Shown here: positions 1 to 42,068 of the stretch, one piece after another
Layout: every line of letters begins with the position of its first letter
Numbering within the stretch: position 1 is the stretch's first letter
Source: an uncultured Acidimicrobiia bacterium
GTDB taxonomy: Bacteria; Actinomycetota; Acidimicrobiia; Spongiisociales; UBA11373
NCBI GenBank assembly: GCA_964440905.1
Contig: CAYTTU010000104.1
Coordinates: 1 to 42,068 of the forward strand
Direction: 5' to 3'
Length of the DNA stretch: 42,068 bases
Program-made: the position numbers and the translations under genes
The notes under the pieces: model-generated
The model's database searches: none
What the model was told of the DNA's origin: nothing
The model's input: only the letters and a program-made list of their open reading frames with translations

Positions 1-79
1 AAGTCGAGGAATCCGACGGTCAGACCTTTGCCCATTCGATCCGCTTCGGCGCGGATGGGCACTGAAGAGAGTTACCAGT

Positions 80-202
80 CGCCCGACGCCCGACGCCCGC
101 CAGAGACCCATGGCTCACGGCTCACAGCTAGGACTCCGGACTCAGGACTCAGGACTCTGAACTCTGAACTCCAAACTCCAAACAGCCGACAGCTGGAAGC
201 TG
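80..202. repeat. heptanucleotide tandem-repeat tract (CGCCCGA x3, GGCTCAC x2, ACTCCGG, ACTCAGG x2, ACTCTGA x2, ACTCCAA x2, ACAGCCG, ACAGCTG, GAAGCTG)
   Basis: Direct reading. From 126 to 202 the 7-bp phase is unbroken across eleven units. The tract ends 6 bp before the hydrolase stop codon at 208-210. Confidence 0.9.
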
Positions 203-207
203 GCGCC

Positions 208-1392
208 TCACCGCCCCACCCTCTCCAGGTACTCGCTGTGCACCTTCTCCAACCAAGCCGCGGCCGTCGCCGCCACGGCGCGGCCCCGCGGCCCGGCAAA
301 GAAGTCGAACCCGTGGTTGGCCCAGCGCACCTCGAGCAGTTCTGCCTCCGCTCCCCCAGCGGTGCGCAGCGCATCGACCAGACGTCGTGACAACACCGGC
401 GGCACCACGGTGTCGCCGTCACCGTGGATCACCAGGAAGGGAGGGCGGCGGTCGGTGGCCAGGCGGATCGGTGAGGCGCTGGCCCAACGGGAGCCGTCCA
501 TCTCGGGGGACACCTTGATCACCGACGTCTCCAGGTAGGGCCACAAGGGCCTGCCTGAGTCGTCGAGCAGGTCATGCACCCCGTAGAGGGGGATGCAGGC
601 CTGCACCGCGCTGTCGGCGTCCTCGAATCCGGGTTGCAGCGCGGCATTGCCGGCGGTGAGCCCCGCCAGCGCCGCCAGGTTGCCTCCCGTCGATCCCCCG
701 GCGATGGCGATGAAACCCGGGTCCACCCCGAGCTGCGCCGCATTGGATCGCACCCAGGCGATGACCCGCTTGACGTCGACCAGATGATCGGGATGCGTGG
801 CCTCGGGGCTGAGCCGGTAGGACGGAGTGATCACCTGCCATCCCGAGGCTGCCAACCGGTAGAGCATGGGGTGGGCCTGGGTGTGGCGCTTGCCCCGCCA
901 CCATCCGCCACCGTGGATGTGGATCAGCGCCGGTCGTGGCCCGGTGGCGGGATCCGGCCCGAGCCGGTCGAGGACATGACGGGGATGCGGTCCGTACGCG
1001 AGGGCACGATCCACCTGCAGACCGCGGGGCCGCCGGGCAATCGGCATCACCAGGGCGGCGACCCGGGACCATCGCGCCCTTTCGTCGTGTCGCGCTGCGC
1101 CCGAGGCGATGAGCTGCGCCGCGGCGCGGTAGCCGCGGAGCAGGGCGAGACCGAATCCGATCGCGGCGGCAGCGAACAGTATCCGCGTCGTCAGGCCGAT
1201 CCCGACCCCGTCGGCAGCGAACAAACCCAACAGAGCCGCTCCCAACCACCATCCCGCCGCCTCACTCCCCACCATCGCCGCCACCCACACCCAGGGACGG
1301 GTGCGCACCGCGGCCAGCGCCACCAGCGCGATCAGGACGGCGGCGGCGAGGAGCAGGTAGGACACTCCGGGAGGGTAAGCCAACCCGGTCAC
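208..1392 (-). CDS. membrane-anchored alpha/beta hydrolase (fold-3 esterase/lipase-like)
   Basis: 394-aa ORF. The N-terminal ~110 aa are hydrophobic (several predicted TM helices). HGGGW oxyanion-hole motif, GGSTGG nucleophile elbow (GxSxG), C-terminal HGDGD region. Confidence 0.8.
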   Translation of the reverse strand: MTGLAYPPGVSYLLLAAAVLIALVALAAVRTRPWVWVAAMVGSEAAGWWLGAALLGLFAADGVGIGLTTRILFAAAAIGFGLALLRGYRAAAQLIASGAARHDERARWSRVAALVMPIARRPRGLQVDRALAYGPHPRHVLDRLGPDPATGPRPALIHIHGGGWWRGKRHTQAHPMLYRLAASGWQVITPSYRLSPEATHPDHLVDVKRVIAWVRSNAAQLGVDPGFIAIAGGSTGGNLAALAGLTAGNAALQPGFEDADSAVQACIPLYGVHDLLDDSGRPLWPYLETSVIKVSPEMDGSRWASASPIRLATDRRPPFLVIHGDGDTVVPPVLSRRLVDALRTAGGAEAELLEVRWANHGFDFFAGPRGRAVAATAAAWLEKVHSEYLERVGR

Positions 1393-1417
1393 AGGGCGGC
1401 GTCAGGCGGTCCCGGGG

Positions 1418-1423
1418 TATAGT
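1418..1423 (+). promoter_or_regulatory. candidate -10 hexamer TATAGT upstream of the AsnC-like gene
   Basis: TATAGT lies 30 nt upstream of the ATG at 1453. A GAGGAGAG Shine-Dalgarno sits at 1443-1450. No convincing -35 element. Confidence 0.3.
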
Positions 1424-1452
1424 CTCGGCAGACGACGAGCCCGAGGAGAGCA

Positions 1453-1686
1453 ATGGTGGAAGCGTACGTGTTGATCCAGACCGAGGTCGGCAAGGCCGCC
1501 CAGGTCGCCCTCGCCGTTGGCAAGATCGACGGCGTCAAGGCCTCCCAGGCCGTGACCGGACCCTACGACGCCATCGTGCATGCAGTCGCCGACGACGTCG
1601 ATGCCCTCGGCAAGCTCGTCGTGGCCAAGATCCAGGCCATCGAGGGGATCACCCGCACCCTGACCTGCCCCGTGGTGAAGCTCTAA
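1453..1686 (+). CDS. stand-alone Lrp/AsnC ligand-binding (RAM) domain protein
   Basis: 77-aa ORF with a strong SD. The sequence MVEAYVLIQTEVGK...VTGPYDAIVHA...IEGITRTLT is typical of small AsnC-type RAM-domain proteins. Confidence 0.8.
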   Translation: MVEAYVLIQTEVGKAAQVALAVGKIDGVKASQAVTGPYDAIVHAVADDVDALGKLVVAKIQAIEGITRTLTCPVVKL

Positions 1687-1828
1687 GAAGTCATGAGTCT
1701 TGAGTCCTGAGTCCTGAGTCATAAACCAGAGGGACCCGAAACTCAACCGCGACTTCGGGCGCAAGAACCCGGTTTTCGGACTCATGACTCATGAGTCATG
1801 ACTTCCTGACTCATGACTCATGACTTCC
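1687..1828. repeat. composite intergenic element: heptamer array (TGAGTCN x5, 1687-1721), ~50-bp core (1729-1780), inverted heptamer array (TGACTCA/TGAGTCA/TGACTTCC x7, 1778-1828)
   Basis: Direct reading. The two arms are mutually inverted and flank a core with a CCGAAA/TTTCGG closing stem and an internal cUUCGg hairpin. The element lies between the convergent AsnC-like and ddl genes and overlaps the last 6 codons of ddl. Confidence 0.85.
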
Positions 1829-2833
1829 CAGCGCCATCCCCACCAACTCGTCACACAACTCGGCGTACCCCAGACCGGTCGCCTCCCACATCATCGGGAA
1901 CATGGAGCGTGACGTGAACCCGGGCATCGTGTTCACCTCGCTGAGCAGGAACCCGCGGCCCCCCTCCTCGTAGAAGAAGTCCACCCGGGCCAGACCGGCG
2001 CACTCCAGCGCGGTAAAGGCGCGGCACGCCAGGTGGCGCACCATCTCGGTCGCCGCCTCGCTCAGCGCCGCCGGCACCTCGATACGGGTGGCATCGTCGC
2101 GGTACTTGGCGTCGTAGGTGTACCAGCCCGAGGCCACGATGATCTCCCCCGGCACCGAGGCCCGCGGTCCCTCCAGCACCGCCACTTCGATCTCGCGTCC
2201 CTTCACCTCGGCCTCCACCAGCACCTTGCGGTCGTGCTCCAGTGCGAGGTGTATGGCATCTTTGAGCGACCCCTCGTCCGCGGCGCGGCTGATCCCCACC
2301 GACGAGCCCAGGTTGGCCGGCTTGACGAACAGCGGAAAGCCCAACCCACCTCCGATCCGGTCGACCACATCACCCGGTGAGGTGAGGAAGTCGCCCCGCC
2401 GTACCACCATGTAGTCCCCCACCGGAATCCCCGCCTCCCGGCAAAGGCGCTTGGCCACGTCCTTGTCCATGGCGATCGCCGAACCCAGCACCCCGGAGCC
2501 GACGTAGGCGAGACCCGCCATTTCGAACAGGCCCTGAATGGTTCCGTCCTCGCCGTAGGGGCCGTGCAGCACCGGGAAGGCGACGTCGAACTCGACCGGG
2601 GTGCCATGACCGAGCAGCCTTCCCCCGGGAACCTCGAGCTGCACCGCCGGCCCTTCTGCCACCAAGGGATCGGTAGTGGAGTCCGCGAGGTGGAACTCGC
2701 CGAAGGGATCGATCCCCACCGTGACCACATCGTGACCCTGGGACCGCAGCGCCGCCACCGTGGACACAGCCGAAGCGCACGACACCTCGTGCTCCCCAGA
2801 CTTGCCGCCGAAGAACACCGCCACCCGGGCCAC
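1811..2833 (-). CDS. ddl: D-alanine--D-alanine ligase
   Basis: Start trimmed to the GTG at 2833 (VARVAVFFGGKSGEHEVS...), because the longer ORF overlaps fabI. Typical Ddl N-terminus, ATP-grasp body and C-terminal EVNTMPGFT motif. 340 aa. Confidence 0.9.
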   Translation of the reverse strand: MARVAVFFGGKSGEHEVSCASAVSTVAALRSQGHDVVTVGIDPFGEFHLADSTTDPLVAEGPAVQLEVPGGRLLGHGTPVEFDVAFPVLHGPYGEDGTIQGLFEMAGLAYVGSGVLGSAIAMDKDVAKRLCREAGIPVGDYMVVRRGDFLTSPGDVVDRIGGGLGFPLFVKPANLGSSVGISRAADEGSLKDAIHLALEHDRKVLVEAEVKGREIEVAVLEGPRASVPGEIIVASGWYTYDAKYRDDATRIEVPAALSEAATEMVRHLACRAFTALECAGLARVDFFYEEGGRGFLLSEVNTMPGFTSRSMFPMMWEATGLGYAELCDELVGMALGSHES

Positions 2834-2838
2834 CCCGG

Positions 2839-3648
2839 CTACTCCTCGCCCTTGCCGGCGGCGATGGCGTGGAACCCGCCGTCGACGTGGATCACCTCGC
2901 CGCTGGTGGCCGGGGCCCAATCGGAGAGCAGCACGCAGATCATCTTTGCCACCGGGGAGGCATCGTCCACATTCCATCCCAGCGGGGCCCGCTCCGCCCA
3001 AACGTGCTTGAACTGGCCGAACCCGGGGATGTTCTTCGCCGCCACCGTGGCCAGCGGACCGGCCGATACCGCATTCACCCGGATGTGATGCTCTCCGAGG
3101 TCGCGTGCCAGGTAGCGGGTCACCGACTCCAGCGCCGACTTGGCCACGCCCATCCAGTCGTAGGCGGGCCACGCCTGGGTGTTGTCGAAGTCCAGCGTCA
3201 CCAGCGATCCGCCCCCTGCCTTCCGCAGCAGCGGGAGCAGACCCACAGCCAGGGTCTTGTAGGAGAACGCCGAGGTCATGAAAGCGGTGGCGGCGCTCGC
3301 CGCCGGCGTGTTGAGGAAGTTGCCCCCCAGGGCGTCCTCGGGGGCGAAGGCGATGGCATGCAGCGCACCATCCACCGCACCCCAGCGCTCGGTCAGATCG
3401 GTGACCAGCGACTCCATGTGCACCGCGTCGTTGATGTCCAGTTCCACGACGTCGGGCGTCTTGGGAAGACGACCCGCGGCCCGCTGGGTCAGGGCCAGCC
3501 CCCGGCCGAACCCGGTGAGCAGAACCTCGGCTCCCTGTTCCTGGGCGATGCGGGCGGTATGCCAGGCAATCGAGTCGTCGGTGAGCACCCCGGTGATCAA
3601 CAACCGTTTGCCTGAGAGCAACACCGATCCCTCCTGGTCGGCGGACAT
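2839..3648 (-). CDS. fabI: NADH-dependent enoyl-ACP reductase (InhA/FabI type)
   Basis: LLSGKRLLITGVLTDDSIAWHTARIAQEQGAEVLLTGFGR closely resembles the InhA N-terminus. SDR fold. ATG at 3648 is preferred over GTG at 3675. Confidence 0.9.
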   Translation of the reverse strand: MSADQEGSVLLSGKRLLITGVLTDDSIAWHTARIAQEQGAEVLLTGFGRGLALTQRAAGRLPKTPDVVELDINDAVHMESLVTDLTERWGAVDGALHAIAFAPEDALGGNFLNTPAASAATAFMTSAFSYKTLAVGLLPLLRKAGGGSLVTLDFDNTQAWPAYDWMGVAKSALESVTRYLARDLGEHHIRVNAVSAGPLATVAAKNIPGFGQFKHVWAERAPLGWNVDDASPVAKMICVLLSDWAPATSGEVIHVDGGFHAIAAGKGEE

Positions 3649-3656
3649 GGTATCGG

Positions 3657-4013
3657 TCAGTTGACGTTCGCCCACGCCCGCAGCCCCAGGCCCATCACGA
3701 ACAGCAGCAGCAGACCCCAGGCCAGGGCGGGTCGCTTCTCCATCTGGGTGCGGTAGATGTAGGCGAAGGCGAAGGTGAACAGGATCACGAACCCATAGAA
3801 GAGGTGAAAGTCGTTGCCGGGTCGAAAGCCCTGGTTGTAGGCGAGGAAGCCGAGGGTCACCTGGATCAGCATCGTTCCGATGGCGGCATACATGGCGATG
3901 CGGAAGATGCGGTTCGCCTGGCGCTTAGTGACGGCCAGTAAGAGCCCCCACAACCCGACCAAACCGTTGGCGATCACCGCCACCAAGAACCAGGAGGCAT
4001 GCAGGTCGCGCAT
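3657..4013 (-). CDS. small integral membrane protein, unknown function
   Basis: The 118-aa C-terminal part of the 211-aa ORF has four hydrophobic helices. Start set to ATG 4013 because the upstream part overlaps ybaK and is Arg/Gly-rich. Confidence 0.6.
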   Translation of the reverse strand: MRDLHASWFLVAVIANGLVGLWGLLLAVTKRQANRIFRIAMYAAIGTMLIQVTLGFLAYNQGFRPGNDFHLFYGFVILFTFAFAYIYRTQMEKRPALAWGLLLLFVMGLGLRAWANVN

Positions 4014-4051
4014 CGCGAAGGGATGGTAGATGGTCAGGCCCCGAGCCCCGG

Positions 4052-4513
4052 CTACACAGCCCTCGTCACGTCCGCCACCTGTGCTCCCAGGAACCCGATC
4101 AATTCCCCCGCATCGAGGTTGATCGCCACCCCGTGTTCGCCTCCACCGATCGAGGCCAATCCACCCATGGCGGCGTCGGCGATCACCGGGAGCGCCGTGC
4201 GCGAGCCGAACGGCGTGATCGTGCCCGGGGTGTAATCGGTCGCCGCCACTGCTTCCTCTGCCGAGGCGAGCGACAATCGCGACACCCCGCACACCTTGCG
4301 CAGCTTGGCCCAGTCGATCACCCGGTCGCCAGGGACCAGCACCATCAAGAGGTCGCCTTCGGCGCGCCGCACCACGATGGTCTTGATGACTCGATCGAGT
4401 TGGACGCCGCGGGCGATGGCGGCTTCTGCGACCGAGTTCACCTTGCCGTACTCGACCACCTCATGTGCAAGCCCGGAGGCAGCAACCGCTCGCGTTCCCG
4501 GGGTGTCAGCCAT
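4052..4513 (-). CDS. YbaK/EbsC-family aminoacyl-tRNA deacylase
   Basis: 153 aa. The VKTIVVR...LMVLVPGD..IDW.KL.......L..A...E....T.Y.PG.ITPFG pattern is characteristic of YbaK/ProRS-associated editing domains. Confidence 0.8.
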   Translation of the reverse strand: MADTPGTRAVAASGLAHEVVEYGKVNSVAEAAIARGVQLDRVIKTIVVRRAEGDLLMVLVPGDRVIDWAKLRKVCGVSRLSLASAEEAVAATDYTPGTITPFGSRTALPVIADAAMGGLASIGGGEHGVAINLDAGELIGFLGAQVADVTRAV

Positions 4514-6119
4514 CCAGCAATAGGTCGCTGAACTGGTCGCGCACCACCTTCTTGTCGAACTTGCCGGTACCGGTCTTGGGCAGGGAGTCGGTGAACTCGA
4601 TCACGTCGGGCAACCACCACTTGGCGACGCGGGGCTCGAGGTGGGCGAGCAACTCCTCGGCGGACACCTCCATGCCGGGCCGCTTCACCACCAAGGCGAG
4701 CGGTCGCTCCTGCCACTTGACGTGCTTCACCCCGATCACCGCGGCCTCGAGCACCGCGGGATGCGCCATCAACTCCCGCTCCAGGTCGAGCGACGAGATC
4801 CACTCCCCGCCCGACTTGATGACGTCCTTGGCCCGGTCGGTGATGACGATGTACCCCTCCGGCGTGATCTTGCAGACGTCACCGGTGCGCATCCAACCAT
4901 CGACAAAGGTCTCGCGGCGGTCGTCGCGGTAGTACTCCGCCGCGATCCACGGACCGCGGATCAGCAACTCCCCGAAGGCGACCCCATCGTGGAGCAGCGG
5001 GTTGCCTTCCTCGTCGACGATCTTGACCTGCAGTCCGGCGACCGGAAGGCCGGCGGTCTGCAGGATGTCGAGTTGACGGTCGAACGGCAGCGCGGCGTGC
5101 TCGGGCAACAGGGCGGCGATCGAGGCCACCGGGTTGGTCTCGGTCATCCCCCAGCCCTGCTGCACCACGATGCCGCGCTCGCGGTGGAACCACTCGATCA
5201 TGGCCCGCGGCACTGCCGAGCCACCGCACAAGAAGGCCCGAATCGAGGAGGTGTCGACTTCGGGGTGCTCCATCAGGTACTGCTGGATGCCGCCCCACAC
5301 CGTCGGCACCCCGGCGGAGAAGGTGACCCGCTCCTCGGAGAACAGCCGCACCAACCCCGGGGCGGAGAGGTCGGGTCCGGGGTACACCAGCTTGGCTCCG
5401 GCAGTGACCGCACCGAAGGGATAACCCCAGGCCGCGGCGTGGAACATCGGCACCACCGGGAGGACGACGTCGCTGGAGGTGATGGGGAAGGTGGCCAGCG
5501 ACGAGATGGTGTGCAGGTACGTGGAGCGCTGGGTGTAGGCCACCCCCTTGGGGTTGCCGGTGGTGCCCGAGGTGTAACACAGCATCATCGGGGAGCGCTC
5601 GTCGAGCCGGGGCCACTCCTCCCATGGGGCGACATCGGCGATCAGGTCCTCGTAGGCAACCGCATTGGGCAAGGTGGTCGGCGGAACCGTGTCACCCATC
5701 ACCACGAACCGCTCCACGGTGGTGAGGTCGCCGGAAAAACGCTCCACCAGGGGAATCAATCCGGGGTCGATGAACAAAACCTTGTCGCCGGCGTGGTTGA
5801 CGATGTAGGCGAGTTGGTCGGGGAAGAGCCGGATGTTGAGGGTGTGACACACCACGCCGGTGTTGGCGGTGGCCCAGTAGAGCTCGTGGTGGCGGATGTT
5901 GTTCCAGGCAAAGGTGCCGATCGGCTCGCCCGGGGCCGCCCCGAGCCGGTCGAGAGCAGTGGCAAGGCGGCGCACTCGATCGTCGGTGGCGCCGTAGGTG
6001 GTGCGGTGCACCGTGAGATCGTCCTCCACCGAGACGATCTCCCGACCGGGATGGTGCCGCACCGCGTGGTCGTAGAGAGTCGACAGCAGCAGCGGGAAGT
6101 CGTCCATCATGTGCGGCAT
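4506..6119 (-). CDS. AMP-dependent acyl-CoA synthetase (long/medium-chain fatty-acid--CoA ligase)
   Basis: 537 aa. AMP-binding signature YTSGTTGNPKGV, plus GWGMTE and TGD..K...GY motifs and a C-terminal K for adenylation. Confidence 0.9.
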   Translation of the reverse strand: MPHMMDDFPLLLSTLYDHAVRHHPGREIVSVEDDLTVHRTTYGATDDRVRRLATALDRLGAAPGEPIGTFAWNNIRHHELYWATANTGVVCHTLNIRLFPDQLAYIVNHAGDKVLFIDPGLIPLVERFSGDLTTVERFVVMGDTVPPTTLPNAVAYEDLIADVAPWEEWPRLDERSPMMLCYTSGTTGNPKGVAYTQRSTYLHTISSLATFPITSSDVVLPVVPMFHAAAWGYPFGAVTAGAKLVYPGPDLSAPGLVRLFSEERVTFSAGVPTVWGGIQQYLMEHPEVDTSSIRAFLCGGSAVPRAMIEWFHRERGIVVQQGWGMTETNPVASIAALLPEHAALPFDRQLDILQTAGLPVAGLQVKIVDEEGNPLLHDGVAFGELLIRGPWIAAEYYRDDRRETFVDGWMRTGDVCKITPEGYIVITDRAKDVIKSGGEWISSLDLERELMAHPAVLEAAVIGVKHVKWQERPLALVVKRPGMEVSAEELLAHLEPRVAKWWLPDVIEFTDSLPKTGTGKFDKKVVRDQFSDLLLDG

Positions 6120-6146
6120 CCCGATCCCCCTCCCCGCCTACGACGC

Positions 6147-6767
6147 TCAGGCGTCGTCGCCCATCAGCTCCCGCTTCTTGCGATCGAAGTCCTTCTGAGT
6201 GATCAGGCCCTGCTCAAGCAGGGTGGTGTAGCGCTTCAAGGTCGCGGCGCTGTCGTTGCGGTTGTGCATCGTTCCGCTGCGGAGCTCTTTGGTGCGCATC
6301 TCCCGCACGTTGTACACCAGGCCCTGGAACGCCTCGGGCTCGGGGATATCGGCGAACTTCTGCTGCCCATGCTCCCCTGCCGACTCGATCAGCAGGTCCC
6401 CGGAATGGAGCACCCGCTCCAGGATGCTCTGGGAGAACGCCAGGTCGTTGATGTTCTCCAGCGGGATCTCCTTGCCCTTGCGCGACAGGATCCCGCTGCG
6501 GCGGATGATCCGCTCCGTGGTGAGCACGTAGTGGGTAAACCACCAGGCGATGAACGGGTAGAGACCCTTGTAGAGGAACACCACTCCGACCATGGCGGTG
6601 ATGATCCAGTCGAACCCGCTGTTGTCCGGGGGGTACCTCCAGGTGAGGATCACCAGGGCGATCAACAGCACGACCCAGAGAAACGGGATGATGAGGAGCC
6701 GCCAGTGGGGTCGGAACTCGCGGATCACGTCTTCGCCATCGGTGAGCAGGCGGCGTGGGTAGGTCAT
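6147..6767 (-). CDS. bacterial PH-domain (bPH_2/YdbS-like) membrane protein with C-terminal SHOCT domain
   Basis: 206 aa. L..GE.V..EFRPHW start, two TM helices, a PH-like body, and a LKRYTTLLEQGLITQKDFDRKKRELMG tail typical of SHOCT. Confidence 0.7.
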   Translation of the reverse strand: MTYPRRLLTDGEDVIREFRPHWRLLIIPFLWVVLLIALVILTWRYPPDNSGFDWIITAMVGVVFLYKGLYPFIAWWFTHYVLTTERIIRRSGILSRKGKEIPLENINDLAFSQSILERVLHSGDLLIESAGEHGQQKFADIPEPEAFQGLVYNVREMRTKELRSGTMHNRNDSAATLKRYTTLLEQGLITQKDFDRKKRELMGDDA

Positions 6768-6777
6768 GGGAGGAAGG

Positions 6778-9057
6778 CTACCCGACTCCCGACGCCCGAC
6801 TCCCGACGCCGGACTCCCGCCTTCTCCACCATGAGACGGCGGGGCCGACCGAGACCAGGACCAGGAGCGACAGCACCGAGATCGCCAGCCCGGGAATCAG
6901 GCCCGGAGGCACGAACCGCACCCGCACCACGTGATGACCCGCCGGGACCGCAACCCCGAGCACCAGTCCGTTGGTGCGCAGCACCGGCGCCGAGTGTCCG
7001 TCGACGCTGGCCCGCCATCCCTCCGCCCACGTGTGCGACAGCACCAGAAGGGAGTCGGTGGCGGCATCCACCACCACCTCGCCGCCATCGAGCACGTCGG
7101 CTGACACCACCGTCCCGGAGAACCCGTCGGAGGTGAAATCGCCGGCGTCGGGGCTGCGCTCCACGTAGGCCACCCGATCGAGGGGCGTGGCTGGATCGAC
7201 CAGGGCGGCGCGGATCTCGGAGAGTGGTGCCACCACCACCGCCCCCACCAGGTAGGCCTCGGGCAGGCGCGGCTCCCGCACCCACCGGATGAAGTCGAGG
7301 CCGGGGATCTGAAACTCCCGCTGCCAACCGACGGCGGCGGGATCGATCCGCTCCTGCAGGATCATCGTGCTCACCCGGAGCACATCGGCGATCCACCCTG
7401 GACCCCACAGGTCGGGACGGGTCGGATTGCCGTGATACAGAAACCCACCGGCAGTCTCCGCCCACTCCCCCTGGAGCAGCGGGTCGTACCCGTTCACCCC
7501 GTGCAGGTCCTTGACCACCGAGAGGCTGCGGAACCCGTACCAGTCCGACGCCCACCGGTCGATCCCGCCCGGGGCGTCGTGGGGCGCGCCGATCGATACC
7601 GCAGACTCGTCGTAATAGGCCGTCGTGGCCTCGGGGTCGGCGGAGATCCGCCACGGCGCCACCGCGGCGAACAGCACCATGTCGATGGCGCACACCGCCA
7701 CCAGTGCCGCCACCCCGATCCGGCGCCACCGCACCGCCAGGACAACAGCAAGCACGACCCCGAAGAGCAGGATCGCGGGACGAGCCAACGCCATGCCCCC
7801 AGCGCTGCCGGCGGCGATTTCACCGCTCACCGGGGCGAAGTGGGGCAGCGCCTCGGCAACGGCGATCACCCCGACCACCCCCACCGCCAGGCCGGGCAGG
7901 AAGCGCCGCGGGGCACGCAGCAGTTCACGGGTCCCGAGGGCGGCGAGTAGCGCCATCACCAGATTCAGCAGCCACACCGTCCGCCCCCAGTGCCGGAACA
8001 AGCTCGCTCCGGGGAGGGCGGTGTACATCACCCTCCCCAGTGGGGTCGATCCGCCCAGAGCCACGATGGTCGCCACCAACCCCACCGCCAACAGAGCCCA
8101 CACGGTGCGGTCCCGCCGCCTGGCGGCGACTCCTACCACGGCCAGGGCGATCACCACCACCCCGGCGTAGGCCCCGGTCTCCTGTATCAGTCCCGTGGTG
8201 GCCCAGTCGCCGTCGATCGAGCCACCGAACAGGTATGGGAACAGCAGCATCAGGAACTGGTGCGGGAGGATCGAGCCCTCGAAGGCGGCGGCGACGTCGA
8301 GGGTGGGCCGCACGCTGGTACGGCTGAACTCGAACAGCGGCAGCAGCTGGATCATCGCCAGACCGACACCGCAACCCAGCGCCAGCCCCACCCGGCCCAG
8401 GGCGGGCCAGTCGGGTCGTCGCCCCGCAACCCGGGCAACGGCGTACACCGCGACGCCGAGACCGGCCATCCACAGCAGCTGGGGTTGTCCCAGCAGGCCA
8501 GTCAGCGCCAGGGGTACCGCCACCAGCAGTGCCCGCGGCGCGGACCAGCGCTCCACGAGCAGATCGACCCCGAGGAAGGCGAGCGGCAGCCACGCCGCCG
8601 CGGCGAGGAAGGCGGGGTGCATCAGATGGAACACGACGTATCCGCTCAGGGCGTACCCGGCGCCGGCGATGACCGCCCCGGGCCGGGACCGCCAGCGATG
8701 CCACGCCCAGGCGAAAGCGGCCAGCCCGGCCGCCCAGAGGTGAAAGAGGAACCACCAGCGGTAGGCCTCCACCGGTTCCAACCATCCGAAGACGACATTG
8801 AAGGGATAGAACACCGCGAATTGGCCGGTGCCCACCGTCGAGTGCCCGGCAAAGATGTTCGGGTTCCAGAAGGCAGCGCCCGGGCCGCGGATCTCCCGCC
8901 ACACCGATGCGAAGAAAGGGACGGTTTGCTCGTTGACGTCGCCGTACATAGCGGTGCGCGAACCGGTGAGCACTCCGGAAAAGGGCACAGTCACCGCGGC
9001 GAGGGTGGCGGCGATCGAGAGCCACCAACCGCGAACCAGTCCCCAGAGTGCCCGCAT
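6778..9057 (-). CDS. large polytopic membrane protein, YfhO-like (putative glycosyl-transfer/cell-envelope function)
   Basis: About 760 aa with many TM helices in the N-terminal two thirds, a soluble C-terminal domain and a final TM. Start set to ATG 9057 (MRALWGLVRGWW) because codons upstream run into heptamer repeats. The last 14 codons lie in the heptamer array 6781-6822. Confidence 0.6.
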   Translation of the reverse strand: MRALWGLVRGWWLSIAATLAAVTVPFSGVLTGSRTAMYGDVNEQTVPFFASVWREIRGPGAAFWNPNIFAGHSTVGTGQFAVFYPFNVVFGWLEPVEAYRWWFLFHLWAAGLAAFAWAWHRWRSRPGAVIAGAGYALSGYVVFHLMHPAFLAAAAWLPLAFLGVDLLVERWSAPRALLVAVPLALTGLLGQPQLLWMAGLGVAVYAVARVAGRRPDWPALGRVGLALGCGVGLAMIQLLPLFEFSRTSVRPTLDVAAAFEGSILPHQFLMLLFPYLFGGSIDGDWATTGLIQETGAYAGVVVIALAVVGVAARRRDRTVWALLAVGLVATIVALGGSTPLGRVMYTALPGASLFRHWGRTVWLLNLVMALLAALGTRELLRAPRRFLPGLAVGVVGVIAVAEALPHFAPVSGEIAAGSAGGMALARPAILLFGVVLAVVLAVRWRRIGVAALVAVCAIDMVLFAAVAPWRISADPEATTAYYDESAVSIGAPHDAPGGIDRWASDWYGFRSLSVVKDLHGVNGYDPLLQGEWAETAGGFLYHGNPTRPDLWGPGWIADVLRVSTMILQERIDPAAVGWQREFQIPGLDFIRWVREPRLPEAYLVGAVVVAPLSEIRAALVDPATPLDRVAYVERSPDAGDFTSDGFSGTVVSADVLDGGEVVVDAATDSLLVLSHTWAEGWRASVDGHSAPVLRTNGLVLGVAVPAGHHVVRVRFVPPGLIPGLAISVLSLLVLVSVGPAVSWWRRRESGVGSRASGVG
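6781..6822. repeat. heptamer array CCCGACT/CCCGACG x6 (minus strand GGGAGTC/GGGCGTC)
   Basis: Direct reading. It lies inside the 3' end of the YfhO-like ORF and encodes ...ESGVGSRASGVG. Confidence 0.9.
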
Positions 9058-9100
9058 CGGCGGGTGAGTGTATGGGGAGACGGAAGCCGGAGGCTGGATT

Positions 9101-9156
9101 GGAGTTTGGAGTTTGGAGTTTGGAGTTTGAGGGGAGACTCTCAACTCTGAACTTCT
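9101..9156. repeat. heptamer arrays GGAGTTT x4 (9101-9128), then ACTCTCA ACTCTGA ACTTCTC (9136-9156)
   Basis: Direct reading. GGAGTTT is the reverse complement of the ACTCCAA family seen at 168-181. ACTCTGA is identical to the units at 154-167. Confidence 0.9.
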
Positions 9157-9161
9157 CCAGA

Positions 9162-9476
9162 CGCGAGAAACCCCGAGGGAGTCCGGCCGAAGCCTCGCCC
9201 TCTCGGGGTTCCCCGAGCGAAACGCACCTTGCGGGACGCCTCTGCACTACGCCTCGGAACGAATCCGTGTGCGAAGCCTGGCCCGGCGACCGCAGCGACA
9301 GCTTTCGCCCGCTGCGACCCTCTCTTGCGAGAGCTAGGTCGGAAGCCTCCTCCAGGAGTTGCCTCCCTTTGGCTCCCCGGGTCACCCCGAGTGGTAACCG
9401 GGAAGATACGACAGGCTGCTCCCGAGGTCAAACGAAAACGCTGTTGAGATTTCGCGCAAGGAGAACGGTTTTCGCG
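9162..9476. repeat. copy A of a ~315-bp hairpin-rich element (candidate structured RNA or MITE-like element)
   Basis: Aligns end to end with 9717-10035. Conserved hairpins at 9185-9194, 9223-9233, 9320-9333, 9355-9366 and 9376-9402. Complementary termini CGCGAGAAACC / GGTTTTCGCG. No credible ORF. Confidence 0.75.
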
Positions 9477-9498
9477 GGGGCCCGGGAGATGAAGCTGC

Positions 9499-9534
9499 GA
9501 GCCCATGAGCCACGAGCCACGAGCCATGAGCCAG
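9499..9534. repeat. heptamer array GAGCCAY x4-5
   Basis: Direct reading: GAGCCCAT GAGCCAC GAGCCAC GAGCCAT GAGCCAG. Confidence 0.85.
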
Positions 9535-9563
9535 CTCGAGGATCGGACAAGGGCCACGGGGAT

Positions 9564-9584
9564 CGCTCATCGCTCATCGCCACC
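9564..9584. repeat. heptamer array CGCTCAT CGCTCAT CGCCACC
   Basis: Direct reading. The array is enclosed by a short ATCGC/GCGAT inverted repeat (9562-9589). Confidence 0.7.
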
Positions 9585-9620
9585 GCGATTCGGGCACCCG
9601 GTCGTCGGGAGGAGGGCATC

Positions 9621-9697
9621 GGGCGACGGGCGACGGGCGACGGGAGACGGGCGACGGGCGACGGGCGACGGGCGACGGGCGACGGGCGTCGGGCGAC
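9621..9697. repeat. 11-unit heptamer array GGGCGAC (variants GGGAGAC, GGGCGTC) with a G-quadruplex-type motif on the plus strand
   Basis: Direct reading. There are eleven consecutive units with G3 tracts separated by 4-nt loops. Confidence 0.95.
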
Positions 9698-9716
9698 GGC
9701 CCCGAAGGGCCCACCA

Positions 9717-10035
9717 CGCGGAAAAGCCCCGAGTGAGTCTCGGCCGAAGCCTGCACCCTCCCGGGGCTTCCCGTTCGAAACGCTCCTTCCGAAGCGCTCC
9801 TGTCCCCCGCCTCGGAGCGAATCCGTGAGCGAAGGCCGGCCCGGCGACCACAACGATGCTTATCGCTCGCTGCGACCCTCCCTTGCGGGAGCGAGGCCGG
9901 ATGCCGCCTCCAGGAGTTGCCTCCCTTCGGCCCCCCCGGGTCACCCCAGGTGGTAACCGGGAAGATACGGGCGCCTTACCCAAGCGTCAAACCAGAACGC
10001 TGCTGAGATTTCGCGTGCGGAGAGCAGATTTCGCG
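9717..10035. repeat. copy B of the ~315-bp hairpin-rich element
   Basis: Direct repeat of 9162-9476, roughly three quarters identical by eye. Matching hairpins at 9742-9751, 9781-9796, 9878-9891, 9913-9924 and 9935-9961. Confidence 0.75.
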
Positions 10036-10044
10036 GAGGAAGCG

Positions 10045-10108
10045 GTCAGCTGTCAGCTATCAGCTTTCAGCCAGACGCCTCTTCGCCCATCGCTCATCGC
10101 CCATCGCC
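10045..10108. repeat. heptamer arrays GTCAGCT x4 (10045-10072) and CATCGCY x4 (10081-10108)
   Basis: Direct reading: GTCAGCT GTCAGCT ATCAGCT TTCAGCC, then CTTCGCC CATCGCT CATCGCC CATCGCC. Confidence 0.9.
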
Positions 10109-10161
10109 TCTCCGGCGACCGGCATCTGGCCTCCGGACGCCTCCTACTCTCCCCCGCGCAC

Positions 10162-11397
10162 ATGTCCACCAGGCTCCTGACGCGCGGCTTCGTCCTCGCC
10201 TGGCTGCTCAGCTTCTTCTCCGGTCTGGCCTTCTTCCTGTTCGTGCACTTCCCCCGCTACCTGGAGGATCTCGGAGCCGACCCCGCCGAAGTCGGCCGGA
10301 TCGTCGGGGCCACGGCGCTGGCGGCGATCGCCATTCGTCCGCTGGTGGGCCGGGCGATGGACCGCCGGGGTCGCCGCCCGGTGGTGCTATTCGGCAACGC
10401 AGTCCACGTGGTCGCGCTCCTGCTCTATCTCACCGTCGACCACATCGGACCGTGGCTCTACGCGGTGCGAATCCTCCACGGCTTCGGGGAGGCGTTGCTC
10501 TTTGCCGCCACCTTCACCATCGCCGCCGACCTGGTCCCGGCAGAACGCCGCACCGAGGGTCTGGCGCTGTTCGGGGTCTCGGGGCTACTGCCTATCGCCG
10601 TGGGCGGGGTGTTAGGCGACTTCCTTCTGAGTCGGTTCGCGTTCGAGTCGATCTTCCTCGCCGCCCTCGGCCTCGGGGCGCTGGCGCTGCTGCTGGCCTT
10701 GCCGCTCCCCGAGACGGTCACGCCGGCGGCGGCGGAACACCACCTGCCCTTCCTCACCTCGCTGCGCCAACGCGACCTCATCCCGATCTGGTGGATCACC
10801 CTGGTGTTCTCGCTGGCGCTGACCGCCTACTTCACGTTCCTGCGGCTCTACATCGACGAGAGCGGAATCGGCTCGATGGGCGGGTTCTTCGGGGCCTACG
10901 CCACCACCGCGGTGCTGCTTCGCCTGTTCGCCGGGTGGCTCCCCGACCGCATCGGACTGAAACGGGTGCTCTACCCGGCGATGCTGGTGTTTGCCACCGG
11001 TCTGTTGCTTCTGGCGGCGGCCCACTCGGCCACGGCCGTGGTGGTGGCCGGGGTGTTCTGCGGGGCGGGGCACGGCTACGGGTTCCCGATCCTGTTCGCC
11101 CTGTGTTTCAGCCGGGCCCGCCCCGCCGCCCGCGGAACCGCGGCGGTGATCTTCACCGGTCTGTTCGACGTCGGAATCCTTGCCGGCGCCCCGGTTCTGG
11201 GCTGGGTCGCCAACCAGTTCGGGTACCCGACGATGTTCCGTCTGGCGGCGATGTGGGTGGCGGTGGGGTTGGTTTCGTTCGCCTTCTGGGACCGCGACCT
11301 GCGCTTTCCCGGCCGGGCGAACTACAGACGTGTCACTCCCGACCCGTATAGTCCGGTTCATGCCGTTGGAGACCCTGTCCCCGAGCCGGGCGAGTGA
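10162..11397 (+). CDS. MFS transporter
   Basis: 411 aa from ATG 10162 (MSTRLLTRGFVLAWLL...). About 12 TM helices and a G.A.DR.GRR loop after TM2. The longer ORF start lies inside the repeat region. Confidence 0.8.
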   Translation: MSTRLLTRGFVLAWLLSFFSGLAFFLFVHFPRYLEDLGADPAEVGRIVGATALAAIAIRPLVGRAMDRRGRRPVVLFGNAVHVVALLLYLTVDHIGPWLYAVRILHGFGEALLFAATFTIAADLVPAERRTEGLALFGVSGLLPIAVGGVLGDFLLSRFAFESIFLAALGLGALALLLALPLPETVTPAAAEHHLPFLTSLRQRDLIPIWWITLVFSLALTAYFTFLRLYIDESGIGSMGGFFGAYATTAVLLRLFAGWLPDRIGLKRVLYPAMLVFATGLLLLAAAHSATAVVVAGVFCGAGHGYGFPILFALCFSRARPAARGTAAVIFTGLFDVGILAGAPVLGWVANQFGYPTMFRLAAMWVAVGLVSFAFWDRDLRFPGRANYRRVTPDPYSPVHAVGDPVPEPGE

Positions 11398-12136
11398 CTT
11401 CAAGCACTGCCCCCAGCTCTTCAAGTTCCGTGCCATAGACCGGCTGCCCGAGCCGACCACGGTCTATCAGGCGCGCGGCACCACGGCCCACCTCGCCTTG
11501 CAGCGGCTCTACGACCTCCCCGCCGCCGAGCGCACCCCGGAGCGGCTCTACGACCTGTTCCGCCAGGCATGGTCCGAGGTGCGCTCCACCGAGTTCGAGG
11601 GGTTGTTCACCAGCGTGGAGGAGGAGCGGGCCTGGGGGCTGGAGAGCCTGACCCTGCTCGCCAACTACTTCGCCGTGGAGGATCCCACGCTCGTCGAGCC
11701 GCTCGATCGCGAGCTCGACATGCTGGAAGACCTCGACGGGATCGTGATCCGGGGGATCCTCGACCGCATGGAGGAGACCGCGGACGGGCGGCTGGTGATC
11801 TCGGACTACAAGACGGGGAAGGCGCCCCCGGAGCAGTACGCCCTACCGGCGTTCTTCGCCCTCAAGATATATGCACTGCTCGTCCGGCGGCGCACCGGGC
11901 GGACCCCCGACGCCCTCAAGCTCATCTACCTGAACGGACCGACCGTCTACGAGATCGCGGTCAACGACGCCGCCCTCGACGCCATGGACCGCCAGTTGCG
12001 GGCTCTGTGGATCGCCATCGACAAGGCGATGGCCGGGGACCACTTCCCGCCCCGCGTCAGCAGGCTGTGCGACTGGTGCTCGTTCCAGGACATCTGCCCC
12101 GCCTTCGCCGTGGCGTCGCTCGCCGCCGCCGGCTGA
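11360..12136 (+). CDS. stand-alone RecB-family PD-(D/E)XK nuclease with Cas4/AddB-type 4-Cys cluster
   Basis: 258 aa from ATG 11360 (MPLETLSPSRASDFKHCPQLF). ISDYKTGK nuclease motif. One N-terminal Cys plus a C-terminal CDWCSFQDIC (Cx2Cx5C). Overlaps the MFS gene end by 38 nt. Confidence 0.8.
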   Translation: MPLETLSPSRASDFKHCPQLFKFRAIDRLPEPTTVYQARGTTAHLALQRLYDLPAAERTPERLYDLFRQAWSEVRSTEFEGLFTSVEEERAWGLESLTLLANYFAVEDPTLVEPLDRELDMLEDLDGIVIRGILDRMEETADGRLVISDYKTGKAPPEQYALPAFFALKIYALLVRRRTGRTPDALKLIYLNGPTVYEIAVNDAALDAMDRQLRALWIAIDKAMAGDHFPPRVSRLCDWCSFQDICPAFAVASLAAAG

Positions 12137-12140
12137 GAGA

Positions 12141-13424
12141 TCAGGGGTAGATGCCCCGAGCCAGCTTGGCGTCGGCCACCCGCCGAATCCCCTTGATCAG
12201 GGCGGCAGTGCGCATGTCGGTCTTGTGGTTGCGGGCCACCGCCTGCACCTCTTCATAGGCCCGGCTCATGATCTCGCGCAGCCGGCCCACTATCTCGGAC
12301 TCGGACCACAGGTAGTTCTGCAGGTCCTGCACCCACTCGAAGTACGACACCGTCACCCCGCCGGCGTTCGCCAGGACGTCGGGGACCACCAGCACCCCCA
12401 TCTCCTTGAGAATGCGATCCGCCTCGATGGTGGTGGGGCCGTTGGCCCCCTCCATGATCAGCTTGGCCTTGACCGCGGCGGCGTTGTCCTTGGTGATCAC
12501 CCCGCCCGTAGCGCACGGCATGAGCACCTCGCAATCCATGGCGAGGAGGGTAGCATTGTCGATCGGGTCTCCTCCGCGGAAGCCCACCAGGGTCCGGTGC
12601 TTGTCCATGTACTCCATGGCGGCGGGCACGTCGATGCCCCGTCCGTTGTGGATCCCTCCGGCGACGTCGGAGATTCCGACCACCACCGCACCCGACTGGC
12701 TCGCCGCCAGCGCCGCATAGCGGCCGACGTTGCCGAAGCCCTGTACCGCCACCCGGGCCCCCTCGTGGGCGATACCGCACTGGGCTGTGGCCACGGGGAG
12801 CAGGCTGACCATTCCGCGACCGGTGGCCTCGCGCCGGGCGATCGACCCACCCAGCGCGGGAGGCTTCCCGGTGACCACCGCCGGTTCGGTGTGGCCTACC
12901 TGCTGGCTGTAGGTGTCCATGATCCAGGCCATCACCTGCTCGTCGGTGCCCATATCCGGGGCCGGGATGTCCTTGTCGGGTCCGATGAAGTCGATGATTT
13001 CGGCGGTGTAGCGCCGGGTGACCCGCTGCAGCTCGGCGGACGACAGGGTGGTGGGATCCACCCGCACTCCGCCCTTGGCCCCGCCAAACGGGATGCCGAC
13101 GATGGCGCACTTCCAGGTCATCAGCATCGCCAGCGCCGCCACCTCACCGAGGTTGACGTCGGGGGCGTAGCGGATCCCGCCCTTGGTCGGTCCCATGGTG
13201 AGGACGTGCTGCACCCGATATCCGAAAAGGGTCTCGACGTCGGTCATCTCGTCGGTGCGATACGGGATGGTGACGATGATCGATCGCTGCGGCACCCGGA
13301 GGCGCTCGGCGATGTTGTGGTCAAGGTCCATGAACTCGGCCACCCGGTCGAACTGGCTGATGGCCTCGGAGTACAGCGGGGATTCCCACTCCCGCAAGCC
13401 ATCCCTGAGGATGTCCGATGCCAT
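12141..13424 (-). CDS. gdhA: glutamate dehydrogenase (Glu/Leu/Phe/Val dehydrogenase family)
   Basis: 427 aa. TMGPTKGGIRY and IPFGGAKGG catalytic-Lys region, and a GFGNVG Rossmann motif. Confidence 0.9.
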   Translation of the reverse strand: MASDILRDGLREWESPLYSEAISQFDRVAEFMDLDHNIAERLRVPQRSIIVTIPYRTDEMTDVETLFGYRVQHVLTMGPTKGGIRYAPDVNLGEVAALAMLMTWKCAIVGIPFGGAKGGVRVDPTTLSSAELQRVTRRYTAEIIDFIGPDKDIPAPDMGTDEQVMAWIMDTYSQQVGHTEPAVVTGKPPALGGSIARREATGRGMVSLLPVATAQCGIAHEGARVAVQGFGNVGRYAALAASQSGAVVVGISDVAGGIHNGRGIDVPAAMEYMDKHRTLVGFRGGDPIDNATLLAMDCEVLMPCATGGVITKDNAAAVKAKLIMEGANGPTTIEADRILKEMGVLVVPDVLANAGGVTVSYFEWVQDLQNYLWSESEIVGRLREIMSRAYEEVQAVARNHKTDMRTAALIKGIRRVADAKLARGIYP

Positions 13425-13515
13425 GAGACCTTCCGTGTGGCGGACGGCACAATCTAACGAGGCAGGAATGCTCCCCGGCGGGCAATCCGTCGCTGCCCCC
13501 GGTTAGGTTGACCCC

Positions 13516-16428
13516 GTGACCGAGATCAGGCTGGGACCGGGGGATTGGGATACGGCGCTCGCCGACGCCTCCGGACCGCAACTGGTGGTCGCCGGTCCCG
13601 GTGCGGGCAAGACCGAGTTCCTGGTCCGCCGGACCCGTCATCTCATCGCCTCCGGGGTGCCGCCGGAGTCGATCCTGCTCCTCGCCTTTTCCCGGCGCGG
13701 CGCCGCCGAGCTGCGCACCCGGGTCTCCGCCGGCCTCACCCGCTCGTTCAGCGTGGTGGCGGCGGCGACGTTCCACTCCCTGGCGATGCGGCTCCTCGAG
13801 GCCCACGGTCCCATCGGGGGATGGCAGCGCACTCCGACATTGCTCACCGGACCCGAGCATGTCGAGTTGGTGGCCGAGCTGCTCGCCGCCGAGGACCCTG
13901 CTGGCTGGCCGCTTCCGTTCCGCACGGTTCTGGCCAGCCGGGCCTTTGCCGAGGAGGTGGCCGACTTCGTACTGCGCGCCGCCGAACGGCTCGCCGAGCC
14001 GGACGATCTGGAAGCGATGGGCCGCGCCGACTGGCGCGCCCTTCCCGGTTTCGTGCGCCGCTACCGGGACTCCCTGGTGGAGCGGGGCCGCATCGACTAC
14101 GGGACCCTCCAGGTGGAGGCGCTTCGGATCCTTGACCATCCCGAGACCGCTTCCGGTCTCGCCGCAACGTTCTCCCACGTACTGGTGGACGAGTACCAGG
14201 ACACCACGGTGGCCCAGGCTCGCATCTCCGAGCACCTTGCCGCGGTGCACCGCAACCTCACGGTCGCCGGCGATCCCTATCAATCGGTGTACTCGTTCCG
14301 CGGGGCGGAGCTCACCAACGTTGCCGAATTCCCCGACCGGTTCCGCGATGCCTCCGGACAGCCGGCGCGCCGCATCGTGCTCACCCATTCGTTCCGCGTT
14401 CCGGCCGCCATCCTCGATGCCGCGGTGCGGCTCACCTCTGGGGCGGGTCTCCCCGGATCCGCCGGGCCGGTCGAGCCCGCCCCCGGGATCGGTGCAGTCG
14501 AGACCTACGGATTCGACCAACAGTCGGGCGAGGCGGAGTGGATCGCCGCCGAGTTGCAGCGGCTCCACCTGGTCGATCGCATCCCCTATCGGCGTATGGG
14601 GGTTCTGGTGCGCTCCAAGCGCAGATTCCTCCCCGAGCTGTCGCGAGCACTGGACCGGAGGCGGATCCCCCACGCCCGCCCCGACACCCGGCTGGCAGAC
14701 CATCCTGCGGTGCGCCCCGTGCTCGATCTGGCCGAGGCGGCCTGCGGAGATACCGGGGCACTGCGCCGGGTGCTGATGGGGCCGCTGGTGGCGCTCACTC
14801 TGTCCGCCACCCGGGAGATCGAACGCCGTGCCTCGGTAGAGGGATGGACCGTGGCGCTTCAGGGCCGCGGCGAAGCGGTGGATCTGGTCCGCGGCTTGTT
14901 GGCCGAGCCGGCATGGGCCACTACCGATGCGGCCGCCGACGGGTTCTGGACACTGTGGACCGCCCTTCCCGGTTTGCCGGCAATTGCGCTGGCCGATGCC
15001 GACAACCGCCGGGCGCTGGCTTCTTTCTCCCAGGCGCTGGAGCGGTTGCGGGAGCGTGACCCCGGAGCCGGGCTGGCGGGTTACGCCGCCATGATGCGCC
15101 GCGAGGACTTCGAGGCCGAGCCGCTCCTCTCGCTGCGCGACGCCGGTGCCGACCGAGTGACCCTCACCACTTTGCATCAGGCCAAGGGGATGGAGTTCGA
15201 GGTGGTGTTCATCGCCGATGCCCGCGAGGGGGTGCTGCCTGACCTGCGGGCACGCGACTCACTGCTGGGAACCCGCCACTTGTCACCGGCATTGAGCGGC
15301 GACGACCGGGCCTACGCCCGGTTCCGGGTGCAGGAAGAGCGCCGTCTGGCGTACACCGCCATGTGCCGGGCCAGCCGGCGCGTGGTGTGGACCTGCACCG
15401 TCGGCTCGCCGGACCACACCGAGGGGACCCCGAGCCGCTTCCTCGCCCTGGTGGCGGGGCGTCCCCTCGACGAAGCGGTGCGTCCTCCGGACGAAACCAC
15501 CCGGCCCACCACGCCGCGCGACGCCGAAGCGTGGTTGCGAAGACGACTCGGCGACCCCTCCCTCCCCGCTGCCGAGCGTATCGCCGCCCTCGGCGCACTT
15601 GCCGAAGGCGATTGGAGGCCGCGCCCGATCACAGAGTTCGCCGGCATTCTGGCGCATGGTCCGGACACCGGGCTGATCGACCCCGAACCGCGGCTCTCCC
15701 CCAGCCAGGCCGAGTCCTACGCCGACTGCCCGCGCCGCTACGCCTTCGAGCGGCTGCTGCGGATCAGCGACGGCGGTTCGAAGAGCGCCTCGCTGGGAAG
15801 CGTGCTGCACCGGGTCCTGGAGATCGCCGAGCGCGATGCGGTCGCCGCGGGCCGCGACCACGGAGAGGTCGAGCACGCCGTGGAGGTGTTCGCCGCCGAG
15901 TTCGATCCCGCCGAATTCGACGGACCCCCGTGGTCGGACTCGTGGCACCGACGCGGCGAGCGCATTCTGCGCCACCTCTACGAGTACTGGCCGGGCAAAG
16001 GCCCGGCGGTGGGATTCGAGAGCGCGGTGTCGCATCAACTCGACGGAGTCACCTGGGTGGGACGGGTCGATCGCGCCGAGCAACGGTCCGACGGGGTTCA
16101 CATCATCGACTACAAGACCGGGACCTCGGTCAAGAAGCTCGACGAGGCCGCTGGGGCGGTGCAGCTCGGGTTCTACGTGCTCGCCTCCGGGGAGGGGGTG
16201 ACGGGCGCCGAGTTCTGGTATCCCGGCGACTCCCCGGGCAAGCGCAAGAGCGTCACGGTGCGCCGCTTCGAGATGAACCGGCTTCCCGAGGTGCGCGACG
16301 AGATGCTGCGGGTGCAGGTGGGGATTCTCGCCGAGCAGTGGCCCCCCACCCCCGGCGACCACTGCGAGCGCTGCCCGGTGCGCATCGTCTGTCCGGAGTG
16401 GCCCGAGGGTCGAGAGGCGTATTCGTGA
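13516..16428 (+). CDS. adnA: ATP-dependent helicase-nuclease subunit AdnA (UvrD-like motor + RecB-type nuclease)
   Basis: 970 aa with a GTG start. GPGAGKTE Walker A, VDEYQDT, a C-terminal IIDYKTG nuclease motif and CERCPVRIVC. It is the first gene of a coupled pair, as in mycobacterial adnAB. Confidence 0.8.
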   Translation: MTEIRLGPGDWDTALADASGPQLVVAGPGAGKTEFLVRRTRHLIASGVPPESILLLAFSRRGAAELRTRVSAGLTRSFSVVAAATFHSLAMRLLEAHGPIGGWQRTPTLLTGPEHVELVAELLAAEDPAGWPLPFRTVLASRAFAEEVADFVLRAAERLAEPDDLEAMGRADWRALPGFVRRYRDSLVERGRIDYGTLQVEALRILDHPETASGLAATFSHVLVDEYQDTTVAQARISEHLAAVHRNLTVAGDPYQSVYSFRGAELTNVAEFPDRFRDASGQPARRIVLTHSFRVPAAILDAAVRLTSGAGLPGSAGPVEPAPGIGAVETYGFDQQSGEAEWIAAELQRLHLVDRIPYRRMGVLVRSKRRFLPELSRALDRRRIPHARPDTRLADHPAVRPVLDLAEAACGDTGALRRVLMGPLVALTLSATREIERRASVEGWTVALQGRGEAVDLVRGLLAEPAWATTDAAADGFWTLWTALPGLPAIALADADNRRALASFSQALERLRERDPGAGLAGYAAMMRREDFEAEPLLSLRDAGADRVTLTTLHQAKGMEFEVVFIADAREGVLPDLRARDSLLGTRHLSPALSGDDRAYARFRVQEERRLAYTAMCRASRRVVWTCTVGSPDHTEGTPSRFLALVAGRPLDEAVRPPDETTRPTTPRDAEAWLRRRLGDPSLPAAERIAALGALAEGDWRPRPITEFAGILAHGPDTGLIDPEPRLSPSQAESYADCPRRYAFERLLRISDGGSKSASLGSVLHRVLEIAERDAVAAGRDHGEVEHAVEVFAAEFDPAEFDGPPWSDSWHRRGERILRHLYEYWPGKGPAVGFESAVSHQLDGVTWVGRVDRAEQRSDGVHIIDYKTGTSVKKLDEAAGAVQLGFYVLASGEGVTGAEFWYPGDSPGKRKSVTVRRFEMNRLPEVRDEMLRVQVGILAEQWPPTPGDHCERCPVRIVCPEWPEGREAYS

Positions 16429-19400
16429 ACGCCGACCCGCTCTTTACCCCGACGCCGGAGCAGGAGGCGGTGATCACCCATCCCCTCGAGCCGCTGCGGG
16501 TGGCGGCCGGTGCCGGAGCGGGCAAGACCGGCACCATGGCGCGCCGCCTCGCCCACTTCGTCACCGCAGGCGAGATCGATCCCGAAGAGGCGCTGGGGAT
16601 CACCTTCACCAACAAGGCGGCGGCGGAGCTGGCGGAGCGGCTGCGCCGCACCCTTCCGGAGGCCGCCGCCGACGGGCGCGAGGTCGAGGTGACCACCTAT
16701 CACGGCTTCGCCCACGGGCTGTTGCGGGAGTTCGGAACGCTGGTCGGTATCGATCGCACCGCCCGGATCATCACCCCCGGCTATGCCCGCCAGCTGATCC
16801 GCGACGCCATAGCCGCCGAGCCCCGCCCCGGACTCGACCTGATCCAGCCCGGCCGCGTGGTGGACCGAATCGCCGGCCTCGCCTCGTCGCTGGGGGACCA
16901 CCTGCTGGAGCCCGCAGCGCTACTCGACGACGCCACCGACGAGGTCGCCTCCGGGCGCAACCTGCTGGCCGGGGTCATCGCCGAGTACCGGGAACGTAAG
17001 GGCCGCCTAGGGGTCGTCGACTTCGGTGACCTGGTGGCCATGGCACACCGCCTGGTCACCACCCATGCAGAGATCGCAGCGCGGATCCGGGGCCGTTACC
17101 GCATCGTGTTGCTCGACGAGTATCAGGACACCAACCCCGGTCAGCGCGAATTGCTGCGGGCGATATTCGGAGACGGGTTCCCGGTCACCGCGGTGGGCGA
17201 CACCGACCAAACGATCTTCGAGTGGCGCGGTGCCTCGCCGCGCAACTTTGAGGAGTTCCCCCATCACTTCCCCCGCAGCGATGGCACCGCGGCACTCACC
17301 CTCGATCTGTCGGTGACCTGGCGCAACGACTCCGCCATCGTGGCCGCCGCCAATTCGGTGCGGGGACGGCTCACCCGTCCCGGGCCGCTGGAGCGACTAG
17401 TGGCCCGACCCGACGCCGGTCCGGGCAGCATCGTGACCCATTGGGCCCGCACCTCACGCGACGAGGCGCGCTGGCTTGCCGCCGAGGTGGCGGCCCACCA
17501 CGAGACCGGGCTGCCGTGGCGGCAGATGGCGGTGCTGTTCCGCAAGCACCTGCAGATGGCGATGGTGCGCGACGCCCTGGTGGAACGCGGCATTCCGGTG
17601 GAGGTCGCCTCATTGGGCGGACTGCTCGAGGTGCCCGAGGTGGTGGAACTGCATTGCTGGTTGCGGGTGCTGGGTCGTCCCGACGATGCGGTCGCCCTGA
17701 GTCGGCTCCTTACCGGAGCGCGCTTTCGACTCGGTCTGGGCGATCTCGCACCGCTGGTGCGCTGGGTGCGCGCCCGCACCCGGGCCGACGCCGATGAAGA
17801 GTCCGCCGTTGGCTGGGCGCTGCTCGAAGCGGTCGACGATCTGGAGCGAGTCGGCGGGATCGACCCCGAGGCGCACCGGCGCCTCGAGGCCTTCCGGAGC
17901 CGTTACCGCTCGCTGCTGGTCACCGCCCAGGGGGTCAGCCTGGTCGAGCTGTGCCGACGCATCCTGGATGAGACCGACGTCTGGGCCGAGGTCGAGGCGC
18001 TCGACGACGCCGCCCGGCTCTCGGCCCGGCTCAATCTCTACCGGTTCCTCGACCTCGCCGAGGAATGGAGCCCGCTCGAAGGGGCGCCCTCACTTTCCGC
18101 CTTCCTCGATCACCTCGACCTCCTCGCCGACGAAGCATCGTCGGGTGAGCTCGACACCGCCCGGGTCAGCGGCGCCGATGCGGTGCCGTTGCTCACCGTG
18201 CATCGCGCCAAGGGCCTGGAGTGGGATGTGGTGTTCCTCCCCGCACTGGCCGACAAGGTGTTCCCAGGGCGAGTGATCCAGTACGAGGATCCCGTGACCG
18301 TCCCCTCGGTGCTCCCCTACCGACTCCGCCTCGATTCGGGCGACCTCCCCGAGCTGCCCGAGGACGAGAAGGAGCGCCGTCGGATTCTCAAGGAGATGCA
18401 CGATGAACAGGAGTGGCGCACCGCGTACGTGGCGGTGACCCGGGCGCGCCACACGCTGTATGGGTCCGGGGCCTACTGGACGGGTGGGGCCACGGCCCGC
18501 GATCCGAGCGAACTGTTCGTCCTGCTCGACGGGATCGGCCTTCCCGCCCCGGACCGCGCCACAGAGCCCGGGGATCCGCCGGCGGTGTGGCGGGAGGCGG
18601 CGACCGCACCGGCTCCCGATCCCCTGTTCCCCGACGGGCACCGCGCCGCTCTGGCCGCTACTGCGGCAGACCCCGAGGTCCCCGAACGGATCGCCGCGGC
18701 CCAAGGACTGGGCGAGTCGTACGCTCGCATCGTGGAGCAGCTGCACCTCGAGTTGGCCGGGCTTCCCGGACCGGTGACCGCAGCGGACGAACCCGTCCCC
18801 TTCACCGCATCGGTGACCGGGATGGTGACCCTCGCCGGTTGCCCGCTGCGCTTTCGATGGGCTGAGCTGGATCGGCTCCCGCGCCATCCCACACCGGCGG
18901 CCCGCAGAGGGGTCGAGTTACATCGCCGCATCGAGATGCACAATCGCGGCGCGGCCGCATTCGAGGAAGCCGATGCCGGCTTCTACGACGCCGTCGGGGA
19001 GGAACGCGCCCCGGACAGCGCGTTCGAGCGCTATCAGCGCTCGAGGTTTGCCGCGGTGCGGCCCATCCTGGTCGAGGCCCCATTCACCCTGGTCGTCGGC
19101 GAGGCCCGCATCTCGGGACGGATCGATGCGGTGTACGAGGACGAGGCCGGCTGGGAGGTGGTCGACTTCAAGAGCGGACGGGCCGCCGACGATCCGACGC
19201 GGCGCGTCCAGCTCGAGGCGTACGCCCTCGCCGTCGCCGAGGCCGGGCTCGCCGGGGGGCGATCCCCGGGAACCATCCGGGTGACCTTCGCCTACTGCGG
19301 TGGCGCCGAGGTGGAGGAGGTCACCGAGACCGTAGATGCGGCCTGGCTGAAGGGGGCCCGGGAGCATTTCGCCACGCTGGTCTCGACGGCTGCCGCCGCC

Positions 19401-19493
19401 GAGCATCCCGCCCGGCCCTCGCCGTCGTGCCGGCGTTGCGACTTCCTCCATATGTGCCCGGCGGGCACTGCCTGGATGGCGGCCAACGGGTGA
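16425..19493 (+). CDS. adnB: ATP-dependent helicase-nuclease subunit AdnB
   Basis: 1022 aa from GTG 16425, a GTGA overlap with the adnA stop. AGAGKTG Walker A, LLDEYQDTN, VHRAKGLEWD, a C-terminal VVDFKSG nuclease motif and CRRCDFLHMC. The upstream 354 codons of the long ORF overlap adnA and are rejected. Confidence 0.8.
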   Translation: MNADPLFTPTPEQEAVITHPLEPLRVAAGAGAGKTGTMARRLAHFVTAGEIDPEEALGITFTNKAAAELAERLRRTLPEAAADGREVEVTTYHGFAHGLLREFGTLVGIDRTARIITPGYARQLIRDAIAAEPRPGLDLIQPGRVVDRIAGLASSLGDHLLEPAALLDDATDEVASGRNLLAGVIAEYRERKGRLGVVDFGDLVAMAHRLVTTHAEIAARIRGRYRIVLLDEYQDTNPGQRELLRAIFGDGFPVTAVGDTDQTIFEWRGASPRNFEEFPHHFPRSDGTAALTLDLSVTWRNDSAIVAAANSVRGRLTRPGPLERLVARPDAGPGSIVTHWARTSRDEARWLAAEVAAHHETGLPWRQMAVLFRKHLQMAMVRDALVERGIPVEVASLGGLLEVPEVVELHCWLRVLGRPDDAVALSRLLTGARFRLGLGDLAPLVRWVRARTRADADEESAVGWALLEAVDDLERVGGIDPEAHRRLEAFRSRYRSLLVTAQGVSLVELCRRILDETDVWAEVEALDDAARLSARLNLYRFLDLAEEWSPLEGAPSLSAFLDHLDLLADEASSGELDTARVSGADAVPLLTVHRAKGLEWDVVFLPALADKVFPGRVIQYEDPVTVPSVLPYRLRLDSGDLPELPEDEKERRRILKEMHDEQEWRTAYVAVTRARHTLYGSGAYWTGGATARDPSELFVLLDGIGLPAPDRATEPGDPPAVWREAATAPAPDPLFPDGHRAALAATAADPEVPERIAAAQGLGESYARIVEQLHLELAGLPGPVTAADEPVPFTASVTGMVTLAGCPLRFRWAELDRLPRHPTPAARRGVELHRRIEMHNRGAAAFEEADAGFYDAVGEERAPDSAFERYQRSRFAAVRPILVEAPFTLVVGEARISGRIDAVYEDEAGWEVVDFKSGRAADDPTRRVQLEAYALAVAEAGLAGGRSPGTIRVTFAYCGGAEVEEVTETVDAAWLKGAREHFATLVSTAAAAEHPARPSPSCRRCDFLHMCPAGTAWMAANG

Positions 19494-20062
19494 TCGCCGC
19501 CCTGATCGTCGGGTTCCTCATCGGCTCCCTGCCCACCGCCGACCTGCTCGCCCGGCGCCGCGGGTTGGATCTGCGCGGCGACGGGTCGGGCAATCCCGGC
19601 GCCGCCAATGCGCTGCGAGTTGGGGGGCGGTCGCTGGCGGCAGCGGTGCTCGCCCTCGACCTGATGAAGGGCGGCGCCGCGGCGCTGCTCGGCTGGTCGT
19701 GGGGTGGCGAAGGCGGAGCGGCCGCGGCGGGGGTGGCGGCGATCGCCGGACAGGTGCGCAACCCGTGGTTCCGGGGCCGGGGCGGAAAGGGACTGGCGGT
19801 GACCGGAGGCACCATGGTTGTGGTGTGGCCCACCGGTGTGCTGCCGCTGCTCGCGGTGATCGCAGTCGGATCGCGCCTTGCCGGGTCGGCCGCCGGAAGC
19901 CTCGTCGGTATCGCCACCCTGGTCGGCGCCTCAGTGGTGTGGGCGACCCAGGACTGGGCCATGGCCTGGGGCATCACCGCCGACGACCGACTCGTGTGGT
20001 ACACGATCGGCGTGGCGGTGATCACCACCCCGAAATTCCTGGGAGGCCTGCGACGCCGCTAG
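19490..20062 (+). CDS. plsY: glycerol-3-phosphate acyltransferase PlsY
   Basis: 190 aa from GTG 19490, a GTGA overlap with the adnB stop. GSGNPGAANA signature and a multi-TM body. Confidence 0.85.
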   Translation: MIAALIVGFLIGSLPTADLLARRRGLDLRGDGSGNPGAANALRVGGRSLAAAVLALDLMKGGAAALLGWSWGGEGGAAAAGVAAIAGQVRNPWFRGRGGKGLAVTGGTMVVVWPTGVLPLLAVIAVGSRLAGSAAGSLVGIATLVGASVVWATQDWAMAWGITADDRLVWYTIGVAVITTPKFLGGLRRR

Positions 20063-20499
20063 ACCTCGTCGAGCACAATGGTGACTGGACCGTCGTTCAC
20101 CAGCGATACCACCATGGACGCCCCGAAGCGGCCCGTGGCGACGGCGACCCCGGTGGCGGCGATATGCCGCTCCACCGCCCCGACCAGGGCCGCCGCCTCA
20201 TCGGGAGGCGCCGCCTTGGTGAACGAGGGCCGCCTCCCCCGCGTCGTGTCCGCCACCAGCGTGAACTGGCTGACCACCAGCACCGCACCCCCGACGTCTG
20301 CCACCGAGAGATTCATCTTCCCGGAGTCGTCGGGGAAGATTCGGATGTGGACGATGGAGTCCGCCAGGCGCCGCGCCACGGTGGCATCGTCGCCGGCGGC
20401 CACGCCCACCAGGGCGAGCAGACCGGGCCCGATCTCACCGATCACCTCACCATCCACCTCGACCCGAGCGGAACTCACCCGTTGCAGCACGCAGCGCAT
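20059..20499 (-). CDS. dtd: D-aminoacyl-tRNA deacylase
   Basis: 146 aa. MRCVLQRVSSARVEVDGEVIGEIGPGLLALVGV start and an SQFTL motif. Confidence 0.9.
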   Translation of the reverse strand: MRCVLQRVSSARVEVDGEVIGEIGPGLLALVGVAAGDDATVARRLADSIVHIRIFPDDSGKMNLSVADVGGAVLVVSQFTLVADTTRGRRPSFTKAAPPDEAAALVGAVERHIAATGVAVATGRFGASMVVSLVNDGPVTIVLDEV

Positions 20500-20524
20500 C
20501 GCGTCGCAGGCTAACCGCGGGACC

Positions 20525-21784
20525 TCAGATGCCCGGCAGGTCGTGCTCGGCCGTCGTGATGGGCGCGGCCCGTGGTGGCGGCAGCGGAGGGACCAGGAGG
20601 CGGAATCCGATCGGTGACGCCATCGCCGAAAACGCCACCAGCAGGATGGCGCCGGCTCGCAGTCCGGGAGACAACAACCCGAGACTGAGGCCGAGATCCG
20701 CCAGCACGATCACCACCGACAGCTGACCGGCCAGCAGTAATCCTGCCCCGAGTGCCTCCCTCAGTCGGAAGCGTCGCAGGACCAGCAACAGCGTTGGCAG
20801 TACCTTGACGGCGAACGCGATCGCTATCAGAGCGAGCGCCTCGCCGAAGACTCTCCGGTCGGAGAGATCATCCAGCGGGAACCCGATCCCCACGTTGATG
20901 AAGAAGACCGGGATGAAGAAGCCGAAGGAGAAACCCTTGAGTTGCTCCTCGAGCGGGCCGCGCTCGCGGAACACGAAAGCGAACACCGCTCCCGCAAGAA
21001 AGGCGCCGAGGATGGCCTCCACCTCGAGCAACGCCGACAGTCCGACGCAGACGAACAGAAGGGCCATCGTCGCCCGAGTTCCCATCTCCTGAGGGTCGTC
21101 AGATCGGAACAGGCGCTCGAACCTCTCCGGCCGCCACCACGCGGCACGCCGTAGCACCACGAGTGCGGCGAGCATGACTCCGAGCAGTGCAGGGACCCGG
21201 AGCAGCCCGAACCCGATTCCGGACTCGACGGCAACGCTGATCACGACGATGCCAATCAGCGCTCCGATCTCGGCCACGATCGCCGTGATCAGCACCGCCT
21301 GGCCGAGACGGCTGCCGGTACGTCGGGTCTCCCGCAGGGCCGGCACCACCAAGCCCAGGGCGGCCGACGACAGCAGGAAGGTGAGAAACAGGCGCTCCTC
21401 GATCGACTTGGTATCGAGGAACCCCGAGCCGACGTATGACGCCACCAGAAAACCGGCGAACAGCCCGACGCCGAGCAACGTCGCCGATCTTCCCTGACGC
21501 TCCAATCGGTCGAAGTCGATCTCGAATCCGGCGAGGAACATCAGGAGAAAGAGTCCGAACTCGGCGAGAAACCTGAGGAGGGGCTCGCCGGCCACTATCA
21601 GCCCCAACCAGGGTCCCACCACCACGCCGAATCCGATCTCGAGCACGACCGCCGGAATGCGCAGGCGCCCGGCCACGAGAGGGATCAGAAATGCCGCCGC
21701 GGCGATGGCGATCAAAGATCCTGGCGTGGCGATGCCGTGCTCGCCTCCCCCGGACTCGGCGATCTGCGTTGCATAGCCGATCAT
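20525..21784 (-). CDS. cation:proton antiporter (CPA2/Kef-type membrane domain)
   Basis: 419 aa with about 12 TM helices and the Na+/H+ exchanger family pattern. ATGA overlap with the upstream RCK gene. Confidence 0.8.
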   Translation of the reverse strand: MIGYATQIAESGGGEHGIATPGSLIAIAAAAFLIPLVAGRLRIPAVVLEIGFGVVVGPWLGLIVAGEPLLRFLAEFGLFLLMFLAGFEIDFDRLERQGRSATLLGVGLFAGFLVASYVGSGFLDTKSIEERLFLTFLLSSAALGLVVPALRETRRTGSRLGQAVLITAIVAEIGALIGIVVISVAVESGIGFGLLRVPALLGVMLAALVVLRRAAWWRPERFERLFRSDDPQEMGTRATMALLFVCVGLSALLEVEAILGAFLAGAVFAFVFRERGPLEEQLKGFSFGFFIPVFFINVGIGFPLDDLSDRRVFGEALALIAIAFAVKVLPTLLLVLRRFRLREALGAGLLLAGQLSVVIVLADLGLSLGLLSPGLRAGAILLVAFSAMASPIGFRLLVPPLPPPRAAPITTAEHDLPGI

Positions 21785-23187
21785 CGCGGTGGCACCAGCA
21801 GCATCGAACAGGTGGTGCGGGCAAGGAGATGCGCCACGACTCCCGGAGTGAACACGGTCGGAGAGCGGTGTGGCATTCCGACGACGAGCAGGTCGGAATC
21901 GGCGGCGATCTCCTCGAGCTGCCTCACCGGATTGCCCTGCCGCATCAGGCGTCTCACCGGAACATCCAGCATCGCCCCTTCCTCCCGTAGCCGCGCCAGG
22001 GCGCGCCGCGCCTGATCGTGATCATCGAATCCGGCCATGAAGGCAGGAGAGATGACCGCGACCCCGGTGAGAGCCGCCTTGCCATATGCCGCCAGGTCGA
22101 GGGCGGCGCGTCCCGCCGCCAGCGCCCCCGGGGACTGACGAACCGGAACGACGATGCGGGCGTGGGGAAACGACCCCCGTCCCAGGAGTACGGGACGGCG
22201 CCACGCCATCACACGTCGCAGGAGCCATGTTGCCCGGTTCACCCCCAGCCGCGGAGCGGCCTCGAGGACGACCGCACCGGCCGCGTGCTCCTCGATCAAG
22301 GCCGGAGCGCGCCGCAGGACTCCCCCACCAACCAGTCTCAGCGTGGGATCGATCCCAGGGGCGAGTCGGCGCACCAGCTCCTCGACACCCTCCGCGGCCT
22401 CGCCGGCAGGGTGAGCCACCACCAGAGCCTCGGCTGCACTGTTGCGAGTGAGATTGAATGCTTCGGCCACCACGGCCTCGGCCCGCGAAGGATCCGTCAC
22501 CAGGGCCAGGACCGTCTTGCCGAAGTCGAGGGGAAAGCGCGGCGTCGCCGATGTGAAGGTGGCCACGATCCGGGGGAACTCGGCCGTCGGCCCCACGACC
22601 GTCACCAGGTCTCCAGACTCGAAGACCGTCGATCCGTGGGGGACTATGACCTCCCCGTCCCTTAGCACCGCGGCCACGAGATAGGACTCGGAGTGGAGGT
22701 CCTTCACCGCCATTCCCTGCAGCGGGCTGTCCTCGGCGATCCGAAACTCAAGGGCCTCGGCCCTTCCTCCGGCAAAGGTCGCCGAGGCTATCCGCCGCGG
22801 CTCGAGGATCCGCTCCAAGCCGCGCGCCGTCAGGGTGTCGGGAACGAAGGCCTCCACCCCGAGGGCGCGGTAGTCGGCGAGACGGTTGGCGTCGGCTCCG
22901 ACCGCAGCGACGTGTGCCACGCCGGCCCCCTGGGCGATGCGGCACACCTCGAGGTTGGCGTCGTCGTCGCCGGTGGCGGCGATCACGGCATCGGCCTGAT
23001 CGAGTCCGGCACGCAGCAGGACGATGCGACTCGATCCGTCGCCCGTTATCGGCTCGAAGTGACGCGTGAGTGCCAGGCGGGCCAGGCGCTCGGGGTCGGT
23101 GTCGATCACCGTGACGTCCCAGCGCTCGCTGAGACGCTGCAGCAGCTCACGGATCCCGCGACGGGCCCCCACGATGATCGCTTTCAC
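21781..23187 (-). CDS. RCK (TrkA-N + TrkA-C) regulatory protein fused to two USP-like domains
   Basis: 468 aa from GTG 23187, with a GGAGGGAG SD upstream. VKAIIVGARRGIREL... TrkA-N region, a TrkA-C segment (GMAVKDL...GDLVTVVG), then two universal-stress-like repeats ending in LLVVGMPHR and CSMLLVPP. Confidence 0.7.
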   Translation of the reverse strand: MKAIIVGARRGIRELLQRLSERWDVTVIDTDPERLARLALTRHFEPITGDGSSRIVLLRAGLDQADAVIAATGDDDANLEVCRIAQGAGVAHVAAVGADANRLADYRALGVEAFVPDTLTARGLERILEPRRIASATFAGGRAEALEFRIAEDSPLQGMAVKDLHSESYLVAAVLRDGEVIVPHGSTVFESGDLVTVVGPTAEFPRIVATFTSATPRFPLDFGKTVLALVTDPSRAEAVVAEAFNLTRNSAAEALVVAHPAGEAAEGVEELVRRLAPGIDPTLRLVGGGVLRRAPALIEEHAAGAVVLEAAPRLGVNRATWLLRRVMAWRRPVLLGRGSFPHARIVVPVRQSPGALAAGRAALDLAAYGKAALTGVAVISPAFMAGFDDHDQARRALARLREEGAMLDVPVRRLMRQGNPVRQLEEIAADSDLLVVGMPHRSPTVFTPGVVAHLLARTTCSMLLVPPR

Positions 23188-23233
23188 GCGGTACTCCCTC
23201 CGGACTGCTGCCCCGTCGAGGGGATTATCGCGA

Positions 23234-24307
23234 TCACACCGAGAAGCGCACCACCAGCACGTCGCCCTCGGCCACCTGATAGTCCTTGCCCTCAAGGCGC
23301 ACCATGCCGGCCGCCTTGGCGGCGTCCCATCCCCCGGCGGCGATGACCTCGGCGATCGGGGCCACCTCGGCCCGAATGAATCCACGCTCCAAATCGGTGT
23401 GGATCTTCCCGGCGGCCTGTGGCGCGGTGGCGCCATTGCGCACCGTCCATGCCCGCGACTCCTTGGGACCGACGGTGAAGAACGAGATCAGTCCGAGCGC
23501 CTCATACGTGGCGCGCACCATGCGAGCCAGGGCGCCCTCCCCCAGTCCGAATCCCTCATACAGCTCTGCGCGATCCTCGGGGGCGAGCCGAGAGGCCTCT
23601 TCCTCGAGCAGGGCGGACACCACCACCACGACGTCTCCGTCGGGAACGACCGCGGCCACTTTGGCCTCCAGATCGGAAGCCGCTTCAGTGTCTTCTCCGA
23701 CGTTCACCACCCAGACGGCGGGGCGCAGGGTGAGCGGCGTCAGGTCGCGGAACGCCTCCAGCTGCGCCTCGCCCCACGAGGCGCTGCGCAAGGGCATCCC
23801 TTCGGACAACACAGCCGCCGCCTTGGCGAACGCCTCGGCCGCCAGCCGCTTCCCGGCGTCGGCGATGGCCTCCTTGGCAGACTTCTCGGCGCGCCGAGTG
23901 AACACCTCGGCATCGGCCAGGGTCAGCTCGAGCAGCAGGGTCTCGGCCTGGGCGACCGGGTCGGTGCCCGACTCGGTGTCGGGGACCGCGTCGGAGCGAA
24001 AGGCACGCAGCACCACGGCCATCGCCTCCATCTCCCGGAGCCGCCCCAGCAGCTGAGGACTGAATCCCGATCCGCCCCGCGACATCGCCGGCACGTCGAG
24101 CAGGTCGAGGGTGGCGTGCACCATCTTGGCCGACTTCTCCAGAGCGGCGGCCCGATCGAGCCGATCGTCGGGGACCCGGGCCACACCGACATTGGGCTCG
24201 GTGGTGGAAAAGGGATGCGGAGCGGTGGTTGCGCTCAGCCCGGTGAGGGCGTTGAACAGCGTCGTCTTGCCAACGTTGGGAAGACCGAGGATGCCGACGC
24301 GCGCCAC
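23234..24307 (-). CDS. ychF: redox-regulated ATPase YchF
   Basis: 357 aa from GTG 24307 (VARVGILGLPNVGKTTLFNALT). C-terminal TGS-like FIRAEV...GK.Y.V.DGDV. Confidence 0.9.
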   Translation of the reverse strand: MARVGILGLPNVGKTTLFNALTGLSATTAPHPFSTTEPNVGVARVPDDRLDRAAALEKSAKMVHATLDLLDVPAMSRGGSGFSPQLLGRLREMEAMAVVLRAFRSDAVPDTESGTDPVAQAETLLLELTLADAEVFTRRAEKSAKEAIADAGKRLAAEAFAKAAAVLSEGMPLRSASWGEAQLEAFRDLTPLTLRPAVWVVNVGEDTEAASDLEAKVAAVVPDGDVVVVVSALLEEEASRLAPEDRAELYEGFGLGEGALARMVRATYEALGLISFFTVGPKESRAWTVRNGATAPQAAGKIHTDLERGFIRAEVAPIAEVIAAGGWDAAKAAGMVRLEGKDYQVAEGDVLVVRFSV

Positions 24308-24356
24308 AGTGGGGATCGTACCGTCGCCGACTGGGGCCTCTTGCCGTGATACCAGT

Positions 24357-25250
24357 ATGGACAATGTGCTCGAGCTTGCAGGACTGGTGAAACGGTACGG
24401 CGATGTGACCGCCCTCGACGGAGCGCAGCTCACCGCCGCCCCGGGACGAATCCTGGGATTTCTCGGACCCAACGGCGCCGGAAAGACGACGGCGATGCGA
24501 GCCGTGCTGGGGCTGGTGGCGCTCGACGCCGGGACGATCCGCTGGAAGGGCCTGCCGGTGGAACGCGCCGAGCGCGTTCGCTTCGGCTACATGCCCGAAC
24601 AGCGCGGGCTCTATCCCAAGATGCGAGTGCGAGACCAGATCGCCTGGCTGGCCCGGCTGCGCGGCATGACGCGTTCCGAGGCGCGCAAGGCGTCTACCCG
24701 AGTGCTGGAGACGCTGGGCCTCGGTGATCGGGATACCGCCCGGGTTGAGGCGTTGTCTCATGGCAATCAGCAACGCGCCCAGTTGGCCGCCTGCCTGGTG
24801 CACCAACCCGACCTACTCGTGCTCGATGAGCCGTTCTCTGGACTCGATCCCCTGGGGGTGGACACCATGTCCGCGGTGGTGCGCTCCCGTGCCGACAGCG
24901 GGGCAACGGTGCTGTTCTCATCCCACCAGTTGGATCTGGTGGAAGACCTGTGCGACGACGTCGCCATCATCGACCGCGGCCGGGTGGTGGTCGCCGGGCC
25001 ACTGCAGGCGGTACGCAGCGGCGCCCCGCAGCGCCGCCTCGAGGTCTCGTTCGTCGACGACACCGTCACCTGGGCCCCTCCGGGGGCGATACCGGTCCGC
25101 ACGCGGGATGGGGTCGGGGTGTATCTGGTGCCAGCCGGTGCCGAGCCCACAGCGCTGCTCGCCGCAGCCAGTGCCGCCGGGACGGTGCGCTCTTTCGCCT
25201 TCGCCCCGCCGCGGCTATCGGAGATCTTCCGCCAGGCGGTGGGCTCATGA
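24357..25250 (+). CDS. ABC transporter ATP-binding protein (NatA-like, ABC-2 type)
   Basis: 297 aa from ATG 24357. GPNGAGKTT Walker A, LSHGNQQR signature, LLVLDEPFSGLD Walker B. Confidence 0.9.
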   Translation: MDNVLELAGLVKRYGDVTALDGAQLTAAPGRILGFLGPNGAGKTTAMRAVLGLVALDAGTIRWKGLPVERAERVRFGYMPEQRGLYPKMRVRDQIAWLARLRGMTRSEARKASTRVLETLGLGDRDTARVEALSHGNQQRAQLAACLVHQPDLLVLDEPFSGLDPLGVDTMSAVVRSRADSGATVLFSSHQLDLVEDLCDDVAIIDRGRVVVAGPLQAVRSGAPQRRLEVSFVDDTVTWAPPGAIPVRTRDGVGVYLVPAGAEPTALLAAASAAGTVRSFAFAPPRLSEIFRQAVGS

Positions 25251-26431
25251 GCGGTTGGCGCAGCACGCTGCTGGTGGCGTGGCGCGAGGCCACCGAGCGC
25301 GCCCGCAGCCGGGCCTATATCGCCTCGACGGTGCTCACGCTGGTCATTGTCGGCGTGGTGATGGCGATCTCGGTGCTCTCCGCCGAGAGCACCCCGCACT
25401 ACACCGTGGGTGTCGTGGGTCGACCGGTACCGGGACTCGACGAGGCCCTGGCGCAGTCCGCCGCGGGAGTCGGGGCCGAACTCACCGTCACCGCCCCCCC
25501 CGACACCGCCGCCGCCCGGGAGGCGGTGGAATCCGGTGACGCCGACGCAGTCATCGTCGACCAGAGCACGGTGCTGGTGCGCGCCGCCGGCGGCTCCGGC
25601 GCCGAAGCCATAGCCGCCGCGGCGCTGTCGCGGGCCCGTCTTGGCGTCGTGCTCGAGGACCACGGCGTCGATCCCGCCGAGCTCGCCGCCGCCGGCATGG
25701 TCGACGTGGAAGCGATCGAACCTCCGGATGGGGACGAGGACGAGGCGGTAGCGATGACCGCGGTCGTGCTGCTCTTCCTGGTCATCACCACCTATGGGCA
25801 GTGGGTGGTGCTCGGGGTGCTCGAGGAGAAGACCACCCGGGTCGTCGAACAGGTGGTGTCGGCGACCGGAGTGCGCTCCCTGCTGGCCGGGAAGGTGATC
25901 GGCATCGGAGCCCTGGGTTTGGCGCAGTTGGTGCTGATGGTCGGAGTCGGCGTCGGCGCCGGACTCGCTCTCGACCTCTTCTCCCTCCCGGAGTCCACCG
26001 CTGCCACCGCGTTGTGGTCGTTGCTCTGGTTCGTGCTCGGTTTCGCCTTCTACGCGGTGCTGTACGCCGCCGCCGCTTCCTTGGTGTCGCGCAGTGAGGA
26101 CGCCCAGACTGCGGCGATGCCGGTAGCCCTGGTGGGGGTGGCCGCCTATCTCGGCACCTTCGCCCTGGTGGCAGGCGCCGAAGCGGATTCCATGGTGCTT
26201 CGCCTCGTGTCGCTGCTTCCGCCGGTGGCCCCGATCGCCTTCCCGGCCCGCATCGCCTCCGGTGCAGTCCCCCTCTGGGAGATTCTGCTCGGGGTCGCCA
26301 TCACCACGGCGGCAGTCGTCGCCGTGGTCCGCATCTCCGCCCGCATCTATGCCGGGGCGCTGCTCGCCCAGGGAGGGCGCATCGGGCTGCGGCGGGCCTG
26401 GCGTGCCGCTGGCGAGCTCGCCGGGCGTTAG
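25247..26431 (+). CDS. ABC-2 type transporter permease (NatB-like)
   Basis: 394 aa from ATG 25247, an ATGA overlap with the ATPase gene. One N-terminal TM, a large extracytoplasmic loop, then 5 TM helices. Confidence 0.8.
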   Translation: MSGWRSTLLVAWREATERARSRAYIASTVLTLVIVGVVMAISVLSAESTPHYTVGVVGRPVPGLDEALAQSAAGVGAELTVTAPPDTAAAREAVESGDADAVIVDQSTVLVRAAGGSGAEAIAAAALSRARLGVVLEDHGVDPAELAAAGMVDVEAIEPPDGDEDEAVAMTAVVLLFLVITTYGQWVVLGVLEEKTTRVVEQVVSATGVRSLLAGKVIGIGALGLAQLVLMVGVGVGAGLALDLFSLPESTAATALWSLLWFVLGFAFYAVLYAAAASLVSRSEDAQTAAMPVALVGVAAYLGTFALVAGAEADSMVLRLVSLLPPVAPIAFPARIASGAVPLWEILLGVAITTAAVVAVVRISARIYAGALLAQGGRIGLRRAWRAAGELAGR

Positions 26432-27537
26432 CTCCCGTCGAGGAGCGCCGCCGCCTCGTCGGCGTCGAGCCCGAAACGGCGTAGGGTCGCCGCGGGGTCG
26501 TCGCCCCGGCGCAGTGCCGCCGCGGTCCGTTCGAAGCGCGGCGCCGGGGCGGGCTGGGCGACCCCGGCAACGTCAACAAAGGTGCCGCGGGCGCGCAGGT
26601 GCGGATCGCCGGCGGCTTCGAGCGGGGTGAGCACCGGAGCAACACAGGCGTCGCTCGCTGCGAAGTGCTTAGCCCAGTCGTCCCGCGTTCTTGTGGCGAA
26701 GACCGCACCAAGGCGCTCCGCGGTACTCGCCCATCCGGAACGGTCGTACTGGGCGGGCAGACCGACGGGGTCGATGCCGAGACCGGCGAGCAACGCCGCA
26801 TAGAACGCCGGCTCCAGGGCACCGACGGCGACAAAGCGGTCGTCGGCGGTTCGGTAGCAGCGGTAGAAGGGGGCACCACCGTCGAGCAGGTTGTCGCCGC
26901 GCCGCTCGCTCCACAGCCCGGCGCCTACCAGCCCATGGTGCATCGCCATCAGCAACGCGGTGCCATCGACCATGGCGGCATCGATGACTTGGCCCATCCC
27001 CGACGCCGCCCGTTCCACCAGTGCGGCGAGCACCCCGGTGACCAGCAGCATCCCGCCGCCGCCGAAGTCGGCGACCAGGTTGAGCGGCGGTGGCGGCGGG
27101 GTGTCGGGGGACCCGATGGGCTGCAACGCTCCCGCCAGGGCTATGTAGTCGATGTCATGACCGGCCTCGGCGGCGCGCGGACCGGACTGCCCCCACCCGG
27201 TGATGCGCCCGTACACCAGTCGGGGATTGTGTTCCCGGCAGATGTCGGGCCCGATGCCGAGACGCTCCGCCACCCCGGGACGGAATCCCTCGATGAGCAC
27301 GTCGGCTCCGGCGACGAGACGCAGCACCCGTCTCACCCCCTCGGGCCGTTTGAGGTCGATCGCCAGAATCGCGGCGCGGCTCCGCAGCAGTGGATCGCCG
27401 CTCACCGCCGACGGCGACCCGGGACGCTCCACCCGCACCACCTCGGCACCGAGGTCGGCGAGGACCATGGCGGCAAACGGGCCCGGCCCGATCGAGGCGA
27501 TCTCTACCACACCGATGCCGGCGAGGGGACCCATCAC
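26428..27537 (-). CDS. family III CoA-transferase (CaiB/BaiF; alpha-methylacyl-CoA racemase-like)
   Basis: About 368 aa. GPLAGIGVVEIASIGPGPFAAMVLADLGAEVVRVERP is the typical N-terminus. The start (GTG 27537 or ATG 27534) overlaps the sbcC stop codon. Confidence 0.85.
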   Translation of the reverse strand: MMGPLAGIGVVEIASIGPGPFAAMVLADLGAEVVRVERPGSPSAVSGDPLLRSRAAILAIDLKRPEGVRRVLRLVAGADVLIEGFRPGVAERLGIGPDICREHNPRLVYGRITGWGQSGPRAAEAGHDIDYIALAGALQPIGSPDTPPPPPLNLVADFGGGGMLLVTGVLAALVERAASGMGQVIDAAMVDGTALLMAMHHGLVGAGLWSERRGDNLLDGGAPFYRCYRTADDRFVAVGALEPAFYAALLAGLGIDPVGLPAQYDRSGWASTAERLGAVFATRTRDDWAKHFAASDACVAPVLTPLEAAGDPHLRARGTFVDVAGVAQPAPAPRFERTAAALRRGDDPAATLRRFGLDADEAAALLDGS

Positions 27538-30056
27538 TCGGTCCCGGCGCCTGAAACGACATGAGTGACTCCAGTGACGGCATCACGGTCGAGGACGATG
27601 AGGTCGTCGAACCGGTCCCGTAACTCCGGAACGTGGCTCACCACCACTACCAGACGGTCGCCGCCCGCCGCCACCAGGCGCTCCACTCCGTCCATCGCCA
27701 GGTCGAGGTGCTCGGTGTCGAGGCTGCCGAAGCCCTCGTCGAGGAGGAAGGAATCGAGCCTGCCACCCTCACGGCCGACGATCTCCGCCAGGGCGAGCGC
27801 CAGCGCCAGCGATGCCAGGAAGCTCTCTCCGCCGCTGAGCGAGCTGGCCCCGCGTACCTGATCGGCGGCGGCGAGGTCGACGACGTCGAAGGCGCCATCG
27901 TCGCTGAACCGGTAGCGCCCGGCGGTAAGTGTGGCGAAGTGCACTCCCGCCAGGTCTGCGAGCAGCCGCCGCCGCTCATCGAGCAGGAACTCGAGAAACT
28001 TCGATGGTGCCAGGTCCGCATGGAGTCGCTCCAGGAGGGTGCGCTGTCGAATGGTCGCGGCTTCCTCGGCGCCGAGGGACTCCAACTCGGCAAGGCGTTG
28101 CTCCAGGACCCGGGTCTCGGTCTCCAGGGCGGTGCGGGTCTTCATCGCCTCGGTGGCGATCTCGACGATGTCGTCGGTGGCGGCAAGACCCGCCTTCTCC
28201 AGCAGGTCGGTGCGGGCCCCGCGAGCCGCTCCGGCGGCGTGCTCAGAGCGCTGCAGCGCCTCGGCGGACTCGGTGCGACGCCGGGTCCATTCGGTGCGCA
28301 GCGCCTTGAGGGCGGTGTCGATGGCGCCGGCGTCGTCGCCGTCTCCGGGCTCGATGCCCAACCGGCCTGCCACCGCCGCCATCGAGGTGCGCAAGCGCTC
28401 GAGTCCACGCCGCGCCTCGGCGTGCTCGGTGGCAGCGAGGCGCCGCTCCTTCTCCGCCTGGGACTCCGCCTCCCGCTCCCGACGCAACACCACCTCGGCC
28501 TCCTCGACCCGCGCCCGCAGCGCGCCGAGCGCCTCCACCGGATCCCCTGGGCCGAGCCGCTCTCCCAGCTCGTTCTCGAGTTCGGCAACCGCGACACCCG
28601 CCGCCGTGCCGACGTCGGCTGCCTCGGCCGCGGCGATGCGCTCGGCGTCGGCTCGCTCGGTTGCCGCGGTGTGCCGAGCCCGGGCGGCGGCGGCCTGCGC
28701 CCCGGACTCGGCCACCCTGGTGCGCGCCTCGACCGCGGCGGCTTCGGCGCTGCGGGCGGCGGCCGCCACCGGCTCGACATCGACCATCCCGATCAATGGG
28801 GGCAACGTGGCCACCTTCTGGGCGCACACCGGGCATGGCTCACCAGCCACCAGGGCAACTCGCAGCGTGGCAGCCCGATCGGCATCGTGGGCGGCGTGCA
28901 GCACCCCCTGGGCCGACGCCGCAGTGGTCTCGGCCTCGGCGGCAGCCTCGGCGGCGCCGACAGCCGCCTGCTCCGCCACACTCAGCGCCGCGGCGGCAGA
29001 CTGCACCGCCTCGTCGGCGGTGACGAGGGCAGCGGCGGACCGCTGCTCCCTTTGCGCCGCCTCGCGGTGCCGATTCCGGGCGGCACCGAGGCCGGCCACA
29101 GCGTCGCCCAAGTCCACCATGGCGCGCTGCCCGCCAACCGACGCCAGCACCTCTGCGGCGCGGGTGGCGGCCGCCGCTGTGGCTGCGGTGGCGGCCGCCG
29201 CAGCGCGTTCGGCGAGAGAGATGCGCTCGGCGGCAGCCGCGGCGGCGGCGAACAGACCCGCGGTGTCGGCGTGGTTGGGAATGCGGTCGCCGATCTCGTC
29301 CAGCGAGGCGGATTGCTCGACCGCGGCCGCCCTTCCCGCCTCGGCGGTGCGCAGTGCCTCCTCCGCTTGCATCACGCTGCCACGCAGGGCCTCCAGCGTC
29401 TGAGCCCGTTGATCGGCGGCAACGAGCTCGCTGCCCAGGGAGTCGAGGCGACGCCGGTCCCCCTCCGCGGAGGTGCGACGGGCGGTGAGGTGCTGCAGGG
29501 ACATCCCGATGACGTCGAGGCGGCCCTTGATCACATCACGCATTGCGTCGATCCGATCGAATCCGAATACGCCCTTGAGCACCTGGTTGCGGTCGGTGCC
29601 GGTGGCCTCGAGGAATGCGGCGAACTGGTTCTGGGCGAGCAGCACCGAGCGCCGAAAGGCGTCGAATTCCATCCCGATCAATGCGGTGATCCGTTCCGTC
29701 ACCTCGCGGGCCTTGTCGGCGACCTCCTCCTCGGGGCCGTCGGCACTGCGCCGGTACAGGGTGTGGGCGGCGGCACCGCGGCGGCGCAGGGCGCGCACCA
29801 CCTTCCACTCCACCCCGTCCACTTCGAACACCAGCTCCACCTGTAGTGCATCGCGTCGCTGGTTGATGAGGGCGCTGGTCTCGGTCCCCGATCGCGGGGT
29901 CCTGCCGTAGAGGGCGAACGAGATCGCATCGAGGATCGACGACTTACCAGAACCGATGGGTCCCACGATCCCCACCAAGCCTCGGCCCCTGAAATGGAAA
30001 CTGGTTGGCTCGGCGAACGAGCGAAAACCGCGCAACGTGAGCTCACGGGGCCGCAT
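27534..30056 (-). CDS. sbcC: SbcC/Rad50-family DNA repair ATPase
   Basis: 840 aa from ATG 30056. GPIGSGKSSILDAI Walker A, a long Ala-rich coiled coil with a CPVC zinc hook, LSGGESFLASLALALA signature, LLDEGFGSLD Walker B. Confidence 0.9.
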   Translation of the reverse strand: MRPRELTLRGFRSFAEPTSFHFRGRGLVGIVGPIGSGKSSILDAISFALYGRTPRSGTETSALINQRRDALQVELVFEVDGVEWKVVRALRRRGAAAHTLYRRSADGPEEEVADKAREVTERITALIGMEFDAFRRSVLLAQNQFAAFLEATGTDRNQVLKGVFGFDRIDAMRDVIKGRLDVIGMSLQHLTARRTSAEGDRRRLDSLGSELVAADQRAQTLEALRGSVMQAEEALRTAEAGRAAAVEQSASLDEIGDRIPNHADTAGLFAAAAAAAERISLAERAAAAATAATAAAATRAAEVLASVGGQRAMVDLGDAVAGLGAARNRHREAAQREQRSAAALVTADEAVQSAAAALSVAEQAAVGAAEAAAEAETTAASAQGVLHAAHDADRAATLRVALVAGEPCPVCAQKVATLPPLIGMVDVEPVAAAARSAEAAAVEARTRVAESGAQAAAARARHTAATERADAERIAAAEAADVGTAAGVAVAELENELGERLGPGDPVEALGALRARVEEAEVVLRREREAESQAEKERRLAATEHAEARRGLERLRTSMAAVAGRLGIEPGDGDDAGAIDTALKALRTEWTRRRTESAEALQRSEHAAGAARGARTDLLEKAGLAATDDIVEIATEAMKTRTALETETRVLEQRLAELESLGAEEAATIRQRTLLERLHADLAPSKFLEFLLDERRRLLADLAGVHFATLTAGRYRFSDDGAFDVVDLAAADQVRGASSLSGGESFLASLALALALAEIVGREGGRLDSFLLDEGFGSLDTEHLDLAMDGVERLVAAGGDRLVVVVSHVPELRDRFDDLIVLDRDAVTGVTHVVSGAGTE

Positions 30057-31203
30057 CGCCGACCTCCTCCCGAATCTCCTCGAAGAGGGTGAGTAGGTCG
30101 GACTCCGCCGGACCACCGTGGGCCTCGACGTGATACTCCCCGTAGAGCTCACCCCAGGGACGCCCGGCGGTGGTCGGTCGCGACGCGGCGCTGCGGGGAT
30201 ACTCGGCGCGTACCTTGACCACCAGCGGGTAACGCGCTCGGGCGCGATCCATCAGGTCGGGGTCGGGCCCGTCGGCGATGACGGTCAGGTCGAGAAACGC
30301 CTCGTCGAGATCGTCGCGCTCGGTGAGGGACTCAAAGGTACCGGTGGCGCGCACCAGGCGCCGCCCGCGGCGCAGCGGCACCGAACGGACCTTTGCGGGC
30401 AGGCCAGGGGTGGTCTCCACCACGACGACCCGCTTGACCTCGCCGGCCTCACCGAAGTCGAGTTGCAGCAGCGAACCGGCGTACTCGGCAGGAACCCGTG
30501 CCCCGGGCACCGACTGCGGGGCATGGATGTGACCGAGGGCGATGTAGTCCAGGCTGGCTGGGATCGCAGCCTCGGTTGTGGCGTAGGCCTGGCCGATGTG
30601 AAGGTCACGCTCGCCGCGCGGAGCGGCGGTGTCGATCTTCACACCGCCCACCATGAAGTGCCCGAGTAGGAAGGTGGCGTCATCGGGACCGGCCATGGCA
30701 CCAAGGGCGGCCCCGTAGGCCTCGGCGATCCGCTGCACCTTGGTGGCATAAGTGGTGTACCAATCGGCGGTTTCCGCCATGAAGTCGACCACCTGGGCGG
30801 CGCGCAGGAATGGGAACCCGGCGACCAGAGCCCTCCCGGCGGCGGTCTCGAGCGCGATCACCCCACCTTCGTCCGGGGGACGGATCCGCCCGACCAGATA
30901 CACGCCGTGCGGGGCGAGCAGCGGTGCCAGGGTCTCGAACAGCTCCGTGGAGTCGTGGTTGCCGGCGACCACGACGACGGGACGGTCTGCCCCGAGGCGC
31001 ACCAGGCTCTCCAGGCCGAGGCGCAGCGACTCCACCGGTGGCAATGGCCGGTCGAACAGGTCGCCGGAGTGCAGTACCAGATCCACCTTCTCGGCAGCAG
31101 CGATCTCGGCCACCTCGTCGATCACCGCGGCGTGATCCTCCATCCGATCGTGGCGCTCCAGCCGCTTGCCGACATGCCAATCGGACGTGTGGAGGACTTT
31201 CAT
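30043..31203 (-). CDS. sbcD: SbcD/Mre11-family nuclease
   Basis: 386 aa. MKVLHTSDWHVGK, GDLFD, GNHD and GHIH phosphoesterase motifs. 14-nt overlap with sbcC. Confidence 0.9.
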   Translation of the reverse strand: MKVLHTSDWHVGKRLERHDRMEDHAAVIDEVAEIAAAEKVDLVLHSGDLFDRPLPPVESLRLGLESLVRLGADRPVVVVAGNHDSTELFETLAPLLAPHGVYLVGRIRPPDEGGVIALETAAGRALVAGFPFLRAAQVVDFMAETADWYTTYATKVQRIAEAYGAALGAMAGPDDATFLLGHFMVGGVKIDTAAPRGERDLHIGQAYATTEAAIPASLDYIALGHIHAPQSVPGARVPAEYAGSLLQLDFGEAGEVKRVVVVETTPGLPAKVRSVPLRRGRRLVRATGTFESLTERDDLDEAFLDLTVIADGPDPDLMDRARARYPLVVKVRAEYPRSAASRPTTAGRPWGELYGEYHVEAHGGPAESDLLTLFEEIREEVGDAAP

Positions 31204-31233
31204 ACGCGGTCGTATAGGTCCCGGCGCCTCAGA

Positions 31234-31263
31234 AGCTCTGAGCTGACAGCTGACAGCTCAGAG
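31234..31263. repeat. heptamer array AGCTCTG AGCTGAC AGCTGAC AGCTCAG forming a 10-bp-stem hairpin (31236-31263)
   Basis: Direct reading. CTCTGAGCTG pairs with CAGCTCAGAG around an 8-nt loop. The array fills the 61-bp spacer between the herA stop and the sbcD start. Confidence 0.8.
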
Positions 31264-31264
31264 G

Positions 31265-32977
31265 TCATCGCAGCCCATCAAACGCGTCCTCATCCCCGTC
31301 GGCTACTTCTTCCTTGCGGGTCGCCCAGGGTGGGAAGGGGAAGTCCACCACCAGGGGGACCGGAATCGATGGCTGGGACAGGACCATCGTTCCGGGCTTG
31401 AGCAGCCGGGCCCGGGCCCGGGTGGAGGGGAGCATCCACCCGTACTCGGATCGCTCCGCCTCAGCGGCATCGAGACGCCCCGCCACCCGCAGAGCGGCGT
31501 TCTCCAGCACTTCGGCGGCGACCCGCGACGCGGTCTGCTGGGCCCCGACCAGGATCACTCCGAGCGACCTCCCCCGCTGGGCGATGTCGATCAGCATGTC
31601 TTTTATCGGGCTCTGCCCATCACGCGGGGCGTACTTGTTCAGCTCGTCGAGCACCACCACCGATAGCGGGAGCCTCTGCCCGGTCCCCTCCTTTTCGGCG
31701 AAGGCCTCGGCGAGTAGGGCTCCCACCACGAACCGCTGTCCGAGATCGTGCAAAGTGTTGAGAGCGACGACGGTGACCTGTGCGGCGGAGCGGTCGATGC
31801 GGTTGCTCTCACCGGCGCGGATCAGGTGCCCGACTCGCACCACGGCGGCGTGCAGCCGGCGCATGAAGGCCGACACCGTCCCCGGCTGCACCCGTCCAGT
31901 CCACTTGATGTCGGGCTCCCCGTCGGCGGGATCGAGGTACTCCTCGAGCGCCATCACCAGCGTGGCCAGATCGGAGATGACCCGCTCCCCCTTGTCGGGT
32001 CGCACCGTGGCGCCCCGCTGGTGACCCTCCGACGGATCGCGCAACACCACCGCCCCCGGCACTCCGGCCACGTCCACGGCAAAGCGGCGCAGCTGCGACT
32101 CGATCCGCTCTGCCACGAACGAGATCTGATTGCGGGCGTCGGAGGCATCGGTGAACAGGAACCGGAGCAAACCCTCGTCGATGAACTCGCGCAGCGTCCA
32201 GGCGAACACGGTGACGTCCTGGCGTCCGGCGATGTCGGGCACCATCACGTCGCCCGAGCGGGGACGGGGCGGCGCCCACAGCGAAACCGACGGGAAGGGG
32301 CCGGGCTCCACACCCAGCGCCGCCCACTGCGCGGCTGCCTCAGGAGTGAAGTGACGGTTGGGCTTGTCGAGCCAGATCAGGTCCTCACCCTTGACGTTGA
32401 ACACCAGCACCCGCAGGTTCTTGCCGGCGTCGCCGGTGATGTCACGCCTCCCGGTGAGCATCCGCAGAAAGAACAGAGCGAACGAGGTCTTGGTGGCGAC
32501 CCCGGAGATGCCCGAGATCGACATGTGACCTCCCTTACGCCCGTCGAAGAAGTCGAGATCGATGTACAGCGGCTCGCCGTCGCGGCCTATCCCCACGGGG
32601 AGAGGGCGGCCCATCTCATCGACGTAGAGGGCCTTGTCGCGCTCGGCGCCCCGGGCGCGACGCACCTCCCCGCCCGGATCGGGAGCCACCCAGACCTCGG
32701 GAGCAACCCGGGTGATCGCCACCTGGGCAGAACGGACCTTGGCGGCGGGCAGCGAACCCTCGGCGGCGATACGGAAAGTGTCCGACTCGAAGGAAGCGCC
32801 CTCGTATACCGCCTCCACCTCGGTGACCACACCGTACGTGGCGACGGATCCGGCGCCGGGCACGTCGGTGTCGACCACGACCAGGTCGTCGAGCTGCAGG
32901 TAGGCATCGTCGCCCATCACTACCCGGAACTCCCGGGTGTTGGTGTGCTGACTGCCGATCACCCGCCCTACCGTCAT
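31265..32977 (-). CDS. herA: HerA-like hexameric ATPase/helicase (FtsK-HerA superfamily, DUF87)
   Basis: 570 aa from ATG 32977, an ATGA overlap with the nurA stop. HAS-barrel-like N-terminus (VGRVIGSQHTNTREFRVVM), P-loop SGISGVATKTS, Walker B VVVLDELNKYAP, VILVGAQQ. The upstream 235 codons of the long ORF are rejected. Confidence 0.75.
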   Translation of the reverse strand: MTVGRVIGSQHTNTREFRVVMGDDAYLQLDDLVVVDTDVPGAGSVATYGVVTEVEAVYEGASFESDTFRIAAEGSLPAAKVRSAQVAITRVAPEVWVAPDPGGEVRRARGAERDKALYVDEMGRPLPVGIGRDGEPLYIDLDFFDGRKGGHMSISGISGVATKTSFALFFLRMLTGRRDITGDAGKNLRVLVFNVKGEDLIWLDKPNRHFTPEAAAQWAALGVEPGPFPSVSLWAPPRPRSGDVMVPDIAGRQDVTVFAWTLREFIDEGLLRFLFTDASDARNQISFVAERIESQLRRFAVDVAGVPGAVVLRDPSEGHQRGATVRPDKGERVISDLATLVMALEEYLDPADGEPDIKWTGRVQPGTVSAFMRRLHAAVVRVGHLIRAGESNRIDRSAAQVTVVALNTLHDLGQRFVVGALLAEAFAEKEGTGQRLPLSVVVLDELNKYAPRDGQSPIKDMLIDIAQRGRSLGVILVGAQQTASRVAAEVLENAALRVAGRLDAAEAERSEYGWMLPSTRARARLLKPGTMVLSQPSIPVPLVVDFPFPPWATRKEEVADGDEDAFDGLR

Positions 32978-33912
32978 GCCGCCGCCTCCACCGCAGTGCG
33001 CAGCGCCCGCAGCACCAGACCGGCATCGCCGAGGCGGTGGCGCAGATCCCGCTCCAGGGCGGCGATGGGCACCAGATTCTGTGGGGCCCGGGGATCGATG
33101 TGAGCCTCCGAGCCGACCTGGGGAAGCACCGCGGCCGAACGGTCGGCCACCGCGGCCACCTCGTCGCGGGGCAGCGACGCCGATGCCTCGGCGCGGGCGA
33201 TTCCCGACCAGGAGTGTCCGACGCCGCGGTCGGTGAGGCGGAGATACCACGAGTAGCGCCGGAACCTCCCCTCCCCAATGGTGAACAGCGGGGTCCGCTG
33301 CCCGGCGGGGAGCACCCCGATGATGCCGGCGTGGGTAGGCGGCAGGTAGGAGCGGCGGTGGCTCTTGATGTAGCCGATCTTGGGGACATCGGTGTACTCG
33401 TAGAGCGGCCCATCGGCGACCACGAAGTACCCCGAGCGAGCCAGGTCCTCGGCCAGTTCCGCCTCGGCGCGGCGCATGGCGTCGTGGAACGCCATGACCA
33501 ACGACGCCGGGTCGTCGCCGGGAACCGATGCGGTGCGGTACGACAGCCCCAGGGGAAGGTCGGGGATCTGGGGCTGGCGACCCGACGAAAGGAGGGCGAC
33601 CCGGCGCACCGTTGGCTGCTCGATGGTGCTGCGGTGCTCGGTGCGCCACCACACCGCGGCCCCCACGCCGAACGAACCGCACAGGCCGGTGATCGGACCG
33701 GCATCGTCGTCGAGAACGAGGCGGGCATCGACGCGGCGCACCCCGTCGACGAATGCCACCACCGGGATGCCGTCGTCATGTCCCGGGATCGGCTCCCAGG
33801 GCCGCCGCTCCACGGTGAGATCGACCGCCCCCTCAGCCGGCGTGAGCTCCGCATCGGGCTCGATCGACGATCCGTACTCCGGTGCCCAGCCCTCGACGTG
33901 CAGGCGGCTCAT
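32974..33912 (-). CDS. nurA: NurA-family nuclease
   Basis: 312 aa. AFVDGV, VVADGPL and IGYIKSH segments fit the NurA catalytic Asp / DG / K-S motif order. Obligate gene neighbour of herA. Confidence 0.65.
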   Translation of the reverse strand: MSRLHVEGWAPEYGSSIEPDAELTPAEGAVDLTVERRPWEPIPGHDDGIPVVAFVDGVRRVDARLVLDDDAGPITGLCGSFGVGAAVWWRTEHRSTIEQPTVRRVALLSSGRQPQIPDLPLGLSYRTASVPGDDPASLVMAFHDAMRRAEAELAEDLARSGYFVVADGPLYEYTDVPKIGYIKSHRRSYLPPTHAGIIGVLPAGQRTPLFTIGEGRFRRYSWYLRLTDRGVGHSWSGIARAEASASLPRDEVAAVADRSAAVLPQVGSEAHIDPRAPQNLVPIAALERDLRHRLGDAGLVLRALRTAVEAAA

Positions 33913-33953
33913 GGTGGCGGATGGTAGCGATGGGGAGTGACGGCTTTCGGAGC

Positions 33954-33975
33954 CGTGAGTGTCAGCTGACAGCTC
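33954..33975. repeat. heptamer units CGTGAGT GTCAGCT GACAGCT, including the perfect palindrome GTCAGCTGAC
   Basis: Direct reading, in the divergent nurA / UMF1-MFS intergenic region. Preceded by a CGGCT-TTCGG-AGCCG hairpin. Confidence 0.75.
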
Positions 33976-34019
33976 GAGCCCCTAACCCCTCGCCAGCGCG
34001 TTCGGTACCGTTGTCCCCC

Positions 34020-35375
34020 ATGCCCGCGCCGCGCAACGACCGCCGCACCATCTTCGGCTGGGCGATGTACGACTGGGCCAACTCCGCCTACACCACGACG
34101 ACGGTGGCAGTGCTGTTTCCGGCGTTGCTGGTCGACGAGATCGTCCCCGAAGAGGGGTACCGGCTCTTCGGTCTCCTGGTCGACGGTGAGCAGCTCGGTA
34201 GCCTGCTGATCGGCTTTGGCGCCCTGTTCGTGTTCCTCGTCAGTCCGGTCCTCGGGGCGATCGCCGACTTCTCCGCCTCCAACAAGCGCTTCATGCAGGT
34301 GTTCGCCGTCTTCGGGGCCGTATTCGCCACCTCGATGTATCTGATCGACACCGGGGATGTCGCCCTCGCCATCGTGCTATTTCTCCTCGCCCAGACCGGG
34401 TTTGTCGGGTCGCTCGTCTTCTACGACGGCTTCCTCCCCGACATCACGACATCCGACACCATCGATCGAGTCTCCTCCAGAGGATTCGCTTTCGGCTACC
34501 TGGGAGGCGGGCTCAACTTCCTCCTCGCCCTGCTGCTCCTCCTGTTTCACGAAGAGGTAGGAGTCACCGAGGTGCACGCCGCCAGATTGGGAATGGGTTT
34601 CGCCGGCCTGTGGTGGCTGGGTTTCGGATGGTTCGCCATGCGACGGCTCTCCGAGACCGGGATCCCGCAGGCGCTCCCGCAGCGCTACGCCGGCCTCCCC
34701 AAGCCGGTCGCCTACCTGCGCATCGGGGTGCGGCGCACCATCACCACCACCCGCCGGCTGCGCCGCTTCCCCGACCTACTGCGCTTCGTGCTCGCCTTCG
34801 TCCTCTACAACGACGGCGTGCAGACGGTGATCGCCATCGCCCCGTTCTACGCCAAGGAGACCCTCGACCTGGAGACCGAAACCCTGGCACTCGGCATCCT
34901 GATGGTGCAGGCGATCGCCGTCGTAGGGGCGCTGGGTTTTGGCAGGATTGCGGCACGCCGCGGTACCCGTTTCGCCATCCTGTTGTCGATCGCCCTGTGG
35001 ACCGGGGTGCTCACCTGGGGCTACTTCGTGCCAGCCGGCCAGGCTGTGCCGTTCTTCCTGCTCGCGGGACTCATCGGTCTGGTGCTGGGCGGCACCCAGG
35101 CTCTAAGCCGGTCCCTCTACGGATCGATGATCCCGGAAGACGCCTCGGCGGAGTTCTACGGGTTCTACGCCGTCTTCGAGAAGTTTTCCGCGATCCTCGG
35201 CCCGTTCATCTTCTTTGCCGTCGACCGAATCACCGGATCGTCGCGCGGTGCGGTGCTGTCGTTGGTCGGCTTCTTCATCGTCGGCGGTTGGCTGTTGTCC
35301 CGGGTCGACGTGGAAGCCGCCCGCGAGTCGCGCCAGCATTGGGAGATTCGTGGTGACCATGCCGAGATCGCGTGA
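34020..35375 (+). CDS. MFS transporter, UMF1 (Atg22-like) family
   Basis: 451 aa from ATG 34020. IFGWAMYDWANSAYTTT is the hallmark UMF1 N-terminus. About 12 TM helices. Confidence 0.85.
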   Translation: MPAPRNDRRTIFGWAMYDWANSAYTTTTVAVLFPALLVDEIVPEEGYRLFGLLVDGEQLGSLLIGFGALFVFLVSPVLGAIADFSASNKRFMQVFAVFGAVFATSMYLIDTGDVALAIVLFLLAQTGFVGSLVFYDGFLPDITTSDTIDRVSSRGFAFGYLGGGLNFLLALLLLLFHEEVGVTEVHAARLGMGFAGLWWLGFGWFAMRRLSETGIPQALPQRYAGLPKPVAYLRIGVRRTITTTRRLRRFPDLLRFVLAFVLYNDGVQTVIAIAPFYAKETLDLETETLALGILMVQAIAVVGALGFGRIAARRGTRFAILLSIALWTGVLTWGYFVPAGQAVPFFLLAGLIGLVLGGTQALSRSLYGSMIPEDASAEFYGFYAVFEKFSAILGPFIFFAVDRITGSSRGAVLSLVGFFIVGGWLLSRVDVEAARESRQHWEIRGDHAEIA

Positions 35376-35381
35376 GCCGGG

Positions 35382-36131
35382 TCACAGCCTTCCGGCGGCG
35401 GTGATCCGCTGCAGGAACTGACGGGTGCGCTCCTGGGTGGGTCGAAACAAGATCTCCCCAGGCGGTCCTTGCTCGAGAATGACTCCCCCGTCGAGAAAGC
35501 ACACCACGTCGGCGCCGTCGCGAGCGAATCCCATCTCGTGGGTGGCGATCACCATCGTCATCCCGTCGCGTTTCAGGTCGCGAATCACTTCGAGCACCTC
35601 GGCGATGAGCTCGGGATCGAGTGCCGAGGTCACCTCATCGAGCAGCATCACCTCTGGCCGGGTCACCAGGGCGCGGACGATGGCCACGCGCTGCTGCTCG
35701 CCGCCGGAGAGCCGATCGGGATACTCCGCAGCCTTGTCGATCAGGCCGAAACGGGTCAGCAGCGCCCTGGCGTCGTCCTCGGCCTGTTCGCGGTCGACGC
35801 CGTGGACCTTGCGGGGTCCCAGGGTGACGTTGTCCATCACGTTCATGTGGGGGAACAGGTTGAACGCTTGGAATACGATCCCCATCGTTTGGCGCACCCG
35901 ATTCGGGTTGACGCCGGGAGCGGTGATGTCGACTCCGTCGAGCAGGATCTCACCGGCGTCGATCGACACCAGCAGGTCGATGCACTTGAGCAGTGTCGAC
36001 TTGCCCGAACCCGAGGCTCCGATGAGGCAGACCACCTGATGGGCCGCCACTTCGAGATCGACCCCGCCAAGCACCCGGCGGTCGTCGAACGACTTGGTGA
36101 CACCGCGCAACGCCAGCTTGGGAGTGGTCAT
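35382..36131 (-). CDS. amino-acid ABC transporter ATP-binding protein (GlnQ-like)
   Basis: 249 aa from ATG 36131, an ATGA overlap with the permease gene. GASGSGKSTLLKCI, LSGGEQQRVAIVRAL, MLLDEVTSALDPE. Confidence 0.9.
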   Translation of the reverse strand: MTTPKLALRGVTKSFDDRRVLGGVDLEVAAHQVVCLIGASGSGKSTLLKCIDLLVSIDAGEILLDGVDITAPGVNPNRVRQTMGIVFQAFNLFPHMNVMDNVTLGPRKVHGVDREQAEDDARALLTRFGLIDKAAEYPDRLSGGEQQRVAIVRALVTRPEVMLLDEVTSALDPELIAEVLEVIRDLKRDGMTMVIATHEMGFARDGADVVCFLDGGVILEQGPPGEILFRPTQERTRQFLQRITAAGRL

Positions 36132-37000
36132 GTGCTCATCGCCTGCATCCGACGCCGCTGCCGGTCGGCGTACCAGTCGGTGAAGCGGGCCACGGGAACG
36201 CTCACCAGTAGGAACAGGATGGCGGCGGCGATGTACGAGGTGTAGTTGAAGCTGCGGGCGTTGTAGATGTCCGCCTCGCGCAGGCCCTCGCGGATGCCGA
36301 GCACGAACACGAGCGCCACGTCCTTCTGCAGACTGACGAACCCGTTGAGCAGCGCCGGGACGACGTTGCGCACCGCCTGGGGGACGATCACATGCCACAA
36401 GGCCTGGCCCTGAGTCAGTCCAATGGAGCGCGCCGACATGCGTTGCGACTCGTGCACCGAGTCGATTCCGGCCCGGTACACCTCGGCGGTGTAGGCGGCA
36501 TACGAGAACACCAGGGCAGCGACTCCCCAGAACAGCGGCCCGTTGGGCACCCCGGGGAGTTGCAGTGCCGGGATACCGAAGCCCATCAGCAGGATCAACA
36601 GGAGCAAGGGCAGGCCACGCGCCAGGTCGATGTACCCGATCGTGAGGATGCGCAGCGGCAGGAAGGCCGGCCCCCGCAGCGACCGCGCCATCGCCACCAC
36701 CAGCCCTATGCCGAGGATCAGCACCTCGGCAAGCAGAAACAGCTTGATGTCGAGCCAGAACCCATCGAGCACCAGAGGGAACGACGCCTTGAAGTGGTGC
36801 CAGCTGAAGAACTGGCGCTGCACCCGGGGCCACGCCGCCGAGTTGAGCACCAGGGCTATGAGCACCCCGAACACCACGATCGTCGAGATCACCGCCACCA
36901 GGGCGGCGCGGGCCCCCTCCTCCCGATGACGCGCCGAGCGCCGGGGCCACGGCAGTCCGGGGCCCCGGCGCTCGAGACGCTCCAGCGGTGTCGGCTCCAC
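36128..37000 (-). CDS. amino-acid ABC transporter permease (His/Glu/Gln/Arg/opine family)
   Basis: 290 aa. The exact start is uncertain. Five TM helices and an EAA-like loop (ESQRMSARSIGLTQGQALWHVIVPQA). Confidence 0.85.
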   Translation of the reverse strand: MEPTPLERLERRGPGLPWPRRSARHREEGARAALVAVISTIVVFGVLIALVLNSAAWPRVQRQFFSWHHFKASFPLVLDGFWLDIKLFLLAEVLILGIGLVVAMARSLRGPAFLPLRILTIGYIDLARGLPLLLLILLMGFGIPALQLPGVPNGPLFWGVAALVFSYAAYTAEVYRAGIDSVHESQRMSARSIGLTQGQALWHVIVPQAVRNVVPALLNGFVSLQKDVALVFVLGIREGLREADIYNARSFNYTSYIAAAILFLLVSVPVARFTDWYADRQRRRMQAMST

Positions 37001-37047
37001 CTAATAGGCCCCCAGGACCCGGGCGGCGCCGTCCGCTGCCATTGCTG

Positions 37048-37920
37048 CTACTCCGAGATCACGGCGAGGCCGCCGGCGCCGACCAGCCACTCGTCCTCGA
37101 GGGCCTCCAGGGTGCCGTCGGCGCTCATCGCCGCCAGGGCGGAGTTGACGCAGGCGCGCAGCGGATTGCCCTCTTCGAACAGCAGACCGAACTCGTCCGG
37201 CTCGGCGGCGGGAGCGGCGAACTCCGCCACGATCACCGAACCCTCGATCTCCACCGCGGTGATGTAATACGCCGTGTAGAGGTCCACCACCAGGCCGTCG
37301 ATCTGATCGGCCTCCAGCGCCGACTTGGCGTCCACGGTGGAGTCATACACCGCCGCCTCGACGCTCGGCTGAATGACGGCGTCGATGTAGTCGAGGCTGG
37401 TCGTGCCGATCTGCACCCCGAGCCGAGCATCGGCAAGGTCTGCCAGGGTGGTCGCCCCGGCGATCGGGTTGTCGGGAAAGGCCACCAGGGCCTGAGCATT
37501 GGAGTAGTACGGGTTGGAGAAGTCCACGACCTCGTCGCGGGCTGCACTGATCGTGTACTGCTGAATGTTGAAGTCGAAGTTCTTCTCGCCCGGGGCTATC
37601 ACCTCGTCGAAACCGGTGCGCACCCAGGTGACCTGCTCCGGCGTGAACCCCATCTCCTCGGCGAGGGCGTAGACCAGAGCCGCCTCGAATCCGATGCCCA
37701 GCTCCGGCTGGTCGAAGCCCTCACCATCGGGGCTGCCGACCCACGGCGGGAAGATCTCGATGCCGGTGGCGACAGTCAGCTGCCCACCCGTGACCAGGTT
37801 CAGATCGGCCACGTTGCACGACCCTCCGGCAGCCACCGTCGTCGTTGCGGCGTCGTCATCGCCGCAAGCCGCCACGACCAGCGTGAGGACGGCCACCATG
37901 ACCAGCGCTCTCAATTTCAC
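37048..37920 (-). CDS. amino-acid ABC transporter substrate-binding lipoprotein
   Basis: 290 aa from GTG 37920, with a GGAGGTGG SD 8 nt upstream. Lipobox LVVAACG. Family 3 SBP body. Confidence 0.8.
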   Translation of the reverse strand: MKLRALVMVAVLTLVVAACGDDDAATTTVAAGGSCNVADLNLVTGGQLTVATGIEIFPPWVGSPDGEGFDQPELGIGFEAALVYALAEEMGFTPEQVTWVRTGFDEVIAPGEKNFDFNIQQYTISAARDEVVDFSNPYYSNAQALVAFPDNPIAGATTLADLADARLGVQIGTTSLDYIDAVIQPSVEAAVYDSTVDAKSALEADQIDGLVVDLYTAYYITAVEIEGSVIVAEFAAPAAEPDEFGLLFEEGNPLRACVNSALAAMSADGTLEALEDEWLVGAGGLAVISE

Positions 37921-37988
37921 GTTCGTTTCCACCTCCAAGTGATGCGGGGAGAGTAGCGAGCAGGGCGGTGGCGGTGGCACCGCGGAGC

Positions 37989-39977
37989 TCAGTCCGCGTC
38001 GTCGTCGGTGAGGGCGGCGACCTTGCCCTTTGGTTCCACCGGGGCGTACCCGGCAACCTTGGGAGGGGCGGCGACCGGCTGAAAGTGGCCCTTTTCCTCG
38101 GTGGTGTCGGTGACCGCGCCGTGCTCGAAGAGCTTGGGCTCCTGCCCGGGGCGGAGCACCTGATATACCCGCAGCACCGCCTCCTTGCCCTTCACCTTGA
38201 GCGGGGGGAGTTCGGCGAGACGGAACTCGTCGGCGGGCAGTGCATCGGCAAACTCCTCGGTGACGACGATCTCGCCGCCTTCGGCGACGCCGCACACCCG
38301 GCTGGCGGTGTTCACCGTGTCGCCGATGGCGGTGTAGTCGAGACGCTCGGTGGAACCGATGTTCCCCACCACGGCCAGACCGAATGACAGGCCCACACCA
38401 CAGCCCTTCACCTTGAGGTTGCCCGCCTTCCCGGTGGCCACCGCCTCATCGATGTAGTCCTGCATCCGCAGCGCCGCTCGCACCGAACGAACCACCATCT
38501 GGGGATCGGAGCGTGGTGCGCCCCAGAAGGCCATCACGCAGTCCCCCATGAACTTGTCGATGGTGCCCCGCTCCTCTATGACCGCGCGGGTCATCGCCTC
38601 GAGGTAGTCGTTGAGCGCCGCCACCACTTCCGGCGGAGACGCCTTCTCCGATGCCGCGGTGAAGCCCCGCAGGTCGGCGAACAGCACCGCCAGCGGGCGC
38701 GAGGCTCCCTCGAGTGTGGCGACCGCCCCCTCGGGCGACTCCAGCACCTCCTTGACCACGTCCTTGGACAGGTAACGGCCGAAGACGCTGGTGACGTACT
38801 TGCGCTCCCGGGTCTCGGTGAAGTAGCGCACGCCGAGGCCGGAAACGAAGACCACCGGCGGAGAGAGCACCGGATACACCATGTTCATCACGATCCCACC
38901 GTCGAAGCGCTCAAACACCACCAGGAAGTAGCCCACCAACAGCATCAGCCCGATGAGCACCGCGACCGAGGGTCGCAGGTACAGGGTCGCCGCGGCGAGC
39001 ACCAGGCCGATGCCGGCCACCATCAACAGGACCATGCCCATCGACTCGTTCTCGATATACGACCCGGTGAGGATGGTGTTGAGGGCGTTGGCGTGCACCG
39101 TCACCCCGGGCTGGCGCCCCGCCTTGTCCAACGGGGTGGCGACGAGGTCGCCAAGGCCCAGGGCGGTCGCCCCGACCAGGACGACCTTCCCCTCGAACGT
39201 CCCCGGTGGAATCGTCCCGGCCAGCACCGCCGATGCCGGGAAGGTCGGATACCCGGCGGCGAAGTTGAGGTCGAGGAGTCGCAGGTCGCCGGTGCGAACC
39301 AGGAGCCCGCCAACCTGAACGCCTCCGGGGCGCAGGGTGACCGGCCCGGACTGGCCGGTGATCTGCTGGGCGAGTACGAACGACAGCGACGACACCAGCG
39401 ACCCATCGGGGGCCTCCGCCACCGGCGGGAGTGCCCGCACCACGCCATCGAGATCGGGCCGGGTGTTGGCGTGCCCCACCCCCACCGCCACGGACTCGAA
39501 CTCGGCAATCGGCGGGAACCACGCCGCGGCCACCAGCAGCGCATCGCGCTCGGTGGGCTGGGTGCCGAATTCGAAGTTCCCGATGAGGACCACGTTGTCA
39601 GCGGCGCGCATCGCCGCGCCAAGGGCCGCGTCGCCTTCCGGGTCGTCCAGCGCCGGGGTGCCGAACGTCACGTCGTAACCGATCAGGGTGGCTCCGTCGG
39701 CGGTGAGGCGGTCGACCATGTCGGCATGGATCGACCGGCTCCACGGCCACCGCCCCACGGTGGCAATGCTCTCGTCGTCGATGGCAACGATCACGATGCG
39801 GGAGTCCGTCGGAGCGCCGGGGAAAAGGGAGTCGGCAAAGCGCAGCTGGGTGGTGAAAAAGACATCGTTGGAGAGGCCCAGGTAGGACCCAATCGTGACT
39901 GCGGCAACGATGCCCAGGGCGACGAGCGGCTTGAACCAAAAACCGCGCTTGCGGTTCATGCGGCCCTCCGCCGCCAC
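37989..39977 (-). CDS. CHASE2-sensor class III adenylate/guanylate cyclase
   Basis: 662 aa (alternative start at 39959). N-terminal TM, an extracytoplasmic CHASE2-like domain, 3 TM helices, and a cyclase domain with LFADLRGFT and KFMGD...GD motifs. Confidence 0.85.
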   Translation of the reverse strand: MAAEGRMNRKRGFWFKPLVALGIVAAVTIGSYLGLSNDVFFTTQLRFADSLFPGAPTDSRIVIVAIDDESIATVGRWPWSRSIHADMVDRLTADGATLIGYDVTFGTPALDDPEGDAALGAAMRAADNVVLIGNFEFGTQPTERDALLVAAAWFPPIAEFESVAVGVGHANTRPDLDGVVRALPPVAEAPDGSLVSSLSFVLAQQITGQSGPVTLRPGGVQVGGLLVRTGDLRLLDLNFAAGYPTFPASAVLAGTIPPGTFEGKVVLVGATALGLGDLVATPLDKAGRQPGVTVHANALNTILTGSYIENESMGMVLLMVAGIGLVLAAATLYLRPSVAVLIGLMLLVGYFLVVFERFDGGIVMNMVYPVLSPPVVFVSGLGVRYFTETRERKYVTSVFGRYLSKDVVKEVLESPEGAVATLEGASRPLAVLFADLRGFTAASEKASPPEVVAALNDYLEAMTRAVIEERGTIDKFMGDCVMAFWGAPRSDPQMVVRSVRAALRMQDYIDEAVATGKAGNLKVKGCGVGLSFGLAVVGNIGSTERLDYTAIGDTVNTASRVCGVAEGGEIVVTEEFADALPADEFRLAELPPLKVKGKEAVLRVYQVLRPGQEPKLFEHGAVTDTTEEKGHFQPVAAPPKVAGYAPVEPKGKVAALTDDDAD

Positions 39978-40039
39978 CGCGGTTCACACGAGTTGCCGCT
40001 TCGGCTCACCGCGCCTCCCATGGTCGATCCTTCAACCGC

Positions 40040-40071
40040 GATGCGCCGACCGGACATCCGGTCGGCGCATC
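40040..40071 (-). terminator. perfect 14-bp-stem hairpin downstream of the FecR-like gene (possible intrinsic terminator or attenuator, no U-tract)
   Basis: GATGCGCCGACCGG-ACAT-CCGGTCGGCGCATC, 15 nt after the stop at 40086 and 63 nt before the cyclase start. Confidence 0.5.
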
Positions 40072-40085
40072 ACTCCACAGCTCGG

Positions 40086-41363
40086 TCAGGAGGCCGCAGC
40101 GACCGAGAAACTCGCCTCGTAGCTTCCATCAGAATCGGCCAGGCTGCCGCTGTCGCTGAACACCACCTCGCCGTTCACGGTGGCGGTCACGGTGAAGTCC
40201 ACCGCACCGGCACCGCACTCGGTCCAATAGTCCACGGTGATGGTGTACTCACCGAGCGGGGCAGACCCCGACGGCCACGAGATCGTCTCGGGCGGCGCCG
40301 GGGCCGCAACTTCGCAGTCCTTGTTGGCATCGTCGTCGAGATGACCGCCGGTGCTGGCGTCCGTGTCGTACCGCACCGTCTCACCGTTGGGATCGGTCAC
40401 CCAAAGATCGAGGTCGGCCGATCCGCTCCACTCCAGCACGATCTCGACGGCACCGAGGCCGACCGTCAGGGTGGCGGTGTCGCTGAATCCGGCGAAGCTG
40501 CCGGTCACCGTGTGGTCGCCGAGTCCGGTGGCCGAACAGGCGTTGGCCTCGCAGGTGCCGTCGGTGATCCCGTAGGCGGCATCCACCGAGCCCAGCGGGT
40601 CGCCGTCGGCGTCGAATCCGATGGCGGTGTACTCCTGGGCCTCTCCGGCGCCGACTTCGGCAGTCTCGGGTGAGATCTCTATGGAAGCGAGCGGTCCCGG
40701 AACATCGATGTCGCAATCGCCGTCCAGCTCGCACTGGTTGAACACGATCCAGTCGCCTTCGAAAAACTCGGGTGGGATCGGAACCGGAACGCCCACCGTG
40801 CCGTCGGGCTGGATGATCACCATCAGCCCAGTGAGCACCGCGATCGGCGTGCCGATGGTGTTGACGTTGACCTGACCGTCGACCACGGCCACCGCGGTGG
40901 TCCCATCGGGGTTGATGATGATGGCGTACACCGTGCCCTGCACCGAAGCGGTGGCGGTGGGGGTGACGACGTCGAAACGGCTGGCGGAGTCGGTGAGGGC
41001 CACCACCCGGGTGTAGGTGCTGCCCGATTCCTGTTCGGCCTCGATCACCTTCGACTCATCCTCGTTGTCGAGAATCTCGAGAGTGGTGATGGTGAAAGTG
41101 GTGTTGGAGTCGAGGCGGGTGACGCTCCCATCGAAGTACTCGATCGCCGCCCGGCCGTCGGCCCCGGTGCGAATGGTGTAGCCGGCATCGAGGGCCTGCC
41201 CCTCGGTGGCCGGGGCGAAGCCGCCCCCTCCGGCCTGCACCTCGACGGTGCCGCCGAGGATGCGGAGCGAGGCGGTGGCCTCGGTCCCGCTACCCGAGTC
41301 GCGGGCACAGCCCGCAGCCAGGATGAAGAACAGGCTCAGGCCGACGAGAGACAACCTACGCAT
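40086..41363 (-). CDS. secreted lipoprotein with FecR domain, Big_2 Ig-like domain and a C-terminal beta-rich domain
   Basis: 425 aa. Signal/lipobox LFFILAAGC. FecR-like GYTIRTGADGRAAIEYFDGSVTRLDSNTTF. Big_2-like IEISPETAEVGAGEAQEYTAIGFD...ATLTV. The tail with DLDLWVTDPNGE is reminiscent of DUF2135 (low confidence). Confidence 0.7.
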   Translation of the reverse strand: MRRLSLVGLSLFFILAAGCARDSGSGTEATASLRILGGTVEVQAGGGGFAPATEGQALDAGYTIRTGADGRAAIEYFDGSVTRLDSNTTFTITTLEILDNEDESKVIEAEQESGSTYTRVVALTDSASRFDVVTPTATASVQGTVYAIIINPDGTTAVAVVDGQVNVNTIGTPIAVLTGLMVIIQPDGTVGVPVPIPPEFFEGDWIVFNQCELDGDCDIDVPGPLASIEISPETAEVGAGEAQEYTAIGFDADGDPLGSVDAAYGITDGTCEANACSATGLGDHTVTGSFAGFSDTATLTVGLGAVEIVLEWSGSADLDLWVTDPNGETVRYDTDASTGGHLDDDANKDCEVAAPAPPETISWPSGSAPLGEYTITVDYWTECGAGAVDFTVTATVNGEVVFSDSGSLADSDGSYEASFSVAAAS

Positions 41364-41456
41364 GGTGTTTGGACCTTCCCAATTCGCGAAACCCGACCGA
41401 CTCCAGCCGGGATGCTAGCCGTTGCCTCGTTTCGATGCGTACCAGGGGCAGAATCC

Positions 41457-41475
41457 CCTTCGCCGCGGCCGAAGG
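41457..41475 (-). terminator. short hairpin CCTTCG-n7-CGAAGG downstream of the hydrolase gene
   Basis: A 6-bp stem located 36 nt after the stop at 41511. No U-tract. Weak call. Confidence 0.25.
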
Positions 41476-41510
41476 TCTGTTTCAGAGGGTGAGCGAATAG
41501 GCCCGCCCGC

Positions 41511-42068
41511 TCAGCCCGAGTCCGACCAGAACTCCGTGAGGAGTCGGTTGAACGCCTCCGGGGCCTCCAGGGGCGGCAGGTGCCCGGCCTCGGGAACCAC
41601 TTCCAGGCGGGCTCCGGGCACGGCCTCTGCCAGGGCGGCAGCCTGGTCCGCCGGGATGAGGCGATCCTCGGCCCCGGAGACGACCAAAGTGGGGACCGTG
41701 ATCCCGCCGAGCAGGGCGGTGCGATCCTTACGGTCCCGCATCCCTCTCAGAACCGCCACGGCGGTCTCGTAGGGAGTGTCCTCGACCATGGTGCGCAGCC
41801 GCGCTTGGGCTGCCAGGCCGGCCCCGGGTGCGAGCAGGGCCGGAACCAGCTCGTCGGCGAGGGCCACCCGCCCCTTCTCCACGATCCGGGCCGCCGAGGC
41901 GTCCCGCGCGGTGCGCCCCGCGGGGTTATCGGCGCCGGCACGGGTGTCGACCAGGGTCAAGGTGCGCACCACCTCGGGGCGTGACTCCCACAGGGCGAGC
42001 GCCACGTAGCCACCCATGGACAGCCCGACCACATCGGCCCGGTCCTCGCCCAGGGCGGCGACGAGCCC
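41511..42068 (-). CDS. alpha/beta hydrolase (3-oxoadipate enol-lactonase-like), 5'-truncated by the window edge
   Basis: The reading frame stays open to the window end. GLSMGG nucleophile elbow, a C-terminal GHLPPLEAPE His region, and a stop at 41511. Confidence 0.8.
   Translation of the reverse strand, partial: GLVAALGEDRADVVGLSMGGYVALALWESRPEVVRTLTLVDTRAGADNPAGRTARDASAARIVEKGRVALADELVPALLAPGAGLAAQARLRTMVEDTPYETAVAVLRGMRDRKDRTALLGGITVPTLVVSGAEDRLIPADQAAALAEAVPGARLEVVPEAGHLPPLEAPEAFNRLLTEFWSDSG

Follow-up and report, generated by a model that had tools for sequence, protein, structure and literature searches.

The STRR units of the cyanobacteria Calothrix, Nostoc and Anabaena, reportedly described by Mazel and colleagues in 1990, are the heptamers CCCCAGT, TTGGTCA and CAACAGT. 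Three heptamer families occur in Calothrix PCC 7601 (PMC4692102). As far as the original survey is recounted in two later papers, heptanucleotides are the most abundant class of long simple-sequence repeats (LSSRs, units of 5-11 nt) in most genomes, and the ten richest genomes include four of Burkholderia, that of Xanthomonas campestris and three of Actinobacteria, all high-GC (Mrázek, Guo & Shah, 2007, PNAS 104:8472; via PMC4679880, PMC4692102). A structure-forming role has been proposed for the G-rich heptamers GGGAATC of Xanthomonas and GGGGA(C/T)T of Nostoc PCC 7120 (Rehm et al., 2015; PMC4692102). TAACTGA direct repeats are found in marine Beggiatoaceae, some cyanobacteria and Bacteroidetes (MacGregor, 2015; PMC4679880), and a phase-variable (ATCTTTC)n SSR lies upstream of Haemophilus influenzae hmw1A (PMC12721329, PMC8262952).

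Arrays of this long-SSR or STRR-like class, which is already known from cyanobacteria, Xanthomonas, Burkholderia and some actinobacteria and is therefore not a new kind of element, make up about 16-20% of the non-coding DNA in the window, that is, the whole stretch analysed (positions 1 to 42,068), which is the entire 42-kb contig of an Acidimicrobiia MAG from an uncultured soil/water actinobacterium. Tandem Repeats Finder reports period-7 arrays at 80-99, 130-183, 1689-1720, 1779-1828, 6781-6819, 9099-9129, 9498-9533, 9562-9580, 9620-9699 (as 11.4 copies of CGGGCGA), 10041-10071, 10083-10108 and 31241-31258. Essentially all the heptamer arrays listed in the first-pass annotation are present, and only that at 33954-33975, which Tandem Repeats Finder does not call, is weak:

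72..202, composite heptamer tract filling 87% of the 142-bp convergent spacer between the stops of a CSD-like gene (63-65) and an esterase gene (208-210); blocks of CGCCCGA x3 (80-100), GGCTCAC x2 (112-125), GGACTCN x4 (129-157), ACTCTGA x2.6 (154-171), AACTCCA x2.4 (167-183) and CAGCT-type units (184-202), changing stepwise with the register kept
1687..1721, TGAGTCN x4.6, first base 1 nt past the asnC-like stop; left arm of an inverted array pair
1778..1828, GACTCAT x6.6, right arm of that pair; includes a higher-order duplication of 22 bp and spans the ddl stop (1811-1813), so that the last 5 ddl codons are array-encoded
6781..6822, CCCGACK x5.6, GGGAGTC/GGGCGTC on the minus strand; encodes the final 12-13 residues of a YfhO-like protein (ESGVGSRASGVG, then the stop)
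9099..9129, TTGGAGT x4.4, perfect, followed by a degenerate, partly inverted ACTCTNA tract to 9156; flanked by the small-RNA copy A terminator and the YfhO start (9057)
9498..9533, GAGCCAY x5 (Tandem Repeats Finder)
9562..9580, CATCGCT x2.7 (Tandem Repeats Finder)
9614..9699, GGGCGAC x11.4, longest of the arrays and also the purest (94% matches); between the small-RNA copy B terminator and the copy A upstream region
10041..10071, TCAGCTN x4.4, one position varying G, A, T unit by unit
10081..10108, CATCGCY x3.7, ending 53 nt 5′ of an MFS transporter start (10162)
31234..31263, AGCTGAC x2.6, embedded in a 28-bp near-palindrome; 2 nt beyond the stop codon of the minus-strand gene upstream and 31 nt ahead of a metallophosphoesterase start
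33954..33975, weak member of two units, GTCAGCT and GACAGCT, which make the 12-bp palindrome TGTCAGCTGACA; divergent spacer

The arrays do lie at gene junctions, although the nine or more first annotated were an overcount: they occupy 6 protein-coding gene junctions, or 8 spacers if the two small-RNA genes (9160-10040) are counted. An assembly artefact is ruled out by two independent Logan contigs of the same strain (L084, L086), which match the arrays at 31241 and 33954 exactly and show no array difference from the window, and by JGI and NCBI contigs of relatives, which carry arrays at equivalent junctions.

The period is exactly 7, independent of the unit sequence. Exact runs of at least 10 matched positions in the window number 12 at period 7 and 2 at period 6, with none at the other periods from 2 to 15 except the multiple 14. 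Within its 2.75 kb of non-coding DNA, 6-mers recur 141 times at lag 7 and 0-5 times at any other lag that is not a multiple, and in 200 dinucleotide shuffles the lag-7 count averaged 1.1 and peaked at 7. The 38.8 kb of coding DNA contain 15 such recurrences, most of which, to judge by position, should stem from the 3′ ends of ddl and YfhO that the arrays encode. The strict, sequence-independent 7-bp period that had been proposed for the junctions is borne out, and the arrays are largely restricted to DNA without coding or start-site constraint. About 105 kb from the clade hold 37 period-7 arrays, and no other period exceeds 9; a period 7 no commoner than others, which the first-pass annotation had named as refuting its own proposal, is not what is seen. 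In 15.9 kb of non-coding DNA from the clade, exact period-7 runs of two copies number 26 (1.4 expected) and those of three or more copies 14 (0 expected), while periods 4 and 5 do not depart from chance and periods 8-12 do not occur at all.

By junction type, arrays are found at 3 of 9 convergent, 5 of 17 divergent and 4 of 29 tandem junctions. They lie 0-15 nt from every facing stop codon and stay 31-53 nt from facing start codons; the 6781..6822 array is placed 10 nt 5′ of the bPH_2 start codon. The array-encoded C-termini of ddl and YfhO are without conservation: the ddl product ends in MALGSHES in the window and in MALAK in the relative L004, each directly before the stop, and the YfhO-like tail is unmatched in a 70% identical homologue (L085). 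Arrays that abut or overrun stops and halt 30-50 nt from starts are what would result from growth until selected sequence is reached.

The recurrence of a unit vocabulary on either strand, also proposed at first, stands, with 8 exact-class pairs between junctions against 0.13 expected. Of the family links first listed, that between GAGCCAY and GGCTCAC is weak (5/7 positions). Complementarity reaches 90% between the arms 129-157 and 1695-1723 and 79% between 6782-6819 and 9662-9699, and ACTCCAA (167-183), reversed and complemented, gives exactly TTGGAGT (9099-9129); CATCGCY units occur at 9562-9580 and 10083-10108, and CAGCT-based units at 185-202, 10047-10071, 31235-31259 and 33954-33975. The CAGCTG/CAGCTA/CAGCTT order of 10041..10071 recurs at another junction in the relative L001. 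The supposed six or so families are a local sample of a much larger, lineage-drifting set: 105 kb of the clade hold no fewer than 26 unit classes, and across relatives the vocabulary is open-ended. Quasi-palindromic units are over-represented (12/37 against 12% expected), which fits hairpin-stabilised slippage.

The excess of period 7 is a heritable trait of one Acidimicrobiia subclade. Arrays are present in 11 of 12 loci whose ddl (D-Ala-D-Ala ligase) is at least 71% identical, whereas the excess is absent from more distant Acidimicrobiia, whose loci with an identity of 65% or less contain one weak array in about 140 kb. Array density is 10-fold above that in 990 kb from other phyla. Even there, period 7 outnumbers every other period not divisible by 3, in line with the survey of Mrázek and colleagues. 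The arrays are also the most variable part of otherwise near-identical strains, as seen in one close pair, the window and L002, at two junctions with flanks about 98% identical. The comparison of close relatives suggested at the outset shows unit-number polymorphism in this pair: at the 72..202 tract L002 has GTTACCA x3 against x1 in the window (+14 bp, two units), and its middle blocks are replaced by CATGACT x5, its counterpart of the 1687..1721 array is 9 bp shorter, and 23 bp of the 1778..1828 array are absent. Several indels (9, 22-23 bp) are not multiples of 7. Arrays with differing units follow the esterase gene in the window, L002, L001 and L004, and a 120-bp in-register series in L004 runs from CGCTGCG through CGTTGCC, TGTGATC, TGTCATC and TCTCGCC to CCTCACC.

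It is fairly probable that the arrays are hypermutable heptanucleotide simple-sequence repeats that grow by strand slippage and fill unconstrained spacers. Slipped-strand misalignment during replication or repair would add or remove one or more 7-nt units, and point mutations in a unit would be re-amplified, giving short blocks, each of 2-3 identical units, whose sequence shifts along the tract by concerted evolution; growth would continue up to sequence under selection. Families may reach nearby junctions, often inverted, through template or strand switching, or else quasi-palindromic units may simply slip more readily. Effects on the cell would be side-effects and not the reason for the arrays: the long hairpin formed between convergent genes, the tract able to form a G-quadruplex, the new C-terminal tails and the variable distance from promoter to gene. 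Slippage alone does not explain the preference for 7 over 5, 6 or 8, for which the sole published idea known to us is that the polymerase holds a segment of about 7 nt, nor does it explain the recurrence of families between junctions, which needs a dispersal step or a unit-specific propensity.

Selection of the arrays as periodic platforms for a single-strand or duplex binding protein that would recognise a 7-nt register largely irrespective of sequence seems rather unlikely. One candidate is a cold-shock-domain protein, with one monomer per 6-7 nt, and the arrays would then be post-transcriptional or nucleoid-organising elements. Such a reader would impose length rather than sequence specificity and would suit a vocabulary shared between junctions, and CspB has been reported on heptamer repeats, one protein per unit (PMC4679880). 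A CSD-like gene adjoins the densest tract, but its adjacency is equally syntenic in array-poor relatives. The spacer past the small-RNA terminator keeps an array in five genomes (window, L004, L087, L089, L008) with the units wholly turned over, and such persistence at one junction over deep divergence could reflect selection instead of an inherited, drifting array. Against a dedicated reader, arrays lie on either strand, every type of junction has them and their placement follows no rule, copy number runs from 2 to 11, total length is unconserved at orthologous junctions, the asnC/ddl array of the window is missing in the close relatives L004-L009, and L088 has no array in 17.5 kb.

Some arrays are incidentally hairpin- or G-quadruplex-capable, yet it is improbable that they exist to form hairpins, cruciforms or G-quadruplexes that terminate, insulate or stabilise transcripts. 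The inverted pair between asnC and ddl (1687..1721 with 1778-1828) folds into a long hairpin of -61.8 kcal/mol (z -5.9; 0/200 shuffles as stable), L005, L007 and L004 have inverted array pairs too, GGGCGAC x11.4 on the plus strand and the GGGAGTC/GGGCGTC arrays fit the G3-N4 quadruplex motif, and the enrichment of quasi-palindromic units points the same way. The largest composite tract (72..202), however, shows no RNA structure beyond shuffles (z +0.47), and the near-palindrome at 31234-31263, although directly past a stop codon, lies in a segment (31225-31275) whose fold is not significant (z -1.2). Two thirds of the units have neither a quasi-palindrome nor a G-run, and the fixed 7-nt unit is left unaccounted for. 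That the units are footprints of length-specific cut-and-fill, such as 7-bp target-site duplications or amplified staggered recombinase cuts, is very improbable, even though target-site duplication is recognised by exactly this combination of fixed length and arbitrary sequence. Inverted arrays of the same family bracket segments of gene size: the esterase and asnC genes (between 129-157 and 1695-1723), YfhO with one small-RNA copy (between 6782-6819 and 9662-9699) and, in L004, an acetyltransferase gene; YfhO is absent from the equivalent position in L004, L087 and L089, and the acetyltransferase gene is lost beside arrays in the window and L002. The esterase-asnC block is nevertheless syntenic in all relatives and thus not mobile cargo, and among the genes examined no transposase or terminal-inverted-repeat element lies at or between the arrays. 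To build eleven near-perfect copies, the same site would have to be hit ten times in succession, and the in-register morphing and strain differences of ±2 units suit slippage better.

The arrays resemble LSSRs, as these are recounted in the two citing papers, in their tandem 7-nt units beyond chance length, mostly intergenic position, many unit sequences, sporadic lineage-specific abundance with high-GC genomes among the richest, and polymerase slippage as the proposed cause. The first-pass annotation knew of no equivalent for this kind of genome, a view that does not hold, since the survey as recounted there includes high-GC genomes, Actinobacteria among them (Mrázek et al., 2007; via PMC4679880, PMC4692102). 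Uncultured Acidimicrobiia are not found among the hosts named in those accounts, and we found no literature report of heptamer arrays for Acidimicrobiia specifically; the high density here and the concatenation of several families in register within one spacer also differ. The suggested resemblance to cyanobacterial STRR is upheld by several families that recur genome-wide in non-coding sequence on either strand with variable copy number, and AGTCCCC/GGACTGG arrays in L005 (4133-4266) are a circular permutation of CCCCAGT and its complement. The phylum is another one, however, the genome has 68% GC, the units of the window are unrelated to STRR units and the vocabulary changes between species of the clade. 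Like the repeats of Rehm et al., the arrays form occasional inverted pairs and have G3-4 tracts every 7 nt with quadruplex potential, but only about 3/13 are of this type (9620-9699 with GGGCGAC x11, 80-99 and 6781-6819), and those of ACTCCAA, TGAGTCA, GTCAGCT, GAGCCAC and CATCGCT are quadruplex-incapable. TAACTGA repeats are likewise abundant intergenic heptamers, in 2-6 copies with a few in-ORF copies at protein termini; they consist of one dominant unit just 5′ of start codons, which suggests translational control, whereas the window has many units that avoid the 30-50 nt before starts and hug stops. The hmw1A SSR also has a 7-nt unit; it lies in a 5′ region, changes copy number by slippage and supplies one side of a long hairpin in the RNA. 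It is, however, one specialised contingency locus whose influence on expression has been demonstrated, whereas the arrays here occur in all junction types and mostly downstream of genes. By analogy, the arrays ahead of the YfhO and MFS genes might in principle serve as hmw1A-like rheostats.

Tandem Repeats Finder places period-7 arrays in the spacers of the window, and the sequence agrees with it throughout. Essentially all arrays reported by the first-pass annotation are present, the last of them being weak.

Tandem heptanucleotide arrays in the window
80-99, period-7 array
130-183, period-7 array
1689-1720, period-7 array
1779-1828, period-7 array
6781-6819, period-7 array
9099-9129, period-7 array
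9498-9533, period-7 array
9562-9580, period-7 array
9620-9699, period-7 array with the highest copy number (11.4)
10041-10071, period-7 array
10083-10108, period-7 array
31241-31258, period-7 array
33954-33975, weak site of two units only, making a 12-bp palindrome

The window contains 12 exact runs of period 7 and two of period 6; all other periods from 2 to 15 give none except the multiple, 14. A gene map based on codon-position composition and Pfam divides the sequence into 2.75 kb of non-coding and 38.8 kb of coding DNA. In the non-coding part, 6-mers recur at lag 7 in 141 cases, compared with 0-5 at other non-multiple lags; 200 dinucleotide-preserving shuffles average 1.1 and reach 7 at most. 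Coding DNA holds 15 such recurrences, so that the densities are 51.8 and 0.39 per kb, respectively. Arrays make up approximately 16-20% of the non-coding DNA and overlap genes only at the last 5 codons of ddl (D-Ala-D-Ala ligase) and the last 13 of the YfhO-like gene, in keeping with the earlier remark that gene bodies are almost free of them. The number of gene junctions involved was put too high at nine or more: six lie between protein genes, and eight spacers are reached when two small-RNA genes are counted. An assembly artefact is ruled out because two independent Logan contigs of the same strain (L084 and L086) repeat two of the arrays base for base. JGI, ENA and NCBI contigs of relatives also carry arrays at the same junctions. 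The arrays are a real and statistically overwhelming feature.

The esterase matched the window's own protein on an NCBI contig 42,068 bp long, which makes the window one complete contig of a MAG. A ddl scan of species-representative genomes identified the host as an uncultured member of the Acidimicrobiia (Actinomycetota), and the nearest representative, L004, has a ddl 89% identical and is collinear with the window over 263-6769. When the window is pooled with its closer relatives (approximately 105 kb), 37 arrays (1,162 bp) have period 7, and no other period from 4 to 12 has more than nine. Exact period-7 runs in the 15.9 kb of clade non-coding DNA comprise 26 of two copies (1.4 expected) and 14 of at least three copies (0 expected); periods 4 and 5 occur as expected and periods 8-12 do not occur. 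The excess of period 7 and its enrichment at junctions, on which the first-pass annotation had staked its proposal, thus survive within the sequence reached. Arrays are found in 11 of the 12 loci with ddl identity of at least 71%, and the loci at 65% or below (~140 kb) show one weak array; 148 kb from more distant Acidimicrobiia contains two period-7 arrays. Array density is graded, not all-or-none: among the relatives, L087 and L089 have two arrays each, and L088 has none in 17.5 kb. In 990 kb from other phyla, 34 period-7 arrays are clustered in few genomes, and period 7 is the commonest among periods that are not multiples of three. Four control loci from those phyla, each of 12-21 kb, hold several heptamer arrays: six were seen in an Anaerolineales MAG, three in an Acidobacteriota MAG, four in Candidatus Acidiferrum (CTGGTCG) and four in Chakrabartyella piscis (CAGTGGT), which illustrates the sporadic distribution of heptamer arrays. 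When metagenomes were scanned for the YfhO protein, a single locus (L085) came up, and it is without arrays; exact-protein look-ups gave no matches for bPH_2, MFS and YfhO, and for two other proteins gave only same-strain contigs with no polymorphism.

At a given junction the arrays turn over rapidly. Between the window and the close strain L002, the flanks are ~98% identical and the arrays differ: GTTACCA is present three times in L002 and once in the window, CATGACT is repeated five times in L002 where the window has a GGCTCAC/GGACTCA/ACTCTGA series, and the two asnC-ddl arrays contain indels of 9 bp and 23 bp. Unit-number polymorphism, for which the first-pass annotation had proposed a comparison of strains, is seen in this one close pair as a gain of two units together with unit replacement and indels. 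Downstream of the esterase gene, the window, L002, L004 and another relative, L001, all carry arrays with different units, and the spacer after the small-RNA terminator has an array of a different unit in each of the window, L004, L087, L089 and L008. L004 contains an unbroken 120-bp series in which blocks of two to three identical units (CGCTGCG, CGTTGCC, TGTGATC, TGTCATC, TCTCGCC and CCTCACC, in this order) change stepwise with the register kept, and a like in-register change, from GGACTCC to TGGCGCC, is found in the window. The period stays at 7 as the unit sequence varies, as the first-pass annotation had it.

Six unit families recur in the window. Positions 129-157 and 1695-1723 are 90% complementary, 6782-6819 and 9662-9699 are 79% complementary, and TTGGAGT (9099-9129) is the exact complement of ACTCCAA (167-183); CATCGCY units occur twice and CAGCT-based units at four sites. 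Eight exact-class unit pairs link different junctions, against 0.13 expected for random heptamers of matched composition. The vocabulary of shared units proposed at first reading is therefore real, although its link between GAGCCAY and GGCTCAC is weak. At least 26 unit classes are present across the clade, and CAGCT units are confined, among its loci, to the window, L001 and L002; the vocabulary is common to a species group and differs from species to species. GANTC or CAGCTG cores were considered as restriction or methylation sites and dropped, because most families lack them.

The placement of the arrays is that of a tract expanding until it reaches selected sequence. The gap between an array and a facing stop codon is 0-15 nt, one array beginning 1 nt beyond the asnC stop and another 2 nt beyond the stop at 31265; of the 142 bp between the stop of the CSD-like gene (63-65) and that of the esterase gene, 87% is taken up by a composite tract. 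In two cases an array runs past the stop codon: in ddl, whose product ends in MALGSHES* in the window and MALAK* in L004, and in the YfhO-like gene, whose protein ends in the array-encoded ESGVGSRASGVG*, a tail missing from a 70%-identical homologue. Where a start codon is faced, the distance is 31-53 nt; for the arrays upstream of YfhO and the MFS gene it is 41 nt and 53 nt, respectively. A preference for one type of junction was rejected, since convergent (3/9), divergent (5/17) and tandem (4/29) junctions all carry arrays.

Gene content beside the arrays is also unstable. A GNAT acetyltransferase gene lies intact between the esterase and CSD-like genes in L004 (6820-7395) and L087 (11346-11891), is reduced to a 3′ remnant of ~60 bp in L002 (160-220), and is wholly missing in the window (100-205), where heptamer arrays stand in its place. 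Likewise, YfhO (6778-9057 in the window) is missing from its position in L004 (1-236), L087 (2833-3447) and L089 (1240-2320), in which bPH_2 directly follows the small RNA; L085 has YfhO and then bPH_2, as in the window. YfhO and small-RNA copy A are bracketed in the window by inverted GGGCGAC-family arrays (6782-6819 and 9662-9699). Two further observations were made elsewhere. In L087 (6332-7429) and L089 (6064-7155), a DUF222-HNH endonuclease gene separates the tRNA_edit-like gene from that of a 118-aa hypothetical protein; a spacer of 38 bp (4013-4052) is all that the window has in this place. At 11481-11556, within a stretch to which the gene map assigns no gene (11398-11568), lies a pair of adjacent direct repeats of 37 nt with 76% identity and a spacing of 39 nt, which may code for a 13-residue repeat starting the 11569-12150 ORF or may be a separate feature.

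The 315-bp element is a small-RNA gene in two tandem copies, ~80% identical and structured.

9160-9480, minus strand, small-RNA gene copy, RNA from ~9396 to 9165
9720-10040, minus strand, small-RNA gene copy, RNA from ~9955 to 9722

Each copy has a near-consensus predicted promoter (TTGACC or TTGACG, a 17-nt spacer and TATCTT), paired CGCGAAA motifs upstream and, at its end, a strong terminator hairpin with U residues behind it; no other promoter-like site lies within 9000-10200. Conservation of the gene, in synteny, extends to L004, L008, L010, L011, L014, L015, L087 and L089, the last having two copies, and an alignment of eight sequences yields 61 pairs, of which 18 show compensatory changes. 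Rfam gave no family for the whole window at the gathering threshold or for 9000-10200 at E ≤1, and a tRNA/tmRNA search found none; since even the relaxed Rfam search gave no match, this is probably an undescribed RNA of Acidimicrobiia. The arrays are not part of the element, because the conserved gene occurs without them in distant Acidimicrobiia.

Structure is a property of some arrays. The inverted arrays between asnC and ddl form a long predicted hairpin (-61.8 kcal/mol, z -5.9); the near-palindrome at 31234-31263 has no significant fold (z -1.2), and the largest tract (60-210) folds no better than its shuffles (z +0.47). Quasi-palindromic units number 12 of 37 against 12% expected, an enrichment that still leaves them at about one third, so that the proposal that all units are quasi-palindromic was rejected. 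A G3-N4 quadruplex motif is satisfied by (GGGCGAC)11 and the GGGAGTC/GGGCGTC array; judged from sequence, 9620-9699 and, on the minus strand, 6781-6819 would qualify under the requirement set by the quadruplex-forming heptamer repeats of the Xanthomonas/Nostoc type (at least 3 G in a run in every unit, over at least four units), 80-99 has three units only, and the other approximately ten arrays fail. Because the largest tract is unstructured, quasi-palindromes are a minority and most families are without G runs, structure is not the common denominator, and a general role for the arrays in RNA structure is rejected. Selection driven by structure is a distinctly unlikely origin, one that suits the asnC-ddl hairpin and leaves most families aside. 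A binding protein that reads the seven-base register is unlikely, and the idea that the arrays are footprints of target-site duplication is very improbable; like structural selection, each of them covers part of the data and fails on the rest.

All arrays are of fixed unit length and arbitrary sequence, are kept out of DNA under constraint, are hypervariable and drift concertedly in register, and the tendency to have them is inherited at the level of the lineage. These properties fit hypermutable microsatellites, and on balance we consider the arrays to be such microsatellites, which would grow and shrink by slipped-strand misalignment. The recurrence of families may come from local copying of arrays, to which inverted pairs of one family 0.1-3 kb apart point, as does the CAGCTG/CAGCTA/CAGCTT order common to the window and L001; or it may come from readier slippage of some units, as suggested by the quasi-palindromic enrichment. 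For the length of seven, the only published idea in the available accounts of Mrázek et al. (2007) is that ~7 nt are held by the polymerase (PMC4692102; PMC4679880). More speculatively, and with little credence on our part, the heptamer excess could be a discrete heritable trait that arose in one subclade of Acidimicrobiia, with a change in replication or repair or a dedicated enzyme setting the 7-nt register and local strand switching spreading the arrays; such switching would account for inverted pairs of one family that lie a few kb or less apart. If this were true, the clade and its array-free sisters would offer a comparative handle on the preference of long simple sequence repeats (LSSRs) for seven.

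Bacteria with heptanucleotide-colonised spacers form a scattered list, which the arrays extend by a high-GC lineage of uncultured actinobacteria. The picture they give is unusually clean: the 7-nt specificity is strict, the units drift in register, turnover at fixed junctions is fast, and gene 3′ ends are eroded and rewritten. Comparison of array-rich with array-free relatives could reveal what determines the seven-base preference, a question that reportedly dates from 1990 and 2007. In practice, arrays probably break short-read assemblies, give spurious C-terminal extensions in gene calls and would be good strain-typing markers for this group. Contigs of the clade tend to end at or beside a heptamer array or the small-RNA duplication, as in the window (1-80), L004 (1-58) and L085 (1-50), which suggests that both kinds of repeat fragment such assemblies.

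Several known systems invite comparison. REP/BIME and MITE elements are dispersed whole as a conserved unit of 20-400 bp that contains a palindrome or has terminal inverted repeats, MITEs with target-site duplication; the arrays do not belong to these classes, as the window has no long repeat other than the small-RNA gene in its two copies, and the flanks of same-family arrays are unrelated to each other. In phase-variable contingency loci, a simple sequence repeat in an ORF or promoter switches or tunes a specific gene by its length; the window arrays upstream of YfhO and MFS might in principle act likewise. The short tandemly repeated repetitive (STRR) sequences of cyanobacteria are likewise a few recurring heptamer families in non-coding DNA, but the host here is not a (heterocystous) cyanobacterium and no window unit equals an STRR unit. 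The arrays behave like STRR without being members by sequence or host, and the first-pass reading, which saw in them an architecture like that of STRR and a process specific for length, is correct in substance. In the relative L005, an inverted pair of arrays, AGTCCCC (4133-4162) and GGACTGG (4240-4266), lies 78 bp apart; these units are the STRR1 unit CCCCAGT, or in its Nostoc form GGGGACT, circularly permuted and complemented, and the match is probably convergent.

Heptamer arrays themselves are not new. STRR were described in Calothrix and Nostoc, and the Xanthomonas GGGAATC and Nostoc GGGGAYT arrays occupy the same gene junctions across related species, vary widely in length and sequence, and include inverted pairs (PMC4692102). 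Others are known as TAACTGA in marine Beggiatoaceae (PMC4679880), as GATAGRA in Chloroflexus (PMC6749651) and, in Haemophilus, from a locus that is phase-variable (PMC12721329). A preprint of 2026 on repeated sequences in Actinomycetota deals with units of at least 10 bp and leaves heptamers unmentioned, and no report of heptamer arrays was found in the literature on Acidimicrobiia. As Mrázek et al. (2007) are summarised in PMC4679880 and PMC4692102, heptanucleotides are the most abundant class of LSSR in most genomes, and the ten richest genomes include four Burkholderia, Xanthomonas and three Actinobacteria. Heptamer arrays in a high-GC genome are therefore not unprecedented, and the novelty implied in the first-pass annotation was overstated. 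Like LSSRs, the present arrays consist of tandem units within 5-11 nt, are longer than chance (up to 11.4 copies), exceed neighbouring periods at period 7 in both the window and the clade pool, are kept out of coding sequence as units that are not multiples of 3, and differ in copy number between close strains in one pair, the window and L002; they have every defining feature of LSSRs that was tested.

Follow-up and report, generated by a model that had tools for sequence, protein, structure and literature searches.

A candidate small-RNA family of uncultured Acidimicrobiia, supported by covariation, duplicated in tandem and predicted to carry its own promoter

Two diverged direct repeats in a 42,068-nt stretch of DNA from an uncultured Acidimicrobiia bacterium (the window) are, as judged from sequence comparison, members of a new RNA family that is supported by covariation, duplicated in tandem and predicted to have its own promoter. 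No description of this RNA was found in the literature. Each unit appears to consist of an upstream part of about 80 nt, carrying boxes and a putative promoter, and a downstream part of about 240 nt, the RNA, which lies on the minus strand. The analysis established the conservation of the units, their strand, their fold and their promoter-like architecture. That each repeat is a complete minus-strand small-RNA transcription unit of a new family, tandemly duplicated and independently transcribed, is in our judgement rather probable.

Repeat units and coding strand

The units lie in a gap of 1.1 kb (9058-10161) between a YfhO gene on the minus strand (Pfam E 1e-30) and an MFS gene on the plus strand (E 4e-48), the position that a previous inspection of the letters alone (the sequence-only reading) had given them. 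Copy A (unit 9160-9476, blastn match 9162-9480) and copy B (unit 9715-10035, blastn match 9717-10040) align end to end, with four frame-breaking 1-nt indels, and their starts are 555-559 nt apart. The identity is about 81% over 323 nt (blastn 80.8%, E 4.6e-77), which bears out the earlier description of two tandem, diverged direct repeats with matching ends. A third copy was not found in the 42-kb window by blastn or nhmmer. Outside the units the identity between copies falls to the random level (about 29-35%).

The inter-unit spacer (9477-9714) is unconserved and is made up mostly of heptamer arrays: CGAGCCA x5 (9498-9533), ATCGCTC x2.7 (9562-9580) and CGGGCGA x11 (9620-9699). On the minus strand it opens, directly past the RNA of copy B, with a small GGGCCC-UUCG-GGGCC hairpin. 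Tandem arrays with a 7-nt repeat surround each copy and are present in further intergenic gaps of the window; no description of such arrays in Acidimicrobiia was found in the literature.

The hairpins had originally been read on the plus strand, an assignment that had to be reversed: G-U and A-C counts, fold energies and tetraloops all place the RNA on the minus strand. In the minus-sense consensus 129 cells were G-U and 13 were A-C, the pattern of a strand-specific RNA in which G-U is tolerated and A-C is not, as against 53 and 52 in the plus-sense consensus. This surplus of G-U indicates that selection has acted on the RNA of one strand. The two-copy consensus fold reached -134 kcal/mol on the minus and -90 kcal/mol on the plus strand, and the multi-copy alifold energies were -227 and -184 kcal/mol, respectively. 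With the copies as first delimited, the z-scores of the whole-copy folds were -2.5 and -2.1 on the minus strand versus -0.9 and +0.7 on the plus strand. The hairpins that had been noted as shared by both copies are real; read on the minus strand their loops are GCAA, GAAA, GUGA and UUCG, among them the stable tetraloops GCAA and UUCG. The proposed element of about 315 nt was retained in part, the RNA accounting for about 240 nt of it and the remaining 80 nt or so looking like boxes followed by a -35/-10 promoter.

Fold and upstream region of the RNA

Coordinates, conservation and pair statistics were taken from alignment A5, which has 13 rows. The predicted consensus is a row of eight adjacent hairpins (P1-P8) on the minus strand, in which a multistem junction or a pseudoknot was not detected. 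The RNA of copy A (about 236 nt, 9160-9395, minus strand) has its predicted start at the A at 9395 and folds into P1 (9376-9391), P2 (9344-9374), P3 (9316-9340), P4 (9292-9315), P5 (9280-9291), P6 (9244-9278), P7 (9219-9242) and P8 (9160-9218). The RNA of copy B (about 240 nt, 9715-9954, minus strand) would start at the A at 9954, with P1 at 9934-9950, P2 at 9902-9932, P3 at 9874-9898, P4 at 9850-9873, P5 at 9838-9849, P6 at 9802-9836, P7 at 9777-9800 and P8 at 9715-9776. The eight loops are GUGA, GCAA (three times), GAAA, GCCG, AUUCG (UUCG in the related locus L017) and UUCG, and an invariant GGAGG occupies the internal loop of P2. The z-scores of the RNA bodies were -2.36 for copy A, -3.63 for copy B and -4.9 for a further RNA body. 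A long hairpin, CUUCCCGGUUACC...GGUGACCCGGGGAG, suggested by the two-copy fold gave way to the GNRA-capped P1 when further copies were aligned.

The covariation controls are inflated, since the fold comes from the aligned sequences themselves and these are related to one another. With this reservation, 96% of the cells of the 81 pairs in A5 were paired as compared to 39-55% with slid partners, compensatory double changes occurred in 19 of the 81 pairs (2-8 in the slid controls), and the covariation score was 0.231 (0.056-0.082). Not one of 500 shuffles matched the observed values on four of the five measures, and 36 of 500 did so on 'further standard pair types'. When only the 10 non-redundant copies were used, 96.2% of the cells were paired and there were again 19 double changes, as opposed to 4-9 in slid controls. 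Thus a conserved structure with compensatory changes beyond the controls, the general mark of a structured RNA, was found on related sequences. The compensatory pairs fall in P1, P2, P4, P6 and P7 (2-5 each) and in P3 and P8 (one each), with none in P5; P3, P5 and P8 are nearly invariant and therefore lie outside the reach of the covariation test. Both changes that had been pointed out beforehand are part of this fold: the T-A to C-G swap between 9320-9333 and 9878-9891 corresponds to pair 180-187 of hairpin P3, and the CGCA/CGCT hairpin is real and falls within P7.

P8 is followed by a brief U-rich stretch and in some cases by a small GC hairpin, and a canonical terminator was not found there, so that read-through into the downstream operon is possible.

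Upstream of the RNA each copy has a predicted promoter on the minus strand. That of copy A (9403-9431) consists of the -35 hexamer TTGACC (9426-9431), a 17-nt spacer and the -10 hexamer TATCTT (9403-9408), and that of copy B (9962-9990) of TTGACG (9985-9990), a 17-nt spacer and TATCTT (9962-9967). A promoter scan of the minus strand returned exactly these two sites, with 0.0 expected. Among the copies, the -10 box is TAnnTT in 11 of 11 and the -35 box TTG(A/C)C(C/G/A) in 10 of 11. The spacer between them is 17-18 nt long in all copies and only 39% identical, the -35 and -10 boxes being kept. Conserved TTGACA-like and TAnnnT hexamers at a distance of 16-18 nt around a drifting spacer are what a sigma-70/sigma-A promoter would be expected to leave in an alignment. 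A conserved purine 8 nt past the -10 box is the predicted transcription start.

Further upstream two direct copies of a box with the consensus CGCGAAAWC were found on the minus strand: CGCGAAAAC at 9468-9476 and CGCGAAATC at 9448-9456 in copy A, and CGCGAAATC at both 10027-10035 and 10007-10015 in copy B, where their spacing is 20 bp and they lie near -81 and -61. The paired boxes are invariant across the copies in alignment A5, and an inverted GCGTTTTCG tract sits between them and the -35 box. The CGCGAAAWC motif had four matches in the window (0.73 expected), all within the element; in the fetched loci paired boxes occurred at elements only. By segment, the mean pairwise identity was 29% upstream, 68% in the boxes and the GCGTTTTCG tract, 77% in the -35 box, 39% in the spacer, 77% in the -10 box, 50% in the discriminator (the next 7 nt), 82% in the RNA body and 35% downstream.

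The arrangement we propose is as follows. Two CGCGAAAWC boxes 20 bp apart and the inverted GCGTTTTCG tract would precede a sigma-A/sigma-70-type promoter (TTGACC, 17-18 nt, TAnnTT); the boxes are probably UP-element-like or activator sites, and the promoter would be strong or regulated. Transcription would begin 8 nt beyond the -10 box, on the conserved purine, and yield a product of about 240 nt, almost fully paired in P1-P8 with very stable GNRA and UUCG tetraloops, whose 3' end would be formed by the long hairpin P8 and the short U-rich run. We infer that such an RNA is independently transcribed, stable and trans-acting. There is almost no conserved single-stranded sequence in it, which favours the binding of a protein, with the RNA serving as scaffold or decoy, over antisense pairing; within this model the former would be the most likely mode of action.

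Related copies and the history of the tandem pair

Six metagenome assemblies of related Acidimicrobiia/Actinomycetota yielded nine further copies, full-length or partial (nhmmer E 1e-38 to 1e-105), bringing the number to 11, all at the same locus. They occur singly or as a tandem pair and always between the MFS gene and a bPH_2 or YfhO gene. The element lay upstream of the MFS gene in every contig with an MFS homologue (63-83% identity; nhmmer). Where these homologues carry a name, it is MAG Acidimicrobiia or Actinomycetota bacterium. Two copies were present in L008 (MFS identity 83%), L014 (71%) and L015 (69%), and one copy in L009-L012 (72%) and L017-L021 (63%); L013, L016, L020 and L022 had partial copies at contig ends. 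In L004, identified by its YfhO homologue (75% identity), the 3' end of the element is right at the contig start. The gene next to the element is YfhO in the window, in L004 and in L015, and bPH_2 at all other loci. YfhO homologues with 53-56% identity had a sulfotransferase gene upstream and no element, and a YfhO-based locus search in genomes returned 0 relatives.

Pattern searches did not extend the family. The core that is invariant between copies A and B, GGAGTTGCCTCC-N10-30-GGTAACCGGG, had 0 exact matches in IMG/VR and 0 in GTDB genomes (596 Gb of sequence); this pattern was too strict, relatives varying inside it. Its two matches in JGI metagenomes proved to be chance terminator-like hairpins without further similarity, and the single match to CGCAAGGGAGGGKCGCA in an IMG/VR scan was the variable arm of a class II tRNA. 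A blastn search with distant settings had no match among plasmids and phages.

Nor was the RNA recognised by known models. With Rfam 15 (4227 families) there was no gathering-level match in the window, and none in three divergent copies. At E<=10 unrelated miRNA and sRNA models only were listed, none reaching a third of its gathering score; the only recurring one, mir-BART17, scored 18-19 bits (threshold 70) on the P8 hairpin of the window and of L009. ARAGORN detected no tRNA and no tmRNA in the window. The suggestion of a new structured RNA family thus stands: the element is conserved and non-coding, has covariation in its favour and matches no family of Rfam 15.

The closest relative of copy A is the first copy of L008 (L008a, 87.7%), and that of copy B is L014b (86.7%), followed by L014a and L015a (84.2% each) and L008b (83.8%). 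Copies A and B themselves are 80.4% identical. Since each is closer to copies of other species than to its neighbour, the tandem pair predates the split of the window species from its closest sampled relative. According to the proposed model the whole unit, including the promoter, would have been duplicated in tandem before that split, and both copies would since have been held by purifying selection. The pair in L015 shares 92.8% identity, suggesting recent duplication or gene conversion at this locus.

Alternative readings and known systems

The genes next to the element have promoter-like sequences of their own. On the minus strand a -10 box, TACACT (9067-9072), lies 9 nt before the ATG (9057) of YfhO, without a Shine-Dalgarno sequence, and on the plus strand TACTCT (10145-10150) lies 11 nt before the ATG (10162) of the MFS gene; both are of the leaderless type. 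The YfhO arrangement is repeated in L004 and L015, and the MFS arrangement in L008, L009, L014, L015 and L017. In general TAnnnT lies 6-11 nt ahead of the start codon in YfhO, bPH_2, MFS and several other first-in-operon genes, none of which has a Shine-Dalgarno sequence; GGAGG-type sites are found instead at internal genes and GDH. TAnnnT at this distance in genes lacking a Shine-Dalgarno sequence indicates that the neighbours are leaderless and have their own promoters, and for this reason an RNA gene standing on its own is a more probable reading than that of a leader or mobile repeat.

The RNA could nevertheless be a cis-regulatory leader, riboswitch-like or an attenuator, of the co-oriented operon of YfhO/bPH_2, acyl-CoA synthetase-like and YbaK-like genes, with the two copies resembling tandem riboswitches. 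We consider this unlikely. It would agree with the orientation of the RNA toward the operon at every locus, with the missing canonical terminator and with L017, where the RNA ends only 54 nt from bPH_2. But the stretch that separates the RNA from the next gene measures anything from 54 to 260 nt and consists of unconserved heptamer arrays, the gene that comes first downstream is YfhO in some species and bPH_2 in others, and a read-through transcript would be poorly translated because the downstream genes carry leaderless-type -10 boxes of their own and lack a Shine-Dalgarno sequence. The arrangement of a riboswitch or leader, on the same strand, within a 5' UTR and adjoining an expression platform, was not found. 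Tandem riboswitches share with the element a structured RNA that occurs in tandem in an intergenic region beside a transporter gene; they differ in that here the RNA is on the strand opposite to MFS, each tandem copy has its own predicted promoter, the downstream genes are leaderless and no conserved expression platform follows P8 (35% identity).

Distinctly unlikely, too, is that the whole unit of about 320 nt is RNA made from an unrecognised promoter farther upstream, with UUGAC and UAnnUU as RNA motifs on either side of a variable hairpin and a closing helix of CGCGAAA with UUUCnCGCG. The complementarity of the termini, which the sequence-only reading had offered as a closing helix or as terminal inverted repeats, is present in the sequence (CGCGAAA and TTTCnCGCG, 7-10 nt), and alifold pairs positions 22-24 with 343-345. 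It coincides with the promoter-upstream box and the base of P8, and duplicated flanks were not seen. As a closing RNA helix it is doubtful because the CGCGAAA terminus (9468-9476 / 10027-10035) lies upstream of the putative promoter; moreover, the closing pairs never vary and so gain no support from covariation, and the 3' CGCG is already paired in the P8 base. In the promoter spacers the fold is a little more stable than in shuffles (sum -45.5 versus -33.6 +/- 6.0; 19 of 500 as low), and given this weak excess the first 80 nt may conceivably belong to the RNA too. Against it stand the identity of only 29% upstream of box 1, where no conserved promoter was found, and the geometry of TTGACN, 17-18 nt, TAnnTT, 7 nt and purine, which is preserved in 11 of 11 copies.

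A remote Acidimicrobiia counterpart of the RNA-polymerase-binding Ms1/6S RNAs is very improbable. Ms1 (MTS2823 / scr3559) belongs to the same phylum and is a single-gene unit of 230-300 nt with a conserved sigma-A-like promoter (PMC4191392); the element RNA would likewise be a stand-alone small-RNA gene of the abundant type and of such a size with sigma-A-like -35/-10 boxes and a purine start. Ms1 homologues are too divergent to be caught by Rfam or BLAST (PMC9130861). As with the element, their neighbourhood is conserved and they are found by synteny, a PH-domain gene being a possible neighbour: bPH_2 beside the element RNA matches the phrase 'PH domain-containing protein' among the Ms1 synteny phrases (PMC9130861, supplement). 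But Ms1 is described as a long rod, double-stranded except for an unpaired bubble at its centre (PMC4191392), by which it is set apart from eight local hairpins, and the covariation-supported P1, P2, P4, P6 and P7 exclude such a shape. The hallmark of Ms1 synteny, a HAD-IB hydrolase / phosphoserine phosphatase (PMC9130861), also argues against this counterpart, the HAD-IB hydrolase being absent from all loci, which have bPH_2/YfhO and MFS genes instead, and so does the lack of an Rfam match.

We regard it as highly improbable that the element is a mobile or selfish repeat (MITE/BIME/REP-like), or a purely DNA-level region of protein-bound palindromes. Such repeats, like the element, are hairpin-rich and intergenic with complementary ends, and the tandem occurrence and the frequent breaks of public contigs at the element would suit them. 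The dispersal typical of MITEs was not observed: the 11 copies occupy one orthologous site, filled in all six assemblies covering it, neither the 42-kb window nor the fetched loci (about 190 kb) contained a dispersed copy, and there was no target duplication and no true match to the core pattern in the genomes, JGI metagenomes and IMG/VR. The boundaries of the element are those of a putative promoter and an RNA gene, the promoter being internal, and the G-U excess on one strand reflects selection on RNA. The earlier MITE/BIME-like proposal is therefore not supported.

A decaying or misassembled coding gene has a negligible chance of explaining the long open reading frames that run across the copies, since frame-breaking indels separate the copies, substitutions track helices instead of codons, and a six-frame translated query matched 0 proteins among 5.8 billion, in accordance with the previous judgement that these frames are spurious.

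Returning to the small-RNA gene, the model proposed for it is unusually complete: besides the RNA, about 240 nt long, it comprises upstream boxes and a predicted promoter, and the two paralogues are long-lived. It makes simple predictions on strand, 5' end and size, and the alignment is usable for a covariance model with which the family can be traced. Until a function is found, its general impact is limited in that it appears to be confined to a single clade and a single locus. To our knowledge there is essentially no RNA biology of uncultured Acidimicrobiia. Structured RNAs that have clear support from covariation but no known relatives are seldom met with, and new biochemistry has come from them more than once. 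A more speculative reading, to which we attach a rather low probability, is that the element founds a new class: a stable, ornate RNA of an uncultured groundwater and soil clade of Acidimicrobiia, with a strong rRNA-like promoter and two paralogues, serving as the core of an RNP or as a replacement of 6S/Ms1. The invariant GGAGG in the P2 internal loop would fit this. If a 6S/Ms1 replacement, it would be a global regulator in a lineage with largely leaderless mRNAs.

Among known RNAs, the orphan classes raiA motif, OLE, ROOL, GOLLD and HEARO resemble the element in being defined by conservation and covariation alone, in having many GNRA-capped helices and in being often restricted to particular lineages. 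There is no match to them in sequence or structure; the element is smaller than OLE, ROOL and GOLLD, has no detected multistem junction or pseudoknot, and has so far a very narrow distribution. Ms1, for which tandem duplication is not described whereas the element RNA is found in tandem, is by analogy its nearest functional counterpart within the phylum.

Start sites and heptamer arrays

The first-in-operon genes YfhO, MFS, bPH_2, PD-(D/E)XK and UvrD-like carry a TAnnnT box 6-11 nt upstream of the start codon and have no Shine-Dalgarno sequence, whereas the ribosome-binding sites of internal genes and of GDH are of the GGAGG type. In the window the boxes lie at 9067-9072 (minus strand), 10145-10150 (plus strand) and about 6775-6780 (minus strand), and equivalent sites are present in the related loci L004, L008, L009, L014, L015 and L017. 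This arrangement implies that the mRNAs of the first-in-operon genes are leaderless.

The intergenic DNA of the window's lineage is crowded with arrays of 7-nt tandem repeats. They were found at 80-171, 1689-1828, 6781-6819, 9099-9129, 9498-9699 and 10041-10108 of the window, and in relatives at L015:1239-2520, L014:3920-4120 and L009:7346-7600. The repeat unit varies with locus and species (e.g. CGGGCGA, TTGGAGT, GGCACCC, GGCATCG, CAGCTCA, GGCAATG), and the arrays often reach directly up to the -10 box of the putatively leaderless genes. No description of heptamer arrays in Acidimicrobiia was found in the literature.

Variation at the element locus

Comparison with L009, L014 and L017 identified the YfhO gene (window 6778-9057, minus strand) as an insertion/deletion polymorphism of the element locus. 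In the window, L004 and L015 it separates the RNA from bPH_2; the other relatives lack it. The bPH_2 promoter region is formed by the heptamer array at 6781-6819, which is crossed by the last ~13 codons of the YfhO ORF.

CGCGAA-type boxes also occur beyond the canonical pair: a third one at L009:7933-7946, and several GAACGCGAA repeats at L014:4480-4530, in the minus-sense spacer between the two element copies there. These extra boxes hint that the box alone might be able to multiply.

Many public contigs (Logan, ENA, MAGs) stop within or beside the element (L004:1, L008:1, L013:1, L016:1, L020:1, L022:1). Such ends are consistent with assembler breaks at tandem copies or heptamer arrays, and element copy numbers in MAGs may therefore be under-counted.

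A viral look-alike of hairpin P3

Seventeen nt of hairpin P3 were matched in the viral contig IMGVR_UViG_3300015165_000003 (L023:6139-6174). The matching sequence, CUCCC-UUUCGCAA-GGGAG followed by GGUCGCAGGUUCGAUCC, is the long variable arm of a class II tRNA together with its T arm. We judged the resemblance to be due to chance.

What the first reader, a model, noticed from the sequence alone, without database searches (positions are those of the whole stretch)
27534..33912. Archaeal-style four-gene end-resection cluster nurA-herA-sbcD(Mre11)-sbcC(Rad50) in a bacterium that also carries AdnAB 8 kb away
The genes nurA (32974-33912), herA (31265-32977), sbcD (30043-31203) and sbcC (27534-30056) are co-directional. 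Start/stop overlaps link nurA to herA and sbcD to sbcC. Linkage of herA, mre11, rad50 and nurA is established for thermophilic archaea. Bacterial NurA/HerA pairs are known (for example in Deinococcus), but a contiguous cluster with SbcCD is much less documented.

The same window also encodes AdnAB (13516-19493) and a stand-alone RecB-type nuclease (11360-12136). That makes three distinct DNA-end-processing machines within 22.5 kb. HerA-family ATPases also occur in anti-phage systems, so a defence rather than repair role cannot be excluded from sequence alone.
Basis: partly seen in the sequence, partly recalled or inferred. Interest (0 to 1): 0.6.

Follow-up and report, generated by a model that had tools for sequence, protein, structure and literature searches.

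The report
Bacterial NurA-HerA-SbcCD DNA-break repair operon
Four adjacent genes in this uncultured actinobacterium (class Acidimicrobiia) encode a DNA-break-trimming machine; the same operon is common in its phylum and sits behind a promoter type known to respond to DNA damage, so it is real and under-documented but ordinary.

Summary
nurA (32974-33912), herA (31265-32977), sbcD (30043-31203) and sbcC (27534-30056) are intact, co-directional and partly overlapping.

HerA and NurA are orthologues of the Deinococcus radiodurans HerA-NurA complex (PDB 7F6D; E 1e-121 and 5e-37). SbcD and SbcC are bacterial-type, and SbcC keeps its CxxC zinc hook.

The linkage is not chance:
- In a sample of 401 genomes of the phylum, I fetched the surroundings of 80 HerA orthologues. 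74 have sbcD just downstream and 65 have all four genes.
- Two gene orders occur, nurA-first (as here) and nurA-last (the archaeal order). Each order follows the HerA and SbcD trees.
- HerA-linked SbcD forms a lineage apart from the unlinked SbcD of the same phylum.

A RecA-NDp-like (PafBC-type) DNA-damage promoter lies about 7 nt before the first gene in 73 of 130 relatives (0.3 expected). In this window a diverged copy of the same motif precedes nurA, adnA and the stand-alone nuclease, and pafA-pafB-pafC is present. That favours repair over phage defence.

The closeness of AdnAB is local synteny only.

One paper noted this cluster in Oceanithermus (2017), while a 2026 review denies such synteny. 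This scan has already reported the operon in more than 170 other genomes. It is a new member of a known kind, of moderate interest.

The parts
33921..33942 (-). RecA-NDp-like promoter CGTCACTC-N8-TACCAT. Its -10 element ends 8 nt before the nurA ATG, which implies a leaderless or near-leaderless mRNA.
   Evidence: The position is homologous to the [T/C]GTC[A/G]-N11-TAnnnT motif found in 73 of 130 related loci. In this window the upstream box matches the published consensus at only 5 of 8 positions.
32974..33912 (-). nurA, 312 aa, a bacterial-type NurA nuclease. Motif I is VVAFVDG and motif II is FVVADGP.
   Evidence: 7F6D_H at E 4.9e-37; TM1739 at 2e-15.
31265..32977 (-). herA, 570 aa, a HerA/FtsK-type hexameric translocase of the Deinococcus type. 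It has an N-terminal beta-barrel, Walker A GISGVATKTS, Walker B VVVLDE and an RGRSLG motif.
   Evidence: 7F6D_B at E 1.1e-121, with the same unusual P-loop; AlphaFold2 mean pLDDT 90.2.
31236..31263 (.). Near-perfect 28-nt palindrome CTCTGAGCTGTCAGCTGTCAGCTCAGAG in the 61-nt herA-sbcD spacer. It is a copy of a repeat dispersed across the genome, not a signal specific to this cluster.
   Evidence: The 12-mer CAGCTGTCAGCT occurs 33 times in the genome against 1 for the control. It is not conserved at this place in relatives.
30043..31203 (-). sbcD, 386 aa, the Mre11-family nuclease subunit.
   Evidence: Metallophos plus SbcD_C; TIGR00619 at 148.5 bits, above its cut-off. It belongs to the HerA-linked SbcD lineage.
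27534..30056 (-). sbcC, 840 aa, a short Rad50-family ATPase. It has Walker A GPIGSGKSS, a CPVC zinc hook in mid-protein, signature SLSGGESF, Walker B LLDEGFG and H-loop VSHV.
13488..13509 (+). RecA-NDp-like promoter CGTCGCTG-N8-TAGGTT, ending 6 nt before the adnA start.
13516..19493 (+). adnA and adnB. Each carries a UvrD-type helicase and a C-terminal PD-(D/E)XK nuclease. They form a second end-resection machine, predicted to be co-regulated with the cluster but not part of it.
11331..11352 (+). RecA-NDp-like promoter TGTCACTC-N8-TATAGT, ending 7 nt before the start of the stand-alone nuclease gene.
11360..12136 (+). Stand-alone PD-(D/E)XK (Cas4/AddB-like) nuclease, 258 aa.

Best explanation
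This is a chromosomal housekeeping operon for processing broken DNA ends, predicted to be switched on by DNA damage. It is built from bacterial-type proteins.

Proposed mechanism (inferred from homologues):
1. SbcD-SbcC, the bacterial Mre11-Rad50, recognises and clips blocked, hairpinned or protein-bound ends.
2. The HerA hexamer, docked on a NurA dimer, threads the duplex through its pore using ATP.
3. NurA cuts the strands. This yields resected ends for RecA, or degrades damaged DNA.

The four genes are inherited and exchanged as one module. In Actinomycetota the module is driven by a RecA-NDp-type promoter, the target of the PafBC activator. In this genome the same promoter type also precedes adnAB, the stand-alone PD-(D/E)XK nuclease and radA.

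Shown here: gene identities, intact motifs, conserved linkage, co-divergence of HerA and SbcD, the promoter motif and its position, and the presence of pafA-pafB-pafC.

Inferred, not shown: co-transcription, induction by damage, physical contact between HerA-NurA and SbcCD, and the biochemical outcome.
For: Orthology to the structurally solved D. radiodurans HerA-NurA complex holds for both proteins. The catalytic and ATPase motifs and the zinc hook are intact. The HerA model is confident.

Linkage:
- Of 80 HerA orthologues in a 401-genome phylum sample, 74 have co-directional sbcD downstream and 65 have all four genes.
- Of the 80 best named loci, 64 have all four genes. These include Chloroflexota, Thermoleophilia, Gemmatimonadota and Ca. 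Sysuimicrobiota; the Acidobacteriota-labelled loci are more mixed (all four genes in L015, herA-sbcD-sbcC in L052, none linked in L063).
- The cluster also occurs in a cyanobacterial plasmid and a Streptomyces plasmid.

Trees:
- The nurA-last order is confined to one 55-row HerA clade, SH-aLRT 91 (38 rows nurA-last, 17 with nurA not located), apart from one long-branch row, L156.
- In the SbcD tree the two orders differ by a single change.
- The 17 unlinked SbcD from HerA-less genomes sit on one side of a branch with 100% support.

Promoter:
- tTGTCRgtg-N8-TAnnnT (consensus quoted from PMC5656591) with at most 1 mismatch lies at -60 to -20 in 18 of 129 loci, against 0.03 expected.
- The core GTCR-N11-TAnnnT is present in 73 of 130 loci against 0.28 expected, mostly ending 6-7 nt before the start codon.
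- In the window, the only three GTC-core matches precede nurA, adnA and the nuclease gene.
- Genome-wide, the local pattern has five hits, all 4-8 nt before an ORF start, and one of them is radA.
- pafA is followed by two tandem WYL-domain genes.
- AdnAB is a published member of the PafBC regulon (PMC8223512).
- A Chloroflexota relative has an SOS-box-like TCGAACGTGCGTTC instead.

Mobility: only 6 of 72,556 plasmid records carry this HerA type, and one phage record has a remote match.
Against: - The window's own promoter box matches the consensus at only 5 of 8 positions.
- The genome-wide count of the local pattern (5) equals the chance expectation (4.4). Only its placement is non-random, and three of the five sites defined the pattern.
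- In the only two bacteria tested, D. radiodurans and T. thermophilus, deleting nurA-herA raises rather than lowers UV and mitomycin C resistance (PMC9960219). The complex is therefore not a simple pro-survival repair factor there.
- Within single GTDB families (f14, f27) three distinct HerA lineages occur, so whole-module horizontal replacement happens.
- A Streptomyces plasmid copy lies beside Wadjet-like genes and an ImmA/IrrE protease gene.
Confidence: 0.75

Rival explanations
1. The module is an anti-phage or anti-plasmid nuclease system that destroys incoming linear or foreign DNA. In this reading SbcCD and HerA-NurA act like RecBCD or Wadjet against invaders.
For: - HerA ATPases drive known defence systems. 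The closest non-orthologous PDB hits to the HerA profile are the HerA chains of such entries (8XAU at 2e-07, 9C1M, 8YHO).
- There are weak PADLOC hits (mad8 at 1.3e-07, HerA at 7.4e-06).
- A 2026 review asserts a defence role for bacterial NurA-HerA (PMC13748450).
- The Streptomyces plasmid copy lies next to TIGR02678/TIGR02680/DUF2397 (Wadjet-like) and ImmA/IrrE genes.
- Module-level horizontal transfer occurs.
- The knock-out phenotypes in Deinococcus and Thermus do not look like loss of repair.
Against: - The partner of HerA here is NurA, not Sir2 or DUF4297.
- The flanks are metabolic and transport genes.
- The locus is single-copy and sits at the same chromosomal place in close relatives.
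- The HerA family is near-universal in some families (f14 24/26, f27 16/22), common in f23 (12/21) and not found in others (f19 0/21, f26 0/28). The sbcD search gives 17/21 for f23. This is not the patchy pattern of defence islands.
- A DNA-damage-type promoter is conserved in front of the operon and shared with adnAB and radA.
- This HerA type is almost absent from plasmids and phages.
Confidence: 0.12
2. The module is a damage-induced DNA-degradation or fork-processing device that restrains recombination rather than promoting it. It might clear broken chromosome copies or reversed forks. AdnAB would then remain the true recombinogenic resection enzyme.
For: - nurA-herA deletion raises UV and mitomycin C resistance about 10-fold in D. 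radiodurans (PMC9960219).
- D. radiodurans NurA-HerA cuts both strands in vitro (same paper).
- All five genomes checked carry AdnAB together with the cluster, so the cluster is not a replacement for AdnAB.
Against: The organisms with that phenotype are exactly those in which nurA-herA is not linked to sbcCD. Nothing in the sequence separates this reading from productive resection.
Confidence: 0.1
3. The adjacency of nurA-herA to sbcDC is a coincidence of local gene order, without functional coupling.
For: There is a 61-nt spacer with a palindromic repeat between herA and sbcD. 12 of 147 relatives have a promoter-like motif before sbcD. In Deinococcus and Thermus the two pairs are unlinked.
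Against: The linkage is kept in 128 of 159 non-identical loci across several phyla and in two different gene orders. The HerA and SbcD trees are congruent, and the SbcD lineage is distinct from unlinked SbcD.
Confidence: 0.03

Closest known systems
Deinococcus radiodurans / Thermus thermophilus NurA-HerA complex (PDB 7F6D, 7WRW, 7WRX; PMC9960219, PMC5448004)
   Same: Both proteins are orthologous over their full length (E 1e-121 and 5e-37). HerA has the same unusual P-loop GISGVATKTS. nurA lies upstream of herA and is translationally coupled to it.
   Different: In Deinococcus and Thermus the pair is not linked to sbcCD. Here, and in most Actinomycetota carriers, it is fused into one operon with a dedicated SbcCD lineage behind a RecA-NDp-type promoter.
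Oceanithermus profundus nurA-hepA-sbcD-sbcC cluster (noted by Blesa et al. 2017, PMC5448004)
   Same: The same four genes in the same order in a bacterium. That paper already read it as an archaeal-like double-strand-break repair architecture.
   Different: The paper treated it as a secondary recruitment of sbcCD in one genus. The survey here shows the linked state is the common one across phyla.
herA-mre11-rad50-nurA operon of thermophilic archaea (Constantinesco et al. 2004; PMC2288612)
   Same: The same four functions in one operon. The sister bacterial clade even has the same gene order, with nurA last. The archaeal operon is UV-induced, and a damage-type promoter is predicted here.
   Different: The proteins are bacterial lineages. 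SbcD and SbcC score best to bacterial models. HerA and NurA are barely detectable, or not detectable, against the archaeal structures. The gene order in this window is nurA-first.
HerA-based anti-phage systems (Sir2-HerA, DUF4297-HerA; PDB 8XAU, 8WIV)
   Same: A HerA/FtsK-type ATPase core.
   Different: Similarity covers only the C-terminal ATPase part (E 2e-07 at best). There is no Sir2 or DUF4297 effector, and the locus is not in a defence island.
Mycobacterial PafBC / RecA-NDp DNA-damage regulon (PMC5656591, PMC6789036, PMC8223512)
   Same: The same promoter architecture (TGTCRGTG-like box, 8 nt, TAnnnT). AdnAB is a member. pafA-pafB-pafC is present in this genome.
   Different: nurA-herA-sbcDC is not named as a regulon member in the passages of the three PafBC papers I searched (term look-ups for sbcD, adnA and RecA-NDp only). 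The box is diverged in this genome (YGTCRCTS).

Membership tests
Bacterial (Deinococcus-type) NurA-HerA complex | HerA is homologous over its full length to a solved bacterial HerA | tested here: met
   phmmer against 7F6D_B gives E 1.1e-121 over residues 3-560. The 25-sequence profile gives E 9.4e-222.
Bacterial (Deinococcus-type) NurA-HerA complex | HerA has an N-terminal barrel and a RecA-like ATPase with Walker A, Walker B and an arginine-finger region | tested here: met
   GISGVATKTS (K163, T164), VVVLDE (D444, E445) and RGRSLG are invariant in 25 homologues. The AlphaFold2 model has mean pLDDT 90.2 and an all-beta N-terminus.
Bacterial (Deinococcus-type) NurA-HerA complex | NurA is homologous to solved bacterial NurA and keeps the 'DG' motifs I and II | tested here: met
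   The profile hits 7F6D_H at E 4.9e-37 and TM1739 at 2e-15. D56-G57 and D167-G168 are invariant. Pfam NurA alone is just under its cut-off (20.6 against 21 bits).
Bacterial (Deinococcus-type) NurA-HerA complex | A HerA hexamer and NurA dimer assemble into a complex with ATP-driven nuclease activity | not testable with these tools
   Needs biochemistry or a multimer model. Only the 4-nt nurA/herA overlap speaks for co-expression.
Archaeal herA-mre11-rad50-nurA operon | The four genes are contiguous and co-directional | tested here: met
Archaeal herA-mre11-rad50-nurA operon | Gene order is herA-mre11-rad50-nurA | tested here: not met
   The window has nurA-herA-sbcD-sbcC. The archaeal order is found in a sister clade (37 loci).
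Archaeal herA-mre11-rad50-nurA operon | The proteins belong to the archaeal Mre11, Rad50, HerA and NurA lineages | tested here: not met
   SbcD scores 158.9 bits to sbcd_Bac against 57.6 bits to Mre11_Sulfo. SbcC scores 197 bits to TIGR00618 against 83 bits to Rad50. Sulfolobus HerA 4D2I is reached only at E 3.5e-4. No archaeal NurA structure is found at E <= 1.
SbcCD (bacterial Mre11-Rad50) | SbcD has the calcineurin-type phosphoesterase domain and the SbcD C-terminal domain, and scores above a curated cut-off | tested here: met
   Metallophos at 2.2e-17, SbcD_C at 9.9e-07, TIGR00619 at 148.5 bits against a cut-off of 77.65.
SbcCD (bacterial Mre11-Rad50) | SbcC has a split ABC ATPase head, a coiled coil and a CxxC zinc hook | tested here: met
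   GPIGSGKSS, CPVC, SLSGGESF, LLDEGFG and VSHV are all present. At 840 aa it is shorter than the model proteins, so TIGR00618 is below its cut-off (197 against 478.5 bits).
HerA-based anti-phage defence systems | HerA is paired with a Sir2, DUF4297 or other defence effector and matches curated defence models | tested here: not met
   The neighbour is NurA. There are only weak PADLOC hits (mad8 at 1.3e-07, HerA at 7.4e-06) and none for NurA.
HerA-based anti-phage defence systems | Patchy distribution within defence islands or on mobile elements | tested here: not met
   The flanks are housekeeping genes. Presence is coherent by lineage. Only 6 of 72,556 plasmid records and 1 remote phage record match. 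One plasmid copy does lie beside Wadjet-like genes.
PafBC / RecA-NDp DNA-damage regulon | The promoter motif tTGTCRgtg-N8-TAnnnT lies upstream of the gene | tested here: inconclusive
   The window has CGTCACTC-N8-TACCAT, with 5 of 8 matches in the box and correct spacing and -10 element. Relatives clearly meet the test: 18 of 129 loci at <= 1 mismatch against 0.03 expected, and 73 of 130 for the core against 0.28 expected.
PafBC / RecA-NDp DNA-damage regulon | The regulator PafBC is encoded in the genome | tested here: met
   Two tandem WYL-domain ORFs (305 and 311 aa) lie directly downstream of pafA (TIGR03686 at 428 bits) on contig C96.
PafBC / RecA-NDp DNA-damage regulon | Transcription is induced by DNA damage and depends on PafBC | not testable with these tools
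The organism is uncultured.

The most novel reading that the evidence does not exclude
The linked four-gene module, and not the isolated nurA-herA pair of Deinococcus and Thermus, is the typical and perhaps original state of bacterial NurA-HerA. In this reading HerA-NurA and a co-evolving SbcCD lineage work as one physically coupled machine that runs in parallel to AdnAB. The machine would be controlled by PafBC in Actinomycetota and by LexA in Chloroflexota. The puzzling knock-out phenotypes of the two model organisms would then come from studying the atypical, uncoupled case.
Probability: 0.45. Interest if true: 0.55.

Novelty: new member of a known kind. Interest (0 to 1): 0.35.

Why it matters
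Bacterial end resection is usually described as RecBCD, AddAB or AdnAB, with RecJ/RecQ as the alternative. NurA-HerA is treated as an archaeal system with a few odd bacterial copies. [quoted passage not shown] The data here contradict that statement for a large part of Actinomycetota and for several other phyla.

The data also predict that the operon belongs to the DNA-damage regulon. That gives a concrete, testable framework in cultivable carriers, for example Nonomuraea or Streptomyces strains that carry the cluster. It could answer a question left open in 2015 (PMC4663267): whether SbcCD works with HerA-NurA in bacteria.

For this window in particular, nothing is unusual beyond being one more clean example.

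Tried and rejected
- **Palindrome as an operator or mobile-element boundary.** I tested the palindrome TGTCAGCTGACA upstream of nurA and the 28-nt palindrome between herA and sbcD, which another note described as a 13-mer bracketing nurA-herA. Rejected. The 12-mer CAGCTGTCAGCT has 33 copies in the genome against 1 for the control. It also occurs at 10044-10062 in the window and is not conserved at these places in relatives.
- **A conserved AdnAB / nuclease / NurA-HerA-SbcCD supercluster.** Rejected. AdnB lies about 7 kb from the cluster only in the same-family genome G119. It is on another large contig in G287 and 50 kb away in G291, and it is rarely within the flanks elsewhere.
- **A LexA box in the window.** None found; it was seen only in some relatives.
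- **Consensus sigma-70 promoter and terminator scan.** Nothing useful.
- **Genome-wide weight-matrix scan for the promoter.** Specificity was low: 88 hits against 64 in the reversed control. The raw count of the local pattern equals chance. Only its placement is informative.
- **A conserved fifth gene in the 2.7-5.9-kb gaps that split the cluster in some relatives.** The inserts differ from locus to locus (a lipoprotein-like ORF, an RtcB-like ORF). I did not pursue this further.
- **Not run.** A fold search of the HerA model was unnecessary given the E 1e-121 sequence match.
Full report
**What is there**

The window is contig C104 of a 1.97-Mb, 86%-complete genome assembled from a metagenome. 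Its closest relatives are labelled Acidimicrobiia. On the minus strand lie four genes:
- nurA, 32974-33912
- herA, 31265-32977
- sbcD, 30043-31203
- sbcC, 27534-30056

nurA and herA overlap by 4 nt. sbcD and sbcC overlap by 14 nt. A 61-nt spacer separates herA from sbcD. HerA and SbcD are single-copy in the genome. The flanks encode a CoA-transferase, an ABC-2 permease, an Atg22-like MFS transporter and an ABC ATPase, so there is no mobile-element or defence context. AdnA/AdnB (13516-19493) and a stand-alone PD-(D/E)XK nuclease (11360-12136) are confirmed by their domains.

**Gene identities**

- Pfam alone is weak. NurA scores 20.6 bits against a cut-off of 21, and HerA has no hit.
- The reason is that both proteins belong to the bacterial clade typified by Deinococcus radiodurans. 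HerA matches chain B of PDB 7F6D over its full length at E 1.1e-121, and at 9.4e-222 with a 25-sequence profile.
- The odd P-loop GISGVATKTS, flagged by another reader, is identical in the Deinococcus protein. It is therefore a feature of the clade, not a defect.
- A NurA profile matches 7F6D chain H at 4.9e-37 and Thermotoga TM1739 at 2e-15. The two 'DG' motifs are invariant.
- The HerA model is confident, with mean pLDDT 90.2.
- SbcD passes TIGR00619.
- SbcC is short (840 aa) but has Walker A, a CPVC zinc hook, the signature motif, Walker B and the H-loop.
- SbcD and SbcC score far better to bacterial models than to archaeal Mre11 and Rad50 models. Archaeal HerA is reached only at E 3.5e-4. 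'Archaeal-style' therefore describes the gene set, not the ancestry.

**Is the linkage conserved?**

Yes, strongly.
- A scan of one genome per species found at least 597 loci that encode this HerA type.
- Among the best 80, which are named records, 64 have all four genes co-directional. Most of the rest are cut by contig ends. They include Acidimicrobiia, other Actinomycetota, Thermoleophilia, Chloroflexota/Dehalococcoidia, Gemmatimonadota (Palauibacter) and Ca. Sysuimicrobiota. The three Acidobacteriota-labelled loci are more mixed: L015 has all four genes, L052 has herA-sbcD-sbcC, and L063 has no sbcD or sbcC in the stretch held.
- In an even sample of 401 genomes of the phylum, 99 have a HerA match. 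I fetched about 9 kb on each side of 80 orthologues. Of these, 74 have sbcD downstream and 65 have all four genes.
- Two orders exist. nurA-herA-sbcD-sbcC occurs in 91 non-identical loci. herA-sbcD-sbcC-nurA, the archaeal order, occurs in 37.
- In the HerA tree, all but one long-branch row (L156) of the second order lie in one 55-row clade, SH-aLRT 91 (38 rows nurA-last, 17 with nurA not located).
- In the SbcD tree the two orders differ by one change. The 17 SbcD genes taken from HerA-less genomes of the same phylum sit on one side of a fully supported branch.
- The SbcCD of the cluster is thus a dedicated lineage that co-diverges with HerA.
- Presence is coherent by lineage: f14 24/26, f27 16/22, f19 0/21, f26 0/28.
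- A single family can hold three HerA lineages, so the whole module is sometimes replaced horizontally.
- Plasmid copies exist but are rare, in 6 of 72,556 records. One, on a Streptomyces linear plasmid, lies beside Wadjet-like and ImmA/IrrE genes. One is on a cyanobacterial conjugative plasmid. Phages gave one remote hit.

**Regulation**

- Upstream of the first gene of the cluster, relatives carry the RecA-NDp promoter motif of Actinobacteria. The consensus is tTGTCRgtg-8 nt-TAnnnT, as quoted in PMC5656591.
- With at most 1 mismatch it is present in 18 of 129 loci, against 0.03 expected. With at most 2 mismatches it is present in 37 of 129, against 0.10 expected.
- The core GTCR-N11-TAnnnT is present in 73 of 130 loci against 0.28 expected. 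Its -10 element mostly ends 6-7 nt before the start codon, which is the geometry of a leaderless mRNA.
- The window has a diverged copy at the homologous place, CGTCACTC-N8-TACCAT at 33921-33942.
- The only other matches of that kind in the 42-kb window lie 6-7 nt before adnA (13488-13509) and before the stand-alone nuclease gene (11331-11352).
- Genome-wide, the local pattern has five hits. All are 4-8 nt before an ORF start, and one precedes radA. The count itself equals chance; only the placement is telling.
- The genome encodes pafA followed by two tandem WYL-domain genes, the layout of pafB and pafC.
- PafBC activates RecA-NDp promoters, and AdnAB is in its regulon (PMC6789036, PMC8223512).
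- One Chloroflexota relative has an SOS-box-like TCGAACGTGCGTTC instead.
AdnAB is near the cluster only in the same family and is unlinked in more distant relatives.

**How it most likely works**

By homology, SbcCD opens or clips blocked and hairpin ends. HerA-NurA then translocates on the duplex and degrades it. This either feeds RecA or removes damaged DNA.

The defence reading is not excluded. It is disfavoured by the NurA partner, the weak PADLOC scores, the chromosomal and lineage-coherent distribution, and the damage-type promoter.

One caution applies. In Deinococcus, deleting nurA-herA raises UV and mitomycin C resistance (PMC9960219), so the physiological output may be degradative rather than simply reparative. 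That organism lacks the sbcCD linkage.

**Comparison with what is known**

- The archaeal four-gene operon is classic.
- Bacterial NurA-HerA is solved structurally.
- Blesa et al. 2017 already noted sbcD-sbcC downstream of hepA in Oceanithermus profundus and read it as a secondary recruitment (PMC5448004).
- A 2015 paper left open whether SbcCD connects with HerA-NurA in bacteria (PMC4663267).
[quoted passage not shown] The survey here contradicts that statement.
- This scan's own notebook holds 186 earlier notes on the same operon in at least 173 genomes. Follow-ups reached the same conclusions: widespread, bacterial-type, probably damage-inducible. I consulted them after my own tests, and they agree.

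**Side issue settled**

The 13-mer said to bracket nurA-herA is part of a palindromic repeat dispersed through the genome, with 33 copies against 1 for the control. It is not a boundary of the cluster.

**Verdict**

Noticed in passing
window 31236-31263, 33960-33971, 10044-10062; G000 genome-wide: A palindromic repeat built on CAGCTGTCAGCT / TGTCAGCTGACA is dispersed through the genome, with 33 exact 12-mer copies against 1 for the reversed control. It behaves like a REP-type intergenic element. It explains the '13-mer bracket' around nurA-herA.
   Followed up: partly
window 26428-27537 (-): The start of a family III CoA-transferase gene overlaps the sbcC stop by 4 nt, so it may be co-transcribed with the repair operon. 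A CoA-transferase follows sbcC in several close relatives (L003, L005, L006, L015, L030) but not in more distant ones.
   Followed up: partly
G000 contig C214:1650-1671 (-) and C215:3230-3251 (-): The same promoter type lies 6 nt before a RadA/Sms-like ORF (CGTCACTC-N8-TAGGGT). A weaker version lies 6 nt before a UvrB-like ORF (TGTCCCAG-N8-TAACCT). Both ORFs were identified only from their N-terminal sequences, not by a profile search.
   Followed up: partly
G000 contig C96 (L186: 11-958, 1087-2004, 2001-2936): A pafA gene is followed by two tandem WYL-domain genes of 305 and 311 aa. This is the pafA-pafB-pafC layout of the Pup-proteasome locus.
   Followed up: partly
L164 (Streptomyces sp. 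BB1-1-1 linear plasmid, NZ_CP134205.1 413754-429385): A herA-sbcD-sbcC-nurA cluster sits directly beside an ImmA/IrrE metallopeptidase gene and a Wadjet-like set (DUF2397, TIGR02678, TIGR02680). This is a defence-island-like setting, unlike the chromosomal copies.
   Followed up: no
L029 (Chloroflexota genome assembled from a metagenome), about 44 nt upstream of nurA: An SOS-box-like palindrome TCGAACGTGCGTTC followed by TAGAAT replaces the RecA-NDp-like motif. This suggests LexA control of the same operon in Chloroflexota.
   Followed up: no
G041, G113, G193, G206, G232, G271, G284, G296, G307, G329 (family f24): A distant HerA-like paralogue (30-32% identity over the ATPase part, open frames of 640-710 aa) is present in 10 of 31 genomes of one family. 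None of the 31 genomes of that family has a detectable SbcD. Its partners were not examined.
   Followed up: no
L088, L110, L133, L141, L147, L149, L156, L159; G052 and G095: In some relatives the cluster is split by 2.7-5.9 kb of unrelated DNA, and by 10-14 kb in two genomes of one genus. The splits lie between herA and sbcD or between nurA and herA. The inserted ORFs differ between loci (for example lipoprotein-like or RtcB-like).
   Followed up: partly
L166, L167, L168 (G333, G037, G295): Three genomes have sbcD-sbcC about as similar to the window's as HerA-linked copies are, but no herA or nurA within about 9 kb and no HerA match in the genome. This looks like secondary loss of the HerA-NurA half.
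   Followed up: partly
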